From an uncultured Acidobacteriota bacterium (GTDB taxonomy: Bacteria > Acidobacteriota > JAQAZP01): a stretch of DNA of 64,000 nucleotides. The notes beneath the pieces are model-generated. The model searched no databases. It saw only the letters and a program-made list of their open reading frames with translations, and was not told the origin of the DNA. Shown one piece after another: positions 1 through 64,000 of the stretch. Numbering within the stretch: the stretch's first letter is position 1; every line of letters begins with the position of its first letter. The position numbers and the translations under genes are program-made. The stretch is from the NCBI GenBank assembly GCA_963836075.1, contig CAWIIB010000009.1, positions 832,001 through 896,000 on the forward strand. Direction: 5' to 3'.

Positions 1-484
1 GCTTATTGAAGCGCTGGCTGAAGAATTCAGAATGGTCAACCGTATTGCTGACAAGAAACTGATCCCCCTTCATCAGGAAATTGACCTGTGCAAAACACAT
101 CTAACGCTCATGGGCCTTAGAATGGGCTCGACGTATGAGCTGGTAACCGACGGGTTGTCTGAAGAGGCACAAGTTCCCCCGATGATATTCCACACCCTCA
201 TCGAAAATTCACTCACCCATTCCTTCAAATCGCAGGAAAGCGGTACGATCCGGCTGACCTGTGAGAGCGATGAACGGCGGACGGTCTATCACTTGTCCAA
301 TAAGGGCTCACGGCTGGGAGAGATGTCCCGAAAGCTGGAAGAGGAGATCCATGAGGGCATGGGATTGAAATATATCAAGGCGCGGCTGAATGAGAGTTTT
401 GCTGACAACTGGAGTCTGGACTCCACCCTGGACGGTGGGCAATGGAAGGTCACCATTGCCATCGAGCATCCTGCTTCCACTTGA
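1..484 (+). CDS. LytS/YehU-type sensor histidine kinase, C-terminal part (5' end outside window)
   Basis: IPLxxEIxxCxxHLxLMxLR, VPPMIFHTLIENSLTH and GMGL motifs of the His_kinase/HATPase region; directly upstream of a LytTR regulator. Confidence 0.85.
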   Translation, partial: LIEALAEEFRMVNRIADKKLIPLHQEIDLCKTHLTLMGLRMGSTYELVTDGLSEEAQVPPMIFHTLIENSLTHSFKSQESGTIRLTCESDERRTVYHLSNKGSRLGEMSRKLEEEIHEGMGLKYIKARLNESFADNWSLDSTLDGGQWKVTIAIEHPAST

Positions 485-501
485 ACCCTGGAAACTTGCA
501 G

Positions 502-1209
502 ATGCCAATGAATATCCTGATCGTTGAAGATGAGTATCCCACCGCGGATTACACCCGGCAACTCTGCCGCGAAATTCTGGGGAACCAGCTGGGCTCCATA
601 GCCATGGTTCACGACCTGGCCGAAGCCCTGGAGCATGTGGGCAGGCATCCCGTTGATCTGTGTTTGCTGGATCTCAACCTCCATGGCGAGAGCGGATACA
701 AGCTGCTGCAGACGGCCGCGGCGCAGTCCTTTCATACGGTCATCATCTCAGCCTACCCCGATCAGGCCCTGGAGGCGTTTCAGTACGGTGTCCTTGATTT
801 TATCGTAAAGCCTTTCGGGAGACAGCGATTACAGGAGGTGCTCAACGGCGTTAAGGAGCGAACAAAGAAACACGATGTAGATACCAGATACCTCAGCGTA
901 AGAGTAAACGAGAGGTATCGGCTGGTAGAAATCGAAAACATCCAGTACATGAAATCAGACGGGCCCTACGTCGAGCTTCACTTCAAAGACGGAACAATGG
1001 AGCTGTTGACGAAAACAATGAATCGGCTCGAACAGATCCTTCCGGCCTGCTTTTTCCGCACACATCGGTCCTATTTCGTCAACCTGGATGAAATCGATTC
1101 CTTTTATCACTCCGGCGGCGGCACGTATGAGCTTACCTTGAAAGACACCACGGTGTTGCCGCTGAGCAGAACCAAATACAAGATCCTCTACGACCTGTAT
1201 AACAACTGA
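502..1209 (+). CDS. LytTR-family response regulator
   Basis: Receiver domain (ILIVEDE, LLDLNL, DFIVKP) plus LytTR DNA-binding domain (FFRTHRSYFVN, LPLSR); start at ATG 502 or 508. Confidence 0.92.
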   Translation: MPMNILIVEDEYPTADYTRQLCREILGNQLGSIAMVHDLAEALEHVGRHPVDLCLLDLNLHGESGYKLLQTAAAQSFHTVIISAYPDQALEAFQYGVLDFIVKPFGRQRLQEVLNGVKERTKKHDVDTRYLSVRVNERYRLVEIENIQYMKSDGPYVELHFKDGTMELLTKTMNRLEQILPACFFRTHRSYFVNLDEIDSFYHSGGGTYELTLKDTTVLPLSRTKYKILYDLYNN

Positions 1210-1389
1210 TTTATCCCGCCATATCTATCAATTGCCGCCAGGATTGCATCTGATAAAGCCATATTGAAGTTTGTGCAGTAATCGCATCTTTCCCTTCAAC
1301 TTTCCCGTTTAGTGAGCATAAGAACGGCTCCCGAGAGCATCAGGGAGTCCATGTTGTGAACGGAATTCATAAAGTCGAAAGGGGAAGTC

Positions 1390-2091
1390 ATGAGAAAGCG
1401 AAGCTCATTTTTGGCATTGATTCTGATCCTGGTTATGGGCGCCGCTGCAAGTGCCCAGACGGTGGATGATGTGATTACCAAAGCGACCGCCGCTATCGGC
1501 GGTCAGTCGGCGCTTGATGCGGTAAAATCCATCAGGCTGAACATGACAGGCACACTGATGGGCAAGGAAGTGGAAATGGAAATAATGACCCTGAAACCAG
1601 ACTGCAAGATGATTAAAATGAGCTTTTCCGGCATGAACATTGTCAGTGCGACCGATGGCACCGATTACTGGGAGCGCCGGAAGGGAAAAGTTGCGGATAT
1701 GCCGGAAGTTGGCGCGGCGCAGTTCGGGGCGAGCTTCAATAATTTCAGTGCTGCCGGTGTTGCGGACTTGATTGGAAACGGTACTTTCACCTACTCGGGG
1801 AAAGAAGATGTTGATGGTATACGTGCTGACGTCGTGAAAGGCACTATCACAGGCTCTGGCGATGTATCAATGTACTTTGATCCGGCCGGCCTGCCATTCA
1901 GAATACTGATGCCCACAAAAGAGGGCGACTTGGATATGTATATCACTGACTATCGTGACGTCGGCGGCATGAAGATCGCTTATAAATTTGAATCTTTCAC
2001 AAATGGCTCGCCGATGATGGATCTGGAAATCACGAAGGCAGAAGCAAATGTTGATATTGATCCTTCAGCATTCGCCAGGCCTGCTCAATAA
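1390..2091 (+). CDS. Secreted protein, LolA-like / outer-membrane lipoprotein-sorting fold
   Basis: Signal peptide ending ASA-Q; AIGGxxAL N-terminal motif and DYRDVGGMKIAY C-terminal motif typical of this family. Confidence 0.6.
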   Translation: MRKRSSFLALILILVMGAAASAQTVDDVITKATAAIGGQSALDAVKSIRLNMTGTLMGKEVEMEIMTLKPDCKMIKMSFSGMNIVSATDGTDYWERRKGKVADMPEVGAAQFGASFNNFSAAGVADLIGNGTFTYSGKEDVDGIRADVVKGTITGSGDVSMYFDPAGLPFRILMPTKEGDLDMYITDYRDVGGMKIAYKFESFTNGSPMMDLEITKAEANVDIDPSAFARPAQ

Positions 2092-2112
2092 ACCCTGAAA
2101 ATTTATGAATTT

Positions 2113-2150
2113 GAAACAGCCCTGCCGGTTTTGGCGGGGCTGTTTCTTTA
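2113..2150 (+). terminator. Intrinsic terminator
   Basis: GAAACAGCCC...GGGCTGTTTC stem followed by TTT, just after the stop at 2091. Confidence 0.75.
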
Positions 2151-2152
2151 TA

Positions 2153-2311
2153 GAACATGTGTCTGATGAAGCCTCAGTGATCCAGGCCACCCTGGCCCGG
2201 TTCAATGGCCACCGGGTAAAGACCGCCCAGGCCCTGGGCATCCACAAGACCACCCTGCTGCGCAAGATGAAGAAGCTGGGGGTGACGTGGTCACGCCGCC
2301 ACCAGGGATAG
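2153..2311 (+). pseudogene. Orphan 3' remnant of a sigma54-dependent activator (Fis-type HTH_8 only)
   Basis: EASVIQATLARFNGHRVKTAQALGIHKTTLLRKMKKLG is a bEBP C-terminal HTH; no AAA+ domain or RBS upstream, and it begins right after a terminator at a GC shift. Confidence 0.75.
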
Positions 2312-2418
2312 GCCAAAAAAACCGGCCAACCCTCGATCTCCGCGCTACAATTTTCGTATCTAGTCTTTGATGGACCGAATTAATACCCGAACGAACAATT
2401 GAACAGCGGAGGAAAGTC

Positions 2419-5029
2419 ATGGTTTCCACCAACCAGACACGGGGTATCCGTCTCCACGGGGTGTTCTTGCTGCTCCTGATCCTGTCGCTGGCCGTTTCTG
2501 CAAACGGGCCGGGGACTCACGCCGCCGAACTGTCCGCTGCACCACCCACCGGTTCGGGCATACTCCCCATTTTCGAGTTGCTTAGGCAGCCCACGCACCC
2601 CGCCCCGAACCTGCGGCCCGAGCTGGCACCGAAATCTGCCGGCGGCGACTGGCAGGCCCTGATCGACGCCACCTGGGGCGATGGAGACCCGGTGGAGCAG
2701 CAGGAGCTGTTCACCCTCTGGCGGGATACCCTCGACCATGACTTCTGCGCCTACATCAACCATGACGTGGACATCCCGGCGCTCTGCGACCCGCTGTGGG
2801 ACGAGCTGACCTCGGGCGACGTCAGCCGCGGCCGCTTCACGGCGATCATGCAGATTATCAACCGGGCGCACATGAACGCCCACACCCTCTTCTGGGACTA
2901 CCAGGTCAGCGGGACGACGCTGGAGCCGGGCGTGCCGCTGATGGGCTACTTCTCCGGCGGTTACAACAGCCACTTCGCCGCCTCTCTCACCGTGCACGAC
3001 GGCGAGGCCTTTGTCTATGACGTGGTGCCCGACCACCCGCTGGGCCTGGAACCGGGCGACGTCATCCTCGGCTATGACGGCGTGCCCTGGCTGGAGCTGC
3101 GCCAGCAGCTGCTCGACGCCCAGCTCCCCTACGTCGGCGTTCTGGGCACCTCACCGGCCGCGGAAGATCACTATGCCAGGATTTCCGTGGGGCGGAACTG
3201 GCACCTCTTCGACACCATCGACATCCGCAAGTACGGCAGCGGCGAGGTCCAGCACCTGCCCACAAGCCTGATGGGGGATCCCGGCGTGGGCTTCGGGCAC
3301 ACCGGTTTCGAATGGCTCGACGTGGGCATCCCCCTGCCCTCGGTGGACGACTTCATCACCTGGGGCGTGCTCGAGCGGGGGGATCTGCGGATCGGCTACA
3401 TCTACTGCCTGGCCTGGTCCACCGGCACGGGGACGGTGTTCCGCACGGCCTGTCTCGAGATGATGGACGACCCTGACCTGGACGGGCTGATCCTCGATTT
3501 CCGCACCAACTGGGGCGGAAGTATGTACGAGTGCAATGGCGGCCTGAGACTGCTCTTCAACCAGGACACCACCACCATCGATTTCGGCCAGCGCAACGAC
3601 CCGGACGACCATCTGTCCATGGGCGTCACCGGTTTTCCCGGATTCTACGAAATCCCCGGCGATGCCGGCTCATTTTTCAGCCACCCCATCGCCGTGCTGC
3701 TGGGGCCCGCCGCGGTGAGCGCCGGGGACCAGGTGGCCCTGCGCATGACCTACCACCCCATGGTCCGGACCTTTGGCAAGGCCACCTCCACCACCTTTGA
3801 CAGCCCGGTAGAGCTGCTCCTCGGCGCCGGCCCCGATTACATCGCGCGGTATTCGAAACACGACGCCTATCGCTGGGACTCGCCCGGCGAGTACCTGAAC
3901 CACGTGGGGTTTCCGGTGGACGAGGAGGTCTGGCTGGAGCCGGACGACGTGGTCCAGGGCATCGACACGGTGGTGGAACGGGCGGTGGCCTGGATCGCCG
4001 AAACCGAACCCATGGCCCGGCCGCTGGTGGTCACCGGGCCCGGGCCCGGCCCGGACAACGTCACCGACGTCCACACCTATTCCCCGGCGGACACCTCGGC
4101 TCCGGTATCTGTGATCGATGCCTATGGCGTGGACCGCTACGGGGTCAACGTGGCCGCGGCCGACGTGGACGGTGACGGGTACGACGAGATCCTCAGCGGC
4201 CCGGGGCCGGGGGCGGTCTTCGGGCCCCACGTGCGGGCCTTCGAAGCCGACGCCTCACCGCTGCCCGGGTTGAGTTTCATGGCCTACGGCACCAACAAGT
4301 TCGGGGTGCTCGTCGCCGGCGGGGACCTGGACGGTGACGGCCGGGACGAGATCGTCACCGGCGCCGGTCCCGGCGCCGTGTTCGGGCCGCACGTCAGGGG
4401 GTTCTCCTATGACGGGTCGTCGGTGACCCCGGTGCCGGGGGTGAGCTACTTTGCCTACGGGACACCCAAGTGGGGAGTCAATGTCTGTACCGGCGACCTG
4501 GACGGCGACGGCATGGACGAGATCGTCACCGGTGCGGGGCCCGGTGCGGTGTACGGGCCGCATGTCCGGGGCTGGAACGTGGACGGCGGTGCGGCGGATC
4601 CCGATGAGCCTGGTCAGTTTCATGGCCTACGGCACCAACCACTACGGGGTGAACCTGGCGCTGGGCGATATCGACGGCGACGGGTTCGACGAGATCATCA
4701 CCGGCCCCGGCCCCAGCCCGGTGTTCGGGCCGCACGTCCGCGGCTGGAACGTGGACGCCGGCCCGGTGGCACCGATCCCCGGGATCAGCTTTTTCGCCTT
4801 CAGCTATACAGAGTGGGGTGTCGGGGTGGGCGCCGGTGATTTCGACGGTGACGGCATCGACGAAATCCTTGCCGGTAATGGTCCTGCCACGTCCTACGCA
4901 CCGACGATCAAGGTTTTCTCCTGGGACGGCGCCACGCTGACCCTGGTCCACACCTTCACCGCCTATCCGGGCCAGGACCTGAGCCACGGCGTGAAGGCGA
5001 CCATCGGCGCTTTCGATTGGATGAACTGA
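2419..5029 (+). CDS. Secreted S41-family peptidase with C-terminal FG-GAP-like propeller module; frameshifted near 4597 (pseudogene or sequencing error)
   Basis: Signal peptide, PDZ-like segment (GLEPGDVILGYDG), LILDFRTNWGG and VSAGD S41 motifs; repeats continue in ORF 4451..5029 after one extra base (VDGGAA/IPMSLVSFMAYG). Confidence 0.8.
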
Positions 5030-5092
5030 TCAGATCCATGGCGGATGGTCGTATTTTCGGTATCCGTAGAGAAAAGACCGATAAGATAGCCG

Positions 5093-5144
5093 GGTAGCAT
5101 AATTGCCACCTTTTGCCGCAATTACAGGTAGCGTTATTGCAACC
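5093..5144 (+). promoter_or_regulatory. Tandem imperfect palindromes, probable enhancer (UAS) for a sigma54 activator
   Basis: GGTAGCATAATTGCCACC (5093-5110) and GGTAGCGTTATTGCAACC (5127-5144), about 80-130 bp upstream of a -24/-12 promoter. Confidence 0.65.
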
Positions 5145-5219
5145 CATGTGTCCGTTGCCCGCCTCCGGCAATCCCCATAAACAGTTGCAATAAAAAGATA
5201 TGACCGCCGCAAGCCCTTC

Positions 5220-5236
5220 CTGGCACGGTTTATGCT
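5220..5236 (+). promoter_or_regulatory. sigma54 (-24/-12) promoter of the ORP-type operon
   Basis: CTGGCACGGTTTATGCT with exact GG-N10-GC spacing, upstream of RBS GGAGGAG and ATG 5263. Confidence 0.85.
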
Positions 5237-5262
5237 CTTTCCCATGCCTGGGAGGAGAACCG

Positions 5263-5745
5263 ATGCGGATTGCCATTGCCACTTACAGAGAAATGATCTC
5301 ACCGAGATTCGACTGCGCCTCCACCCTCCGCGTGCTGGAGTGGGCGGGGAACGACCCGTCGGATCGCCGGGAAGAACTGCTCCAGCTGGCCGAGGGAAGC
5401 AGTCACGCCGAAATGCTCCTCCGTCAGAATGTGTCCGCCCTGCTCTGCGGCGGGATCAGGCGCTGCGATTATCACCGCCTGTCCGATGGCGGAGTGAATG
5501 TCGTGGCCGGCCACTTCGGACCCTGGCTCGACGTGCTCAGGGAGTACGTCGCCGGTCGGCTGAAATCCCAGCCCTCATGGGAACGGCCCCGAGGCTGTGG
5601 ATGGGGCATGGGACGCGGGCGGGGTCAGGGACAAGGCCGTGGCCAGGGCCAGGGACAGGGCCGCGGAATGGGGCGCGGCCAGGCTGGACGGGGCGGCGCC
5701 GGACAGGGGCCGCGCGGGGGCGAATCCGGCCCCCGGCAACGATAA
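5263..5745 (+). CDS. NifB/NifX (Nitro_FeMo-Co) family protein with Gly/Arg-rich tail
   Basis: MRIAIA...ISPRFDCA...LLCGGI motif; C-terminal GRGRGQG low-complexity region. Confidence 0.8.
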   Translation: MRIAIATYREMISPRFDCASTLRVLEWAGNDPSDRREELLQLAEGSSHAEMLLRQNVSALLCGGIRRCDYHRLSDGGVNVVAGHFGPWLDVLREYVAGRLKSQPSWERPRGCGWGMGRGRGQGQGRGQGQGQGRGMGRGQAGRGGAGQGPRGGESGPRQR

Positions 5746-5783
5746 CGATAACGAAAGAAACACAACGGAAAAGGAGAAATAAC

Positions 5784-6032
5784 ATGCCAGCAAAAGATGG
5801 AACAGGACCTGATGGAAGAGGGCCGGCGACGGGACGCGGCCAGGGCGGCTGCGGCCAGGGCGGCTGCGGCCAGGGCCGCGGTGCCGGACAGGGACGCGGC
5901 CGGGGTGCCGGACAGGGCAACGGTCAGCAGGGCTCCGGACAGGGACGCGGCCGGGGCCAGGGAGTTCGCGGTGGAGCAGGCAATCCTGCTGCCGGCCGGA
6001 AGCAGGGCGGCAGGGGACGCGGCCAGCGCTGA
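5784..6032 (+). CDS. DUF5320-like small Gly/Arg/Gln-rich protein
   Basis: RBS AAGGAG; MPAKDGTGPDGRGPATGRGQGGC N-terminal motif. Confidence 0.7.
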   Translation: MPAKDGTGPDGRGPATGRGQGGCGQGGCGQGRGAGQGRGRGAGQGNGQQGSGQGRGRGQGVRGGAGNPAAGRKQGGRGRGQR

Positions 6033-6075
6033 ACCGCACACAAGCGCACGAAGCGCACAAACGGAGGATAGACAG

Positions 6076-6387
6076 ATGCCAGGAATGGATGGAACAGGAC
6101 CGATGGGCACTGGCCCCATTGGAGGAGGACGGGGACCCTGTGGACGCGGAATGGGACGCGGCAGGGGCATGGGCCAGGGCGCCGGAAACCGCTTCGGGCG
6201 GGGCACCGGGTTTGACCCCCGCATGAGAGGCAACTGGTTCGGCCGAGTCTGGGGTCAACAGTATCCCGGCTCCGAACCCATGGCTGACCGGGAGGCACTG
6301 CAGGAACAGGTTCGGATGCTGGAAAACGACCTTCAGGCCGTCAGACAGCAGCTGGACGCACTGGGGCCCGCAACAAAGGAAGAGTGA
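6076..6387 (+). CDS. DUF5320-family protein
   Basis: RBS GGAGG; MPGMDGTGPMGTGP...GRGPCG motif and C-terminal coiled coil (LQEQVRMLENDLQAVRQQLDAL). Confidence 0.8.
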   Translation: MPGMDGTGPMGTGPIGGGRGPCGRGMGRGRGMGQGAGNRFGRGTGFDPRMRGNWFGRVWGQQYPGSEPMADREALQEQVRMLENDLQAVRQQLDALGPATKEE

Positions 6388-6422
6388 AGGGTCGCCGCCC
6401 GGCAGCGGCCCGGAGAGAAGCC

Positions 6423-7292
6423 ATGATTATCAGTATCGCCTCCGGGAAGGGTGGCACCGGAAAGACCACGGTGGCCACCAACCTGGCGGCCGTCACCCCG
6501 GGCGCCGTCTATGCCGACTGCGACGTGGAAGAGCCCAACGGGCACATCTTCCTCAAGCCGGAGTTCGATAGACGCGAGCCGGTTCACAGCCTGGTCCCGC
6601 GGGTGGACCTCTCCCGCTGCACTTTCTGCGGAAAGTGCCGGGAGGCCTGCCGGTTCAACGCCCTGGCCGTCCTGCCGGAAAGCGTGATGGTCTTCGACGA
6701 ATTGTGCCACAGTTGCGGCGGGTGCATGCTGGCCTGCCCGGAAGAGGCGATTCACGAAGAGGCCCGCGAAATCGGCATGGTAGAACAGGGCCAGACGAAC
6801 GGAATACTCTTCATCCACGGCACGCTGTCCATCGGCGAAGCGATGAGCCCGCCGGTGATCAGGGCGGTGCGCAGCCGCCTGCCTTCCGGAGTCCCGGTGA
6901 TCCTCGACGCGCCCCCCGGCACCTCCTGCCCGGCGGTGACCTCGGTGCAGGGAAGCGACGCCTGCCTGCTGGTCACCGAGCCCACACCCTTTGGCCTCCA
7001 CGACCTGAAACTGGCGGTGGACATGGTGCGGGCGCTGGGTGTGCCCTTCGGGGTGGTCGTCAACCGGGACGGCGCCGGTGACGACCGGGTGGATGCCTGG
7101 TGCCGGGCTGAACAGATTCCGATCCTGGCCAGGATCCCGGAAAGCCGCCCGCTGGCCGAAGCCTATTCGAGGGGCATTCTCGCGGTATGGGCGCTGCCCG
7201 AACTCACCGGGCTTTTCCAGGAGTTGTGGCAAAACGCCGTGGCCCTGGTCCGAAAGGGTGACATCGGGGAGGAGGGAAGATGCGCGAGCTGA
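6423..7292 (+). CDS. MinD-superfamily P-loop ATPase with inserted 2x[4Fe-4S] ferredoxin domain (ORP complex)
   Basis: IASGKGGTGKTT, DCDVEEPN, CxxCxxCxxxC twice, DAPPGTSC, EPTPFGLHDL. Confidence 0.92.
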   Translation: MIISIASGKGGTGKTTVATNLAAVTPGAVYADCDVEEPNGHIFLKPEFDRREPVHSLVPRVDLSRCTFCGKCREACRFNALAVLPESVMVFDELCHSCGGCMLACPEEAIHEEAREIGMVEQGQTNGILFIHGTLSIGEAMSPPVIRAVRSRLPSGVPVILDAPPGTSCPAVTSVQGSDACLLVTEPTPFGLHDLKLAVDMVRALGVPFGVVVNRDGAGDDRVDAWCRAEQIPILARIPESRPLAEAYSRGILAVWALPELTGLFQELWQNAVALVRKGDIGEEGRCAS

Positions 7293-8170
7293 CCGTGATC
7301 AGCGGCAAGGGCGGGACGGGCAAAACCAGCCTGGTAGCCGCCATGGCTTCCCTGGCGCCCTCGGTGGTCTGCGCCGATTGCGACGTGGACGCGGCGGATC
7401 TCCACCTGCTGCTGGCTCCCGATACCGTGGAACGGCACGAGTTCGAGGGCGGCCTCATCGCGGCCATCGACCCCGGTCTCTGCAGCGCCTGCGGCACCTG
7501 CCGGGAGTTGTGCCGCTTTGACGCCGTCATCGAAAAAGACGGTGTCTTCACCATCGACCCACACCTCTGCGAGGGGTGCGGCGTCTGCCACGACCACTGC
7601 CCGGTGGAATGCATATCCCTGGAACGGGAGACCGCGGGGCAGTGGTTCGTCTCCGATACCCGGGTGGGACCGATGGTCCACGCCCGGTTGGGTATCGCCC
7701 AGGACAATTCCGGGAAACTGGTCTCCAAAGTGCGGGAACGGGCCCGGGAGGTCGCACAGGAAAATGAGTTGGACCTGGTGCTCATCGACGGGTCGCCGGG
7801 TATCGGCTGCCCGGTGATCGCCTCGATTACCGGGGCGGACCAGTTGCTTGTGGTTTCCGAACCGACCATGTCCGGCTTGCACGATATGGAACGGGTCCTG
7901 GAGCTGGCCGCCGGATTTCGAGTGCCGGTGGCCGTCTGTGTCAACAAGCATGACCTGAACCTGGTGATGACCCAGCGAATCGCCGAACAGGCGGAAACTG
8001 CCGGTGCGGTCTTTTTGGGGGAGATTCCCTTCGACCGCAGTGTTACCGCGGCGATGATCGCCGGCCAGACTCTGCCGGAGTTCGGCCCCTCCCCGGCGGC
8101 AACGGCGGTGGGGAAGATCTGGGAAAAAGTGAATAAATTGTGCCGACCACAAACGGAAAGGAAAATATAA
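7280..8170 (+). CDS. Second MinD-superfamily ATPase with inserted ferredoxin domain (ORP complex)
   Basis: VISGKGGTGKTS, DCDVDAADL, two CxxCxxCxxxC, NSGKLV, DGSPGIGCPV. Confidence 0.92.
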   Translation: MRELTVISGKGGTGKTSLVAAMASLAPSVVCADCDVDAADLHLLLAPDTVERHEFEGGLIAAIDPGLCSACGTCRELCRFDAVIEKDGVFTIDPHLCEGCGVCHDHCPVECISLERETAGQWFVSDTRVGPMVHARLGIAQDNSGKLVSKVRERAREVAQENELDLVLIDGSPGIGCPVIASITGADQLLVVSEPTMSGLHDMERVLELAAGFRVPVAVCVNKHDLNLVMTQRIAEQAETAGAVFLGEIPFDRSVTAAMIAGQTLPEFGPSPAATAVGKIWEKVNKLCRPQTERKI

Positions 8171-8532
8171 TGAAGATCGCAATCACCTCCAGCGGAACGA
8201 CGCTGGACGACGAAGTGGACCCGCGGTTCGGGCGCGCGAAGTATTTCCTGGTCTACGACACGGAAACCGGCGTGCTCCACGCGGTGGAGAACAGTCAGAA
8301 CCTGAACGCGGCCCAGGGCGCCGGCATCCAGGCCGGCCAGCTGGTGGCCGCCGCCGGCGTGACGGCTCTGCTAACCGGCAACTGCGGCCCCAAGGCCTTT
8401 CAGGTGCTGGGTCAGGCCGGAATCAAGGTCTATGTCAAGGTGGGAGGGCCGGTGCGCCAGGCCATCGAGGACTGGAAAGCTGGTACACTCACCGCGGCCG
8501 AAAACGCCAACGTGGAAGGACACTGGATGTAA
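8170..8532 (+). CDS. NifB/NifX-family protein, Orange protein (ORP)-like
   Basis: MKIAIT...VDPRFGRA...GAGIQA...TGNCGPKAF...ANVEGHW. Confidence 0.88.
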   Translation: MKIAITSSGTTLDDEVDPRFGRAKYFLVYDTETGVLHAVENSQNLNAAQGAGIQAGQLVAAAGVTALLTGNCGPKAFQVLGQAGIKVYVKVGGPVRQAIEDWKAGTLTAAENANVEGHWM

Positions 8533-8625
8533 CCAGGGGGTTTCGCGGGCCATCTGCCCCGAGGCGACCCTATTGAATCAACCGTCCCGGCAATCAGCGG
8601 GACCGTGAGACGAAGGAATCGATCG

Positions 8626-9876
8626 ATGCATGAAGAGCATGGCGGCGGGAGTTGTGGCGGCGGATGCAGTCACGGCGATGATCACAGCTCTCCGGCGGAA
8701 GACCGGGTGAAGGACACAGTGAAAAAGATCCGCAACAAGCTGCTGGTGATGAGCGGCAAGGGCGGCGTGGGCAAGAGCACGGTGGCAGTGAACCTGGCCG
8801 TGGCCCTGGCCAACCGGGGTCACAAGGTGGGCCTGGTGGACGTGGACCTTCACGGGCCCAGCGTGGCCGGCCTGCTCGGGCTCAACGACGCGCGGCTCAC
8901 CGGCAGCGAGGACAAGGTGCTGCCGATCCCCTTCTCGGAAAACCTCGACGTGCTCTCGATGCAGAACCTGCTGCCCAACCGGGACGACGCCGTGATCTGG
9001 CGCGGTCCGATGAAGATCGGCGCCATCCGCCAGTTCCTCGGTGACATCGAGTGGGGCGAGCGGGACTTCCTGATCATCGACTCGCCGCCGGGCACCGGTG
9101 ACGAGCCGCTCACCGTAGCCCAGGACGTGGACGGCCTCCGCGCCGTGGTGATCACCACACCCCAGGAGATCTCCCTGGCCGACGTGCGCAAGTCGATCAA
9201 CTTCTGCGGCCAGATGAACCTGCCGGTGGCCGGCGTGGTGGAAAACATGAGCGGCTATGCCTGTCCCAAGTGCGGAAACGTGGACGACCTCTTCGGCTCC
9301 GGCGGAGGCGAGACCGTGGCCGCCGAGATGAACGTGCCCTTCCTGGGCAAGATCCCCCTCGACCCCAAGGTGGTGGTGGCCGGCGACCGGGGCGTACCCT
9401 TCCTCGGCAGCGACGACAGTTCGGCAACCGCCAAGGCCTATGGCGTGGTGCTGGACAACCTGGAGCTGCTGCTGGCCGATCCGGTGCCGCTGGCGAAACG
9501 GGACCCGGAGGACGTGGCGCTGCCGGTCAACACCGACGGCGTGACCCGGTTTGCCATCCCGGTGGCCGGCGGCGTGCTCTGCAACCACTTCGGTCACTGC
9601 GAGCAGTTCGCCCTGATCGACGTGGAGGACGGGCAGCTCTCGTCAGCCGAGATGGTCACTCCGCCGCCCCACGAGCCGGGGGTGTTGCCCCGGTGGCTCT
9701 CCGGCCAGGGGGTGAACACCATCATCGCCGGGGGCATGGGCCAGCGGGCCCAGGGCCTGTTCACCGAGGCCGGCGTCAATGTGGCCGTGGGCGCCCCCAA
9801 CCTGGCGCCCGAAGAGCTGGTGACCCGGTATCTCGCCGGCACTCTGGTCACCGGCGACAACGTCTGCGACCACTGA
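8626..9876 (+). CDS. Mrp/NBP35 (ApbC) Fe-S carrier ATPase fused to a C-terminal NifB/NifX domain
   Basis: SGKGGVGKST, IWRGPMK, DSPPGTGD, ENMSGYACPKC; C-terminal CNHFGHC...PPHEPGVLP...NVCDH. Confidence 0.92.
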   Translation: MHEEHGGGSCGGGCSHGDDHSSPAEDRVKDTVKKIRNKLLVMSGKGGVGKSTVAVNLAVALANRGHKVGLVDVDLHGPSVAGLLGLNDARLTGSEDKVLPIPFSENLDVLSMQNLLPNRDDAVIWRGPMKIGAIRQFLGDIEWGERDFLIIDSPPGTGDEPLTVAQDVDGLRAVVITTPQEISLADVRKSINFCGQMNLPVAGVVENMSGYACPKCGNVDDLFGSGGGETVAAEMNVPFLGKIPLDPKVVVAGDRGVPFLGSDDSSATAKAYGVVLDNLELLLADPVPLAKRDPEDVALPVNTDGVTRFAIPVAGGVLCNHFGHCEQFALIDVEDGQLSSAEMVTPPPHEPGVLPRWLSGQGVNTIIAGGMGQRAQGLFTEAGVNVAVGAPNLAPEELVTRYLAGTLVTGDNVCDH

Positions 9877-9878
9877 TA

Positions 9879-9968
9879 AAAATGGGGACTGTCCCCAGGG
9901 CGGGACAGTCCCCGATTTCCGTCCCCATTTTCTTTGTCCTTGGAAAGAGGTAACTGTCACCTCTTTCC
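9879..9968. repeat. REP-like palindrome cluster
   Basis: GGGGACTGTCCCC (9884-9896), GGGACAGTCCCC (9902-9913) and GGAAAGAGGTAACTGTCACCTCTTTCC (9942-9968). Confidence 0.75.
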
Positions 9969-9987
9969 CCGAGGAGGAATATCCGCC

Positions 9988-10689
9988 GTGAGCGCCGCAT
10001 CCCATTCGCTGCCCGACTGTGCCGTCTGCCCCGTGCCCCTCGAAAAACGGGTCTGCCGCAACCCAGAGGGAAAGGGCCCGGCCGGCTGCCCCTGCAAGAC
10101 CTACGGCGAGACCGCCGATGCGGTGGCGTCGATATACGACCAGCCCGAGATCCGGGAGTTCGCCCGCCATGCTTCGCTCCAGGAGGCCGAGGGATACATG
10201 GGCGGCAAGCCGGGGGAAGGCCCCCGGCGTCCGGCCAAACCGCGGGTGCTGGAGATCGCCGAGTTCGCCTGCCGGCTGGGCCGCGGCCCCATCGGCCTCG
10301 CCTTCTGCTCCGGCCTGCGCAACGAGGCCCGGCTGGCGGCCGATCTGTGGCGGGGGATGGGCCTGGAGGTAGTCTCGGTGATCTGCAAGGTGGGCACGGT
10401 GCCCAAGGAGAGCCTGGGCCTGACCGAAGAGGAGAAGATCAATCCGGGGTCTCCCGAGTCGATGTGCAACCCGGTGGGCCAGGCGCTGCTGCTCGACCGC
10501 GCCGGCACCGGGCTCAACGTGGCCCTCGGGCTCTGTGTGGGCCACGACGCCCTGTTCTTCCAGTTTTCCAAAGCCCCGGTCACCGTGCTGGCGGCCAAGG
10601 ACCGCCTGTTTGGTCACAACCCGCTGGCCGCGCTGAGTACCCTTGATTCCTACAGCTCCTGGCTGCGCGAGATCCGGCTCGGGAAGTGA
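9988..10689 (+). CDS. DUF1847-family Cys-rich metal-binding protein
   Basis: RBS GAGGAGG before GTG; IGLAFCSGL, SVICKVG, MCNPVGQA, GLCVGHD, AKDRxxGHNP motifs. Confidence 0.85.
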   Translation: MSAASHSLPDCAVCPVPLEKRVCRNPEGKGPAGCPCKTYGETADAVASIYDQPEIREFARHASLQEAEGYMGGKPGEGPRRPAKPRVLEIAEFACRLGRGPIGLAFCSGLRNEARLAADLWRGMGLEVVSVICKVGTVPKESLGLTEEEKINPGSPESMCNPVGQALLLDRAGTGLNVALGLCVGHDALFFQFSKAPVTVLAAKDRLFGHNPLAALSTLDSYSSWLREIRLGK

Positions 10690-10712
10690 TCCCGTTCGAT
10701 GCGCGTAAAACA

Positions 10713-10753
10713 GGTGACAGTCACCATTTATTCAGAAATAGGTGACTGTCACC
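10713..10753. repeat. Inverted REP-like doublet
   Basis: GGTGACAGTCACC (10713-10725) and its exact reverse complement GGTGACTGTCACC (10741-10753). Confidence 0.75.
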
Positions 10754-10889
10754 GCTTCCTGAGCCGTCGGACCGGGACCGATTCGCCGCACCCCTTGTTT
10801 CAGCCCACGCTAACTATTCTTTGGTCGTCTCCGCACCCATCACTTATAATGACTCCGTCTTGCCACAATACGATAAGGAGTCGTACACC

Positions 10890-13800
10890 ATGTTCGCCAT
10901 ATTTGCCCGTTCCGCCCTGGCGGCCCTGACCCTGGTCATGGCGCTGGCCCTTTCCATCCCCGCGGCAGCCGACCAGAGCCCGACACCGCAGATCATCCCC
11001 GTGCAGGGGTCCGACACGCTGGTCAAACTCATGCCCGGCGGGGAAGCCTACCAGGTGAGCCTGGACAGCGGGGAGCAGTTCAGCCGCACCCTGCCGCGAC
11101 GGCACACCATCGCGCTGCACGGCGGCTCCTTCGACCCGCTCTCCGCTGACATCGGTGCCCGGAGTCTGGAGATCCCCGGGAAGCTGCGGGCCGCCACCGA
11201 CAGCAGGGCCTATATCGTGCAGTTCGTCACCCCGCCGCTGCCGGCCTACCGTGAAGCGATCCGCCGCCTGGGCGGCACCACCCACCAGTTCGTGCCCCAC
11301 CAGGCACTTCTGGTGCGGATCGACCCCGGCCGGCTGGCCGAGCTCACCGCCCTGCCCTTTGTGCGCTGGGCCGGCCCCTGGCACCCTGCTTTCCGGCTGG
11401 AGGGCGTGCTGGTGGAGATGCTCGCCGCGGAGAAAGCCGACCCGGCGCCCCGGCGCTACTCGATCATGGCCCTGGAACGGGGCCCGGCCATGCAGCAGTC
11501 GCTGGCCGAGCGGATCGAGCTGTCCGGCGGCACGGTGGAGTTGACCATCCCCGAGGGCTTCCGCCTGGAGGCCACCCTCACCCCGGACCAGCTGCTGCAG
11601 TTGACCCGCTCGGACGAAGTGCTGTTCATCGACCGCTGGAGCCCGCCGGAACCGGACATGAACAACGCCCGCGAAATCGGTGGGGCCAACCACATCGAGA
11701 CGGTGGCCGGCTACACCGGCCAGGGTGTGCGGGCCGAAGTGATGGACGGCGGGTGCCGTACCACTCACCAGGACTTCCAGAGCAATCCGCCGATCTACCA
11801 TGGGGCCACCTGGTCCGATTTCTATCACGGCACCCAGACCTTCGGTATCAACTTCGGCGACGGCACCGGCAACCCCAACGCCCGGGGCATGCTGCCCGAT
11901 GCCCAGGGGATCTTCGCCAGCTACAACCGCCTGACCAACCGCTACACCCACACCGCCCGGCTCGTCGATCCGGAAGGGGATTACCGGGCGGTGTTCCAGT
12001 CCAACAGCTGGGGAAACAGCACGACCACCACCTACGACACGTATTCAGCCGAGATTGACGACATCCTCTTTCTCAACGACATCGTGATCACCCAGTCCCA
12101 GAGCAATACGGGCAATCGCTCTTCACGGCCCCAGGCCTGGGCCAAGAACATCGTTTCGGTGGGCGCGGTCTACCATCACAACACCCTGACCCGCGACGAC
12201 GACGAGTGGTCGTACGGGGCCAGCATCGGCCCGGCCGCCGACGGCCGGATCAAGCCCGACCTCTGCCACTTCTACGACGACACCCTGACCACCGGGTATC
12301 CAGCGACACCTCGTACGACACCGGCTTCGGCGGCACCAGCGGCGCCACACCGATCACCGCCGGCCACTTCGGCCTGCTGTTCCAGATGTGGGCCGACGGC
12401 ATCTTCACCGGCAACCCGGGGGCGGGTGCGGATGTCTTCGACAGCCGGCCGCACATGACCACGGCCAAGGCGCTGATGATCAACACCGCCAGCCCCTACG
12501 ACTTCAGCGGCGACGACCACGACCTGACCCGGGTGCACCAGGGCTGGGGCCTGGCCCACGTGGGCGACCTCTACGACCAGGCCGAGGCGAGCAACTGGCG
12601 GCTGCCGCTGGTGATCGACGAGACCGAGGTGATCGAACCCTTCCAGGTTCACAGCTATGACCTGGCGGTGAGCGGGACGGGAGCCTGGTTCAAGGTGACC
12701 ATGGTCTACGCCGACCCCATGGGCAACCCGGGCGGCGGTCTGGCCCGGATCAACGACCTTTCGCTGCGGGTGACCGGGCCTGACGGCGAGTACTTCGGCA
12801 ACCGCGGTCTGCGCACCGGGAACTGGTCCGAAGATGTGGGTGACTTCCCCAACGACTTCGACACGGTGGAGAATGTCTTCCTCCAGAATCCGACCCCCGG
12901 CCAGTGGCGCATCGAGATCATGGCCGACGAGATCATCGAGGACGGTCACCCCGAGACCACTGAGCTGGACGCCGACTACGCGCTGGTGGTCACCGGCCCG
13001 GTGCAGATTGCCGGATTCGGCGCACCCACCATCCTGGTTGGACCGGGCTCCAAGCCGACCAACGCCACCGCGGTGCGCGGCTACTCCACCACCGGTGAAG
13101 CCAATCCCGATATCGATTTCGACGCCTACCCGACGGTGGAGGGCTACGGCACCAACGTGGCCGCCGGCGACATCGAGGGCAGCGGGTTCGACGTGATCGT
13201 CACCGGACCGGGGCCCGGGCCGGTGAACCCGCCGCTGGTGCGCGCCTTTGCCGGCGACGGCACCGCCATCCCCGGGATGGAGTTCCTGGCCTACGGCGTG
13301 GAATCCTACGGGGTCAACGTCGCCTGCGGCGACCTGGACGGCGACGGCATCGACGAGATGGTCACCGGTCCCGGACCGGGGGCGATCTTCGGCCCTCACG
13401 TCCGCGGCTGGAGTGCAGCCGGCGGCAGCGTTGCGTCGATGCCCGGCGTCAACTTCTTTGCCTACGGCACCCTGAAGTACGGCGCCAACGTGGCCTGCGC
13501 CGACATCGACGGTGACGGCATGGACGAGATCATCACCGGCGCCGGGCCGGGAGCGGTCTTCGGGCCCCACGTCCGCGGCTGGAACTATGACGGCGGCACC
13601 CTGGCCTCCATACCCGGGGTGAGCTACTTCGCCTACGGCACCCTCAAGTGGGGGGTCAACGTGGTTGGCGCCGACATCGACGGTGACGGCATCGACGAGA
13701 TGGTCACCGGCGCCGGGCCGGGAGCGGTCTTCGGGCCCCACGTGCGCGGCTGGAACTACGACGGTACCGCGCTGGCCTCGATCCCCGGGGTGAGCTTCTT

Positions 13801-14032
13801 TGCCTACGGCACCAACGAGTATGGGGTGCGGGTCTCCTGCGGCGACGTGGACGGCGACGGCATGGACGAGATCATCACCTCGCCCGGCCCGGGGCCGGCC
13901 TTTGCGGCGCACATCCGCGGCTGGAACTATGACGGGATGACCCTGGAGTCCATCCCCTCGCTCAACTTCCTCGCCTTCGCCGACACCAACTTCCGCCGCG
14001 GCGCCAGCACGGCGGTGGCCATGCTGGAGTAG
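10890..14032 (+). CDS. Secreted S8 subtilase with C-terminal FG-GAP-like propeller module; frameshifted near 12298
   Basis: Signal peptide; triad VMDGG / HGTQTFG / GTSGATP split over ORFs 10821..12458 and 12206..14032 by one missing base; five DxDGDG-type repeats at the C-terminus. Confidence 0.82.
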
Positions 14033-14049
14033 AACAGTTCCGGTAACCG

Positions 14050-16512
14050 ATGGTGAGGGACGTGCCAGCACAGCGATCCAGACGGGGGGATGTTCGGCGG
14101 AGCATCCACCTCGGATTGCTGGTGCTGGCCATCACCCTCCTCTTTCTTCCTGCCTGCCGTGAAGAACCGGCACCCGCCCCCGACCCCGGCGGATCAGCCC
14201 CCTCCGGATACATCCCCCTTGCCCCGCTGATGAAGATGACCGCCGGGCCGCTGCTCGACAATGAGATCGCTCCCCTCCAGCCCCGCCTGCTCCACGCCGC
14301 CGAACGCCGCGACGACGAGACCGTGATCAGCGGCCGGATCATCCGCCCGGAGTGGTATGCCTACGACCCGGATCACGGACCGCAGGCCATGGATCATCCG
14401 GCCGGAACCCCGGGGATGCTGCCGCTGGACCCGGAAGAGACCGGCCGGGCCTTCCTGATGACCAGCCAGATCAAGTTCGCCGAGGTGGACCTGGTGGCGA
14501 TCGATATCTCCTGCGAGCAGCAGGGACTGCTCTCCTTTGTCTGGGACAACGAGGCATTTCCCCGGGGGGAGCTGCCCAGCAGCTACCTCTTCAGCCTTGA
14601 CGGCCGGCCCGGCACCCGGGAATACCTGGTGCCGGTGCACGCCATGCCCAACTGGATCGGCCGGGCCCGCTGGTTCGGGCTGCAGGCGCTGGAGCTTGAA
14701 CAGCCGGCGGTGATCCACGCCATCCGCTTCCTCGAGGCCGGGCCCGCGGTTCGCCAGGCGATGCAGCAAGCCCGAGGGGAAACACCGTCGGGCCGGCTGG
14801 TGCTGGGGGATGAGAGCCGCCCGGCATTCCACGCCCCCAGCGGCACGGTGTACGAGGTGGAGACGGAAGTCCCCCAGGGTGCACTGCTGCACACCGGGTA
14901 TGGCTTCTTCCCCGATGTCTGGCGCAAGCAGCAGCGAGGCGTGATCTTCCGGGTGGAAGCGCTGACCGAGGGGGATGGCCAGAGCCGGGTCCTGCTGGAC
15001 AGGTTTCTCGACCCCAAAGACTGGATCGGGTCGAGGCTCTGGCAGGACGAACAGCTCGACCTCGGGGAGCTGGCCGGCCGGAGTGTGACCCTGCGCTTCT
15101 CCACCCTGCTGCCGGAGCCCGGCGAGGGGGACGAAGAAAAGCCGGCGCCCGGGCCGCTGGACAACTATGCCGCCTGGAGCCCGCCGGCCCTGGTGGTGCA
15201 CGGCTCCCGGAACCTCGAAGCTCGGCGCAACGTCATCGTCTGGCTGGTGGACGCCCTGCGCGCCGACCGGCTCTCGGCCTACGGTGCGGACCGCCGCACC
15301 TCGCCGCACCTCGACCGCCTGGTGCGTGAGGGGCTGCTCTTCACCCGGCCCCGGGCCCAGGCCTCCTGGACCGCGGCCTCCACCGGCTCGCTGTTCACCG
15401 CCCTCTACCCCTCGCGCCACGGCGCCGAGCGGGAGAAGCAGCGGCTGCTCCCCGGCTGCGTCACCCTGGCCGAACGGCTGGAAGCCGCCGGCTTCTTCAC
15501 CATGGGCCTGGTGGCCAACGGCCACGTGAAACCGCTGATGAACTTCGACCAGGGCTTTGACCGCTACGCCTTCCTCCGCGGCCGCGGCGACCCGCCCCAC
15601 GCCGCCGCCGACCTGGTGCTCCAGCACCTGCGCCCCATGCTGGAGCAGGCCGCCGACAAACCGTTTTACCTCTACGTGCACAGCGTCGACCCCCACGGGC
15701 CGTATAGTCCGCTGGCGCCCTACGACTCGCTTTTCACACCGTCGGGTTACGAAGGGACGATCGACGGCAGCTATCAGCCAGACGACTTCCGCGGCCGGCC
15801 GCTGGACCAGGTGAGCGAGGCGGACCTGGCCCAGCTGAAGGGGCTCTACGACGGCGAGATCGCCTGGAGCGACCTGCACCTGGGGATGCTGGTGGCCGAG
15901 CTGCGCCAACTGGGCCTGCTGGAGAAGACGCTGATCCTGGTCACCGGCGACCACGGCGAGGAGTTCCTCGACCACGGAGGCTGGGACCACGCCCGGACGC
16001 TCTACAGCGAACAGCTGCGGGTGCCGCTGGCCGGACGGCTGCCAATTGACGCACGGCAGGACCACCCCGCCGGCAGCGTGATTCATGAACCGGCCCGTCT
16101 GGTGGACATCTACCCCTCGGTGCTCGACTTTCTCGGGGTGGCGTCCAGCCCGGACCAGCTGGCCGGTCTGGACGGCCGGTCGTTTTTCACCGGGGCGGAG
16201 GTCGGCAGGACCGGCGAAGGGGAGCGCCTGCTCTTCAGCGAGGAGAACAAGGCCGAGGACCTGCTCTTCTCAGTGGAGCAGGGCCGCTACAAGCTGATCC
16301 GCCGGCTGAAGCCCGAACCCGGGGACGAGCTCTACGACCTGCAGGCCGACCCGGGGGAGACACGCGACATCGCCGCCGATTACCCCGAGCTGGCAGAGCG
16401 CCTGGCCGAAGCCGGTGAAGAGATCCGCCGCCGTCGATCACCGGAGCGGCAGGCCGTGGAACTGGACCAGGCCACCCGGGAGGAGCTCCGGGCCCTGGGC
16501 TACATGGAGTAG
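14050..16512 (+). CDS. Sulfatase-like (alkaline phosphatase superfamily) lipoprotein with long N-terminal extension
   Basis: Lipobox-like LFLPAC; NVIVWLVDALRAD, SWTAAS, DPHGPY, GDHGEEF, ELYDL..DP.E, C-terminal LRALGY. Confidence 0.85.
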   Translation: MVRDVPAQRSRRGDVRRSIHLGLLVLAITLLFLPACREEPAPAPDPGGSAPSGYIPLAPLMKMTAGPLLDNEIAPLQPRLLHAAERRDDETVISGRIIRPEWYAYDPDHGPQAMDHPAGTPGMLPLDPEETGRAFLMTSQIKFAEVDLVAIDISCEQQGLLSFVWDNEAFPRGELPSSYLFSLDGRPGTREYLVPVHAMPNWIGRARWFGLQALELEQPAVIHAIRFLEAGPAVRQAMQQARGETPSGRLVLGDESRPAFHAPSGTVYEVETEVPQGALLHTGYGFFPDVWRKQQRGVIFRVEALTEGDGQSRVLLDRFLDPKDWIGSRLWQDEQLDLGELAGRSVTLRFSTLLPEPGEGDEEKPAPGPLDNYAAWSPPALVVHGSRNLEARRNVIVWLVDALRADRLSAYGADRRTSPHLDRLVREGLLFTRPRAQASWTAASTGSLFTALYPSRHGAEREKQRLLPGCVTLAERLEAAGFFTMGLVANGHVKPLMNFDQGFDRYAFLRGRGDPPHAAADLVLQHLRPMLEQAADKPFYLYVHSVDPHGPYSPLAPYDSLFTPSGYEGTIDGSYQPDDFRGRPLDQVSEADLAQLKGLYDGEIAWSDLHLGMLVAELRQLGLLEKTLILVTGDHGEEFLDHGGWDHARTLYSEQLRVPLAGRLPIDARQDHPAGSVIHEPARLVDIYPSVLDFLGVASSPDQLAGLDGRSFFTGAEVGRTGEGERLLFSEENKAEDLLFSVEQGRYKLIRRLKPEPGDELYDLQADPGETRDIAADYPELAERLAEAGEEIRRRRSPERQAVELDQATREELRALGYME

Positions 16513-16611
16513 AGCTCGCCGCGTACCCCCTTTTTCCTTTTCATGGACAATCCATTCCGGTAGCATTGCCGAAAAGGGCGTGGTGCGCCCTCCACCTCTT
16601 CGGGGGTAAAC

Positions 16612-19146
16612 ATGAAAAGACTGCTGACGATTCTCCTGGTCCTGTCTCTTTCCTCCCTTTGCGCCAACGCGGCCACCATCCGCGTGCCGACAGACCAGCC
16701 CACCATCCAGGCCGGGATCAATGCGGCATCGGACGGCGACACGGTGCTGGTGGCCGACGGCACCTACACCGGCTATGGGAACTGGGACATCAGTTTCGCC
16801 GGCAAAGCGATCATCCTCCGTTCGGAGAACGGACCACAGAACTGCATCGTCGATGCCAATGGCAAGGACCAGGTGTTCCGCATCTTCCGGGGTGAAACCA
16901 GGGGCACTGTTGTCAGCGGGCTGAAGATCATCGGCGCGAATCATTGGGGGATTGAGATCATCGACTCATCCCCGACAATCCATAACTGCGTGGTGGAGGG
17001 CAACGCCAGGGGGGTCAGGATTGATACGGAGGTGTTTGATGTCACGGCCGCCCCCTCGATCCAGGGGACCCGTGTCCGCAACAACGCCCAACAGGGAATT
17101 AAAATCGAGAACTCTTTTGCTCGCATCATCGATTCAGTGATCAGCGATAACGGCATCCCCGGCTCCGCCGGATCGGGCGGGATTTACATTCATCAAAGTA
17201 CTCTCACCCTCGAGAACTGCATTGTCAAACGTAACTTCACCACGGACGACGGGGGAGGACTTTACGCCAGCGACGGAGGCTATGGGGGGGGAGGGTGTTC
17301 TGTGCGGCTGACGAACTGCACCTTTGTCGACAACATCGCCCAGGGCTACGGTGGCGGGCTCCGCAGTGGTGATGTGAGCACTGTCCGTATGGAGAACTGC
17401 ATCTTCACCGGGAACAGCGCCGGGACCGGTGACCAGCTGGCCTTCTTCAACTGGTATTACTGGCCAAGTGATATCTCGCTCCGCTACTGCGATGTGGTGG
17501 GGGAAATCTACGACGAGACCTGGGCAGATTTCGGCCCGGGAATGCTCTATGAGGACCCGCTCTTTGTCACCGGCCCGAAAGGTGCCTTCTACCTCAGCCA
17601 GACGGCCGCCGGTCAGGGTGTGAACAGCCCCTGTGTCGATGCCGGCGACCCGGAGAACCTGATGATCCGCGGCACCACCCGCACCGACTCGGTTCTGGAT
17701 GACGGGGTGGTGGACATGGGGTATCACTATCCGGATCCAGAAGAAGCGTTGTTGCCCGACACCCTGCTGCTCAGCGGCCCCGAATCACCGTACTACAATG
17801 CCTACAATGCCCGTGTCACCACCCCGGCGGTGGTCTTCAGCTTCAGCGGCATCGACCCGGATCATCAATCCCCGGATCTCAGCTACTCCTGGCGGATAAA
17901 CGACGAACCGTGGTCCGCCTGGTCCCTCAGGACCTGGGCCGCCATCGGCGGCCTGGACGACCAGAGCCCGCAGATGATGTTCGAGGTCCGGGCCCGCGAT
18001 CCCCAGGGGGATGTGGATCCCTCACCGGCACGCCAGGGCTTCTACTACTACGAACCATGGCAGCTCGATGAACTCACCCACCTGGTCATCGGACCAGGCC
18101 CCGGGCCACACAACCCCCCGCTGGTCCGCACCAGCCAGGGTGAGTGGCTGGCCTATTCGGTGATGCGCTACGGCGTCAACTTGGCCGCCGGTGATATCGA
18201 TGGTGACGGCCTCGACGAAGTGATCACCGGACCGGGGCCGGGAGCGGTCTTCGGCCCCCATGTCCGCTGTTTCCAGCCTGACGGCACAGTGGTACACAAT
18301 GCCGGCTTCATGGCCTATGGCACTCTCAAGTACGGCGTCAAGGTGGCGGCCGGTGACGTGGACGGTGACGGCTTCGACGAGATCATCACCGGGGCGGGGC
18401 CCGGTGCCGTCTTCGGCCCCCACGTGCGCGGCTGGAACTGGGACAACGGACCGGCCGCGGCCCCGATCTCCGGCATCAACTTCTTTGCCTACGGCACCCT
18501 GCGCTGGGGGGTCAACGTGGCCTGCGGCGACATCGACGGCGACGGGATCGACGAGATCATCACCGGCGCCGGCCCTGGTGTGGAGTTCAGGCCGCACGTG
18601 CGCGGCTGGAACTTCGACGGCAGCGGGACCTCCCCGGTGAGCGGCGCGAGCTACTTCGCTTTTCCTGCGCTTCAATGGGGGGTCACCGTGGCCTGCGGCG
18701 ACATCGACGGCGACGGGCGGGACGCGATCATCACCGGCCTCGGTCCCGGGTACGATTGCGCCGCCCGTGTTCGTGCCTGGGATTACAGCAATGGCGACAT
18801 CACGCTGGTGGAGCACTACGATTTCTTTGCCTACGACTACCCCCACTTCGGCACCGTGGTGGCCGCATCTACCCTCACCGGTGGCGGCACGGACGATATC
18901 GTCACCATGCCCGGCCCCGGTCCATTGTGCAGCGCCCGGCTGGAAGCCTGGCATTTGTATGGCAGCACCGTCCAGCCTCACGGAGTTCCCTGGGGCAGGG
19001 ATTTCCTCGACAGCTGGATGACCCACGGAGGAAGCGTGGCCGGCTCTAAAAAGGGTTGGACGTGGGGGGGCGACCAGCAGAATGCCATGTCGCTTCATCT
19101 GCCTGTCGGTGATGGGCCATATCGGGAGGAGCTCGAACATGAATAG
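16612..19146 (+). CDS. Secreted right-handed parallel beta-helix protein with Ig-like linker and FG-GAP-like C-terminal module
   Basis: Signal peptide; TIRVPxDQPTIQAGI..GDTVLVADGTY cap; xNCxxxxN..GGG helix repeats; five Ca-loop repeats. Confidence 0.8.
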   Translation: MKRLLTILLVLSLSSLCANAATIRVPTDQPTIQAGINAASDGDTVLVADGTYTGYGNWDISFAGKAIILRSENGPQNCIVDANGKDQVFRIFRGETRGTVVSGLKIIGANHWGIEIIDSSPTIHNCVVEGNARGVRIDTEVFDVTAAPSIQGTRVRNNAQQGIKIENSFARIIDSVISDNGIPGSAGSGGIYIHQSTLTLENCIVKRNFTTDDGGGLYASDGGYGGGGCSVRLTNCTFVDNIAQGYGGGLRSGDVSTVRMENCIFTGNSAGTGDQLAFFNWYYWPSDISLRYCDVVGEIYDETWADFGPGMLYEDPLFVTGPKGAFYLSQTAAGQGVNSPCVDAGDPENLMIRGTTRTDSVLDDGVVDMGYHYPDPEEALLPDTLLLSGPESPYYNAYNARVTTPAVVFSFSGIDPDHQSPDLSYSWRINDEPWSAWSLRTWAAIGGLDDQSPQMMFEVRARDPQGDVDPSPARQGFYYYEPWQLDELTHLVIGPGPGPHNPPLVRTSQGEWLAYSVMRYGVNLAAGDIDGDGLDEVITGPGPGAVFGPHVRCFQPDGTVVHNAGFMAYGTLKYGVKVAAGDVDGDGFDEIITGAGPGAVFGPHVRGWNWDNGPAAAPISGINFFAYGTLRWGVNVACGDIDGDGIDEIITGAGPGVEFRPHVRGWNFDGSGTSPVSGASYFAFPALQWGVTVACGDIDGDGRDAIITGLGPGYDCAARVRAWDYSNGDITLVEHYDFFAYDYPHFGTVVAASTLTGGGTDDIVTMPGPGPLCSARLEAWHLYGSTVQPHGVPWGRDFLDSWMTHGGSVAGSKKGWTWGGDQQNAMSLHLPVGDGPYREELEHE

Positions 19147-21571
19147 ACTGCTGACGATCCTCGTCGCCCTGGCGCTCTCCTCCCTCTGCGCTTCCGCCGC
19201 CACCATCCGCGTGCCGGCGGACCAGCCCACCATCCAGGCCGGCATCGACGCGGCGGTGGACGGTGACACGGTGCTGCTGGCCGACGGCCGCTACACCGGC
19301 GAGGGGAACCGGGGCATCGAGTTTCACGGCAAGGCGATCACCCTCCGCTCGGAGAACGGCCCGGTGAACTGCATCGTCGACGCGGAGTTCGTGGAGGAGT
19401 GGGACGAGGACGTCGTCCTCTCCTTCAGTGAGAACGAAGGCCGGAACACGGTGGTGGACGGGCTGACAATTACCGGGGGATTCAGGTGGGGAATCTACGT
19501 TAGCGATCCCGCCCTTCAACCCTCTCCGATCATTCGCAACTGCATCATTACCGGGAACAACAACGGCCTCGGTCTCGGTTACGGCTGACCGCTGGTGGAG
19601 ACCACCCGGGTGGTGGAGAACTTCGGCAATGGCATCTCTTCCAGTGGCGACAGTCACATCGTCGACTGTGTGATCAAGGACAACGGTGGCTCCGGGATCA
19701 AATGTTACGGATCCGGCAGGCTGGTGGAAAACTGTCTGATCGCGGAGAACGGGTCCGACGGCCTGGGCGGCGGGATCGAGAGCAGGTGGGGCGAGTCGAT
19801 CTTTCGCAACTGCACCATCGTCGGCAACAGCGCCGAAACCGGGGGCGGCCTGCTCATCTGGCGCGACGGATCAATCATCCTGGAGAACTGCATCGTGGCC
19901 GGCAACAGCGCCAGCGACCTGGGCGACCAGTGCGCCCTGCTGGTGGACTACTACAGTTACTACACCTATGCCGGCAGCCTGACCCTCAACCACAGCGACG
20001 TGCACGGGGAGATCCATGTCGATCCCTGGTGCGACCTCTTCACCGGTCCGGGGGTGATCGACGAGGACCCGCTCCTTGTCAGCATCCCCTGGGGCGGCTA
20101 CTACCTGAGCCAGGTGGCCGCCGGTCAGGGTGCGGACAGCCCCTGTGTCGACAGCGGCAACCCGCAAACGGAGATGGTCCACGGCACCACCCGCACCGAC
20201 TGGGCCCAGGACGACGGAACCGTCGACATGGGCTACCACTACCGGGACCCGGACGAGGGCCCCCTGCCCGACACGATCGTCACCAGCGGCCCAAAGCACT
20301 GTTCAGGGGTGAGGGTCCCGGCGGTCACCTTCGCTTTCACCAGCACAGACGAGGAGTATCCCCCCTCGGATCTCGACTACTCCTGGCGGCTGAACGACGG
20401 GCCCTGGTCCGACTGGTCATCCAACACCTGGATCGCGTTCACCGAAACGGTGCTGGAATCCTGGAACCACTTCGAGGTGCGGGCCCGTGATCCCGAGGGG
20501 GACATCGACCCGATCCCAGCGGAGCAGATTTTTTCTCAGCACGACAACTGGCCCGAAGAGCGGTATACCCGTCTCGCCGTGGGGCCCGGCCCCGGGCCGT
20601 TCAACCCCCCGGTGGTGCGGACCAGCCTCGATCAGTGGCTGGCCTACGGGGTGATGCGCTACGGGGTGAACCTGGCCGCCGGCAACATCGACGGTGACGG
20701 CCCCGACGAGCTGATCACCGGGCCGGGGCCGGGGGCGGTGTTCGGCCCCCATGTCCGCTGTTTCCGCGGCGACGGCACGGTGATCAGCGGCGCCGGCTTC
20801 CTGGCCTACGGCACCAACAAGTATGGCGTCATCGTGGCCGCCGGCGACGTGGAGGGGGACGGCTACGACGAGATCATCACCGGCGCGGGCCCGGGTGCCG
20901 TCTTCGGGCCCCACGTCCGGGGCTGGAACTGGGACGGCGGCCCGGCGGTCCAGCCGATGAACGGCATCAGCTTCTTTGCCTACGGCACCCTGACGTGGGG
21001 GGTCAACGTGGCCTGCGGCGACATCGACGGCGACGGCCGGGACGAGATCATCACCGGCGCCGGGCCCGGCGCGGTATTCGGCCCCCACGTCCGCGGCTGG
21101 AGCTACGACGACGGCGAAACCGCACCCATGGCCGGAACCAGCTTCTTTGCCTATGACACGCCCAGTTTCGGGGTCAACGTGGCCTGCGGCGACCTGGATG
21201 CCGACGGCATCGACGAGATCATCACCGGCGCCGGACCGGGCCCCACCTTCGCTTCCCACGTCCGGGCCTGGCGTTATGACGGCGCAACCGTATTCAGAAT
21301 GCCGCACGTCGACTACATCGCCTACGAGGACCTGCGCTTCGGTGTGGTGGTGAGCGCCGCCGACGTGGACGGGGACGGCCGGGACGAGATCCTCACCATG
21401 CCCGGGCCGGGGCCCGTGAACCAGGCCTGGCTGCGGGCCTGGGACGTGGAAAGCGGCACGGTATCCATGACCGGCTACCCCTGGGACTGGAACTTCCTCG
21501 ATGACTGGCTGACCCATGGCGGCCACGTGGCCGGGTCGAAGAACGGCTGGGCGCCGCCTGAAAACAAGTAG
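19139..21571 (+). pseudogene. Tandem paralog of 16612..19146 interrupted by an in-frame TGA at 19586-19588
   Basis: ORFs 19082..19588 and 19595..21571 are in the same frame, separated only by TGA CCG CTG; same domain order as the upstream paralog. Confidence 0.75.
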
Positions 21572-21590
21572 TATCCCGTAGCGGTTCATC
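21570..21590. repeat. 21-bp direct repeat, copy 1 (displaced 3' end of the DUF2284 gene)
   Basis: AGTATCCCGTAGCGGTTCATC identical to 23688-23708; the minus strand reads MNRYGILLV in both places. Confidence 0.85.
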
Positions 21591-21705
21591 CCCGTATAAT
21601 GAACTCAAGACCGCTCGTCCAGGGGAAGCAGATCACGAACCGCTATCCCTGGACCTCAGTGAAACCGTGCGCTCTCATCACGGCCACGTCATATCGGAGG
21701 GATGC

Positions 21706-23637
21706 ATGCCCGGAAACTGCTTCACCTGTCCGGCAAACCACTCCCGCAACGGGGTTCAGGCTCTGATTCTTTTTGCCGTCCGTTCGGCACTCCCGCTCTT
21801 CCTCGCCATGGCGCTCGCCGTCCCGGCCGGCGGCGTCACCCTGGTATCCAGGTCCACCGGCCTCGACTCACCGGACAAGGAGGAGGGAAAGACCGAATAC
21901 GAGCTGGCCGACTTCAATGGCGACGGCCACCTGGACATCGTCTCGGTGGGCGATCACGGATCGCCCTTCGTCAACAGCGATCAACACGGGATCATGGTCT
22001 GGCTCGGCGATGGCAACGGCACCTGGACCGTGCACCAGTCGGGAAATTTCGGCTACGGCGGCTGTGCGGCGGGCGACCTCGACCTGGACGGCGTGCCGGA
22101 CCTGGTCTGGGGGATTCACCACGACTGGGGAAGCACCGGGTTCGGCGACACACTGCTCGGTGCGGCACTGGGGGACGGCAGCGGCGCGGCCTGGACGCCC
22201 TGGGGTGCCGGCCTGGCCACCAGCGGCGAGGAGTGGGGCATGTTCGCCACCGGCCTGGCCGATTTCGATGTCAACGGCCGCCTCGACCTGATCTCCCAGT
22301 CCTTTGGCGGCAGTAACGGCTTGCGGCTCTATGAGAATCACGGCGACGGCACCTGGAGCCAGGCCTGGGCCGCCACCGGGGGTTCGGTGGGCTACACGCT
22401 GAAAACCGGCGACATCAACGCCGACGGGTTTCCCGACGTTGCCTGCACCCGTTACGGAACGGTAGTCTTTCTCGGCGATGGAGCCTTCGGTTTCACCGCG
22501 GCGGTGAGCGGCCTGCCCGCGGGATTCATCTCCGGAGTGGACCTGGGGGACATCGACGGCGACGGCCGGGACGACCTCGTTCTCTGCAACAGCGACGGAG
22601 GTATCGGCTGTTACACCTTTGACGATCTGTCGGCATCCTGGTCTTCCGGCTCGGTGGGGCTGCCCGGTACCGGGGGATACAACCGGGCCCAGCTCGGTGA
22701 TCTGAATGGCGACGGGCATCTCGACATCGTCGGTTACGACGGCCCGGGCGGTCAGGTGTTTCTCGGAAACGGCGCCGGAACCTGGACCGCCGACGCATCC
22801 TGGACCATGCCATCCCCGGGGGACGTTTCAGCGTTGCGGGTTGACGGTGATGTGGACCACGACGGCCGGGAGGACATCGTCATCGTCTCATCGATGAGCG
22901 GGTTTCCCTTCTACCGCAACCAACTCCGGGTCTATTCCCCATGGCAGGAACCGGCAGTGCTGTCGGTGCGGGTGGTTTCGCCGTCGGGCGGCGAAACACT
23001 GCAGCTGGGCTCGATTCGCTGGATCCGCTGGCTGGCCGCCGTGCCGCCGGCCGACGGGCCGGCCGACGTGGAGATTCTGCTCTCGCGCTCCGGCCCGGAT
23101 GGTCCCTGGACCACCATCGCCTCGGGGCTGCCAAACAGCGGCTGCCACCAGTGGTCGGTCGGCGCGTCCGGCCCATCCTCCACCTGCCGCTTGCGGGTGG
23201 TCATCACCACCGATTCCGGCAGTGCCATCGCCGATTCCGCCGCCGACTTCACCCTGGCCGGCGAGGGTTTTGAGACGCTGGACGCCTCGCTCGGTTGTCA
23301 GCCCGATTCAGGTGTGCTGCCGTTCCAGACCGCAGTGCGCGTGGAGCTGACCAACCTTTCCGCCATCCGGCGCCGAATTGCCGCGCGAATCGACGTGGCC
23401 CTGGCCGGAGGGCAAATCTACACCAGCTGGCGGGCCGGCTACACCAATGTCAACGGCGGTGAAATCCGGGTGGAGAGCTGGGCCCAGAGCCTTCCGGCGG
23501 TGGGCTCCCTGGTCGGGGACAATCTCTTCCAGTTGCAGGCCGAAGACGTGACCCCTCCGCCTTACAACCAGCCGCCCAATCCTCCGGCCGGGGGCACAGC
23601 CAGCGGCAGCTGTACGGTGATTGGGGTGGCGCCTTGA
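21706..23637 (+). CDS. Secreted VCBS/FG-GAP repeat protein with Ig-like domain and conserved ~120-aa C-terminal domain
   Basis: Multiple DxNGDGxxD repeats; SPSGGE...W Ig-like segment; C-terminus DVTPPPYNQPP...CTVIGVAP shared with the genes at 49416-56839; start uncertain. Confidence 0.75.
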   Translation: MPGNCFTCPANHSRNGVQALILFAVRSALPLFLAMALAVPAGGVTLVSRSTGLDSPDKEEGKTEYELADFNGDGHLDIVSVGDHGSPFVNSDQHGIMVWLGDGNGTWTVHQSGNFGYGGCAAGDLDLDGVPDLVWGIHHDWGSTGFGDTLLGAALGDGSGAAWTPWGAGLATSGEEWGMFATGLADFDVNGRLDLISQSFGGSNGLRLYENHGDGTWSQAWAATGGSVGYTLKTGDINADGFPDVACTRYGTVVFLGDGAFGFTAAVSGLPAGFISGVDLGDIDGDGRDDLVLCNSDGGIGCYTFDDLSASWSSGSVGLPGTGGYNRAQLGDLNGDGHLDIVGYDGPGGQVFLGNGAGTWTADASWTMPSPGDVSALRVDGDVDHDGREDIVIVSSMSGFPFYRNQLRVYSPWQEPAVLSVRVVSPSGGETLQLGSIRWIRWLAAVPPADGPADVEILLSRSGPDGPWTTIASGLPNSGCHQWSVGASGPSSTCRLRVVITTDSGSAIADSAADFTLAGEGFETLDASLGCQPDSGVLPFQTAVRVELTNLSAIRRRIAARIDVALAGGQIYTSWRAGYTNVNGGEIRVESWAQSLPAVGSLVGDNLFQLQAEDVTPPPYNQPPNPPAGGTASGSCTVIGVAP

Positions 23638-23674
23638 AGATCGTGGGTGAGGAGCCCGAGATCGGGCTGGCCGG

Positions 23675-24214
23675 TCAGCTCACCAGCAGTATCCCGTAGC
23701 GGTTCATCTCCTTGTCGTAGTCGTCAAGCACCTGGATCGGCTTGCCCGCTCTACTTGCGGTGGCAAAGACATCCACTGCCAACCCTTCGGGTGAGGGCCG
23801 TGCGTTTTTGGGGTGCTCGCAAAGGTCCCGGGTGGGGACGCACTCCTCGCAGAAGTTACAGGGGTCGACGAAGAGCACGAAGGCCTTGTAGAAACCGGCC
23901 AGGAACACCGCCCGCTCAAGGTTGAGCAGACCGCCGTTGATCTTCCGTGTCCACTGATGCCGGTCCTCCGGCTTGTCCACCGTGCCGCTGAACTGCAGCA
24001 GCACGGCGCGCTGGTACTCGGAGAAGAAGCGCTCACATTCGGCCAGGGACGGCACGTTGGGCGGGCAGACGGCGCACTTGCCGAAGTGGTGGCAGCCAAA
24101 CTCGCACTTCATCCTCACCCACTGGGCGGTGACGATCATGTTTGGATCGAGCCAACTGTAGTTGTCGAATCCCCGCTCGCCGAGGATCACTTCCACTCTA
24201 TCCCTGTCGGACAT
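23675..24214 (-). CDS. DUF2284-family metal-binding protein
   Basis: WVRMKCxFGC..G....CPP, PCNFCEEC, ARPSPEG..VDVF motifs. Confidence 0.85.
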   Translation of the reverse strand: MSDRDRVEVILGERGFDNYSWLDPNMIVTAQWVRMKCEFGCHHFGKCAVCPPNVPSLAECERFFSEYQRAVLLQFSGTVDKPEDRHQWTRKINGGLLNLERAVFLAGFYKAFVLFVDPCNFCEECVPTRDLCEHPKNARPSPEGLAVDVFATASRAGKPIQVLDDYDKEMNRYGILLVS

Positions 24215-24251
24215 CTGTCTTCGTCTCCTTCCCGGCGGCCCGGGTGCGCGG

Positions 24252-25265
24252 TTACTGGTTCCAGAGGAAGAGGATCAGGGCACTGAGCAGGACCAGCAGC
24301 AGGGCCCAGAAGATGATCGCCCAGCGGGTGGCCTTCCTGGCGCGGCGGCCGTCCCACCAGCTGCGCGGCCGGATGCGCTGGAAGAGGAAGGTCACCACCC
24401 CGGCCAGGTTGACGCAGGCCACGTTGGTGGTGAAGAGGGCCGTGGCGCGGATGGCCAGGTCGGGGCGGCCGGCGCCGAGCATCAGGCCGGCGGTGACCAG
24501 CGGGGGCAGCAGGGCCACCGCCACCATCACCCCGATCAGCGCCGCGGGCAGACCGGAGGTGAAGGCCAGTGCCCCGGCGACGCCGGCGGCCGAAGCGAGG
24601 AGGACGTCGGAGAGGCCCAGCGTGGTGCGGGCGGCCAGCTGGGAACTGGCCGGGTCCACCCTGACCAGCAGGCCGAAGACCACGGCGATAGCCGTGGCCA
24701 GCACGATGCCGGCGGTGAAGGTGCGGATCGACTTGAAGAGCAGCGGCGTGTCGCCGAGGGTCACTGCCAGGGCCATGGCCACGTTGGGGCCGAGGAGCGG
24801 GGCGATGACCATCGCCCCGATGATGATCGCCACGTCGCCGCGCACCAGGCCGATGGCCGCCACCAGGGTGGAGAGCGCCACGGTGAGCAGGAAGATGAAG
24901 GTCAGCTTTGTCCCGCTGGTGACCGTTTCGTAGAGCTCTTCCCGGGAGACGCGGTTGGGGGTGCGCAGCTCGGGCTTCTTCTCCTTCTTCTCTTCCGGCG
25001 GCGGCTTCTCCTCTTCCAGCTTGGGCAGGGTGGCCTGCACCGCCAGCAGCATCACCCGGAACTGCGGCTTCATGCCGAAGCGCCGCTGCAGGAGGTCCAT
25101 CACCTCCTCGGTCTTGCCGGTGGGCAGCAGCACCCGGACCCGTCCCAGCCCTTCGGCAAGGGTCTCCGACCAGGGTTCGACGCCGTGGGCATCTCCCAGC
25201 AGTGTGGTCAACTCGCGGAGGTCGCTCTCCGGAACGATGATCTCCATCATGCGCAGGGTGGACAC
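24252..25265 (-). CDS. TIGR00341 / DUF389 family membrane protein
   Basis: RVSREELY, IIGAMVIAPLLGP, GVMVAVALLPP; multiple hydrophobic helices. Confidence 0.88.
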   Translation of the reverse strand: MSTLRMMEIIVPESDLRELTTLLGDAHGVEPWSETLAEGLGRVRVLLPTGKTEEVMDLLQRRFGMKPQFRVMLLAVQATLPKLEEEKPPPEEKKEKKPELRTPNRVSREELYETVTSGTKLTFIFLLTVALSTLVAAIGLVRGDVAIIIGAMVIAPLLGPNVAMALAVTLGDTPLLFKSIRTFTAGIVLATAIAVVFGLLVRVDPASSQLAARTTLGLSDVLLASAAGVAGALAFTSGLPAALIGVMVAVALLPPLVTAGLMLGAGRPDLAIRATALFTTNVACVNLAGVVTFLFQRIRPRSWWDGRRARKATRWAIIFWALLLVLLSALILFLWNQ

Positions 25266-25278
25266 GATTGCGCTCCTG

Positions 25279-25824
25279 TTATTCTTTGCGGTGCTTGCCC
25301 TGTTCCACGTACGGCTTGAGCCGCTCCACCAGGAAGTGGCGCCACACCGAGTCGACGGCCTCGGCCCAGCCCTCCTCGAGGGTGCCGCTCATCCGGCCGT
25401 CGAGGGTCAGCTTGGTCTCCTTCTCCCCGTGCGGCTCGTAGGTCAGGGTCCAGACCGCGGTGACCGCGTTGCCGGCCAGACCCAGCGGGCCGGTGAAGCG
25501 GAGCAACTTGCCGCGCCGGGCCCAGGTCACGGTGCCGTGGAGCACGCCGTCGCCGCTCTCGTCGAAAATCTCGTAGAAACCGCCGCCGGGCCGGGCCTCG
25601 ATGAAGAACTTCAGCGGCTTTTCCGAGAAATGGTGGTCCCACCAGCCGCTGATGTCGCCGGTGGTGGCGTCGTAGACGGCTTCGGGGGTGTCGGGCAGGA
25701 TCACGGCCTGCCTGATGGTGAAACTGCTGCTGCTGTTGGTCACCACCTCGCCCCGCGCCGCGCCGGGGAACAACAGGGCGAGCAGCAGGACGGCGAACAG
25801 AATCGTCGCGTGTTTTGTCTGCAT
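25279..25824 (-). CDS. Secreted SRPBCC/START-fold protein
   Basis: Signal peptide; VYDA..DISGWW, ARPGGGFYE, LRFTGPLG, W..FL.RLK.YVE. Confidence 0.75.
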   Translation of the reverse strand: MQTKHATILFAVLLLALLFPGAARGEVVTNSSSSFTIRQAVILPDTPEAVYDATTGDISGWWDHHFSEKPLKFFIEARPGGGFYEIFDESGDGVLHGTVTWARRGKLLRFTGPLGLAGNAVTAVWTLTYEPHGEKETKLTLDGRMSGTLEEGWAEAVDSVWRHFLVERLKPYVEQGKHRKE

Positions 25825-25859
25825 GGTTTTCCCTCCGTGAAGTCGTGTCCGCTATTCTA

Positions 25860-28037
25860 TCAGAAGCTGTCCACGGCCATCACCAGGTCGCGTTCCACCC
25901 GGTCGGCATGCCCGTAGAGGATGGTGGCGCCGTCGGCGGATACGGCCAGGGAGGGGTTCGAATGGCTGGGGATCAGGGCCAGGGGGCGTGATTTGCCGGT
26001 GCTCAGATCGTAGCGGGCAAGGAGGTAGTCCTCTGTGCGGGCCTCGACGTAGTGGATCGCGCCCGCGCTCGGCTCCCAGGAAGCCCAGGCCACCCCGCCG
26101 GGCGGCTCGATGGCGCATCGCTCCTCGCCCGATTCCAGGTCCACCTGCCAGATGCCGGCCTGGCCCAGCTTGCCATACCAGAGGCTGCGGCCGTCCGGGG
26201 ACACCCGGGCGCGCCGGCCGCCGTCCCGGGTCACCTGCCCGGCGTCCGTGCCGTCAGGTTTCATCCGCCAGATCTGGTGGTCACCCGAACGGTCGGAGGA
26301 GAAGTAGACCCACTGGCCGTCGGGGGACCAGTCACAGAACCAGGCGTACTGCTCCGGGTCACCGATCCGCCTGGTCTCGCCGGTGGCCGGGTCGAGGATG
26401 CAGACGGCGGCCTCCTCGTCCGGGTTGGAGGAGAAGGCGATCCGGCGGCCGTCGGGGCTCCAGCGGGGGTTGGCGAGGAAACGGTCGCCAAAGCGGGTCA
26501 GCTGCCGCGGGTGGCAGCCCTCGCCGTCGCAGACCCAGACCTCGCGGCTCCCCGACCGGTCGGAGAGGAAGACGACGCTCCTGCCGTCGGGCGAGATGTG
26601 GGGGCTGTAGTCCATCCGGGTGGAGGTGATCAGGGGCGCCGGTGCGGGACAGGGGCCGTCCCCCCCGGTGTCGCGCACCGACCAGATGTCGTAGTCGCAG
26701 GAGAGCTGCTCGAAGACCAGGCAGTGGGCGTTCCGGGCCAGCGAGGGTTTTTGCACCATTTCACCGGAGGTGGAGAGCCAGGTCACCGGCCCACCCGCGG
26801 CCGGGACCCTCCAGAGCCGGTAGCGGCCGTCCGGGGCCGCGCTGAAGATCACCTGGGTGCCGTCAGCCGTCCAGTCGAAGCCGGTGACCCAGCGCTGGCG
26901 CTCGGTGAGGGCGGTCACCTCCCCGCCGGCCACCGGGACGAGGTGGATGTCCTCGTGAAAGCTCCCGCCGTAGCGCAGGAAGGCCACCTGCCGGCCATCG
27001 GGGGAAAAGGCCGGCTTGTGGTCGCACATGTTCGGCGGCAGGGGATCGGTGATCGCCCGGCTCTCGCCGCTGGCCGGGTCAAAGAGCATGATGCAGGGCT
27101 GGTGCCCCTCCCAGTACCCAAAACTGTAGGCCAGCAGGGAGCCGTCCGGTGACCAGTCGAGGCCGGTGAGCCGCGCCTCGGAGTAGGTCAGCCGCCGCTC
27201 CGGGCCGCCGATGGCCGGCACGGTGAAGATGCCCCACCGGCCGTCCCGCCGGCTGGTGAAGGCGATGGTGGCGCCGTCCGGCGACCAGGCCGGGAACCGC
27301 ACGCTCTCCTCGCCTTCGGTGAGCCGCAGCGGGGTCTCGGTGTCCCGCTGCTTGACGTAGAGGTCGAAGCTCTTGCCCTCGCCGCCATCCCAGACAAAGG
27401 CGACCCTGGTGCCGTCCGGAGACACCGCCGGGTCGGCCTCGCTGCCGGAGTAGCTGCTGAAGGGCATGGTGCGGAGGATCTGCGGCTGCTCCGGCGCCGC
27501 GGTGTACGCCCCCTGGATCCAGAAGAACAGCACGGCCACCACCGCCGCGGCACAGACCAGGCCCAGGGCAGCCAGGCCCCGGCGGCGGGACGGGGAGTGC
27601 CGGGCTTCCGAAGTCCGCGCCGCGGGTGGCATATCGGCCGGCCTGGCAGGCGCTGCCGCGGCCGCGGGCTCAGTGGCGTCCGCCGGCGTCACCGGCACCA
27701 GCAGGCGGTAGCCGCCCTTGCGGATGGTTTCGATGAACCGCGGCTGCTGGCGATCGTCCTCGAAGAGGCGGCGCAACTCGGAAATGGTGCGGGTCAGGGC
27801 GTCCTCGCAGACCACCGCGTCCTGCCAGACCGTGTCCAGAAGCTCCTCGCGGGTGACCACTTTTCCCGCCCGGGCGGCGAGACAGACCAGGACGTGCATG
27901 ATCCGCGGCTGCAGCTGGACCTGCTGCCCTTCCCGGTCGGCCCGGTTGAGCGAGGGCTCCACCAACCACTGACCGGCCATGAACGGGGCCAGGTCACCGG
28001 GACGGAGGGGCAGCTGGTCTGGCGTTTCGGTCATCAT
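25860..28037 (-). CDS. CadC/ToxR-like membrane-tethered regulator: winged-HTH, transmembrane helix, TolB-like PD40 propellers
   Basis: VVTREELLDTVW...ISELRR...IETIRKGGYRL; hydrophobic segment; repeated P.WSPDG. Confidence 0.88.
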   Translation of the reverse strand: MMTETPDQLPLRPGDLAPFMAGQWLVEPSLNRADREGQQVQLQPRIMHVLVCLAARAGKVVTREELLDTVWQDAVVCEDALTRTISELRRLFEDDRQQPRFIETIRKGGYRLLVPVTPADATEPAAAAAPARPADMPPAARTSEARHSPSRRRGLAALGLVCAAAVVAVLFFWIQGAYTAAPEQPQILRTMPFSSYSGSEADPAVSPDGTRVAFVWDGGEGKSFDLYVKQRDTETPLRLTEGEESVRFPAWSPDGATIAFTSRRDGRWGIFTVPAIGGPERRLTYSEARLTGLDWSPDGSLLAYSFGYWEGHQPCIMLFDPASGESRAITDPLPPNMCDHKPAFSPDGRQVAFLRYGGSFHEDIHLVPVAGGEVTALTERQRWVTGFDWTADGTQVIFSAAPDGRYRLWRVPAAGGPVTWLSTSGEMVQKPSLARNAHCLVFEQLSCDYDIWSVRDTGGDGPCPAPAPLITSTRMDYSPHISPDGRSVVFLSDRSGSREVWVCDGEGCHPRQLTRFGDRFLANPRWSPDGRRIAFSSNPDEEAAVCILDPATGETRRIGDPEQYAWFCDWSPDGQWVYFSSDRSGDHQIWRMKPDGTDAGQVTRDGGRRARVSPDGRSLWYGKLGQAGIWQVDLESGEERCAIEPPGGVAWASWEPSAGAIHYVEARTEDYLLARYDLSTGKSRPLALIPSHSNPSLAVSADGATILYGHADRVERDLVMAVDSF

Positions 28038-28245
28038 GAAATCATTTTACCACCAACGAAGTAGACCTGCTCAGCGGGCGGCGTTTCTGCTGATCGGTCA
28101 GAAAAGACCTTTTGATCAGGTTTTCCGGAGGTGCGTTTGCCAGCCGCGTGCGTTAATCACTCTGACCGTTGGAAAACGGCGGGGGGACACGCCCTCCGGG
28201 ACACGCAACCTGTTGAGAATGATAACGATCAAGGAGGACAGGAAG

Positions 28246-30378
28246 ATGAGGACCCGATGTTTCACGAGCTTCCGGAGAGTGGCGATCCCGATGATGCTGG
28301 CCCTGATCTGGGTCTGGCCCGCTGCGGCGGATGTCCAGTTCGTCCCCTACGCCATTGACGACGAGTTCGTGGGGGCGGTGGAGGTGTCGATCATCGACAT
28401 GGACGGGGACGGTGACCTGGACATGGCCGGTTCGGCCTTCAACGGCGACGAGGTCCGCTGGTGGGAGAACGACGGCAGCATGTCGTTCACCCGGCACGTG
28501 GTGGAAGCCGGGTTTGGCGGTCAACCCCGCTCGATCCGGGCGGTGGACGAGGAGGGGAACCTGCTCGACATCGACGGCGACGGCGACGTGGACCTGCTGG
28601 CCGCCTGCTGGGTCGGCAACGCGGTCTACTGGTGGGAGAACGACGGCAACTTCTCCTTCACCCGCATTCGGGCGGGCAACTGCACCTCGGCCCACACCGC
28701 GGTGGCCCGGGACATGGACCGGGACGGCGACATCGACCTGGTCTGCACCGGATTCCAGCTCAAGTGGTACGAGAACAACGGCAGCCAGGATTTTGACGAG
28801 CACCTCATCAACAACAGCAGCGACCTGGGCCAGAACGTCCGGGCCCTCGACCTGGACGATGACAGCGACATCGACATCATCGAGGCCCGGGGGGGCGAGA
28901 CCGGGCCGCGGATCTGGATCAACGACGGCAGCCAGCAGTTCACCGCCCTGGAGCTGGACGCCACTTTCGACGAGTGCCATTTCATCGAGCCGGCCGACCC
29001 GGACCGGGACGGGGACCGGGATTTCATCGGCGCCTCAAACCTGCCGGGTGAATTCGCCTGGTGGGAAAACAGTGGCGGCGACCTGACCAAACATGTCATT
29101 GACGACGTCCTTCGCGGTTCGGCCTGGATCTGTTGCGCCGACCTGGACAACGATGGGGACGACGACTTCGCCGGCAGCACGTTCGGCGGGGCGGCCGCGG
29201 TCTGGTGGGAAAACGATGGGGCGATGAACCTGTCCCTGCACGAGGTGGACGGCAGTTTCGATGGTTACTGCCTGATCCCCGTGGACCTGGACCAGGACGG
29301 CCGCACCGACCTGGTGGGCGCGGGGCGGGCCAACAACCGGATTGTCTGGTGGCGAAACGTTGAGTACACCGGAGCGAAGATCCTTGTCGGTCCCGGCCCC
29401 GGCGAGGATAACGCGCCGCTGGTTCGGCTCTACCATCCATCGAACCGGGCGGACATGGAGTCCGAGTTCACCGCGTATGGCTCACCGAACTTCGGGGTCA
29501 ACGTGGCGGTGGGCGACCTGGACGGCAACGGGGTGGACGAGATCCTCACCGGGCCGGGTCCGGGTCCGATGTACGGGCCCCACGTCAGGTGTTTCAACGC
29601 CGGCGGCACCCCGGTGTCCGGGGTCAACTTCCTGGCCTACGGCACCAACAAGTATGGGGTCAATGTTGCCTGCGGCGACCTCGACGGTGACGGGTTCGAG
29701 GAAATCGTCACCGGCGCCGGACCGGGTGCGGTCTTCGGCCCCCACGTGCGGGCCTTCAATTCCGACGGCGGGGCATCGGTCAGCCCGGTGCCCGGGGTGA
29801 GTTACTTCGCCTACGGCACCCTGAAGTGGGGCGTTAACGTGGCAGCCGGTGACATCGACGGGGACGGCTTTGACGAGATCGTCACCGGCGCCGGACCGGG
29901 TGCGGTCTTCGGCCCCCACGTGCGGGGCTGGAACGTGGATGGTGGCGCCGCCGCGGCCATCTCTTCGGTGAGCTACTTCGCCTACGGCACCAACCTCTAC
30001 GGCGTCAAGGTGGCCTGCGGCGACGTTGACGGCGACGGCATCGACGAGATCGTCACCGGGCCGGGGCCGGGCGCGGTCTTTGGCGCCCACCTGCGGGGCT
30101 GGAACGTTGACGGCGGGCAGCCGGTGCCGCTGCCCGGATTCAGTTTTTTTGCCTGGCCGGCTGAAGAGCGGCGCTTCGGCGCCACCGTCTCCTCCGGCCG
30201 GGACATCACCGGCGACGGCCGGGACGAGATCATCTCCGGGCTGGGTCCGGCAGAGGAGAACCGCGGCCACGTGAGGGTCTGGCGCTATAACGGCAGCGGC
30301 GTCGAGCAGCTCTACGAGATCTTTGCATTTACCGGGCCGTTCCTCCGTGGCGCCAACGCAGCCGCCGGCCGCTTCTGA
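28246..30378 (+). CDS. Secreted VCBS repeat protein with C-terminal FG-GAP-like propeller module
   Basis: RBS AAGGAGG; signal peptide; DxDGDGDxD...WWENDG repeats followed by five GPGPGAVFGPHVR-type repeats. Confidence 0.8.
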   Translation: MRTRCFTSFRRVAIPMMLALIWVWPAAADVQFVPYAIDDEFVGAVEVSIIDMDGDGDLDMAGSAFNGDEVRWWENDGSMSFTRHVVEAGFGGQPRSIRAVDEEGNLLDIDGDGDVDLLAACWVGNAVYWWENDGNFSFTRIRAGNCTSAHTAVARDMDRDGDIDLVCTGFQLKWYENNGSQDFDEHLINNSSDLGQNVRALDLDDDSDIDIIEARGGETGPRIWINDGSQQFTALELDATFDECHFIEPADPDRDGDRDFIGASNLPGEFAWWENSGGDLTKHVIDDVLRGSAWICCADLDNDGDDDFAGSTFGGAAAVWWENDGAMNLSLHEVDGSFDGYCLIPVDLDQDGRTDLVGAGRANNRIVWWRNVEYTGAKILVGPGPGEDNAPLVRLYHPSNRADMESEFTAYGSPNFGVNVAVGDLDGNGVDEILTGPGPGPMYGPHVRCFNAGGTPVSGVNFLAYGTNKYGVNVACGDLDGDGFEEIVTGAGPGAVFGPHVRAFNSDGGASVSPVPGVSYFAYGTLKWGVNVAAGDIDGDGFDEIVTGAGPGAVFGPHVRGWNVDGGAAAAISSVSYFAYGTNLYGVKVACGDVDGDGIDEIVTGPGPGAVFGAHLRGWNVDGGQPVPLPGFSFFAWPAEERRFGATVSSGRDITGDGRDEIISGLGPAEENRGHVRVWRYNGSGVEQLYEIFAFTGPFLRGANAAAGRF

Positions 30379-30391
30379 ATGTAAAGGGGGC

Positions 30392-30497
30392 GTTAAAAAG
30401 GGGACAGGTCACTAATTAATTTCACATAATTGTTTATCCGTCAGGGCTTTGAACGGATGCACCCAGAGATGAACCAGTTACCTGACCCCTTTTTAAC
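30392..30497. repeat. 106-bp REPIN/MITE-like element with 22-bp terminal inverted repeats
   Basis: GTTAAAAAGGGGACAGGTCACT versus reverse complement of 30476-30497 GTTAAAAAGGGGTCAGGTAACT (20/22), AT-rich interior, between convergent genes. Confidence 0.75.
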
Positions 30498-30506
30498 TGC
30501 TGTCCC

Positions 30507-31547
30507 TCATTTAATTCCGAGGCGTTTCTGGAGGCGGGCCTGGTATTCGGCGAGGAGGGCGATTGAGCCGGGTGGCGAAAAGTCGTCCAGGGCCGCGGGG
30601 TCCTCCTCCAGCAGGCGTTTGACGGAGTCGAGCATCTTCAGCTGCCGCGGGCTGAGCCAGCGGCTCGGGTTTTCTTCCAGCCGGATGTCGGCGTTGATCT
30701 TTGCCGCCTGCATGGGGGTCAGGGGCAGGCGGGCCATGGGCGTCCGCTTGAGTGCGTATTTCACCTGATCGTCATCCACCATCCGGGCCCGCTCCGGGGC
30801 CGGTTTGGCACGGTCGCCAACCACTTTGCGGGCCTGGTCCAGGTCATCGGCAGTATGGGCGTAAACCGCACTGGCACAGTCCATCTTCTGTGCCGAACGT
30901 ACCAGCGCGTCCAGGCCGAGCACCTGGGGATCGTAGACCACCTCCACCACCTCGTCCTGGTCCATCATCCCCGAGCGGGTGGCCAGCACGCCGTCGAGGT
31001 TTCCCAGCTTTGCCTCGCCCTCCCAGAAGCAGAACATGGCCAGCGAGATCATCCGCCGCCCTTCAGCCCCGTTCTCTTCCGCGACGAGACGCAGCCACCG
31101 CGGCACCCGGCCATTCCCGGCCTCCACGGCCCGGACCATCATCAGCGCCAGCTGGCCCGGGGTTTCCACCGCGTCCGCCGGTGGCACCAGGTCGCGCTCC
31201 CGAGCATCGAAGATCCGGCAGTCCTCGCCGTCCCTTGCCGAACCCGCCGGAAGGAGCAGGGGGATGAACAGATCCTCGGCGGCCTCGGCCATCAACGGCT
31301 GGGCGGTGAGGCCTCCGGCACCCCCGTCACGATAGAGGGCGAGCACCGGGCGGCCGTTCTCTGCCGCGAGGGCAAGCGCCTCTTGCAGATCGTTGCCCCA
31401 GCGGGCGAGGTCCGGGCCGGTTGCCTGGTGGTCAAGATCCAGGGGATAGGTGTCGGGAAGGTTGGCCGTATCGGTGCTCGAGCAGGCGGCCGTCCCAAGG
31501 GCCAGACAGATCATCATGAGCCGGAAAAACGTCTTTCGCTTGTTCAT
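30507..31547 (-). CDS. Lipoprotein with degenerate thioredoxin-like domain and MsrA-like domain (related to the VPGUxxT (seleno)protein family)
   Basis: Lipobox GTAAC; RWGNDLQEALALAAENGRPVL thioredoxin-like start; MFCFWEGE..LG.LDGV..TRSG...EVVEV.YDP MsrA-like motif. Confidence 0.65.
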   Translation of the reverse strand: MNKRKTFFRLMMICLALGTAACSSTDTANLPDTYPLDLDHQATGPDLARWGNDLQEALALAAENGRPVLALYRDGGAGGLTAQPLMAEAAEDLFIPLLLPAGSARDGEDCRIFDARERDLVPPADAVETPGQLALMMVRAVEAGNGRVPRWLRLVAEENGAEGRRMISLAMFCFWEGEAKLGNLDGVLATRSGMMDQDEVVEVVYDPQVLGLDALVRSAQKMDCASAVYAHTADDLDQARKVVGDRAKPAPERARMVDDDQVKYALKRTPMARLPLTPMQAAKINADIRLEENPSRWLSPRQLKMLDSVKRLLEEDPAALDDFSPPGSIALLAEYQARLQKRLGIK

Positions 31548-31701
31548 CGGTGGCGCCTCCGGGGCCGGCAAGGGGTCCCGTTGTTGTCTGGAGTTGGCAT
31601 CTACGGATATTCTGCCATAATCTGGAGTTGAATCGATGTCTAATTTTGAATAATAACCGAATCTTCCCCGTATCCCTTCAAGCAATATGGAGACGCCACG
31701 A

Positions 31702-32838
31702 ATGTATCGCACACTGCTGGTCATCCTGCTCCTCGCCGCACTTTCAGCCTGTAAAACGCCACCCCCCGTCCCGAACCCGTCCGAGCCGCCGGCGCCGGCT
31801 GCCGTGACCGTGGCGCCGGAGGCATCCGAAGTGTCCCCGGTGACCATGGAGCCGGTATATGACCTGGTGGCCGAGGAGGTGACCTTCGACGCAGCGGGCA
31901 CCACGGTTCACGGCACCCTGACCAGGCCCGCCGGTGCCGGCCCGTTTCCCGCCCTGCTGCTCATCGCCGGCAGCGGGCCCACCGACCGGGACTGGAACAG
32001 CCGCCTGCTGCCGGGGGACAACGGCAGCGGGCGATTGCTGGCCGAAGCCCTGGGGCGCCGCGGAGTGGTGGTCCTGCGCTACGACAAGCGGGGCACCGGC
32101 GACACCGAATTCAGCGGCGAGCTGAGCTGGGATGACTACCTGGCCGAGCAGCGGGCCGGCCTGGCTCTGCTGGCCTCCCGCGACTTCGTGGACCGGAGCA
32201 ACATCTATCCTGCCGGGCACAGCGAGGGCGGCATCCATGCCGTCCGGCTGGCCGGGGAGCCGGGTACGCCGCTGGCCGGGCTGATCCTGCTGGCCACGCC
32301 GGGCCGGACGATGATGGAGACGGTGATCGATCAGATCCGCGCCCAGATCCGTCTGGGAAACGCCACCCCGGAAAAGGAAGAGCAGCTGATCGACGGGCTG
32401 CGCACGGTGCTCGAGCATTGCGCGGCGGGTGAGGAGATGGATCTCTCCCTGCTGGGCGGCGACCTGGGCCTCCTCTCGGTGGCCATGGCCTTCCAGCAGA
32501 AGGCGGCCCAGGCCTTTATCAGGGAAATACTGGTCTTCGACCCGGCGGCGGCGCTGGCCGGAAGCGGCCTGCCTTCGCTGATCATCAACGGTGACCGGGA
32601 TATGCAGGTGAAGCCGGACCCCGACGCCGACCTGCTGTTGGAGGCGGCTCTCCTGGCAGGGCTGCCGGTGGTCCGGAGGGACATTCCAGAGGCGGACCAC
32701 GTGTTCAAGATTGAGCAGACCCCCCTCGAAGAGCTGGGCCCGCAACTGGCGGTCAACTACAACGCCGAGGACCGGGAACTCCACCCGCTGCTGGTGGAAA
32801 CCATCGCCAGCTGGCTGCAGCAACGGCCGCGGTCTTGA
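31702..32838 (+). CDS. Alpha/beta hydrolase lipoprotein
   Basis: Lipobox LSAC; IAGSGPTDRD, RYDKRG, GHSEGG nucleophile elbow, GDRDMQV, DHVFK. Confidence 0.88.
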   Translation: MYRTLLVILLLAALSACKTPPPVPNPSEPPAPAAVTVAPEASEVSPVTMEPVYDLVAEEVTFDAAGTTVHGTLTRPAGAGPFPALLLIAGSGPTDRDWNSRLLPGDNGSGRLLAEALGRRGVVVLRYDKRGTGDTEFSGELSWDDYLAEQRAGLALLASRDFVDRSNIYPAGHSEGGIHAVRLAGEPGTPLAGLILLATPGRTMMETVIDQIRAQIRLGNATPEKEEQLIDGLRTVLEHCAAGEEMDLSLLGGDLGLLSVAMAFQQKAAQAFIREILVFDPAAALAGSGLPSLIINGDRDMQVKPDPDADLLLEAALLAGLPVVRRDIPEADHVFKIEQTPLEELGPQLAVNYNAEDRELHPLLVETIASWLQQRPRS

Positions 32839-32941
32839 CCTCTCGCCGGCAAAGGACTATTTTCTCGTTCAACAATACTCGCAAGTCCAGTCCGGGCGTG
32901 ACCCCGTCCCGACGTCAGGATTTGGAAAGGAGAAGCGGCTG

Positions 32942-33796
32942 ATGCGCATCGCCATGGTCTGCCCACTGGACCGGGCCGTCTCGCCGACGGCGGAGGGGAA
33001 CCCGTATCACGCCATCGGCGAGCTGGCGGCGGCGTTGGTGACCGACGGTCATCAGGTGACCCTCTATGCCGCCGAGGGCTCCAGCGGAGGCAGTGAACTG
33101 GTGGTCTGTTCCGGACCGCAGGACAAGGACCTGGAGCTGGCGCCCAGGGTGAGGCAGGCCTTTCAACTGGCCAGTGTGCTGGGGGCCGTGGGAAAGTTCG
33201 ACCTGGTTCACAACCATATCGGCCTGGCGGCCGCGGCCCTGTTCTCCCGGTCCGACCTGCCGTTGCTCACAACCATCCACCGCCCCTGCTCCCCCGAGGA
33301 GGAACCAACCTGGCGCAGCCTGGGAGAAGACGCCTGCTTCACCGAAGGCTACCCCGGCGCCGCGCCGGCCGGCCTGCCGCTGATCGGCACGATTTCTTCG
33401 GGCCCTGAACTGGCCGAATCCTGTCTCGCCGTCTACCGCCAGGTCCTCGGCCGCCGGGAAAACTACCGGCCGTGGGGTCACTACGTCGTGCTGGAGGATC
33501 ATCCCGAGCACAAGGTCAAGCGCATCGTGGTCGATCCCGGCCAGCGGCTGAGCCTGCAACTGCACCACCGGCGCACCGAGCACTGGTTGATGATCGAGGG
33601 TGAAGGGCTGGTGACCCTCAATGACGACGAGTTCCTGGTCCGGGCCGGTGAGGCCGTCGACATCCCCCGGGAGGCCCGGCACCGGGTACGCAACCCCGGT
33701 GACATTCCCTGCGTATTTATAGAAGTGCAGACGGGCGACTACTTCGGTGAAGACGACATCGTCCGCTTCGAAGACGATTACGGACGGAGCTGCTGA
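32942..33796 (+). CDS. GT4 glycosyltransferase N-terminal domain fused to a type II phosphomannose isomerase cupin
   Basis: MRIAMV...L...GHQVTLYA...FDLVHNH...LTTIH, then RPWGHY...KVKRIVV.PGQRLSLQ.H..R.EHW...IEVQTGDYFGEDDIVRFEDDYGR. Confidence 0.85.
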   Translation: MRIAMVCPLDRAVSPTAEGNPYHAIGELAAALVTDGHQVTLYAAEGSSGGSELVVCSGPQDKDLELAPRVRQAFQLASVLGAVGKFDLVHNHIGLAAAALFSRSDLPLLTTIHRPCSPEEEPTWRSLGEDACFTEGYPGAAPAGLPLIGTISSGPELAESCLAVYRQVLGRRENYRPWGHYVVLEDHPEHKVKRIVVDPGQRLSLQLHHRRTEHWLMIEGEGLVTLNDDEFLVRAGEAVDIPREARHRVRNPGDIPCVFIEVQTGDYFGEDDIVRFEDDYGRSC

Positions 33797-33820
33797 GCAG
33801 ACCCGCCTGGAGAACGATCC

Positions 33821-34921
33821 ATGTCCGACACCTTTGACCCGCAAAAAGACCTGGTGGCGGTGATCATGGCCGGGGGCTCGGGCACCCGCTTCTGGCCGCT
33901 GAGCCTGCCGTCGAAGCCCAAGCAGTTCCTCACCCTCTTCGGTGACCGGACCATGCTCCAGCTCACCGTGGACCGGCTCTCCGGCATGGTGCCGCCGGAG
34001 CGCACCCTGGTGCTGACCAACGGCCGTCACGCCGGCCTGGTCCGCCAGCAGCTGCCGCAGATCCCGGCGGCCAACGTCATCGGCGAGCCGGTGGCCCGGG
34101 ACACCGCGGCGGCGGTGGCTCTGGCGGCCGTGCTCTGCGAGGCCCGCTTCGGCGACCCGGTGATGGCCGTGCTCACCGCCGACCATCTGATCCAGCCGGT
34201 GGAACTCTTCCAGAAAACCGTCCTCTCCGCCGCCCGGGCGGCTGCGGAGAGCGGTGCGCTCTACACCTTCGGCATCACCCCGGCATATCCGGCCACCGGA
34301 TACGGCTACCTCGAAGCCGGCGACCCGCTGAAAACCGATGACGACATCGAGCACTTCCGGCTGGCCAAGTTCCGCGAGAAACCCGACCTGCAGACCGCCC
34401 GGGACTTTGTCGCCTCCGGCCGCCACAGCTGGAACAGCGGGATGTTCACCTGGCGCACTTCGGCCATCGGCACCGCCATCCGCACCTTCCTGCCCGGCCA
34501 CGCCCGGCGGCTGGACCCGCTGAAGGCCTCGGACGGCAGCGCCGCCTGGGTCACCGACCTGCAGACCGCCTTCGAGCCGCTGGACAAGATCTCCATCGAT
34601 TTCGGGGTGATGGAGAAGGCCGATGACGTGCGCATGGTGCGGGCGGCCTTCCAGTGGAGCGACGTGGGCGGCTGGCTGGCCCTGGAGCAGTTCCACCAGC
34701 CGGACGGTGCGGGCAACCGCGGCGCCGGCCGCATCCGTGGTCTCGACGCGGAGACCAACGCCGTCTTCTGTGAGGACCCGGAAGAGATGGTGGCCCTGGT
34801 GGGGGTCAGCGACCTGGTGGTGGTCCGCTCCGGCAAACGCACCCTGGTAACCCACCGCTCGGCCACCGAGAAGGTGAAGAAGCTGGTGGAGCGGATGCAG
34901 GACGAGGGGGAGCTGGAGTAG
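33821..34921 (+). CDS. manC: Mannose-1-phosphate guanylyltransferase (monofunctional)
   Basis: VIMAGGSGTRFWPLS...PKQFL, EP..RDTA, F.EKPD, WNSGMF, SIDFGVMEK, WSDVGGW. Confidence 0.92.
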   Translation: MSDTFDPQKDLVAVIMAGGSGTRFWPLSLPSKPKQFLTLFGDRTMLQLTVDRLSGMVPPERTLVLTNGRHAGLVRQQLPQIPAANVIGEPVARDTAAAVALAAVLCEARFGDPVMAVLTADHLIQPVELFQKTVLSAARAAAESGALYTFGITPAYPATGYGYLEAGDPLKTDDDIEHFRLAKFREKPDLQTARDFVASGRHSWNSGMFTWRTSAIGTAIRTFLPGHARRLDPLKASDGSAAWVTDLQTAFEPLDKISIDFGVMEKADDVRMVRAAFQWSDVGGWLALEQFHQPDGAGNRGAGRIRGLDAETNAVFCEDPEEMVALVGVSDLVVVRSGKRTLVTHRSATEKVKKLVERMQDEGELE

Positions 34922-34924
34922 GGA

Positions 34925-35033
34925 ACCCGCCGCCGTTTTCGTTGAGGCAGGCGGAAAGCCCCGGGTTGCAGGCCGACGGCCAGCTGTGGACCAACGTGCC
35001 GTCAAGATCGACCAGCAGGGTGGTGGAGTCCAT
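34925..35033 (-). pseudogene. Truncated 5' fragment of a HAD-family phosphatase
   Basis: MDSTTLLVDLDGTLVHS carries HAD motif I; after about 35 codons the frame runs into the antisense of manC. Confidence 0.6.
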
Positions 35034-35075
35034 CGGCGCCACCAGGGTTTAGCCCTCGAACTGTCGTCATCCAGC

Positions 35076-35921
35076 TCACAGACTGAAGATCAGCACCGCC
35101 AGACCGGCCAGCAGGCAGTACGGCGCAAAGAGATACAGCTTGCCCCGATCCACAATCCTCATCAGGATCCCCAGGGAGAGAAACCCCACCGCAAAGGAAA
35201 CCACTGTGCCGATGACCATCATCCAGGGGTCGAAGTCGGCCATCCCGTCCAGCAACAGGTGAAGTGCCGCGGCACCGGCAATGGCGGGGATGGAGAGAAG
35301 AAAGGAATAGCTGCCGGCCGTCTTGCGGTTCAGCCCGAAGAGCAGCCCGGCGGCAATGGTGGAGCCGGAGCGGGAGATGCCGGGGATGATGGCCAGCCCC
35401 TGGACCACGCCGATGACCAGGGCGATTCCCAGGGTAAAGCCGCTCATCCCCTGCCCTTTCTCCTCCGCCCCCCGGGTCAGCCAGAGCAGCACTCCGGTGG
35501 CCACCAGTATCAGGCCGGTGACCATCAGCATTCCGCCCACCAGGGAGAGCGAGGAGAAGAGCTTGTCCGACCAGGTCTGGAGCAGGATGCCGATGATCGC
35601 GGTGGGAATCGACCCGACGATCAGAAGCATGGCCAGCCGGAAACCGGGATCCTCTTCAAAGAGCCTGGATAAGGACGCCTTCCGCTCGATCACTCTCCGG
35701 AATCCCGACACTGCCGCCGTGTTCACCTCGAGAATCTCCCGCCGGAAGAAAATGACCACCGCGGCCAGGGTTCCCAGGTGAACGCTGATATCAAAAGAGA
35801 TCCCCGGCTCCACCAGCCCGAACAGACGCTGGAAGATAACCAGGTGCCCCGAACTGCTGATGGGCAGAAACTCGGTGAGACCCTGGATCACGCCGAGGAT
35901 GAACGCCTGAATCGAAGTCAT
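35076..35921 (-). CDS. uppP: Undecaprenyl-diphosphate phosphatase
   Basis: GVIQGLTEFLPISSSGHL and PGISRSGSTI signature motifs. Confidence 0.95.
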   Translation of the reverse strand: MTSIQAFILGVIQGLTEFLPISSSGHLVIFQRLFGLVEPGISFDISVHLGTLAAVVIFFRREILEVNTAAVSGFRRVIERKASLSRLFEEDPGFRLAMLLIVGSIPTAIIGILLQTWSDKLFSSLSLVGGMLMVTGLILVATGVLLWLTRGAEEKGQGMSGFTLGIALVIGVVQGLAIIPGISRSGSTIAAGLLFGLNRKTAGSYSFLLSIPAIAGAAALHLLLDGMADFDPWMMVIGTVVSFAVGFLSLGILMRIVDRGKLYLFAPYCLLAGLAVLIFSL

Positions 35922-36118
35922 GTTTTCCTGCCCTCCCCAGCCTGCAGGTAAATAATCAGGCCACCATTGTAACCAATCGGCCCCGCAATCATCTAATAAG
36001 GTGAAGGGGAGGGGACAGCCGAGCGGCAGGACCCGGCCTCTAATGAACAGCGATATTTAATTGACCAATGTTCCCCAACGTGCGGCCGGGCAGTACAGAC
36101 CGCCGGCAGGGGAATGGC

Positions 36119-36166
36119 AGCCCCCGTTTCGGTCCCGGAGGAGAGATCGAAACAGGGGCTTTTTTT
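36119..36166 (+). terminator. Intrinsic terminator-like hairpin with no plus-strand CDS upstream
   Basis: AGCCCC-C-GTTTCGGTC...GATCGAAAC-A-GGGGCT followed by TTTTTT. Confidence 0.65.
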
Positions 36167-36277
36167 CGGTCTCACGAGATACCCCCACCGGGGCCTTGTG
36201 CCGGAAGATCGGAAAATATTATATACTGGACGCCAGTGGAGGGCTCCCTCCCCACCCGGACCTGAAGGAGATACAGG

Positions 36278-36937
36278 ATGAAAGGGGTGATCTGCAAGCG
36301 GCACGTGCTGGCCCACCCGGTGACCACCATTCAGAGCTTTGGCTGGACAGTCTTCTTCCGCACCCTCGCCGCCGGGCCGGACCGCACCTTCCTCTCCATC
36401 GTCGCCCCGACCCTGCACCGCACGCCGGTCCCCGCCAATGTAACCTCCTTCATCGAGCAGTGCGTCGCCCTGGAAGTCCGGGCCGGCGAGGTCTATCGCC
36501 GGCTGGGCCGGCAGTTCGAAGCGTCACCCCCGCTGGCCCGCTTCTTCGATTCCCTGGCCCGGCAGGAGCAGGGACACGCCGAGCTGCTGGAACTCTGCCG
36601 CGGGCTGGCCGGTGAGTCGGAGTGGCGGGAGGAGGAGGTCTCGCAGTGGCGCGACAAGGTGCCGGTGCTGGAGAAGCGGATGGCGGAGATCGAGAAGAAC
36701 CTGGTGAACATGGTGGACACCACCGATGTCCTGCACCTGGTGATCGAGATCGAGGGGTCAGAGATCAACCAGATGTTCCGCGGGGTGGTGGCGGCCACCA
36801 ACTGCGAGTTCGTCCAGACGTTCAAAGCCTTCCAGAACGCCGAAAGGGAACACCTCAACTACATCTGCAGGGAAATCCCCCTCCTGGAGGCCGAACTGGC
36901 CGACGCCTGCAGCGCACTGAACACCCAATATCACTGA
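36278..36937 (+). CDS. Ferritin/rubrerythrin-like four-helix protein
   Basis: RBS AAGGAG; CVALE...Y...LARQEQGHAELL and IEIE...AEREHL ExxH pairs. Confidence 0.7.
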   Translation: MKGVICKRHVLAHPVTTIQSFGWTVFFRTLAAGPDRTFLSIVAPTLHRTPVPANVTSFIEQCVALEVRAGEVYRRLGRQFEASPPLARFFDSLARQEQGHAELLELCRGLAGESEWREEEVSQWRDKVPVLEKRMAEIEKNLVNMVDTTDVLHLVIEIEGSEINQMFRGVVAATNCEFVQTFKAFQNAEREHLNYICREIPLLEAELADACSALNTQYH

Positions 36938-36969
36938 CAGGAAAATCGGGGACAGTCACCAGTTTCCTG
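36938..36969. repeat. REP-like hairpin between convergent genes
   Basis: CAGGAAA...GGGGACAGTCACC...TTTCCTG, same core as the elements at 9884 and 10713. Confidence 0.65.
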
Positions 36970-36970
36970 A

Positions 36971-38509
36971 TCAGCTGGCCCCGGGGCAATCCCCCCCGCC
37001 CTCGGGCAGCGGCGTCTCCGAGAGCCGGACTGCCGCCGGCACGCGGTAGGTCTCCAGGACCTCCGCCGTGGCCTGGTCCAGAGTGGCCGCATCGAGCACC
37101 ACCAGGTCGCGGCCGGAATCGGGCGCCAGGCGGATCAGGTGAAACCCGTTCTGCGGGTTGGCCAGGCCCTGCACCACGTCCCGGATGTCGCTCACCGGCC
37201 GGCCGTTGACCTCCTCCACCACTGCCTCCCGCAGATCCTGGTACCCGACGTTGTACTCTGTGGGCAGCACCGAGGTGATCAGCACGTACCGCCGGCGCTC
37301 CTTCGACTGGCCGTTGCGGTTCAGGTTGTAGCGGGTGGTCAGGGAGAGCGGCGCGTTCTCGTTCCAGTCCTTGCCCCAGGTGCCGAGATAGGGCAGTTCC
37401 AGCTCCCGGATCACCAGGCCTCCGACCACCATGTAGGACGGCGGACCGTTCCGGCGGGCGGGGATCAGGTCGAGGGCCGCCGGGTAGGTCCGCAAGGTCA
37501 CCGACAGCGTCAGTTCCTCGCCCCCCCGCAGCACCCGCGCATCCACCGTATCGCCGGGCCGGTATTGTTCCACCAGCAGGTGGCTGAACTTCAGTTGACC
37601 CAGCTGCGGGTGGCGGTAGTAGCCTTCCGCGTCGATGGCGTGGCCGCCCAGCTCCAGCAGGATATCCCGCGGCTCCAGCACGCCGCAGGCCGACGCGCCC
37701 CAGGGGACCTGGCGGATCAGCACTCCGCGCGGCTCACCCTGCTGGCCCAGAAAGCGGGCCATGGCCCGGTCCTCGTTGACCTGCCAGCTGATGCCCAGCG
37801 AAGGGAAGCCCACCAGCGGCCCCTCCGCCCGGGCCCGGAGGAGAAAGGCATTGATCACCTCCGCCGGGATGGCCCGGCTGCGCTGCTCCTTCTGGGAGAC
37901 CGTGAGACCCACCAGGGCCCCGTTGGCAAAGACCGGCTCGCCCCAGCCGCCGCTGCCGATATCGGTACGCATGTGCAGAAAGGCGTGGTTCAGCCGGCCG
38001 CCCCAGCTGCGCTCCACCCGGAACCCGCTGACCCGGGAGGCGGCCGCTTCCAGCTGCTGGCCGTTCCAGCGCACGGTGCGCAGAACCCCCGCGGTGGGTG
38101 TGCTTTCGGCCACGGGAACCGGCTGCAGGTCCTCCAGCACCTCCGGGTCATCGATCACCAGCAGCGCCAGGTTGACGTCCGGATCGACCCGCACCACCCG
38201 GGGCTCCACGGGCCGGGTCCGCCCGAAGGTCGCCAGCCGGATAAAGGCCGCCTGGTCCACCATCTGGGCCGTGGTCAGCAGGTGCGTGCCGTCCACCAGC
38301 ACCGCCGCGGCGTTGCGGTGTTGGGGGATCCGCTTGGCCCACGGCCGGTCCTCGTCCCACCCCTGGTAGGTCACCTCGAGGCCCACAACGTTCATCTCGT
38401 GCTGCTCGGCCGCGTCCGCGGCATCATCCCCGCTGTCTGCGGTCACCGGGATGGCCAGAGCCAGCAGGAGGACGATCCACACCATTGCCAGGTTTCCTGT
38501 TCTGCTCAT
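36971..38509 (-). CDS. Deg/HtrA-like protein with PDZ domains, catalytically degenerate
   Basis: Paralog of its neighbour; TTAQMV replaces TNAHVV and GGWGEP replaces GNSGGP; signal peptide present. Confidence 0.75.
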   Translation of the reverse strand: MSRTGNLAMVWIVLLLALAIPVTADSGDDAADAAEQHEMNVVGLEVTYQGWDEDRPWAKRIPQHRNAAAVLVDGTHLLTTAQMVDQAAFIRLATFGRTRPVEPRVVRVDPDVNLALLVIDDPEVLEDLQPVPVAESTPTAGVLRTVRWNGQQLEAAASRVSGFRVERSWGGRLNHAFLHMRTDIGSGGWGEPVFANGALVGLTVSQKEQRSRAIPAEVINAFLLRARAEGPLVGFPSLGISWQVNEDRAMARFLGQQGEPRGVLIRQVPWGASACGVLEPRDILLELGGHAIDAEGYYRHPQLGQLKFSHLLVEQYRPGDTVDARVLRGGEELTLSVTLRTYPAALDLIPARRNGPPSYMVVGGLVIRELELPYLGTWGKDWNENAPLSLTTRYNLNRNGQSKERRRYVLITSVLPTEYNVGYQDLREAVVEEVNGRPVSDIRDVVQGLANPQNGFHLIRLAPDSGRDLVVLDAATLDQATAEVLETYRVPAAVRLSETPLPEGGGDCPGAS

Positions 38510-39978
38510 AGGTTGCGGTCCTCCCCGATGCCATAGCGCTCCAGGATCTCGGTGTGGGCTTCCTCGGCCTCGCGCCGGTCAAGCACGCTGAACCGGCCGC
38601 GGTGGGAGAACTCGATCAGGTGGTAGTCCCCCTCGTGGCTCTCCAGGCTCTCCACCAGGTCGTCCAGGCTGGTGACCTCCCGCCCGTTGATCCGTTTCAC
38701 GACGACGTTGCGAAACCAGGCCATGTCGGCGTTCACCGGATGGTCCAGCCGGCGCAGCAGGACCACCCGCTCCTGCATCATGGCCCCCGGCTCGTGGAGC
38801 GGCCGGAGGAAGAACTCCTGCATCAGGTTCTTGTCCGCCCGGGCAAACCACTCCACCCCGAAGGTCTTGAGCATCTCCCGGTCCAGCGGCACGAAGACCA
38901 GGCCGCCGTAGACGTAATACCGCGGGAACTGGTCGTAGAGGTTGCCCCGGGTGTCCCCGGTGGGGAAGGCCAGCAGCGTCACATCGATATCGAAGCGTTC
39001 CCCGTCCCGCAACAGGCGCAGGGGGAGAATCTCGCCGATCTGTTTCTGGTCGGCCAGCATGCCGAAGGAGACCCGCGAGTCGCCGTCGGGCACCGAACCG
39101 TCATTGGCCACCGGCCGGCCGTCCACCGCCAGGATCACGTCTCCTTCCCTGAGGTAGCCCTCGGCGCTGGAACCGGAGTGGATGTGGTTGACCCGCACCC
39201 CGGTCTCGTCTTCGCCCATGCCGGCCCAGGCCCGGATGGCCGGGTTCTCCATCCCGGAGGTGTCCGCGCCCAGCTCGGGGTAGCCGTCGTAACGGCCGTC
39301 GCCCACGTCGCGGAGGAAACGGTTGATCACGCCGGTGGGGATGAAGTAGCCCACGTTCTCCTGCCGCAGGTCGGCCTGGAAAGCCACGCCCACCACTTGC
39401 CCGTCCTGGACCACCGGCCCGCCGCTGTTGCCGGGATTGATCGCCGCGTCGGTCTGCACCGAGATGTGCAGGTCGACGCCGGAGTGGATGTAGAGCGTCT
39501 CGTCGATTCGTGAGACCACTCCGCGGGTGGACGAGATCTGGGTGCCCCCCGCCGGGTAGCCGAGGGTGTCAACCACACTGCCCAGGGTGGGCAGTTCACC
39601 GATTTTCAGCGGCGTCACATCGCTCAGCACCCCGGGGTCGGCGGGTCGGACCAGAGCCAGATCGCAATCGTGGCCCACGTGGACCACCTCGGCCACATAC
39701 GGCTCGGGGTCGTTGTGAATGAAGATCACCAGCAGCCGTGAGTCGCTGACCACATGGGCATTGGTCATAATCAGGCCGCCGTCGATGACAAAACCCGAGC
39801 CGGACCCCTGGGCCACGTCGGTCACGTCCCAGGGGGAATACCAGTTGCCGCGCTGGGAGAAGTTGACCACGCGCACCACCGATCCCTCGAGGCCTTGCGG
39901 CCCGGCCAGGGCGGGGGGCGCTGCCGCCGGCACGAAAACCAGCAGGGCGATGAAGAGCAGAAGAAAGTGTTTCGACAC
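38506..39978 (-). CDS. Deg/HtrA-type trypsin-like serine protease with two PDZ domains
   Basis: GSGSGF, TNAHVV, CDLAL, AAINPGNSGGP; YYVYGGLVFVPL second-PDZ motif. Confidence 0.92.
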   Translation of the reverse strand: MSKHFLLLFIALLVFVPAAAPPALAGPQGLEGSVVRVVNFSQRGNWYSPWDVTDVAQGSGSGFVIDGGLIMTNAHVVSDSRLLVIFIHNDPEPYVAEVVHVGHDCDLALVRPADPGVLSDVTPLKIGELPTLGSVVDTLGYPAGGTQISSTRGVVSRIDETLYIHSGVDLHISVQTDAAINPGNSGGPVVQDGQVVGVAFQADLRQENVGYFIPTGVINRFLRDVGDGRYDGYPELGADTSGMENPAIRAWAGMGEDETGVRVNHIHSGSSAEGYLREGDVILAVDGRPVANDGSVPDGDSRVSFGMLADQKQIGEILPLRLLRDGERFDIDVTLLAFPTGDTRGNLYDQFPRYYVYGGLVFVPLDREMLKTFGVEWFARADKNLMQEFFLRPLHEPGAMMQERVVLLRRLDHPVNADMAWFRNVVVKRINGREVTSLDDLVESLESHEGDYHLIEFSHRGRFSVLDRREAEEAHTEILERYGIGEDRNL

Positions 39979-40078
39979 GTATACCTCCGGGAAAGGGCCA
40001 AACCGGCCACGAATTCAGTTCTCAATTAACAATACCAGATACGGGCGCTCGCGTTCAGGTATCTGGTAAAAAAATCAA

Positions 40079-40119
40079 TTGACTCTACACATAATAAGGT
40101 ATTACCTTATTATGTGTAG
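40079..40119 (+). promoter_or_regulatory. vapBC promoter overlapped by a perfect 35-bp palindromic operator
   Basis: TTGACT at 40079-40084, then CTACACATAATAAGGTA-T-TACCTTATTATGTGTAG (40085-40119). Confidence 0.75.
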
Positions 40120-40130
40120 GAGGCACCGAG

Positions 40131-40361
40131 ATGAAGAACCTGACCCTCGCCATCGACGAGGATCTGCTGATGACCGCACGAAAACTGGCCCTCGACCGGA
40201 ACACCTCGGTCAACCAGTTGATCCGGGATCATCTGAAGAACCTGGTGGAGGAAGACCGGAAGCGTCGGGACGCTCTGGATCGCCTCAAATCACGCATGGC
40301 CCGCGGGATTCTCGAGGTTGGAGACAAACGCTGGACAAGGGATGAACTCCATGAGCGATGA
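40131..40361 (+). CDS. RHH antitoxin (DUF6364 / VapB-like)
   Basis: KNLTLAIDEDLL..ARK.A....TSVNQLIR..L, C-terminal WTRDELHER; overlaps a PIN toxin gene. Confidence 0.85.
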   Translation: MKNLTLAIDEDLLMTARKLALDRNTSVNQLIRDHLKNLVEEDRKRRDALDRLKSRMARGILEVGDKRWTRDELHER

Positions 40362-40776
40362 CCGGCCTGCCTTCGTGGACACCAACATCCTCGTCTACGC
40401 CCTCGACCGCTCGGAGAACCGCCGCCGTCGCCTGGCCGCGCAGCTGATCGAACAGCTCGCTGCGGGTAACCGGCTCCGCCTGAGCACCCAGGTGCTCCAG
40501 GAGTTCTTCGTCACGGTGACGAAGAAGATTCGCCGGCCCATCCCGGCGGTCAAGGCCCTGGAAGTGATGGACGACTTCGCCGTCTGGCCGGTCTTCCTCA
40601 TCGACTACGAAGCGATTCGGGAAGCGGGGGCAATCTGTCGTAGACTGAAGCTCTCCTACTGGGACACACTGATCCTCGTCGCCGCAAGGCGTTCGAACGC
40701 TGAAATCATCTATACGGAGGATCTCAACCACGGCCAGACGATCCACGGCGTGCGGATCCTCAACCCTTTCTTCTAG
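40351..40776 (+). CDS. vapC: PIN-domain toxin
   Basis: FVDTNILVYA, STQVLQEF, LSYWD.LI..AA, YTEDL...G..ILNPF. Confidence 0.9.
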   Translation: MSDDRPAFVDTNILVYALDRSENRRRRLAAQLIEQLAAGNRLRLSTQVLQEFFVTVTKKIRRPIPAVKALEVMDDFAVWPVFLIDYEAIREAGAICRRLKLSYWDTLILVAARRSNAEIIYTEDLNHGQTIHGVRILNPFF

Positions 40777-40962
40777 CCATCCATTGCCGATGAACCAATG
40801 CGCTTGCCGGTTGTCAACCGCTGGTTCCGTAATTGCCGCAGGCGTTACACCGCAGCGCAGGTGAGCGGCATCAAGCTCCATTTTTGGCACCTGTTCCGGC
40901 CGGTATGGATATTGCGATACCCGGTTTGTTGATCGGCTGCGAAACAGGAACTCGACTTCAAC

Positions 40963-40991
40963 TTGACATGCGTCACGTGACGCGTTACATT
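40963..40991 (+). promoter_or_regulatory. higBA sigma70 promoter with palindromic operator in the spacer
   Basis: TTGACA-N17-TACATT; perfect palindrome GCGTCACGTGACGC at 40970-40983. Confidence 0.8.
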
Positions 40992-40996
40992 GATCC

Positions 40997-41278
40997 ATGA
41001 TCAAGACGTTTGCGGACAAGCGAACACGGGAGCTTTACCTGGCCGGCAAGGCGAAACGGTTCCCTGCTGATGTGGCGCCCCGGGCCGCGCGCAAACTCGA
41101 GTATGTGGACCTTGCCACAAGCATCGATGACCTCAAGGTGCCACCAGGAAATCGATTGCACCGGCTGGACGGCGATCGCAAGGGTCAATACTCAATCTCG
41201 GTCAACGAGCAATGGCGCATCTGTTTCCGGTTCGTTGACGGAGACGCCTACGACGTCGAAGTCTGTGACTATCATTGA
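40997..41278 (+). CDS. higB: HigB (RelE/ParE-family) toxin
   Basis: MIKTFADK, DLKVPPGNRLH.L.GDRKGQYSI.VN.QWRICFRF, DYH end; toxin-first gene order. Confidence 0.9.
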   Translation: MIKTFADKRTRELYLAGKAKRFPADVAPRAARKLEYVDLATSIDDLKVPPGNRLHRLDGDRKGQYSISVNEQWRICFRFVDGDAYDVEVCDYH

Positions 41279-41291
41279 GACGGGGTGTGAG

Positions 41292-41606
41292 ATGAATCTC
41301 GCCAACACGGGACGAATGAAACGCCGGCCCACCCATCCCGGCGAAATGCTGCGCGAGGACTTTCTGCCGGACTTCGGATTGACGATTTCCGGGCTCGCTC
41401 GCGTGATTTGTGTCTCCCGGCAAACAGTGAACGAGCTGTTGCGGTGTCGTCGCGCCCTGAGTCCTGAAATGGCTCTCCGCCTGGGCAAGCTGTTCGGCAA
41501 CTCGCCGGAGTTCTGGCTCAATGCCCAGCGCGCGGTCGATCTGTGGGATGCGGACCAGGCGATCAAGGATGAAGTCGCCGGCATCAAGACGCTGAGCGTC
41601 GCCTAG
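41292..41606 (+). CDS. higA: HigA antitoxin
   Basis: PTHPGEMLREDFL, SPEMALRL..LFGNSPEFWLN.Q...DL. Confidence 0.9.
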   Translation: MNLANTGRMKRRPTHPGEMLREDFLPDFGLTISGLARVICVSRQTVNELLRCRRALSPEMALRLGKLFGNSPEFWLNAQRAVDLWDADQAIKDEVAGIKTLSVA

Positions 41607-41625
41607 TGTGGTGTCCCTCTGCGCA

Positions 41626-41795
41626 AAAAAACGGGGTGCCGGCAGTGGTGTAAACCGCCGGCACCCCTTATATTGCCTTCCAGACATGGTCTGGACATAA
41701 ACACTGCAGGGCTGCAGGCCCAGCAGACCGATACGCGTTCAAGCCGTCTTGGTCAGCTCGAGGGCCGTGTCCATCTCTTCGGGCAGTTCGGTCTT
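41626..41795 (-). repeat. Degenerate copy of the atpC 3' end plus the atp terminator
   Basis: Ungapped alignment to 43099-43268 with about 25 mismatches in 170 bp by manual count; reads ELPEEMDTALELTKTA*TRIGLLG versus EMPEEVDAALDLAKTAETRIGLLG. Confidence 0.9.
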
Positions 41796-41850
41796 CACAG
41801 CGCGGGCGGTGTTGTCATGCTCCACGCCAAGGATCCTCCGGTCAGGGATA

Positions 41851-41948
41851 CGACATGTCGATGAAATCGAAAAACATCGACACGTAATGTTGACATGTCG
41901 ATGCAGGTGACATATATTCTCGACATGTATTTTCGACATGTCGACAAA
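41851..41948. promoter_or_regulatory. Array of YGACA(TGTCG) motifs upstream of fic
   Basis: Copies start at 41851, 41878, 41891, 41908, 41921, 41934 and 41942; several are 13 bp apart; includes TTGACA at 41890. Confidence 0.65.
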
Positions 41949-41964
41949 ACGGGATTTCATCATC

Positions 41965-43080
41965 ATGACAACTCCTGGCTGGTCCCCGAACAACCCGTTC
42001 AATGATCTCCCCCCACTGACCGGCACCAGCGGTATCGAAACAAAACCCGTCTTGCGGGCCTGTATCGCTGCGCGTGCAGCTCTGGCCGAGCTCAAGCAGG
42101 CGGCCGAGCTGATCCCCAATCAAAGCATGCTGATCAACACATTGCCGCTGCTCGAGGCCCAGGCCAGTTCTGAGATCGAAAGCATCGTCACGACCACCGA
42201 CAGACTGTTCAGGAACCTCCATGGCCGCGGCGAAACTGACCCGGCCACCAGGGAAGCGCTTCGCTATCGCCAGGCCCTGATGGAGGGGTATCTCGCGCTT
42301 GAAAAACGTCCCTTGTGCACCGCCACCGCCGAAACCATCTGCAGCCGGATCCGCGGTGCGGAGATGCGGGTGCGACGCGTGCCGGGCACCAGGCTTGCCG
42401 GCGGCCTTTCCGGCGAAACGATTTACACGCCTCCGGAAGGCGAGGCCCTGCTTCGTGAATTGCTCGCGGACTGGGAACGGTTTCTGAACGAGCCGAGTGA
42501 GCTCGATCCCCTCATTCGCATGGCGGCCGGACACTACCAGTTCGAAGCGATCCATCCGTTCACCGACGGCAACGGCCGTACCGGTCGCATATTGAACAGC
42601 CTCTACCTGATTCAGGAGAACCTGCTGACCCTCCCTGTTCTCTACCTGAGCCGCTACATCATCGGTCGGAAGAATGAATACTACGACAAGCTGTTGGCCG
42701 TCACGCGAGATCGGGCCTGGGAGCCATGGCTGCTCTTCATGATCGAGGGTCTACGCGAGACGGCGGTCTGGACGAATGCCAAAATCAGCGCGATCCGGGA
42801 ACTGTCCGTCGCCACGGTCGCCCACGTTCGGAAAAGACTGCCCAAGGTGTATAGCCGTGAGCTGGTCGACCTGCTCTTCACCCAACCCTACTGCCGGATC
42901 TCAAATCTTGTGGAGGCCGGTATCGCCAGGAGACAAGCCGCATCGAAATATCTCAAGCTGTTGGCAGACATCGGTGTGCTCGAGGAACATCGGGTCGGGC
43001 GTGAGAAGATTTTCGTACATCCCCGGCTAATGGAATTGTTGACCACCGACGAGAACGATTACCGCAGCCTCGGAGAGTAG
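41965..43080 (+). CDS. fic: Fic-family protein adenylyltransferase (class II, SoFic-like, C-terminal wHTH)
   Basis: [12 protein letters not shown] catalytic motif; [10 protein letters not shown] inhibitory helix; [14 protein letters not shown]...TASKYL-like HTH. Confidence 0.92.
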
Positions 43081-43098
43081 CTGCCGGCCTCGGCACAT

Positions 43099-43140
43099 AA
43101 AAAACGGGGTGCCGGCGAAGGTGTAAATCGCCGGCACCCC
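43099..43140 (-). terminator. atp operon terminator (possibly bidirectional)
   Basis: GGGGTGCCGGCGA...TCGCCGGCACCCC 13-bp stem with a minus-strand U tract. Confidence 0.85.
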
Positions 43141-43184
43141 TTATATTGCCTTCCAGACGGGGTCTGGATATGAACACTGCCGGG

Positions 43185-43589
43185 CTAGCTGCCCAGCAGA
43201 CCGATACGCGTTTCAGCCGTCTTTGCCAGATCGAGAGCCGCGTCCACCTCTTCGGGCATCTCGGCTTTGGCCAGATCTTCTTCCGACTGCTTGAGGTCGG
43301 CCCGGGCCTTGTCCCCGTCGATTTCGTCGGCAGCCTCGGCCTCGTTGGCCATCAGGGTCACCCGGTCGGGGAACACCTGGACAAAGCCGCCGTTGACCAT
43401 GAAGCGTTTCTCCTGGCCGTTGATCTGGACCCGCACTTCGCCGATGCCCAGTTCGGCCACCAGCGGCGTGTGCTCGGGCAGCACGCCCATGTAGCCGTCG
43501 GTTGCCGGGAAGTTGACCTCGGAGGCCTCTTCATCGGCCAGCGGCCGCTCGGGCGTCATGATCTCGACCTTGATCTTGTTGTCGGACAT
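43185..43589 (-). CDS. atpC: ATP synthase F1 epsilon subunit
   Basis: EIMTPER, GYMGVLPEHTPL, V.GGF; last gene of the atp operon. Confidence 0.95.
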   Translation of the reverse strand: MSDNKIKVEIMTPERPLADEEASEVNFPATDGYMGVLPEHTPLVAELGIGEVRVQINGQEKRFMVNGGFVQVFPDRVTLMANEAEAADEIDGDKARADLKQSEEDLAKAEMPEEVDAALDLAKTAETRIGLLGS

Positions 43590-43595
43590 CGGTGG

Positions 43596-45927
<2,332 letters not shown>

Positions 45928-45929
45928 GG

Positions 45930-47996
<2,067 letters not shown>

Positions 47997-48000
<4 letters not shown>

Positions 48001-48602
48001 TTTTCGCCTCCTACCCGCTCGAGGCTGGCGGTGAGTATCCGCCCGCGGTCCTCGTCGTTGATCGCTTCACGCACCAGCTTCTCCGCCGTCTCGATGGAGA
48101 GCTCGGCAGCGTATTCGCGCAGCTGGCGCCGGGCGCTCTTGCCCATGTTTTCAAGGTCCTTGGCCGTCTGCCGCTCGATGCGCTCGCATTCGGCCTGGGC
48201 CTGGGCCACCATGTTGCGCCCCAGCTCTTCGGCGTCGTTACCGCCCTTGGCCCGCATCTCGGCCAGCTCCTGCTCGAGGTTCGCCACCTTGCTCCGGGCC
48301 TCGGCCAGCTCGGCCTGGGCCTGGTCCCGCGCGTCGCGGGCGTCGTCGAGTTCTTTGGTGATGTTTTCGGAGCGGGAGCGGAGGAAGGAGGCGATGGGCT
48401 TGGCCAGGAAATATCCCAGCGCACCAAAGAAGATGATGAAGTTGACCGTTTTCCAGAACAGGATGCCCCAGTTGATTCCATGGTGCTCGCCGTGCCCTGC
48501 GTCCTCGCCGTGCCCGCCGGTTTCGGCCAGGCCCGTCGCCGGGGCCAGCAGCATCAGCAGCACCACTGCCGCCGCAAGGAATATCAAGGAAGTTCGTTTC
48601 AT
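47997..48602 (-). CDS. atpF: ATP synthase F0 subunit b
   Basis: N-terminal His/Gly extension, WKTVNFIIF transmembrane helix, long coiled coil; operon position. Confidence 0.88.
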
Positions 48603-48640
48603 CAGCGATGTCTCCGATTCGGTGGTTGTCTCGGTCTCGA

Positions 48641-49090
48641 TCAGGCCAGCGGGCGCCCGAGCACCTGCTCCGCTATCTGGCGTGCCATCAGCGGAATCTC
48701 CTGGGCCATCGACTCACGGGCCGTGGCCATCTCCTGCTCGAGCTCGGTCGCTTTCTCTTCCTTGATGTTGTTCAGCCGGGTGGTGGTGGCTTCAAGCTTC
48801 ACCCGGGCCTCCTCCTGGGCCTGCGATCGCGCGGCGTCCTTCATCCTGACCACGTCGGAGCGAACGTTGAGCAGACCCTGCTTTCGTTCGTCCTCCAGGC
48901 GTTCCAGCTCGCCGGAGGAGGAGCCTGCCTCGTGGAGCAGGCTCTCCTTGTCGCTGGCCCGCTTGGAAGCGATGGCCAGCAGCGGCTCGAAGAGGTTCTT
49001 CTTCAGGAGCCAGATCATGATCAGGATGGCCACCGCAACGATAATGCCCTGGGGGTACTGTTCCTTGACCGCGAGAATGATGTCTTCCAT
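48641..49090 (-). CDS. ATP synthase F0 subunit b'
   Basis: Single N-terminal helix, LFEPLL, coiled coil ending IAEQVLGR; first gene of the operon. Confidence 0.8.
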   Translation of the reverse strand: MEDIILAVKEQYPQGIIVAVAILIMIWLLKKNLFEPLLAIASKRASDKESLLHEAGSSSGELERLEDERKQGLLNVRSDVVRMKDAARSQAQEEARVKLEATTTRLNNIKEEKATELEQEMATARESMAQEIPLMARQIAEQVLGRPLA

Positions 49091-49270
49091 CTCCGGGGCC
49101 CCCTTCGGTTATTGCGATACCAAAAATTGTGAATAGAAAAAAATAAAAGCCCACCGGGCGCCCATAGCCCCCCGAAGGTGCTCTTCGAATCATCTAAGTC
49201 GTTGTGAAAAAAATCACTTGTCCCCGTCAACCGACACCTCGGGCGTGCCGAAGACGGCAAAAGACTCGAA

Positions 49271-49299
49271 AATCTAACATAGAACCATAATCGAGTCAA
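49271..49299 (-). promoter_or_regulatory. Probable sigma70 promoter of the atp operon
   Basis: Minus strand TTGACT-N17-TAGATT with extended -10 TG. Confidence 0.55.
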
Positions 49300-49415
49300 T
49301 GAATTCGGGGGATTTTGGGTCTGTTTTCAACAGGTTGAAGAAAGGGATATTCCCCAGGGGGGAAAACCGGGTCCGCGCCCCCGAAGGAGCCCGGAAAACA
49401 TGGTTGGAATGGGGA

Positions 49416-50936
49416 TTACGGCGCCACCCCGGTCACCGTACAAGCTGCTGTATCCGTGTCCCCTGTCGCCGGGTACGGCGGCTGGTTGTAAGGGGCCGGA
49501 GTTACGTCCTCAGCCACCAGGGTGAAGACGTTGTCACCCGCCAGCGACCCGAGAGCCGGGATGTTCTGGACCCAGGAGGTGAGATAGCTGTCGCTGGCAC
49601 CCACGTTGGTGTAACCGGCACGCCAGTTGTTGTATCCCTGGCCGCCGGCCAGTGTGACATTGATCTTCCCCGCGATCCGTCGTGTTAACCCAGGGTAGAG
49701 ATTTTCCAGTTCAACAAACATGGTGCTCTGAAAGGGGAGTGTGCCGCTGGACGGCACACAGCCGAACGAAGCGGACAAAGTGATCCCTGCCGGTGAGTGG
49801 TAGCCCATGTCCGCCTGCCCCGTGTCACCGAAGCCATCGCTGCGCGTGGCCACGTCATCGAGGCAGACGACACCGGTTGGCGGCGATGCGCAGATACTCG
49901 CCGCCAGGTCGCTGCCCGCATCGACGCAGGGACTGTCCGCGGCCTGGCCCGCGGCAATCTGGGAAAGGTAGTAGTCGCCGCCAGGGCCGCTGACGAAGAG
50001 CGGGTCGAGGTCGATATTCCCTGTGCCGGGATACACGCCCCCAATATCGCAATAGTCGATCGTGCCGTAGTAGGCATAGATATCGCTTGAGAAATTTCCC
50101 CAGATTATCGAGTCGCGCAGCGTGATGATCGACTCTTCGTTGGCGTAGATGCCGGTGGCATAACCGCCGCCCACATTGTCCACGATGGTACAGCCGATGA
50201 TCGTCGCGTGGCACTGGCCGTAGTAAGAGCCGTAGAGGTAGATGGCGCCGCTCTGCCCATACAGCCAATTGTAACTGTTGTTGCCGTAAATCAGGTTGTT
50301 GAAGATCAGCGGCTCGGCGACATCATAGACCATGATGGCGCCGCTGTATTCACCGGTGTTGTAAGAGATCTCGTTGGAGATGATCAGCGGAGATCCAGAC
50401 ACGAACATCGCGCCGCCAAGGTCGAAACCCTCGTTGTTGGTGATCACGTTGCCGATGATGGTAGGCGATGCACCACAATAGATCCCGGCCACCGAATCGC
50501 TGAGAAAATTAGTGATGGTGAAACCACGGAGAACCGAATCGGGGCCCTCCCCGCTCTCGAACCAGAATGCGATGTGCTCTTCGACCCCCCATTCCCCGAG
50601 CCCGTCAAGGATGCAACTGGCCGGCCCGTTGGCCGAAGCGACAGTGATCGCCTTGCCATGGAAGTCGACCTCCCAGTTGCCGTCCCCGCTGTACGTGCCG
50701 TCGGCCACCAGCACCGTGTCGCCGTTCAGTGCGGCATTGATCCCTTCCTGGATGGCATCGTAAGGATGGTCGAGGGACCCATCCTCCAGCGGATCACTGA
50801 CCGTCGGATCGCCCGGGCCAGGGTCGTTCGGTGCGTCGTCGTCCACGTGGATGGTGGTCTGTGCGTGGAGCGTTGCGGTGAAGAGCATCATCGTCAGAGC
50901 GATGACAAGAACTGACACTGGAACACGGGATTTCAT
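49416..50936 (-). CDS. Secreted parallel beta-helix protein with conserved ~120-aa C-terminal domain (tandem copy 4)
   Basis: Signal peptide; VDDDAP.DPGPGDP..SDPLEDGS.DHPYDAIQEGI cap; helix repeats; ends DVTPAPYNQPPY...CTVTGVAP. Confidence 0.8.
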   Translation of the reverse strand: MKSRVPVSVLVIALTMMLFTATLHAQTTIHVDDDAPNDPGPGDPTVSDPLEDGSLDHPYDAIQEGINAALNGDTVLVADGTYSGDGNWEVDFHGKAITVASANGPASCILDGLGEWGVEEHIAFWFESGEGPDSVLRGFTITNFLSDSVAGIYCGASPTIIGNVITNNEGFDLGGAMFVSGSPLIISNEISYNTGEYSGAIMVYDVAEPLIFNNLIYGNNSYNWLYGQSGAIYLYGSYYGQCHATIIGCTIVDNVGGGYATGIYANEESIITLRDSIIWGNFSSDIYAYYGTIDYCDIGGVYPGTGNIDLDPLFVSGPGGDYYLSQIAAGQAADSPCVDAGSDLAASICASPPTGVVCLDDVATRSDGFGDTGQADMGYHSPAGITLSASFGCVPSSGTLPFQSTMFVELENLYPGLTRRIAGKINVTLAGGQGYNNWRAGYTNVGASDSYLTSWVQNIPALGSLAGDNVFTLVAEDVTPAPYNQPPYPATGDTDTAACTVTGVAP

Positions 50937-50955
50937 CAGAATCTCTCCTCATCGT

Positions 50956-52881
50956 TCATGGGTTGACCCCAGTCACCGTACACCATGCCCTGTCAGTGCT
51001 GCCCGACGGCGAGTAGGGCGGCTGGTTGTACGGCGCCGGTGTCACGTCGGCCACCACCAGGGTGAACTTGTTCTCACCGATCACCGACCCGGTGGCCGGG
51101 ATCTGCTGGCTCCAGTTAAAGGCGAATGCCTCGCCCGGATCGAGCACCAGGTAGCCGGCCCGCCAGCTGGGGTAGTAGCTCCCGTTGGCCAGTGCCACAT
51201 TGAGCTTGCCCGAGGCCTGCCGAAACTCGCCGGCCAGCTCGTTCTGCATGCCCACCGAGATGAGCGTGCCAAAGGGGACCGTCCCCTCTGATGGCGTACA
51301 GGAGAGGCTCGCACCGATCCGGCTGAAGACCGGGTGGTGGGCGCCCATGTCGGCCGTGCCCTGGTCGTTGATCTCGTCGGTGCGGGTGGAGCGCTGGCTG
51401 AGGCAGATGGTGCCGTCGAACGGCTTCCAGCAGACTGCATCCGCCGGAGCCGAACCCGTGTCGAGGCAGGGGCTGTCGGTTGCCTGGCCCGCGGCAACCT
51501 GCGAGAGGTAGAAGTCACCATTGGGGCCGCTGACAAAGAGCGGGTCGGTGTCGATATTCCCACCGCCAAGGTGAATCGTGCTGCCGGCCTGCACATGAAT
51601 GGAGGCCTGCCCGCCTTCCACGTCAGTATGGTCGATGCTCAGCGAACTCGGTGCCGTTACGGTGCCCACAAAGCAGGCGGGGGCGCCCAGCAGGGCACTA
51701 TTGCCCCAGAGGATCGAGTCGCGAATGGTGATGTGCGCATCGCGGAACTGGCTGGTCCCGCCACCCCAGGCCTGGGTGCTGTTCTGGTGGAGCGTGCATG
51801 CCCCGACAAAGACCGTTGACATGTAGCAGTGTATGGCACCGCCATAGTCGATTGCCTGGTTGCCGGTGATAAGGGTATCCATTACCTCGCAGGTGAGGTC
51901 CGGGCTGCATTCGGTGAAACAGAGGCCTCCACCCTTGATCTCGGCGCTGTTCCCGTCAAAGATGCACGATGCAAAAAGCAGGGACGAGCGTCCCACGCAA
52001 GCGCCTCCGCCATCCAGGGAGGCCGAGTTGCCGGAGAACCGGCAGTTGAGGATTGATGCTTTCTCGCACTCCCAGACCCGCAGGCCCCCTCCGCTACCGT
52101 CCTCCGTGCTGTTGTCAACAAACACCGTGTCTCTGATCATCACATCCGCCGAAGTGCCGATATTGATCCCTGCTCCGCCCGGTACCCCGACCCCAACAAA
52201 AATCGTGTTGCCCTCGAACCGGCAGCGGTCGATCAACACCGTTCCGCAACCGGAAATGAGCAGCCCCCCGCCATACGCGGTGGTGTTGTTGCCCTCGAAG
52301 CGACAGTCGACAATGGTGGGGTTGCCGTTGGTGCAGCGCATTCCCCCCCCGGCATCATTCGCATGGCAGTCACGAACTACGCAATCCCTGACCACCGGCG
52401 ACGTGCCACGGCAACTGATACCGCCGGACGTCTGGGTGTAGGAGGTGGTGTACCCGTTTTGTACCGTGAACCCTTCCAGCACCGTGTCGGGGCCTTCCCC
52501 CGAAATGATATAGAAGCCGGTGTGCAGGTCGAACTCACTTGCCTCACAGTCCACCACGCAGGTGTCCGGACCGTTGAGTGAACGGACCGTGATCGCCTTG
52601 CCCAGGAAGTCGATGTCACGGTTGCCCTGGCCGGTGTAGAGACCGGGGCCCACGATGACTTCGTCCCCGCCCGCCGCTGCGTCGATCCCCTCCTGGATGG
52701 CATCGTACGGATGGTCGAGGGATCCGTCCTCCAGGGGGTCGCTGACCAGCGGGTCGCCCGGGCCCGGATCGCCCGGTGCGGCGTCGTCCACGTAGATGGT
52801 GGCCTGGGCGTGCAGGGGGGCGGTGAACGGCAGCAGCGCGAGCAAGAGGAGCGCTACCAGAACCGGGATACGGGATTTCAT
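50956..52881 (-). CDS. Secreted parallel beta-helix protein with conserved C-terminal domain (tandem copy 3)
   Basis: Same cap and tail; Cys-rich xCxFxGN..GGG repeats. Confidence 0.8.
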   Translation of the reverse strand: MKSRIPVLVALLLLALLPFTAPLHAQATIYVDDAAPGDPGPGDPLVSDPLEDGSLDHPYDAIQEGIDAAAGGDEVIVGPGLYTGQGNRDIDFLGKAITVRSLNGPDTCVVDCEASEFDLHTGFYIISGEGPDTVLEGFTVQNGYTTSYTQTSGGISCRGTSPVVRDCVVRDCHANDAGGGMRCTNGNPTIVDCRFEGNNTTAYGGGLLISGCGTVLIDRCRFEGNTIFVGVGVPGGAGINIGTSADVMIRDTVFVDNSTEDGSGGGLRVWECEKASILNCRFSGNSASLDGGGACVGRSSLLFASCIFDGNSAEIKGGGLCFTECSPDLTCEVMDTLITGNQAIDYGGAIHCYMSTVFVGACTLHQNSTQAWGGGTSQFRDAHITIRDSILWGNSALLGAPACFVGTVTAPSSLSIDHTDVEGGQASIHVQAGSTIHLGGGNIDTDPLFVSGPNGDFYLSQVAAGQATDSPCLDTGSAPADAVCWKPFDGTICLSQRSTRTDEINDQGTADMGAHHPVFSRIGASLSCTPSEGTVPFGTLISVGMQNELAGEFRQASGKLNVALANGSYYPSWRAGYLVLDPGEAFAFNWSQQIPATGSVIGENKFTLVVADVTPAPYNQPPYSPSGSTDRAWCTVTGVNP

Positions 52882-52928
52882 CAGGATATCCTCACACTGT
52901 TGAAAAGTTCCATCGCATCAAACGTCCA

Positions 52929-54624
52929 TCATGGCGCCACGCCGGTCACGGTGCAGGCGGCAGCGGCGCTGTCCCCGGCCGGGGGATAGGGCGGCTGGTT
53001 GTAAGGCGGCGGGGTCACGTCCGCCACGGTGAACAGGAAGCCGGTCTCACCGACCAGCGTCCTCAGGTTTGGTATGGCCTGCCACCAGCTGGTGGTGCGG
53101 GTCTGGCCGGCCGGGACGTTCTGCCAGCCCCGCCGCCAGGATGAGTCGGTACTGGCCGCCGGCCAGGGTGACATCGATCTTGTGCTGCACGCGCCGTGTC
53201 TGGCCGGCATAGGTGTTGGTCAGCGAGAGCGTGAACTGGCTGGAGAAGGGCAGCGTGCCGGCGGCCGGACTGCAGGCCATGGATGCCGCCACGGTTCCCG
53301 GCGCGGCCGGGTAGTGGTAGCCAAGGTCGGCAATGCCGGTATCGGCCACACCGCTGGTGCGGGTGGTGAGGGTGTCCAGGCAGAGGGTTTCGTCCCCGCC
53401 GCCGGTGCAGATGTTCATGGCCAGGTCGCTTCCCGCGTCGAGGCCGGGGCTGTCCTCGGCCTGGCCGTCCGCGGTCTGGCTCAGGTAGTGCTCTCCATGG
53501 GGACCGGCAATGAACAGCGGGTCGCCGGTGAGCACCGGGCTGGCCTGGATCAGGGTCATGTGGCCCACCCGCACGGTGGAGCTGGCGTCCCTGATCAGAC
53601 AGTGGTCCAGCGTGGCCGTGACCGCGCCGGAGATGCTGGGGCCCTCGCTGCCCAGCCAGAGGTTTGCCCCTTCGCCGGCCAGGTTGTGGGCAACGATGCA
53701 GTCGACGAGATCCACCGTGCAGGTTTCAAGTGAACCGGAGACCGCCAGGCAGATCCCGCCACCGTCGCCGTCAACAGTGCCGGCGCTGTTTCCCGCAATG
53801 GTGCTGTTGCGCAGAGTGGTCACCCCGCTGTCGGTGTCGAGGTCCAGGCCGTAGAGCCCGCCGCCGCTGAGATCGGCATGGTTGCCCGCCAGCAGGTTGT
53901 TGGCCAGGGACGCCGGTTCGGCGGAGATGAGGCAGATCCCGCCGCCATGCTCAGCGGCAAGGTTGCCGGTGATCCGGTTGTGATCGATTCGCGGGCTGCC
54001 CCCCACCGCCAGCAAGCCGCCGCCCTGGGTGGCGCTGTTTCCCGAAAGTGTGTTGCCCGTGATCCGCGCCGCGGAATCGAGGCAGCAGATCCCGGCGCCG
54101 CCGGTACAGCCGGTGACCACGTTGCCGATGATGGTGGGCGAACCGCCGTCGATGTAGATGCCGTGGGGATGGCCGGGCGCCCCCTCGTCATCCGAGGCCC
54201 CGGTGATGGTCAGCCCCTGGAGGACGGAGGCCGCCACCTCGCCGCTGACAAACTCGAACCCGAAACGGTCCAGGCCGGAGACCCCCTCGCAGTCCACCGT
54301 GCAGTTCTGCGGCCCGTTGGCCGACCGCACGGTGATCTTCCTGCCCAGGAAGCTCAGGTCATGGTTGCCGGCGCCGGCATACCGCCCGTCGGCCAGCAGC
54401 ACGACGCTGCCGGTGGCCGCGGCGTCCATCGCCTCCTGGATGGCGTCATAGGGGTGGTCCGGCGAACCGTCCTCCAGCGGGTCGCTGATGGCGGGGTCGC
54501 CCGGGCCGGGGTCGCCGGGCGCATCGTCGTCCACGTGGATGGTGGTCTGGGCCTGGAGCGGGACAGCGAAGAGCAGCAGCGCAAGCACCACGAGTAATGC
54601 TCGTTCGATGGTGCTGAGTTTCAT
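52929..54624 (-). CDS. Secreted parallel beta-helix protein (tandem copy 2), frameshifted near 53150 inside the C-terminal domain
   Basis: ORF 53047..54624 leaves frame after LAGGQY; the tail DSSWRRGWQNV...CTVTGVAP continues in ORF 52929..53210 after one extra base. Confidence 0.78.
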
Positions 54625-54640
54625 TCCGGACCTCGTTTCC

Positions 54641-56839
54641 TCAAGGCATCCAACCGGTCACCGTGCAGGCGGCCGTGTCGGTATCCCCCGACGGCAGGTA
54701 GGGGGGCAGGTTGTAGGGCGGCGGCGTTACGTCGAGCACGGTGAGCAGGAAATCGTTGTCCCCGGCCAGCGGCTCGAGGGCCGGCAGGTTCTGTCCCCAG
54801 AAAAACCCGAACGATTCTCCGGGCTGGACGTTCTGCCACCCGCGCCGCCAGGAGGAATGGTCCTGGCCGCCGGCCAGGGTGACATCCATCTGGTACTGGA
54901 TGCGCCGGGCCAGCTTCCGGTAATCGTTGGCCATCGACACCGTGAACTGGCTGACAAAGGGCAGGGCACCGCCGGCCGGCTGGCAGCTCAGTTCACAGGA
55001 GATCGTTTTCTCGATCGGGTAGTGGTAGCCCATGTCCACCTGCCCCGTATCCCCCACCCGGTCGGTTCTGGTGGTCAGGGTGGAGGCCGGCCATTCGATC
55101 AGGGTCAGCGTGTCCAGGTCGAAATCCACCGGCACCATCACCGTGTCCGCCGGTTCGCTGCCGGTGTCCACACAGGGGCTGTCCACCGGCTGTCCGGCGG
55201 CCGTACTGGCGAGATTGTGCTCACCCACCAGGCCGACGGTGAAGAGCGGATCGGCGTCGATGATGCTCTCCCCGTACGCCCCGCCCTGGACATCGCAGTA
55301 GGACGCTGCCGCCGGGGCATAGGCCAGGTGGTACTGGTTCGGCATATTGCCCCAAATGACCGTGTCGGTGACGGTGGTGCTCCAGTAGACCTCACTGTTC
55401 ACATATATTCCACCACCGTCGGCGGCCTGGTTGCCGGCAATGGTATTGAGCCGGTAGTCGATGTAATCGGCCTCCTGGCCGATCCCGCCGCCCTCTCCGT
55501 CGGCGGAGTTTCCGACGATCAGGTTGTTGACAACCTGCGAGGACCATCCCGACGTATAGATACCGCCACCCCGGCCAGCGGCATGGTTTCGCTCGATCCT
55601 GTTGCCGGCAACGGTCCCGTGATACGAAGAGAAGGCCAGCCCGCCGCCGTTGCCCCCGGCGCTGTTCTCCTCGATGCCGTTGTTCAGAACACTCCAGCTG
55701 GCGCTGCTGATGAAGATGGCGCCGCCGGTAATGGTGGCGTGGTTGCCGGAGAAGAGGTTGTCTTTTATAACCGAGCCGCCCGACGCGCAATTGACTCCGG
55801 CGCCTCTTTCCGCCGCGTTGTCGATGAAGGTGTTGCCGATCACATAGACTTCCGAATTATACGGGGCGCCGGAGTGGTCGTATCTCGAATAGATGCAGCC
55901 TTCCGTATTCCCGGTGAACTGGTTGTCCCGAATAAGGGACGGGCTTTTATCGAACTGCATACAGAGCACACCGTTGTCGGTGAACGTATTGCCGATCACG
56001 TCTGTTTCGGCGTGGACGATGTAGATAACGGCGCTTCCCGAATCATGTCCTGAGAAAATGTTGCCGGTGATGGATGCCCGCTTTTGTTCATCCCACATCC
56101 AGCCATATATGGCACAGCCGGACTCCTGCGTGCCGGTGTAGTCGATGATGTTGGCAATGAATTCATTGTCCACGATCACCACTTGAGCATCCTGATAGTA
56201 GATGGCGCCACCGCCGGTATAGGCATGATTGTCGATGAAAACGTTGCCGATGATCTCGGCCTCCGTATCCTCACGACACTGGATCGCCCCCCCATCCTCG
56301 CCCGGGCCGCACCAGTTGTCGATGAAGATGTTTCCCCTGATGGTGGCCGGGCCCTGAATGACCCTGATGGCTCCGCCGCCGCTCCATGTCCCGCTATCCG
56401 GAGACCAGCCACCGGTGATGGTGAATCCCTCCACCGTACTTCTCGCCCCGTAATTAGCGAAATCGAATGCCCGGTGCGGGTCCGCCTCGCCTCCCTGGCA
56501 ATCGATGATGCAGTTTTCCGGGCCGTTTTCGGATTTGATGGTGACCCGCCTCTCGCGCTGGACGCCAATGTCCCGGTTCCCCTCGCCGGTGTACAGGCCG
56601 TCTCTCACCAGCACCGTGTCGCCGCCCCACCCGATCGCCATGTACCCTTCCATGATGGAATCAAAGGGATGATCCGTCGAACCGTCCTCCAGCGGATCGC
56701 TGATGGCGGGGTCGCCGGGGCCGGGGTCGCCCGGCGCGTCGTCGTCCACATACCAGGTGCTCTGGGCGTGGAGGGGGACAGCGCAGAGCAGAATCGTGAG
56801 CAGAAGCAATACGGCTGTTCCGTCTGTTCGCATGATCAA
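54641..56839 (-). CDS. Secreted parallel beta-helix protein with conserved C-terminal domain (tandem copy 1)
   Basis: Same cap; many IxGNxFxxN..GGAI repeats; ends DVTPPPYNLPPY...CTVTGWMP. Confidence 0.8.
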   Translation of the reverse strand: MIMRTDGTAVLLLLTILLCAVPLHAQSTWYVDDDAPGDPGPGDPAISDPLEDGSTDHPFDSIMEGYMAIGWGGDTVLVRDGLYTGEGNRDIGVQRERRVTIKSENGPENCIIDCQGGEADPHRAFDFANYGARSTVEGFTITGGWSPDSGTWSGGGAIRVIQGPATIRGNIFIDNWCGPGEDGGAIQCREDTEAEIIGNVFIDNHAYTGGGAIYYQDAQVVIVDNEFIANIIDYTGTQESGCAIYGWMWDEQKRASITGNIFSGHDSGSAVIYIVHAETDVIGNTFTDNGVLCMQFDKSPSLIRDNQFTGNTEGCIYSRYDHSGAPYNSEVYVIGNTFIDNAAERGAGVNCASGGSVIKDNLFSGNHATITGGAIFISSASWSVLNNGIEENSAGGNGGGLAFSSYHGTVAGNRIERNHAAGRGGGIYTSGWSSQVVNNLIVGNSADGEGGGIGQEADYIDYRLNTIAGNQAADGGGIYVNSEVYWSTTVTDTVIWGNMPNQYHLAYAPAAASYCDVQGGAYGESIIDADPLFTVGLVGEHNLASTAAGQPVDSPCVDTGSEPADTVMVPVDFDLDTLTLIEWPASTLTTRTDRVGDTGQVDMGYHYPIEKTISCELSCQPAGGALPFVSQFTVSMANDYRKLARRIQYQMDVTLAGGQDHSSWRRGWQNVQPGESFGFFWGQNLPALEPLAGDNDFLLTVLDVTPPPYNLPPYLPSGDTDTAACTVTGWMP

Positions 56840-57036
56840 TTTGTTCTCCCTGGTGTGGAGCGATATCCGACCGAAACCATCGCCGGGGTGGCAAACGAGA
56901 CGACACCCTCACCGGAGAGCATTGTCCATGAACTCCAGCGGGACGGTGCCGGAAACCTGACGTATTAAGGAATTTAGGTCTTTTCGTGGTCTGCTGTCGA
57001 GTCTTTTTTATTAAGGAATGGCTGTCGCGGGGGAAA

Positions 57037-58242
57037 TTACCGGCATGCCAGCTCCCACAAAGCGTCCGCAAGGAGCGGATCGGTCGACTCGGGCCGGCGC
57101 CGGAGCAGGGAGAGGATCAGGGCGTCGTCGTCCAGGGAATCCTCGCCGGTGAAGGCCAGCACCCGGTCGTACAGCCGCTTGGGCAGGTCCATGGAGGTAT
57201 CCATGATCTCCTGGCGCAGCAGCTCGGCCAGTCCGTCCTCGCCGATGGCGCGGTCCGCGGAGCCCCGGGACTCGGTGAGGCCATCGGTGTAGAAAAGCAC
57301 CAGGTCGCCAGGCTCGAGCATTGTCTCCCGCGTCCGGAATTCACCGGCCTCGAGAATCCCCAGCGGCAGGCCTCCCGTCTCCAGCCGGTCCACCGTCCCG
57401 CTGGCGGCACTGTAGTGCAGCAGGGGCGGCTGTCCCGCACTGCAATAGCTCAGTGTCCAGTGGTCGGCATCGAGCACGGCGTAGACCCCGGTGGTGAAGC
57501 TGTCGTCCACCATGTAGCGGGCCAGCTCCAGGTTGAGGCCGGAGATGTAGTCCGCCGGGTCGCCGGCCCTGGCCGAGAGTTTTTCTTCCATGTTTCTCAG
57601 CAGCATGGTGTAGAGCGCCGACGACACGCCCCGCCCCCGCAGGTCGGCGGCCAGGATTCCGTAACGGTTCCCCTCCAGGGGGATCATGCTGTAGTAGTCG
57701 CCGCCCACCAGGCCCCGGGGGTGGCAGTGAACGTCGACGCGGAAGGTGTCGGTGCCCACCAGCAGCTCGGGCAGGATGTCCTGCTGGACCAGCCGGGCAA
57801 ACTCCAGGTCCCGGACGCGGACGGTCTCGTCGCGAAAGGCCGCGATACGTCCAACCACCCGGCCCCCGGCATCGAGGACCGGCGCTGCGTCGATGCTCAC
57901 CGCCACCCGCCGGCCGTCCTTCTTTCTGGCGTACACCAGATCCAGGTCAGCGCTTTCCCCGTTCGGGGTGCCGGACCGCCGGAGCGGGCAGCGCCCGGTG
58001 TCGCAGAGCCGGTTCCCGTCGTGATCCAGGTGTGCCAGGACTTCCTCGTGACACGCCTTGCCCGCCACGTCCTCGCCACGGTATCCGGTGATCTCCTCGG
58101 CCTTGCGGTTCCAGAACAGGATCCGCCGCTGTTCATCGGTGAGGTAGACCCCGATGTTCAGCTGGTCCAGCGCTCGGGACAGTTCGCTGTGGTTCGACCT
58201 GGAAAAGGGAAGCTGTGGAAGACCTTCGATCAAACCGCCCAC
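57037..58242 (-). CDS. PAS-domain PP2C (RsbU/SpoIIE-family) protein phosphatase
   Basis: WNRKAEEITGY PAS segment; VGGDYY, ADLRGRGVSSAL, FYTDGLTE, DDALIL. Confidence 0.88.
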   Translation of the reverse strand: MGGLIEGLPQLPFSRSNHSELSRALDQLNIGVYLTDEQRRILFWNRKAEEITGYRGEDVAGKACHEEVLAHLDHDGNRLCDTGRCPLRRSGTPNGESADLDLVYARKKDGRRVAVSIDAAPVLDAGGRVVGRIAAFRDETVRVRDLEFARLVQQDILPELLVGTDTFRVDVHCHPRGLVGGDYYSMIPLEGNRYGILAADLRGRGVSSALYTMLLRNMEEKLSARAGDPADYISGLNLELARYMVDDSFTTGVYAVLDADHWTLSYCSAGQPPLLHYSAASGTVDRLETGGLPLGILEAGEFRTRETMLEPGDLVLFYTDGLTESRGSADRAIGEDGLAELLRQEIMDTSMDLPKRLYDRVLAFTGEDSLDDDALILSLLRRRPESTDPLLADALWELACR

Positions 58243-58313
58243 CGCCTGGTTCCTCCGCTGCTGGGTCCGTGGAGTACCTCCGGCCGATCACCATGACCGG
58301 CGCTTCACCCTAC

Positions 58314-58341
58314 TTATCGGTGGGATGGGGAAAGGGCTTGA
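58314..58341 (-). promoter_or_regulatory. Possible sigma28-type promoter for the PP2C gene
   Basis: Minus strand TCAAG-N15-ACCGATAA; spacing one base longer than the enteric consensus. Confidence 0.35.
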
Positions 58342-58419
58342 AACCGTTCGGGGGCGGCCTCGGTTCCGCAGGGATCAGCAAGACGGGAATCGCGACCTAT
58401 CTCGTTGATATATATAGAG

Positions 58420-60228
58420 TTACATGTACCCCAGGGCTTCCAGCCGGGCGCGGGTCTCCTCGTCCACTTCCAGGGGCTGGGCGCCCTCCCCGGAATCGGG
58501 TGTGGCGGCCAGTTGGAGTTCCAGCCACCGGCGGAGCGGCTCCGCCACCTCGGGCCGGCTGAGCACCAGGTTGGTGGTTTCGCTGGGATCGGTTTCCAGG
58601 TCGTACAGTTCGCTGCCGCCATCAGAGGAGTGGATATATTTCCAGCGGCCCTGGTATACCGCCTGACGCACCCGGCGAAAGCGAGGGCCGTAGGGCCGCC
58701 TGAGGTCCTTGATCCGGGCGAAGTAGTTCTCGCCCAGGAGCGCCCGTTCCCCGGTGAGCCGGCGCAGGTCGGCGCCTTCGGCCCCGTCCGGAACGTCGAG
58801 GCCCAACGTGGAGAGGACGGTGGGCAACACGTCCACCAGGTGGGCCCGGGCCGTCACTTCACCACGCGGTTCCCCGCCCGGGAAGCGGACCATCAGCGGC
58901 ACGGCCATGGCCGGTTCGTAGACATCCTTGCTGTGCTCGAGGAGGGCGTGCTCGCCGAAATACTCGCCGTGATCGCTGAGCAGCACGATGAGGCTTTTTT
59001 CGTAGAGCCCGCGCCGGCGCAGGTCCTCCAGCAGCAGGCCCAGGTGGTGGTCGAGGTAGCTGATGGAGCCGTCGTACAGGGCGTGGAGGTGGGCCACCTC
59101 CTCCTCGCTCACCGGCTGCTGGCGGGACATGACCCTCAACTCGAAGGAGCCGTCAAAGGAAAAACCGGGGAGGCGGCCGGGGAAGGCGTTGCCGAAAGGG
59201 GGCGGAGCGTGGTGCGGCAGGTGGGCGTCCATGTAGTTTGCGAAAAGGAAGAAGGGGCGGTCCCCGTGGACGTCGAGCCAGCGCCGGATGCGGCGGTTCA
59301 GCTGCCAGGCCGACTGCTGCGGCTTGTCAAAGACCGCACGCCAGCGCTGCTCGAAAAACGTCTTCATCGACCACTGGCAGCGCAGGGGAAGGAGGTAGTT
59401 GCCGTTGGTCTTTGACTGGTAGTGCTTGAACCCCTGATCCAGTCCGGACTGGGGTGAGAGGTAGGGATTGGAGACCAGCCCGGCGGTGAGGTAGCCGTGC
59501 TCCGCCAGCATCCGGGCCAGGGTCGGTGTTCCCTGGCCGAGGGCGTAGACGTTGCTCCAGCTTGCCCTGTTGACATCTTTGGGGAGGAAGCTGCGGGCCC
59601 CGTGAGTGCTGGGATAGAGGCCGGTGAACAGGCTGGCGTGGGAGGGCACCGTCCAGGGGGCGGAACTGATGGCGTTGCGGCAGACCAGAAACTCCGGGGC
59701 CAGCCGCTGCAGGTTTGGCGAGGTGGGCCGGTGGTAGCCGTAGAGCGAGAGGTGGTCGGCCCGCACCGTGTCCAGCACCAGGATGATCACGTTGGGGGAG
59801 TGGCTGGCCGGGAGCGTGTCGCCGGCGGCCGGTTCTGCCGCCGGCGCCGGGATCTCCCGGGCCAGACGGCGCTCTTCGGCATACCCGGTGAGCGGCCCGG
59901 TGAGAGCGAAGAAGAGAAGCAGCAGGGCTGCCGCCACGGCCTCGGCCGCGCGGTTGGGGAAGGGGAGCTGCACCAGCTCGGCGGCAAAGCGGATCAGGCC
60001 GCGTCGCGGGAGAAAACCGAGCAGCAGAAAGAGCAGCAGCCCCGCAACCAGCGCCTGGCCCATGTTGAGGGCCAGCACCAGGTAGTAGACCCCCGCCGGG
60101 GTCAGGTCGCCCCGGGTGAGAATGCGGGCCACGTCGAGACCGCCGAGGATCAGGCCCACTGAGAGCGCCAGCAGCAGAGCCCGCCTGAAGAGCGCGAGAA
60201 GGCCGGGTCTGGATGGTGGTTCGGCCAT
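58420..60228 (-). CDS. Membrane-anchored sulfatase-like (alkaline phosphatase superfamily) protein
   Basis: N-terminal transmembrane helices; PNVIILVLDTVRADH, PWTVPSHASLFTG, DAHLPH, SDHGE, LEALGY; ATG overlaps the selD stop. Confidence 0.85.
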   Translation of the reverse strand: MAEPPSRPGLLALFRRALLLALSVGLILGGLDVARILTRGDLTPAGVYYLVLALNMGQALVAGLLLFLLLGFLPRRGLIRFAAELVQLPFPNRAAEAVAAALLLLFFALTGPLTGYAEERRLAREIPAPAAEPAAGDTLPASHSPNVIILVLDTVRADHLSLYGYHRPTSPNLQRLAPEFLVCRNAISSAPWTVPSHASLFTGLYPSTHGARSFLPKDVNRASWSNVYALGQGTPTLARMLAEHGYLTAGLVSNPYLSPQSGLDQGFKHYQSKTNGNYLLPLRCQWSMKTFFEQRWRAVFDKPQQSAWQLNRRIRRWLDVHGDRPFFLFANYMDAHLPHHAPPPFGNAFPGRLPGFSFDGSFELRVMSRQQPVSEEEVAHLHALYDGSISYLDHHLGLLLEDLRRRGLYEKSLIVLLSDHGEYFGEHALLEHSKDVYEPAMAVPLMVRFPGGEPRGEVTARAHLVDVLPTVLSTLGLDVPDGAEGADLRRLTGERALLGENYFARIKDLRRPYGPRFRRVRQAVYQGRWKYIHSSDGGSELYDLETDPSETTNLVLSRPEVAEPLRRWLELQLAATPDSGEGAQPLEVDEETRARLEALGYM

Positions 60229-61286
60229 CAGTTCACGGAAACGGAGGGGCACTTCCCGGCCGGGACCACGCGGCCCACCACGGCGGCCATTCCGCCCTCC
60301 TCGGTGATCCGCCGGGCCATCTTCCTGGCGCTGTGCCGGTCCACCGCGATCAGCAGGCCGCCGGCGGTTTGCGGGTCGTTGAGCAGGCACTGCAGGGTCT
60401 CGTCCACACTGTCGGCGTAGCTGACGCTGCCCTGGGCGAACTCGCGATTGGTCTTCACCGCCCCGGGCATGCAGCCTTCGCCGGCCACCCGCAGCGCCCC
60501 GGGGAGGATGGGCACCGACGAGGAATCAAGCTCCACGCTCATCCCGCTGCTCCGGGCCATCTCCAGGGCGTGCACCGCCAGACCGAAACCGGTGACGTCG
60601 GTCATGGCGCTGGCCCCGAACTGGCGGGCGGTCCTCGAGGCGTTCATGTTCAGCGATGTCATCTGGAAGATGGCGGCGGCCAGTTCCTCCGCCGATGTCT
60701 TGTCCTGCTTCACGCCGTGGGTCAGCACGCCGATGCCCAGCGGCTTGGTCAGCACCAGCGCGTCCCCCTCCCGGGCGCCACCGTTGCGAATGATGCCTCC
60801 GGGGTGCACTTCGCCGGTCACCGCGTAGCCGAACTTGATCTCCTTGTCGGCGATGGAGTGACCGCCCAGCAGAACGGTGCCGGCCTCGCCCAGCTTGTCC
60901 AGGCCGCCGCGGTGCATCTGCTCCAGCACCTCCATGTCCATGCCGCTGCGGGGGAAGCCCACGAAGGAGAGCGCGGTGAGCGGCCGAGCCCCCATGGCAA
61001 AGACGTCGCTGAGTGCGTTACATGCCGCTATCTGCCCGAAAACAAAGGGGTTATCCACGACGGGAGTGAGGATGTCGATGGTCTGTACCATGGCCAGATC
61101 ATCACGGATCAGGTAGATCCCGCAGTCCTCGCTGGCCTCGTACCCGGCGAGAACTTTTGAGTCGTCCACCCGCGGCAGGCTGCCCAACACACGCTCCAGG
61201 ACCCCCGGAGCAAGCTTGGCCGCTCATCCGCCGCTGGAAACCGCGCGGGTCAGACGGACTTCTTCATTCTTTGGTTCATCGCTCAT
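60228..61286 (-). CDS. selD: Selenide, water dikinase, selenocysteine-containing (Sec at codon 21)
   Basis: ATG 61286 reads MSDEPKNEEVRLTRAVSSGG-TGA(61226-61224)-AAKLAPGVLERV in frame with ORF 60228..61190; NALSDVFAMG, GGHS, TDVTGFGL, DPQT.GGLL motifs. Confidence 0.95.
61193..61211 (-). promoter_or_regulatory. Bacterial SECIS hairpin in selD mRNA
   Basis: GCUCCGGG-GGU-CCUGGAGC stem-loop starting 12 nt after the UGA, with a G-containing apical loop. Confidence 0.8.
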
Positions 61287-61308
61287 CAAAATATCCTTGT
61301 GGCACCGG

Positions 61309-61662
61309 TTACTCGATTGTGCCGCCGGGGTTCATGTCGCAGTGTCCCTGGAAGACCGCGCCGTCGGCGATCTTCAGGCTGGGCGTCACCAGCGAGCTGG
61401 TGACCACGCCGCCGGTGAAGATCTCCACGCCGTCGGTCACCTTGATGCTGCCCGCCGCCTTGCCGCTGACCGAGACCGAGGTGGCCTCGATCTCGGCGTC
61501 CACCTCGGCGGTGGGCCCCACCACCACTTCGCCGCCGGCAGTGATTTTGCCCTTGACCCTGCCGTCGATACGCAACGACCCCTTGACGGTGATCTCGCCG
61601 TCGAGGACCGTTTCCCCGTCCAGGTATGCGTTGATCTCGCCAGCCGATTTCGTTTTCGCCAT
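61309..61662 (-). CDS. Bactofilin (polymer-forming cytoskeletal protein)
   Basis: G.I...GSLRIDG.V.G.I...V.VG..A.V...I.A..V.VSG...G.I...GAVFQG.C.M. Confidence 0.9.
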   Translation of the reverse strand: MAKTKSAGEINAYLDGETVLDGEITVKGSLRIDGRVKGKITAGGEVVVGPTAEVDAEIEATSVSVSGKAAGSIKVTDGVEIFTGGVVTSSLVTPSLKIADGAVFQGHCDMNPGGTIE

Positions 61663-61684
61663 CGCCCCCACCACCCGGGAAGGT

Positions 61685-62545
61685 TTAGCCCTTTGACCGG
61701 ATCAGTATCTGGTAGATTCTATCCAATTCCTCGGCGGAGAAGAAGTGAATTTCGATCTTCCCCCGCTGGCCGCTGCCCACGATGCGCACCTTGGTCCGTA
61801 ACCGCTGGGTCATCTCCTCTTCCGCCGCCCGCACGTTGGGGTCCTTTTTAGGCTGCTCCTTTTGCTGGCGCGGCTTCTTGCGGGCGCCGCCCTGTCCGGC
61901 GGCCTCCTCCACGCTGCGCACCGAGAGCCCCTCGGCGATGATCCGCCTGCAGAGATCGACCCGTGCCCGCTCCCCGGCAACCGCCAGCAGGGCACGGCCA
62001 TGCCCCATACTGATCTCACCGTCGCGCAGGTGCTTCTTCACCGCCTCGGGCAGCTTGAGCAGCCGCAGCATGTTGGCCACCGTGGCCCGCTCCTTGCCCA
62101 CCCGGTTGGCCACCTGCTCCTGGTTGAGACCAAACTTTCTGATCAGCAGCTGGTAGGCCTCGGCTTCCTCCACCGGGTTCAGTTCCTCCCGCTGGATGTT
62201 TTCCACCAGGGCCAGTTCCGCCGCCTTCTCGTCCGTGAGATCCCGGATCATCACCGGCACCTGCTTGAGGCCGGCCTCCCTGGCCGCCTCCAGACGCCGC
62301 TCACCGGCCACCAGCTCCAGCCCGCCGGCAACGCGCCTGACCAGCAGGGGGTTGATGATCCCATCCTGGCGGATCGAATCGGCCAGCTGGGAGATCTTGG
62401 TCTTGTCGATTTTACGGCGTGGCTGGAACCGGCCGGGACGGATGGCATCCACCCTGGCCATCTGGATTTCCTTGCCCGCCGGCGGCGCGGGGGGAGGGTC
62501 GGGAATCAGAGCGGTGAGCCCCTTACCCAGTGCTTTCCGTTTCAT
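61685..62545 (-). CDS. parB: Chromosome partitioning protein ParB
   Basis: KRKALGKGLTALI, QPR, LVAGERR, ALVENIQRE.LNP.EEA. Confidence 0.96.
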   Translation of the reverse strand: MKRKALGKGLTALIPDPPPAPPAGKEIQMARVDAIRPGRFQPRRKIDKTKISQLADSIRQDGIINPLLVRRVAGGLELVAGERRLEAAREAGLKQVPVMIRDLTDEKAAELALVENIQREELNPVEEAEAYQLLIRKFGLNQEQVANRVGKERATVANMLRLLKLPEAVKKHLRDGEISMGHGRALLAVAGERARVDLCRRIIAEGLSVRSVEEAAGQGGARKKPRQQKEQPKKDPNVRAAEEEMTQRLRTKVRIVGSGQRGKIEIHFFSAEELDRIYQILIRSKG

Positions 62546-63305
62546 TTTCAATCACTTCCCTGGCCAGGTCCAGGTAGGCCTGGGCCCCCTTGGACCGGAT
62601 GTCGTAGAGCAGGATCGGTTTGCCGAAGCTGGGCGCCTCACCGAGCCTGACGTTACGGGGGATCTCCGTGCGGAAGACCTTTTCACCAAAGTACTCCCTG
62701 ATCTCGCTGGTGACCTGGCGGGTGAGCAGGGTCCGTTCGTCGAGCATGGTGAGCAGGATGCCTTCGGTGTCGAGAGCGGGATTGAGAGAGGCGCGGATGC
62801 GGCCCAGGGTCCGGGTCAGCTCGGTGAGCCCCTCCATGGCGAAATACTCACACTGGATGGGGATCAGCACGCTGTCCGCCGCGGTGAGCGCGTTCACCGT
62901 GAGCAGGCCCAGGGAGGGAGGGCAGTCGATGAAGACATACTGGTAGTCGGCAGCCAGGTCGCGCAACGCCTCGCGCAGCCGGTACTCCCGCTGCTCCATG
63001 TTCACCAGCTCCGGCTCGGCCCCGGCCAGGTCGTTGCCCGAGGGGATCACGTCAAGAAAGCCCAGCTCGGTGGGCAACACCACCTCCCGGGGGTCAAGGC
63101 CCTCGATGAGCACGTGGTAGATGTGCCGGCGGCGGCTCTCCTCGCCGGTCTTGAAGCCGAGACCGCCGGTTGTGTTCCCCTGGGGGTCGAGATCCACCAG
63201 CAACACCCGCCTCTCGGCCACGGCCAGGGAGGCGGCGAGATTGATCCCGGTGGTGGTCTTCCCCACACCGCCCTTTTGATTGGTGATGGCGACGATTTTG
63301 CCCAT
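62523..63305 (-). CDS. parA: Chromosome partitioning ATPase ParA/Soj
   Basis: NQKGGVGKTTT, DLDPQGN, IDCPPSLG, PRNVRL.EAPS. Confidence 0.96.
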   Translation of the reverse strand: MGKIVAITNQKGGVGKTTTGINLAASLAVAERRVLLVDLDPQGNTTGGLGFKTGEESRRRHIYHVLIEGLDPREVVLPTELGFLDVIPSGNDLAGAEPELVNMEQREYRLREALRDLAADYQYVFIDCPPSLGLLTVNALTAADSVLIPIQCEYFAMEGLTELTRTLGRIRASLNPALDTEGILLTMLDERTLLTRQVTSEIREYFGEKVFRTEIPRNVRLGEAPSFGKPILLYDIRSKGAQAYLDLAREVIENETESTG

Positions 63306-63413
63306 TTGACCCCGAAAAGAAGACGGAAAAGTCCCTGGAAAGGCTGGCCAAGGCTGAATAATAGCATGGAGTTCGATTTGAAGGGAAGAGATTTGGCCGT
63401 GTCCGCCCGAAAA

Positions 63414-63429
63414 CGTTCCACGTGGAACG
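63414..63429. promoter_or_regulatory. parS site 1
   Basis: CGTTCCACGTGGAACG, perfect palindrome matching the parS consensus, upstream of parA. Confidence 0.9.
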
Positions 63430-63451
63430 GCAGCCGCGGGGCTGGGCCCAT

Positions 63452-63467
63452 TGTTCCACGTGGAACG
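63452..63467. promoter_or_regulatory. parS site 2
   Basis: TGTTCCACGTGGAACG. Confidence 0.9.
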
Positions 63468-63505
63468 GCGGCGTGAAGCAACAAAAACGGTTGAAAACAG
63501 GCCGG

Positions 63506-64000
63506 TTAGTCGCTTCGTTCAAACCGGGCCACCCGGCTGGCCGGGCGCCAGGGGAGGGAAACCTCCTCTTTCAGCCGAAAGTGGGAACCAGACCCCGCCT
63601 CCCGCACGCCGTCAGCGCTGAGAAAGAGGACCAGCCGGTCGGTCCCGGGCATGGATTTCCCCACCACCTCGGTGATTTTGGCCGGTTTCATGGCCGCGCG
63701 GGAGACCACGGTGGGCCAGGCTTCTGCGTTCGCGGGATCGCGGAGCATCTCCTCCAGTCGAAGGCGCTCCACCCTGGCGTTGGGCAGCTCAAGGGCACGG
63801 ATCGCTTCACCGATAAAGACGCTCTTCCGCCGGTCCGGCTCGAGCATCGAGACCTCCAGCCCCTCCCGGGCCGCAGCCAGGGCGATTCCCGGCGCGCCGG
63901 CGCCGGAGCCCACGTCGAGCAGCGGCTGCCCTGCCGGCAGCTGGAGGAAACGCAGGGCCAGCAACGGTTCGATGGCCATCTTCAGCGTCATCAGCCGGTC
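63506..64000 (-). CDS. rsmG: 16S rRNA m7G527 methyltransferase (5' end outside window)
   Basis: LLDVGSGAGAPGI.LA, E....K..F, VVSRA; conserved position before parA. Confidence 0.85.
   Translation of the reverse strand, partial: DRLMTLKMAIEPLLALRFLQLPAGQPLLDVGSGAGAPGIALAAAREGLEVSMLEPDRRKSVFIGEAIRALELPNARVERLRLEEMLRDPANAEAWPTVVSRAAMKPAKITEVVGKSMPGTDRLVLFLSADGVREAGSGSHFRLKEEVSLPWRPASRVARFERSD

Follow-up and report, generated by a model that had tools for sequence, protein, structure and literature searches.

The genome of this uncultured Acidobacteriota bacterium encodes hundreds of proteins that end in one of two modules, here named A and B, placed behind very different cargo domains. Module A is found in 183 genes, module B in 127, and both in none, i.e., around 310 genes or 6% of the 4946 crude gene calls; when the C-termini of the proteome are clustered by similarity, no other cluster is as large as these two. 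The observation originally made on ten genes of the window (the whole stretch of 64,000 nucleotides that was analyzed) thus holds and far exceeds the window, and the modules are not limited to a few recent paralogues.

All ten genes named in the preliminary description are present, and the N-terminus of each product shows basic residues, a hydrophobic segment, and an Ala-rich site, in agreement with the signal-peptide-like N-termini noted there. Five of them, on the forward strand, end in a B tail, a block of about 330 aa in which Pfam FG-GAP/FG-GAP_3 scores above the cut-off. These are an S41 peptidase at 2419..5029 (tail from 4024, stop codon at 5027-5029; Peptidase_S41 39.9 bits, FG-GAP 48.4 bits), an S8 subtilase at 10890..14032 (tail 13031-14029), a right-handed beta-helix followed by a spacer domain of about 110 aa at 16612..19146 (tail 18082-19143, 587.6 bits with the B HMM), a second beta-helix at 19139..21571 (tail 20573-21568), and an FG-GAP/VCBS propeller at 28246..30378 (tail 29380-30375; Pfam and B HMM). 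The other five end in an A tail of 120-122 aa. One is an FG-GAP/VCBS propeller on the forward strand at 21706..23637 (tail 23275-23634, 203 bits with the A HMM), and four are beta-helices on the reverse strand, at 49416..50936 (tail 49419-49784; Pfam and A HMM), 50956..52881 (PMP-repeat, tail 50959-51321; Pfam and A HMM), 52929..54624 (tail 52932-53295), and 54641..56839 (PMP-repeat, tail 54644-55006, 213 bits). The four intact A tails of the window share 50-59% identity with the first one.

In the record, the reading frames of four of these ten genes are broken, by three frameshifts and one in-frame TGA. The frameshift of the S41 gene lies between ~4600 and ~4700, and that of the A-tailed gene 52929..54624 lies inside the tail at ~53100, where one half of the A HMM is matched by one ORF piece and the other half by another. 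The third, at 12298 in the S8 gene, is the sole break that was tested. The C missing behind this position is present in contigs from all four public runs examined, and in two sister genomes the orthologous frame runs through without a break (1081 and 1055 aa). Hence, this break is an assembly error. The TGA of gene 19139..21571 (19586-19588) is found at the same place in the orthologue of genome G002.

To count the modules in the genome, we built one HMM from four A tails and another from four B tails. The A HMM identified 188 near-full copies. Of these, 154 run right up to the stop codon and another 32 fall short of it by at most 9 residues, placing 186 of 188 at the C-terminus. With a cut-off of at least 330 bits, the B HMM matched 130 ORFs, 123 of them ending at most 20 residues from the stop. 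Arbitrary internal placement is thereby ruled out for both modules. Among public proteins, retrieved with the A tail of gene 49416..50936 and the B tail of gene 28246..30378, the module ends within 5 aa of the C-terminus in 117/120 cases for A, 97/120 for B, and 103/132 for further B representatives, and none of 372 proteins carries both tails. Tails without cargo are nearly absent (two consist of a signal peptide plus A, none of a signal peptide plus B), and paralogues within each tail family are around 50-60% identical. By a crude rule, signal peptides were counted in 124/154 A-tailed and 81/108 B-tailed proteins against 607/2618 control ORFs; a recount with re-called gene starts gave a weaker contrast (85/155, 60/123, and 685/2265 for the others). 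Both modules are restricted to this genus (3 of the 401 genomes from the phylum), and their phyletic ranges are exactly equal. The S8 gene was found in sequencing runs whose labels read sediment or salt-marsh metagenome.

The preliminary description saw in these proteins an arsenal for polymer degradation. This turned out to be too narrow, since the cargo comprises PQQ dehydrogenases, arylsulfotransferases, phosphatases, CotH, deiminases, and many non-enzymatic propellers in addition to proteases and lipases; it is too varied for one common substrate. It also includes classes typical of T9SS (C25, S8, PAD_porph). The occurrence of the same cargo types with either tail was borne out: 13 cargo clusters contain both tails, the closest paralogue bears the other tail for 33 of 111 cargoes, and full-length cargo pairs with different tails are 71-77% identical, one being a tandem pair. 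The beta-helix cap motif DPLF..GP.G.YLSQ.AAGQ...SPC.D.G...TRTD...DMGYHY precedes A or B with a nearly identical junction, and the change from cargo to tail is abrupt, at the same point of the cap. Paralogues exchange tails through a 3' module swap at the junction of cargo and tail. Some of the cargo matches NCBIfam families that rely on sorting tags elsewhere, namely those named choice-of-anchor (B, D, J, and Z) and those named myxosortase- or rhombosortase-dependent, sortase-dependent M36 included.

By Pfam, module B is an FG-GAP domain; its predicted fold is a six-bladed propeller of the lectin/integrin type (24 strands, pLDDT 91.7 for the tail of gene 28246..30378). The DxDxDG calcium-loop motif is present in five of the six blades, and the C-terminal residues often read ...VAAGRF. 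Foldseek ranks the UmbA4 chain 9oee_A first (E 1.2e-8), followed by the GlcNAc lectin PVL (PVL-type FG-GAP lectins, 2bwm) and integrin alpha, all of them generic matches with TM-scores of only 0.48-0.63. These proteins share with B the FG-GAP matches, the propeller fold, and the DxDxDG loops, but their sequence identity to it is 14-17%, and the propellers of integrin alpha and PVL have seven blades, unlike the six predicted for B. In UmbA4, the C-terminal propeller is a lectin that binds a glycopolymer of the target cell, and UmbA proteins exchange C-terminal propeller, ricin, and Ig-like domains. The terminal position of the propeller and the exchange of C-terminal domains thus recall B, although UmbA presents many lectins on one scaffold, whereas B is one nearly uniform family on around 130 different cargoes. 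The tails had been proposed as a candidate new sorting or docking system, a proposal that a match to a characterized binding domain would speak against. B does match a characterized binding-domain family, and the reading as a new sorting system is therefore weaker for this module.

For A, a Pfam/NCBIfam search with 24 tails gave no family match even at E 10, and no sequence match was found in the PDB. The module has 121 aa and is predicted to form an eight-stranded Ig-like sandwich (pLDDT 96.1 for the tail of gene 49416..50936). Structurally it comes closest to RbmA, a biofilm matrix protein (Z 12.5, rmsd 2.5 over 105 residues, TM 0.71); transglutaminase, MG, CARDB, and PKD domains rank next. 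RbmA, a scaffolding protein of Vibrio cholerae biofilms (4be5, 4kkq), resembles A as an extracellular matrix-retention protein made of FnIII-like sandwiches, but it is 8-9% identical to A and is a stand-alone two-domain protein rather than a tail. The match is also unspecific, since many other Ig-like domains score almost equally (109 chains at Z >= 8). A pair of cysteines is kept among 89 sequences (C499 invariant, C393 in at least 90%) and joins the first and last strands, which we take as a mark of an extracytoplasmic domain. Conservation in A peaks at a Pro-rich loop that is almost invariant (DVTPAPYNQPPYPPSG) and exposed in the predicted fold, and the last residues are near-fixed as ...TG.AP.

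The proposal that the tails serve secretion, attachment, or docking is partly supported, by their strictly C-terminal, mutually exclusive, and lineage-specific occurrence on varied signal-peptide cargo; the associated machinery was not found, and B belongs to a known family. We tentatively favor, with slightly less than even confidence, localization by binding after export. This reading draws on the number and terminal placement of the tails, their predicted folds, the cysteine pair of A, the exchange of tails between cargoes, the diversity of the cargo and its ties to families with sorting tags, the dockerins and cohesins of the genome (described below), and the searches for T9SS parts and exosortase, which detected neither. 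Each gene would encode a Sec-exported protein made of variable cargo and exactly one folded C-terminal module, and both modules would be non-catalytic and place the cargo by binding. Crossing of the outer membrane would probably use the T2SS-like apparatus of the genome rather than a tail-specific translocon. Some observations run against this reading. Binding modules are usually found at internal or N-terminal positions as well, and the strict terminal placement, the near-fixed last residues, and the scarcity of stand-alone tails are more typical of sorting signals; a share of 6% of the genes is also unusual for a binding domain.

One may thus ask whether A and B are instead genuine sorting signals, read by an outer-membrane translocon or a sortase-like enzyme of a new kind, in functional analogy to T9SS and its CTDs. 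Each class of signal would then have its own destination, with possible removal of the tail once the protein has been transported. We regard this as rather unlikely. The terminal and exclusive placement and the fixed last residues speak for it, as do the hundreds of unrelated cargoes, T9SS-typical C25, S8, and PAD_porph included, and the equal phyletic range of A and B, which fits one shared lineage-specific system. Like the T9SS type A CTD (Por_Secre_tail, PF18962 / TIGR04183), A is a folded Ig-like domain found strictly at the C-terminus of unrelated signal-peptide proteins, C25 and S8 proteases among them, and one genome can likewise hold dozens to hundreds of CTDs. However, with its 121 aa and eight strands A has no sequence match (0/24 tails at E 10), and the best 50 structural matches in either A fold search contain no T9SS CTD. 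Searches for SprA, SprA_N, GldL, GldM, and Por_Secre_tail gave no match here and were equally silent in the control genomes, i.e., they had no positive control; the sole PorV_fam hit was rejected as a T9SS part, being a FadL/TodX protein. To our knowledge, T9SS is known only from Bacteroidota and allies, whereas the present lineage belongs to Acidobacteriota. Exosortase was found in none of the three genomes of the genus but in 13 of the 38 others examined from the phylum (including the unpublished genome G025), which would also suit a different sorting system. PEP-CTERM/exosortase, MYXO-CTERM, GlyGly-CTERM, and LPXTG resemble the present case in giving one cargo family alternative C-terminal tags, but these are motifs of ~25 aa with a membrane helix, cleaved by a dedicated protease, and A and B are folded soluble domains without a hydrophobic helix. 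A propeller of 330 aa acting as secretion signal would, as far as we know, be unprecedented. Neighbor enrichment around tailed genes returned frameshift fragments and regulators only, and family searches, this screen, and the phylum genomes revealed no co-distributed translocon, sortase-like enzyme, or scaffold.

A binding module, the dockerin, takes the same position on homologous cargo, which also argues against sorting signals. It is a third, rare tail (7 against ~310 A and B), and it is found on cargo families that also carry A or B (beta-helix, M1 peptidase, GDSL lipase, FG-GAP). As in dockerin-cohesin systems (PF00404 / PF00963), A and B are C-terminal non-catalytic modules on varied secreted enzymes, although unrelated to dockerin in sequence and size. 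The genome has four cohesin domains, one fused to a T2SS-type secretin in a T2SS-like operon. Together, dockerins on homologous cargo and cohesins would count in favor of cellulosome-like protein docking, in which A and B plug into repeats of a scaffold or outer-membrane receptor, or A binds B; the exposed Pro-rich loop of A could be the ligand. Still, we find this improbable: the secretin-type cohesin occurs in 24 of 41 genomes of the phylum, so that its distribution does not follow that of A or B, a non-systematic inspection brought up no protein with repeats of a candidate receptor domain, and A-B binding would yield only heterodimers of two enzymes. Targeting to foreign surfaces (particles, polymers, or other cells), in the manner of CBMs or lectins and with no retention on the producer, has a somewhat better, if small, chance of being correct. 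It would fit the match of B to the UmbA4 propeller, which binds target cells and belongs to a family with interchangeable C-terminal domains, the numerous hydrolases among the cargo, and the presence of the S8 gene in sediment and salt-marsh runs, which would agree with a particle-attached life. One would then expect the tails to diversify with their targets, yet only two families of ~50-60% identity serve more than 300 cargoes, and PQQ dehydrogenases, arylsulfotransferases, and phosphatases have no common polymer substrate.

Under localization by binding after export, the anchor for B-tailed cargo would be a glycan polymer, in the cell envelope or the matrix, and that for A-tailed cargo a second ligand. 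The choice of tail would then set the final location of an enzyme outside the cell.

The preliminary description of this window (G000:C9:832001-896000) held that ten secreted proteins are built from a variable N-terminal part (the cargo) and one of two interchangeable C-terminal modules (the tail). We recovered all ten genes, and each of the ten encodes a signal-peptide-like start. Module B, a C-terminal block of about 330 aa, closes the genes at window positions 2419 (S41 protease), 10890 (S8 protease), 16612, 19139, and 28246; in 5/5 of these proteins the block matches FG-GAP (30.9-63.7 bits, cut-off 22.1) and FG-GAP_3 (36.6-157.6 bits, cut-off 26.9) above the Pfam cut-offs. Module A, a block of 120-122 aa without any match in Pfam or NCBIfam, closes the genes at 21706, 49416, 50956, 52929, and 54641. 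The beta-helix cargoes have a cap motif in common (…TRTD…DMGYHYP), and either tail is joined to it within a few residues. The rest of the window consists of housekeeping genes, i.e., an ATP synthase operon, ParAB, SelD, HtrA-like proteases, and sulfatases, with nothing obvious among them in the way of secretion or sorting machinery. Just upstream of the S8 gene, the plus strand of window 6384-10689 carries two MinD/ParA-type NTPases with 4Fe-4S inserts, two Nitro_FeMo-Co (DUF-type) proteins, a Mrp/NUBPL-type ATPase fusion, and DUF1847.

In the record, three frameshifts and one in-frame TGA break four of the ten genes. The break in the S8 gene is an assembly error: one C is absent from the record at window position 12298 and is present in the contigs of all four public runs (4/4), where it restores the reading frame. 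In two sister genomes of the same genus, the orthologues of this gene are read without a break over 1081 and 1055 aa. The other frameshifts of the same record may be errors of the same kind. Over the B repeats of the S8 gene (window 13305-13934), the summed contig depth rose 10- to 100-fold in four sediment and salt-marsh runs, and the contigs over this stretch contain many joints between B repeat units. The rise is not a copy number, and it fits the presence of many B-type paralogues or relatives in the samples.

The in-frame TGA (window 19586-19588, plus strand) lies in a B-tailed beta-helix gene, and it occurs at the same place in the orthologue of the sister genome G002, which is 87% identical and coding on both sides. 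The source genome has a tRNA-SeC, and the window itself encodes SelD (60228-61190, minus strand; TIGR00476, 325 bits) and a relative of the VPGUxxT thioredoxin-like (seleno)proteins (30507-31904, minus strand; 198 bits, under the cut-off of 275). RNA folding after the TGA was no better than that of shuffled sequences (z -0.64), which gives no sign of a SECIS-like hairpin there. The TGA could encode selenocysteine or be read through in the synthesis of a secreted protein, or else it could be an old nonsense mutation shared by the two genomes.

To count the tails, we built HMMs from four A tails and from four B tails and searched all six-frame ORFs of the source genome (6.23 Mb in 10 contigs, 94.7% complete). 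The A model found 188 near-full copies in 187 ORFs, of which 154 finish exactly at the stop codon and 32 at most 9 residues from it. The two internal copies lie, respectively, between two duplicated cargo units and in a protein with an additional terminal copy. There are 35 more partial copies, mostly frameshift pieces. With the B model, 130 ORFs reached at least 330 bits; the distance to the stop is at most 5 residues in 95 of them, 6-20 in 28, 21-50 in 5, and greater in 2. The terminal position claimed for both modules is thus borne out across the genome, with 186/188 A copies within 9 aa of the stop and 123/130 B copies within 20. Among 4946 crude gene calls, A is found on 183 genes, B on 127, and both on none. 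Comparison of the C-terminal 110 residues across the proteome makes A and B the two largest clusters. The third largest has 51 proteins, with a related cluster of 9, and an end motif like L-(R/K)-A-L-G-Y-(I/M/L)-x; a sulfatase of the window (14050-16512, plus strand) ends in ...RALGYME and belongs with about 50-60 other genes of this genome.

The tailed genes are scattered over the genome, with 108 of 310 adjoining another tailed gene and a longest run of nine. By a simple rule of our own, signal-peptide-like starts were found in 124/154 A-tailed and 81/108 B-tailed proteins, and in 607/2618 control ORFs of at least 450 aa. The contrast was weaker with gene starts chosen by coding score (85/155 for A, 60/123 for B, 685/2265 for others), and we think that such starts often remove the signal peptide. 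Tails that stand alone are rare: two proteins consist of a signal peptide and A, both with diverged A copies, and the genome has no such protein with B.

The two modules have the same narrow range. In a set of 41 genomes comprising the source genome, its relatives, and members of the phylum, either module is confined to three genomes, which are the same for A and B and belong to a single genus. A sample spread evenly over the phylum likewise had them in 3/401 genomes and 1/227 genera (E 1e-5 for A, E 1e-60 for B), with scoring limited in each genome to the top 11 candidates for A and the top 5 for B. A word-index search of 5.8 billion public proteins returned 217 proteins for A within the length band, and 4478 for B among the 8000 candidates scored; the B profile, run over 1.84 billion representatives, gave 14564 matches at E<=1e-3, 8054 at 1e-10, and 2369 at 1e-30. 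Among the public matches listed, the module ends within 5 residues of the C-terminus in 117/120 cases for A, 97/120 for B, and 103/132 for further B matches, and the few B cases further from the C-terminus still close with the B end motif. Both tails were on one protein in 0/372 of the public matches listed. One B-tailed public match has an Acidobacteriota MAG as its source label, and the runs found to contain the S8 gene have the labels freshwater sediment, salt marsh, and marine sediment, none of those listed being an RNA run.

The claim that the same cargo types occur with either tail could be examined both in these public relatives and within the genome. In the former, the Pfam families of A-tailed and B-tailed cargoes overlap: Beta_helix, NosD, Peptidase_S8, GSDH, BNR_2, PAD_porph, Peptidase_C25, CotH+LTD, DUF362, Sortilin-Vps10, Trypsin_2, and Peptidase_C1 are among those found with either tail. 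Some preferences exist, arylsulfotransferase occurring in 10/120 A matches versus 0/120 B matches, and S8 in 2/120 versus 8/120. Within the source genome, 13 cargo clusters contain both tails. Since single-linkage clustering puts 168 cargoes in one cluster, we relied on coverage-filtered cargo pairs. The best pairs across tails share 71-77% identity from end to end, one of them being a tandem pair, and another pair is 94% identical over 368 residues. At a coverage of at least 60%, 136 cargoes have a homologue with the opposite tail. For 111 cargoes there are homologues with either tail, and in 33 of these the closest one carries the opposite tail. The junctions between cargo and tail are abrupt and showed no conserved linker or cleavage motif. 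The mixed clusters, the cross-tail pairs, and the 33/111 cargoes uphold the combinatorial claim and show that tails were exchanged frequently.

Module A is an uncatalogued domain family. Twenty-four diverse tails of this kind align at 50% mean column identity and matched no family in Pfam or NCBIfam even at E 10; the A profile found nothing under E 0.7 among PDB sequences, and the best score against the ESM Atlas (0.78) is in the range of noise, i.e., no sequence relatives were found there. The most conserved stretch is D-V-T-P-A-P-Y-N-Q-P-P-Y-P-P-S-G, the loop of the tail being DVTPAPYNQPPYPPSG, and Pro is the final residue of nearly every chain (terminal sequence ...CTVTGVAP). Of the 24 rows of the alignment, 14 have a Cys near the first strand together with one in the last strand, 5 have neither, and 5 have an unpaired Cys. 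Among 89 public A sequences, one of the two is invariant and the other at least 90% conserved. AlphaFold2 predicts an eight-strand sandwich (pLDDT 96.1). The structures most like it belong to generic Ig-like domains: RbmA (Z 12.5), the C-terminal barrels of transglutaminase, the Ig domain of AlkC, MG, CARDB, and PKD.

Module B has closer kin. Its AlphaFold2 model (pLDDT 91.7, pTM 0.92) has 24 strands arranged in six four-strand blades; the consensus GDxDGDGxDE recurs in five of them and the motif GPGAVFGPHVRGW in each. Every B tail has six GPGPG...VR repeats, and many end in ...VAAGRF. The Pfam match, the predicted propeller fold, and the DxDxDG calcium-loop motifs liken B to the FG-GAP/integrin-alpha-type propellers, and its profile reaches integrin alpha-4 and alpha-V (E 1e-4 to 1e-3). 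The propellers of integrin alpha and of the PVL lectin have seven blades, whereas six are predicted in B. Against the ESM Atlas, B found only generic FG-GAP/VCBS clusters. The Foldseek matches included the PVL GlcNAc lectins (2bwm: E 1.5e-6, TMq 0.48), designed and Kelch six-blade propellers, and integrin alpha; the likeness to lectin propellers is weak because the Kelch and designed six-blade propellers give similar TM values. The best match was chain 9oee_A of UmbA4 (E 1.2e-8, TMq 0.60). In the UmbA study, the C-terminal propeller of UmbA4 binds a teichuronic-acid-like surface polymer, and UmbA proteins have interchangeable C-terminal lectin domains that are five-, six-, or seven-bladed propellers, ricin-type domains, or members of an Ig-like family (PMC13274773). 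On the predicted fold, module B is a new six-bladed subfamily of a known domain, with very little variation among its members, and it serves here as a tail.

We then compared the tails with known tag systems and searched for their machinery. Like the type A C-terminal domain (CTD) of the type IX secretion system (T9SS), module A is strictly C-terminal on cargoes with signal peptides; unlike it, A gave no sequence match to PF18962 / TIGR04183. The Foldseek and VIA-align matches listed for A include no T9SS CTD, though A, as an eight-strand sandwich, may still resemble these domains in fold. In the source genome, SprA (TIGR04189), SprA_N (PF14349), GldM, and GldL had 0 matches, as did Por_Secre_tail / TIGR04183; since no control genome matched these models either, PorV_fam being the only exception in the search, and since the genome is 94.7% complete, the absence of a T9SS is not proven. 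The single PorV_fam match scored 48 bits against a cut-off of 90, and the protein is a FadL/TodX barrel. A C25 peptidase with an A tail (P0057) was considered as a PorU-like sortase and rejected at 22.5 bits against the PorU cut-off of 420. Two of 89 proteins, both with FGE-sulfatase cargo, scored for GldK/GldJ; as PvdO, EgtB, and SenA gave scores for this pair too, we took the likeness to be that of FGE-sulfatases in general. The PEP-CTERM/exosortase tags differ from both tails, since neither the A end nor the B end contains a hydrophobic helix. The exosortase (PF09721) was found in 0/3 genomes of the genus and 13/38 other genomes of the phylum (12/37 without the unpublished genome G025), and PEP_CTERM had one marginal match in the source genome.

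The gene families enriched beside tailed genes included nothing translocon-like in our screen. The top family, with 14/17 members beside tailed genes, turned out to be N-terminal pieces of frameshifted tailed genes. The others are ECF sigma and anti-sigma factors, kinases, VWA proteins, a membrane-anchored SGNH hydrolase family, and a few enzymes. In a small ECF sigma-factor family (e.g., C1:1469345-1469932, C8:24326-24913, C8:6116-6703, and C9:3108364-3108939 of the source genome G000), 5/6 members are at most two genes from a tailed gene, the usual arrangement being divergent and immediately upstream of it. Families of anti-sigma factors (zf-HC2) and of kinases are likewise enriched near tailed genes. 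These neighbours could provide dedicated regulation of subsets of the tailed secretome. Six membrane-anchored proteins have a GDSL/SGNH-like motif recognized by eye (e.g., C9:1295051-1296442, C1:1828858-1829937, and C9:2440353-2441498), and 5/6 of them are also within two genes of a tailed gene; they might modify a surface polymer.

A third kind of tail emerged from the paralogues that lack A and B. Of ten full-length, tail-less paralogues of tailed cargoes, four end in a dockerin (three of the four confirmed by Pfam). Dockerin_1 (PF00404) has 8 matches above cut-off in the genome, 7 of them within 14 residues of the stop, and none in A or B tails. Five dockerin-tailed proteins scanned with Pfam are two beta-helices, a Peptidase_M1, an FG-GAP/PQQ propeller, and a GDSL lipase, and all these cargo families occur with A or B too. 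This shows that the C-terminal slot of secreted enzymes in this organism can hold a bona fide docking module. The genome has four cohesin domains. One of them, following an acidic linker, ends an 842-aa T2SS-type secretin (TPR, Secretin_N, and Secretin domains; G000:C1:2169994-2172519, minus strand), which lies in a T2SS-like operon with T2SS-F, T2SS-E, PilM, PilN, two unassigned genes, and two prepilin-type genes. The other secretin of the genome is PilQ-like (AMIN, STN, N0, and Secretin domains). The seven dockerin-tailed enzymes could dock at the secretin cohesin. We considered this fusion as a partner specific to A and B and rejected it: 24/41 genomes of the phylum have relatives of its cohesin, often within frames of 750-970 aa, and it is therefore not co-distributed with the tails. 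The secretin-cohesin is an older feature. At the level of titles, we found no publication on such a fusion.

How might the two tails work? We tentatively favour, at somewhat less than even chances, the reading that A and B are modules of localisation by binding, which act after export. Tailed proteins would first be exported by Sec and fold in the periplasm, where the conserved Cys pair of A suggests a disulfide. They would then cross the T2SS-like secretin, and the tail would retain them at a surface. B may be a multivalent, calcium-dependent lectin-type propeller, and A an Ig-like adhesion module acting through its Pro-rich loop.

The main rival, that A and B are signals of a new sorting system, is rather unlikely in our view, with several observations in its favour: the strict terminal placement of the tails, their near-fixed end residues, the identical phyletic range of A and B, and the fact that our absence results come from searches without positive controls. 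A fuller version makes A and B two signal classes of an unknown outer-membrane sorting and attachment system, in which the tail licenses transport and selects one of two surface destinations. It would be a functional analogue of the T9SS made of unrelated parts and confined to one uncultured lineage, with enzymes re-addressed by swaps of the 3' module, and we hold it to be unlikely. It is doubtful that the tails target foreign surfaces, and quite improbable that they dock on a protein scaffold. Compared with these alternatives, binding after export remains our preferred, if provisional, reading.

That varied cargoes carry a common C-terminal tag is a familiar arrangement. What is new is the alternation of A, B, and dockerin on close paralogues, at the scale of about 6% of the genes. 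The use of module B as a tail, the exclusivity and swapping of A and B, the dockerin tail, and the T2SS-like operon appear to be unreported as well. Judging from titles and the openings of abstracts, the literature contains nothing on the A and B tails. Module A merits a family model, with which hundreds of "hypothetical proteins" from sediment metagenomes become readable as exported tail-bearing enzymes. With about 6% of its genes on a two-tail plan (plus the rare dockerin) and the same enzymes made with one tail or the other, the genome is in effect a natural experiment in how proteins are addressed. Should the tails be sorting signals, a secretion route so far undescribed would be implied. 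If they are anchors, a common sediment bacterium has two extracellular compartments defined by them, and the tails offer two compact, well-folding tags for surface display.
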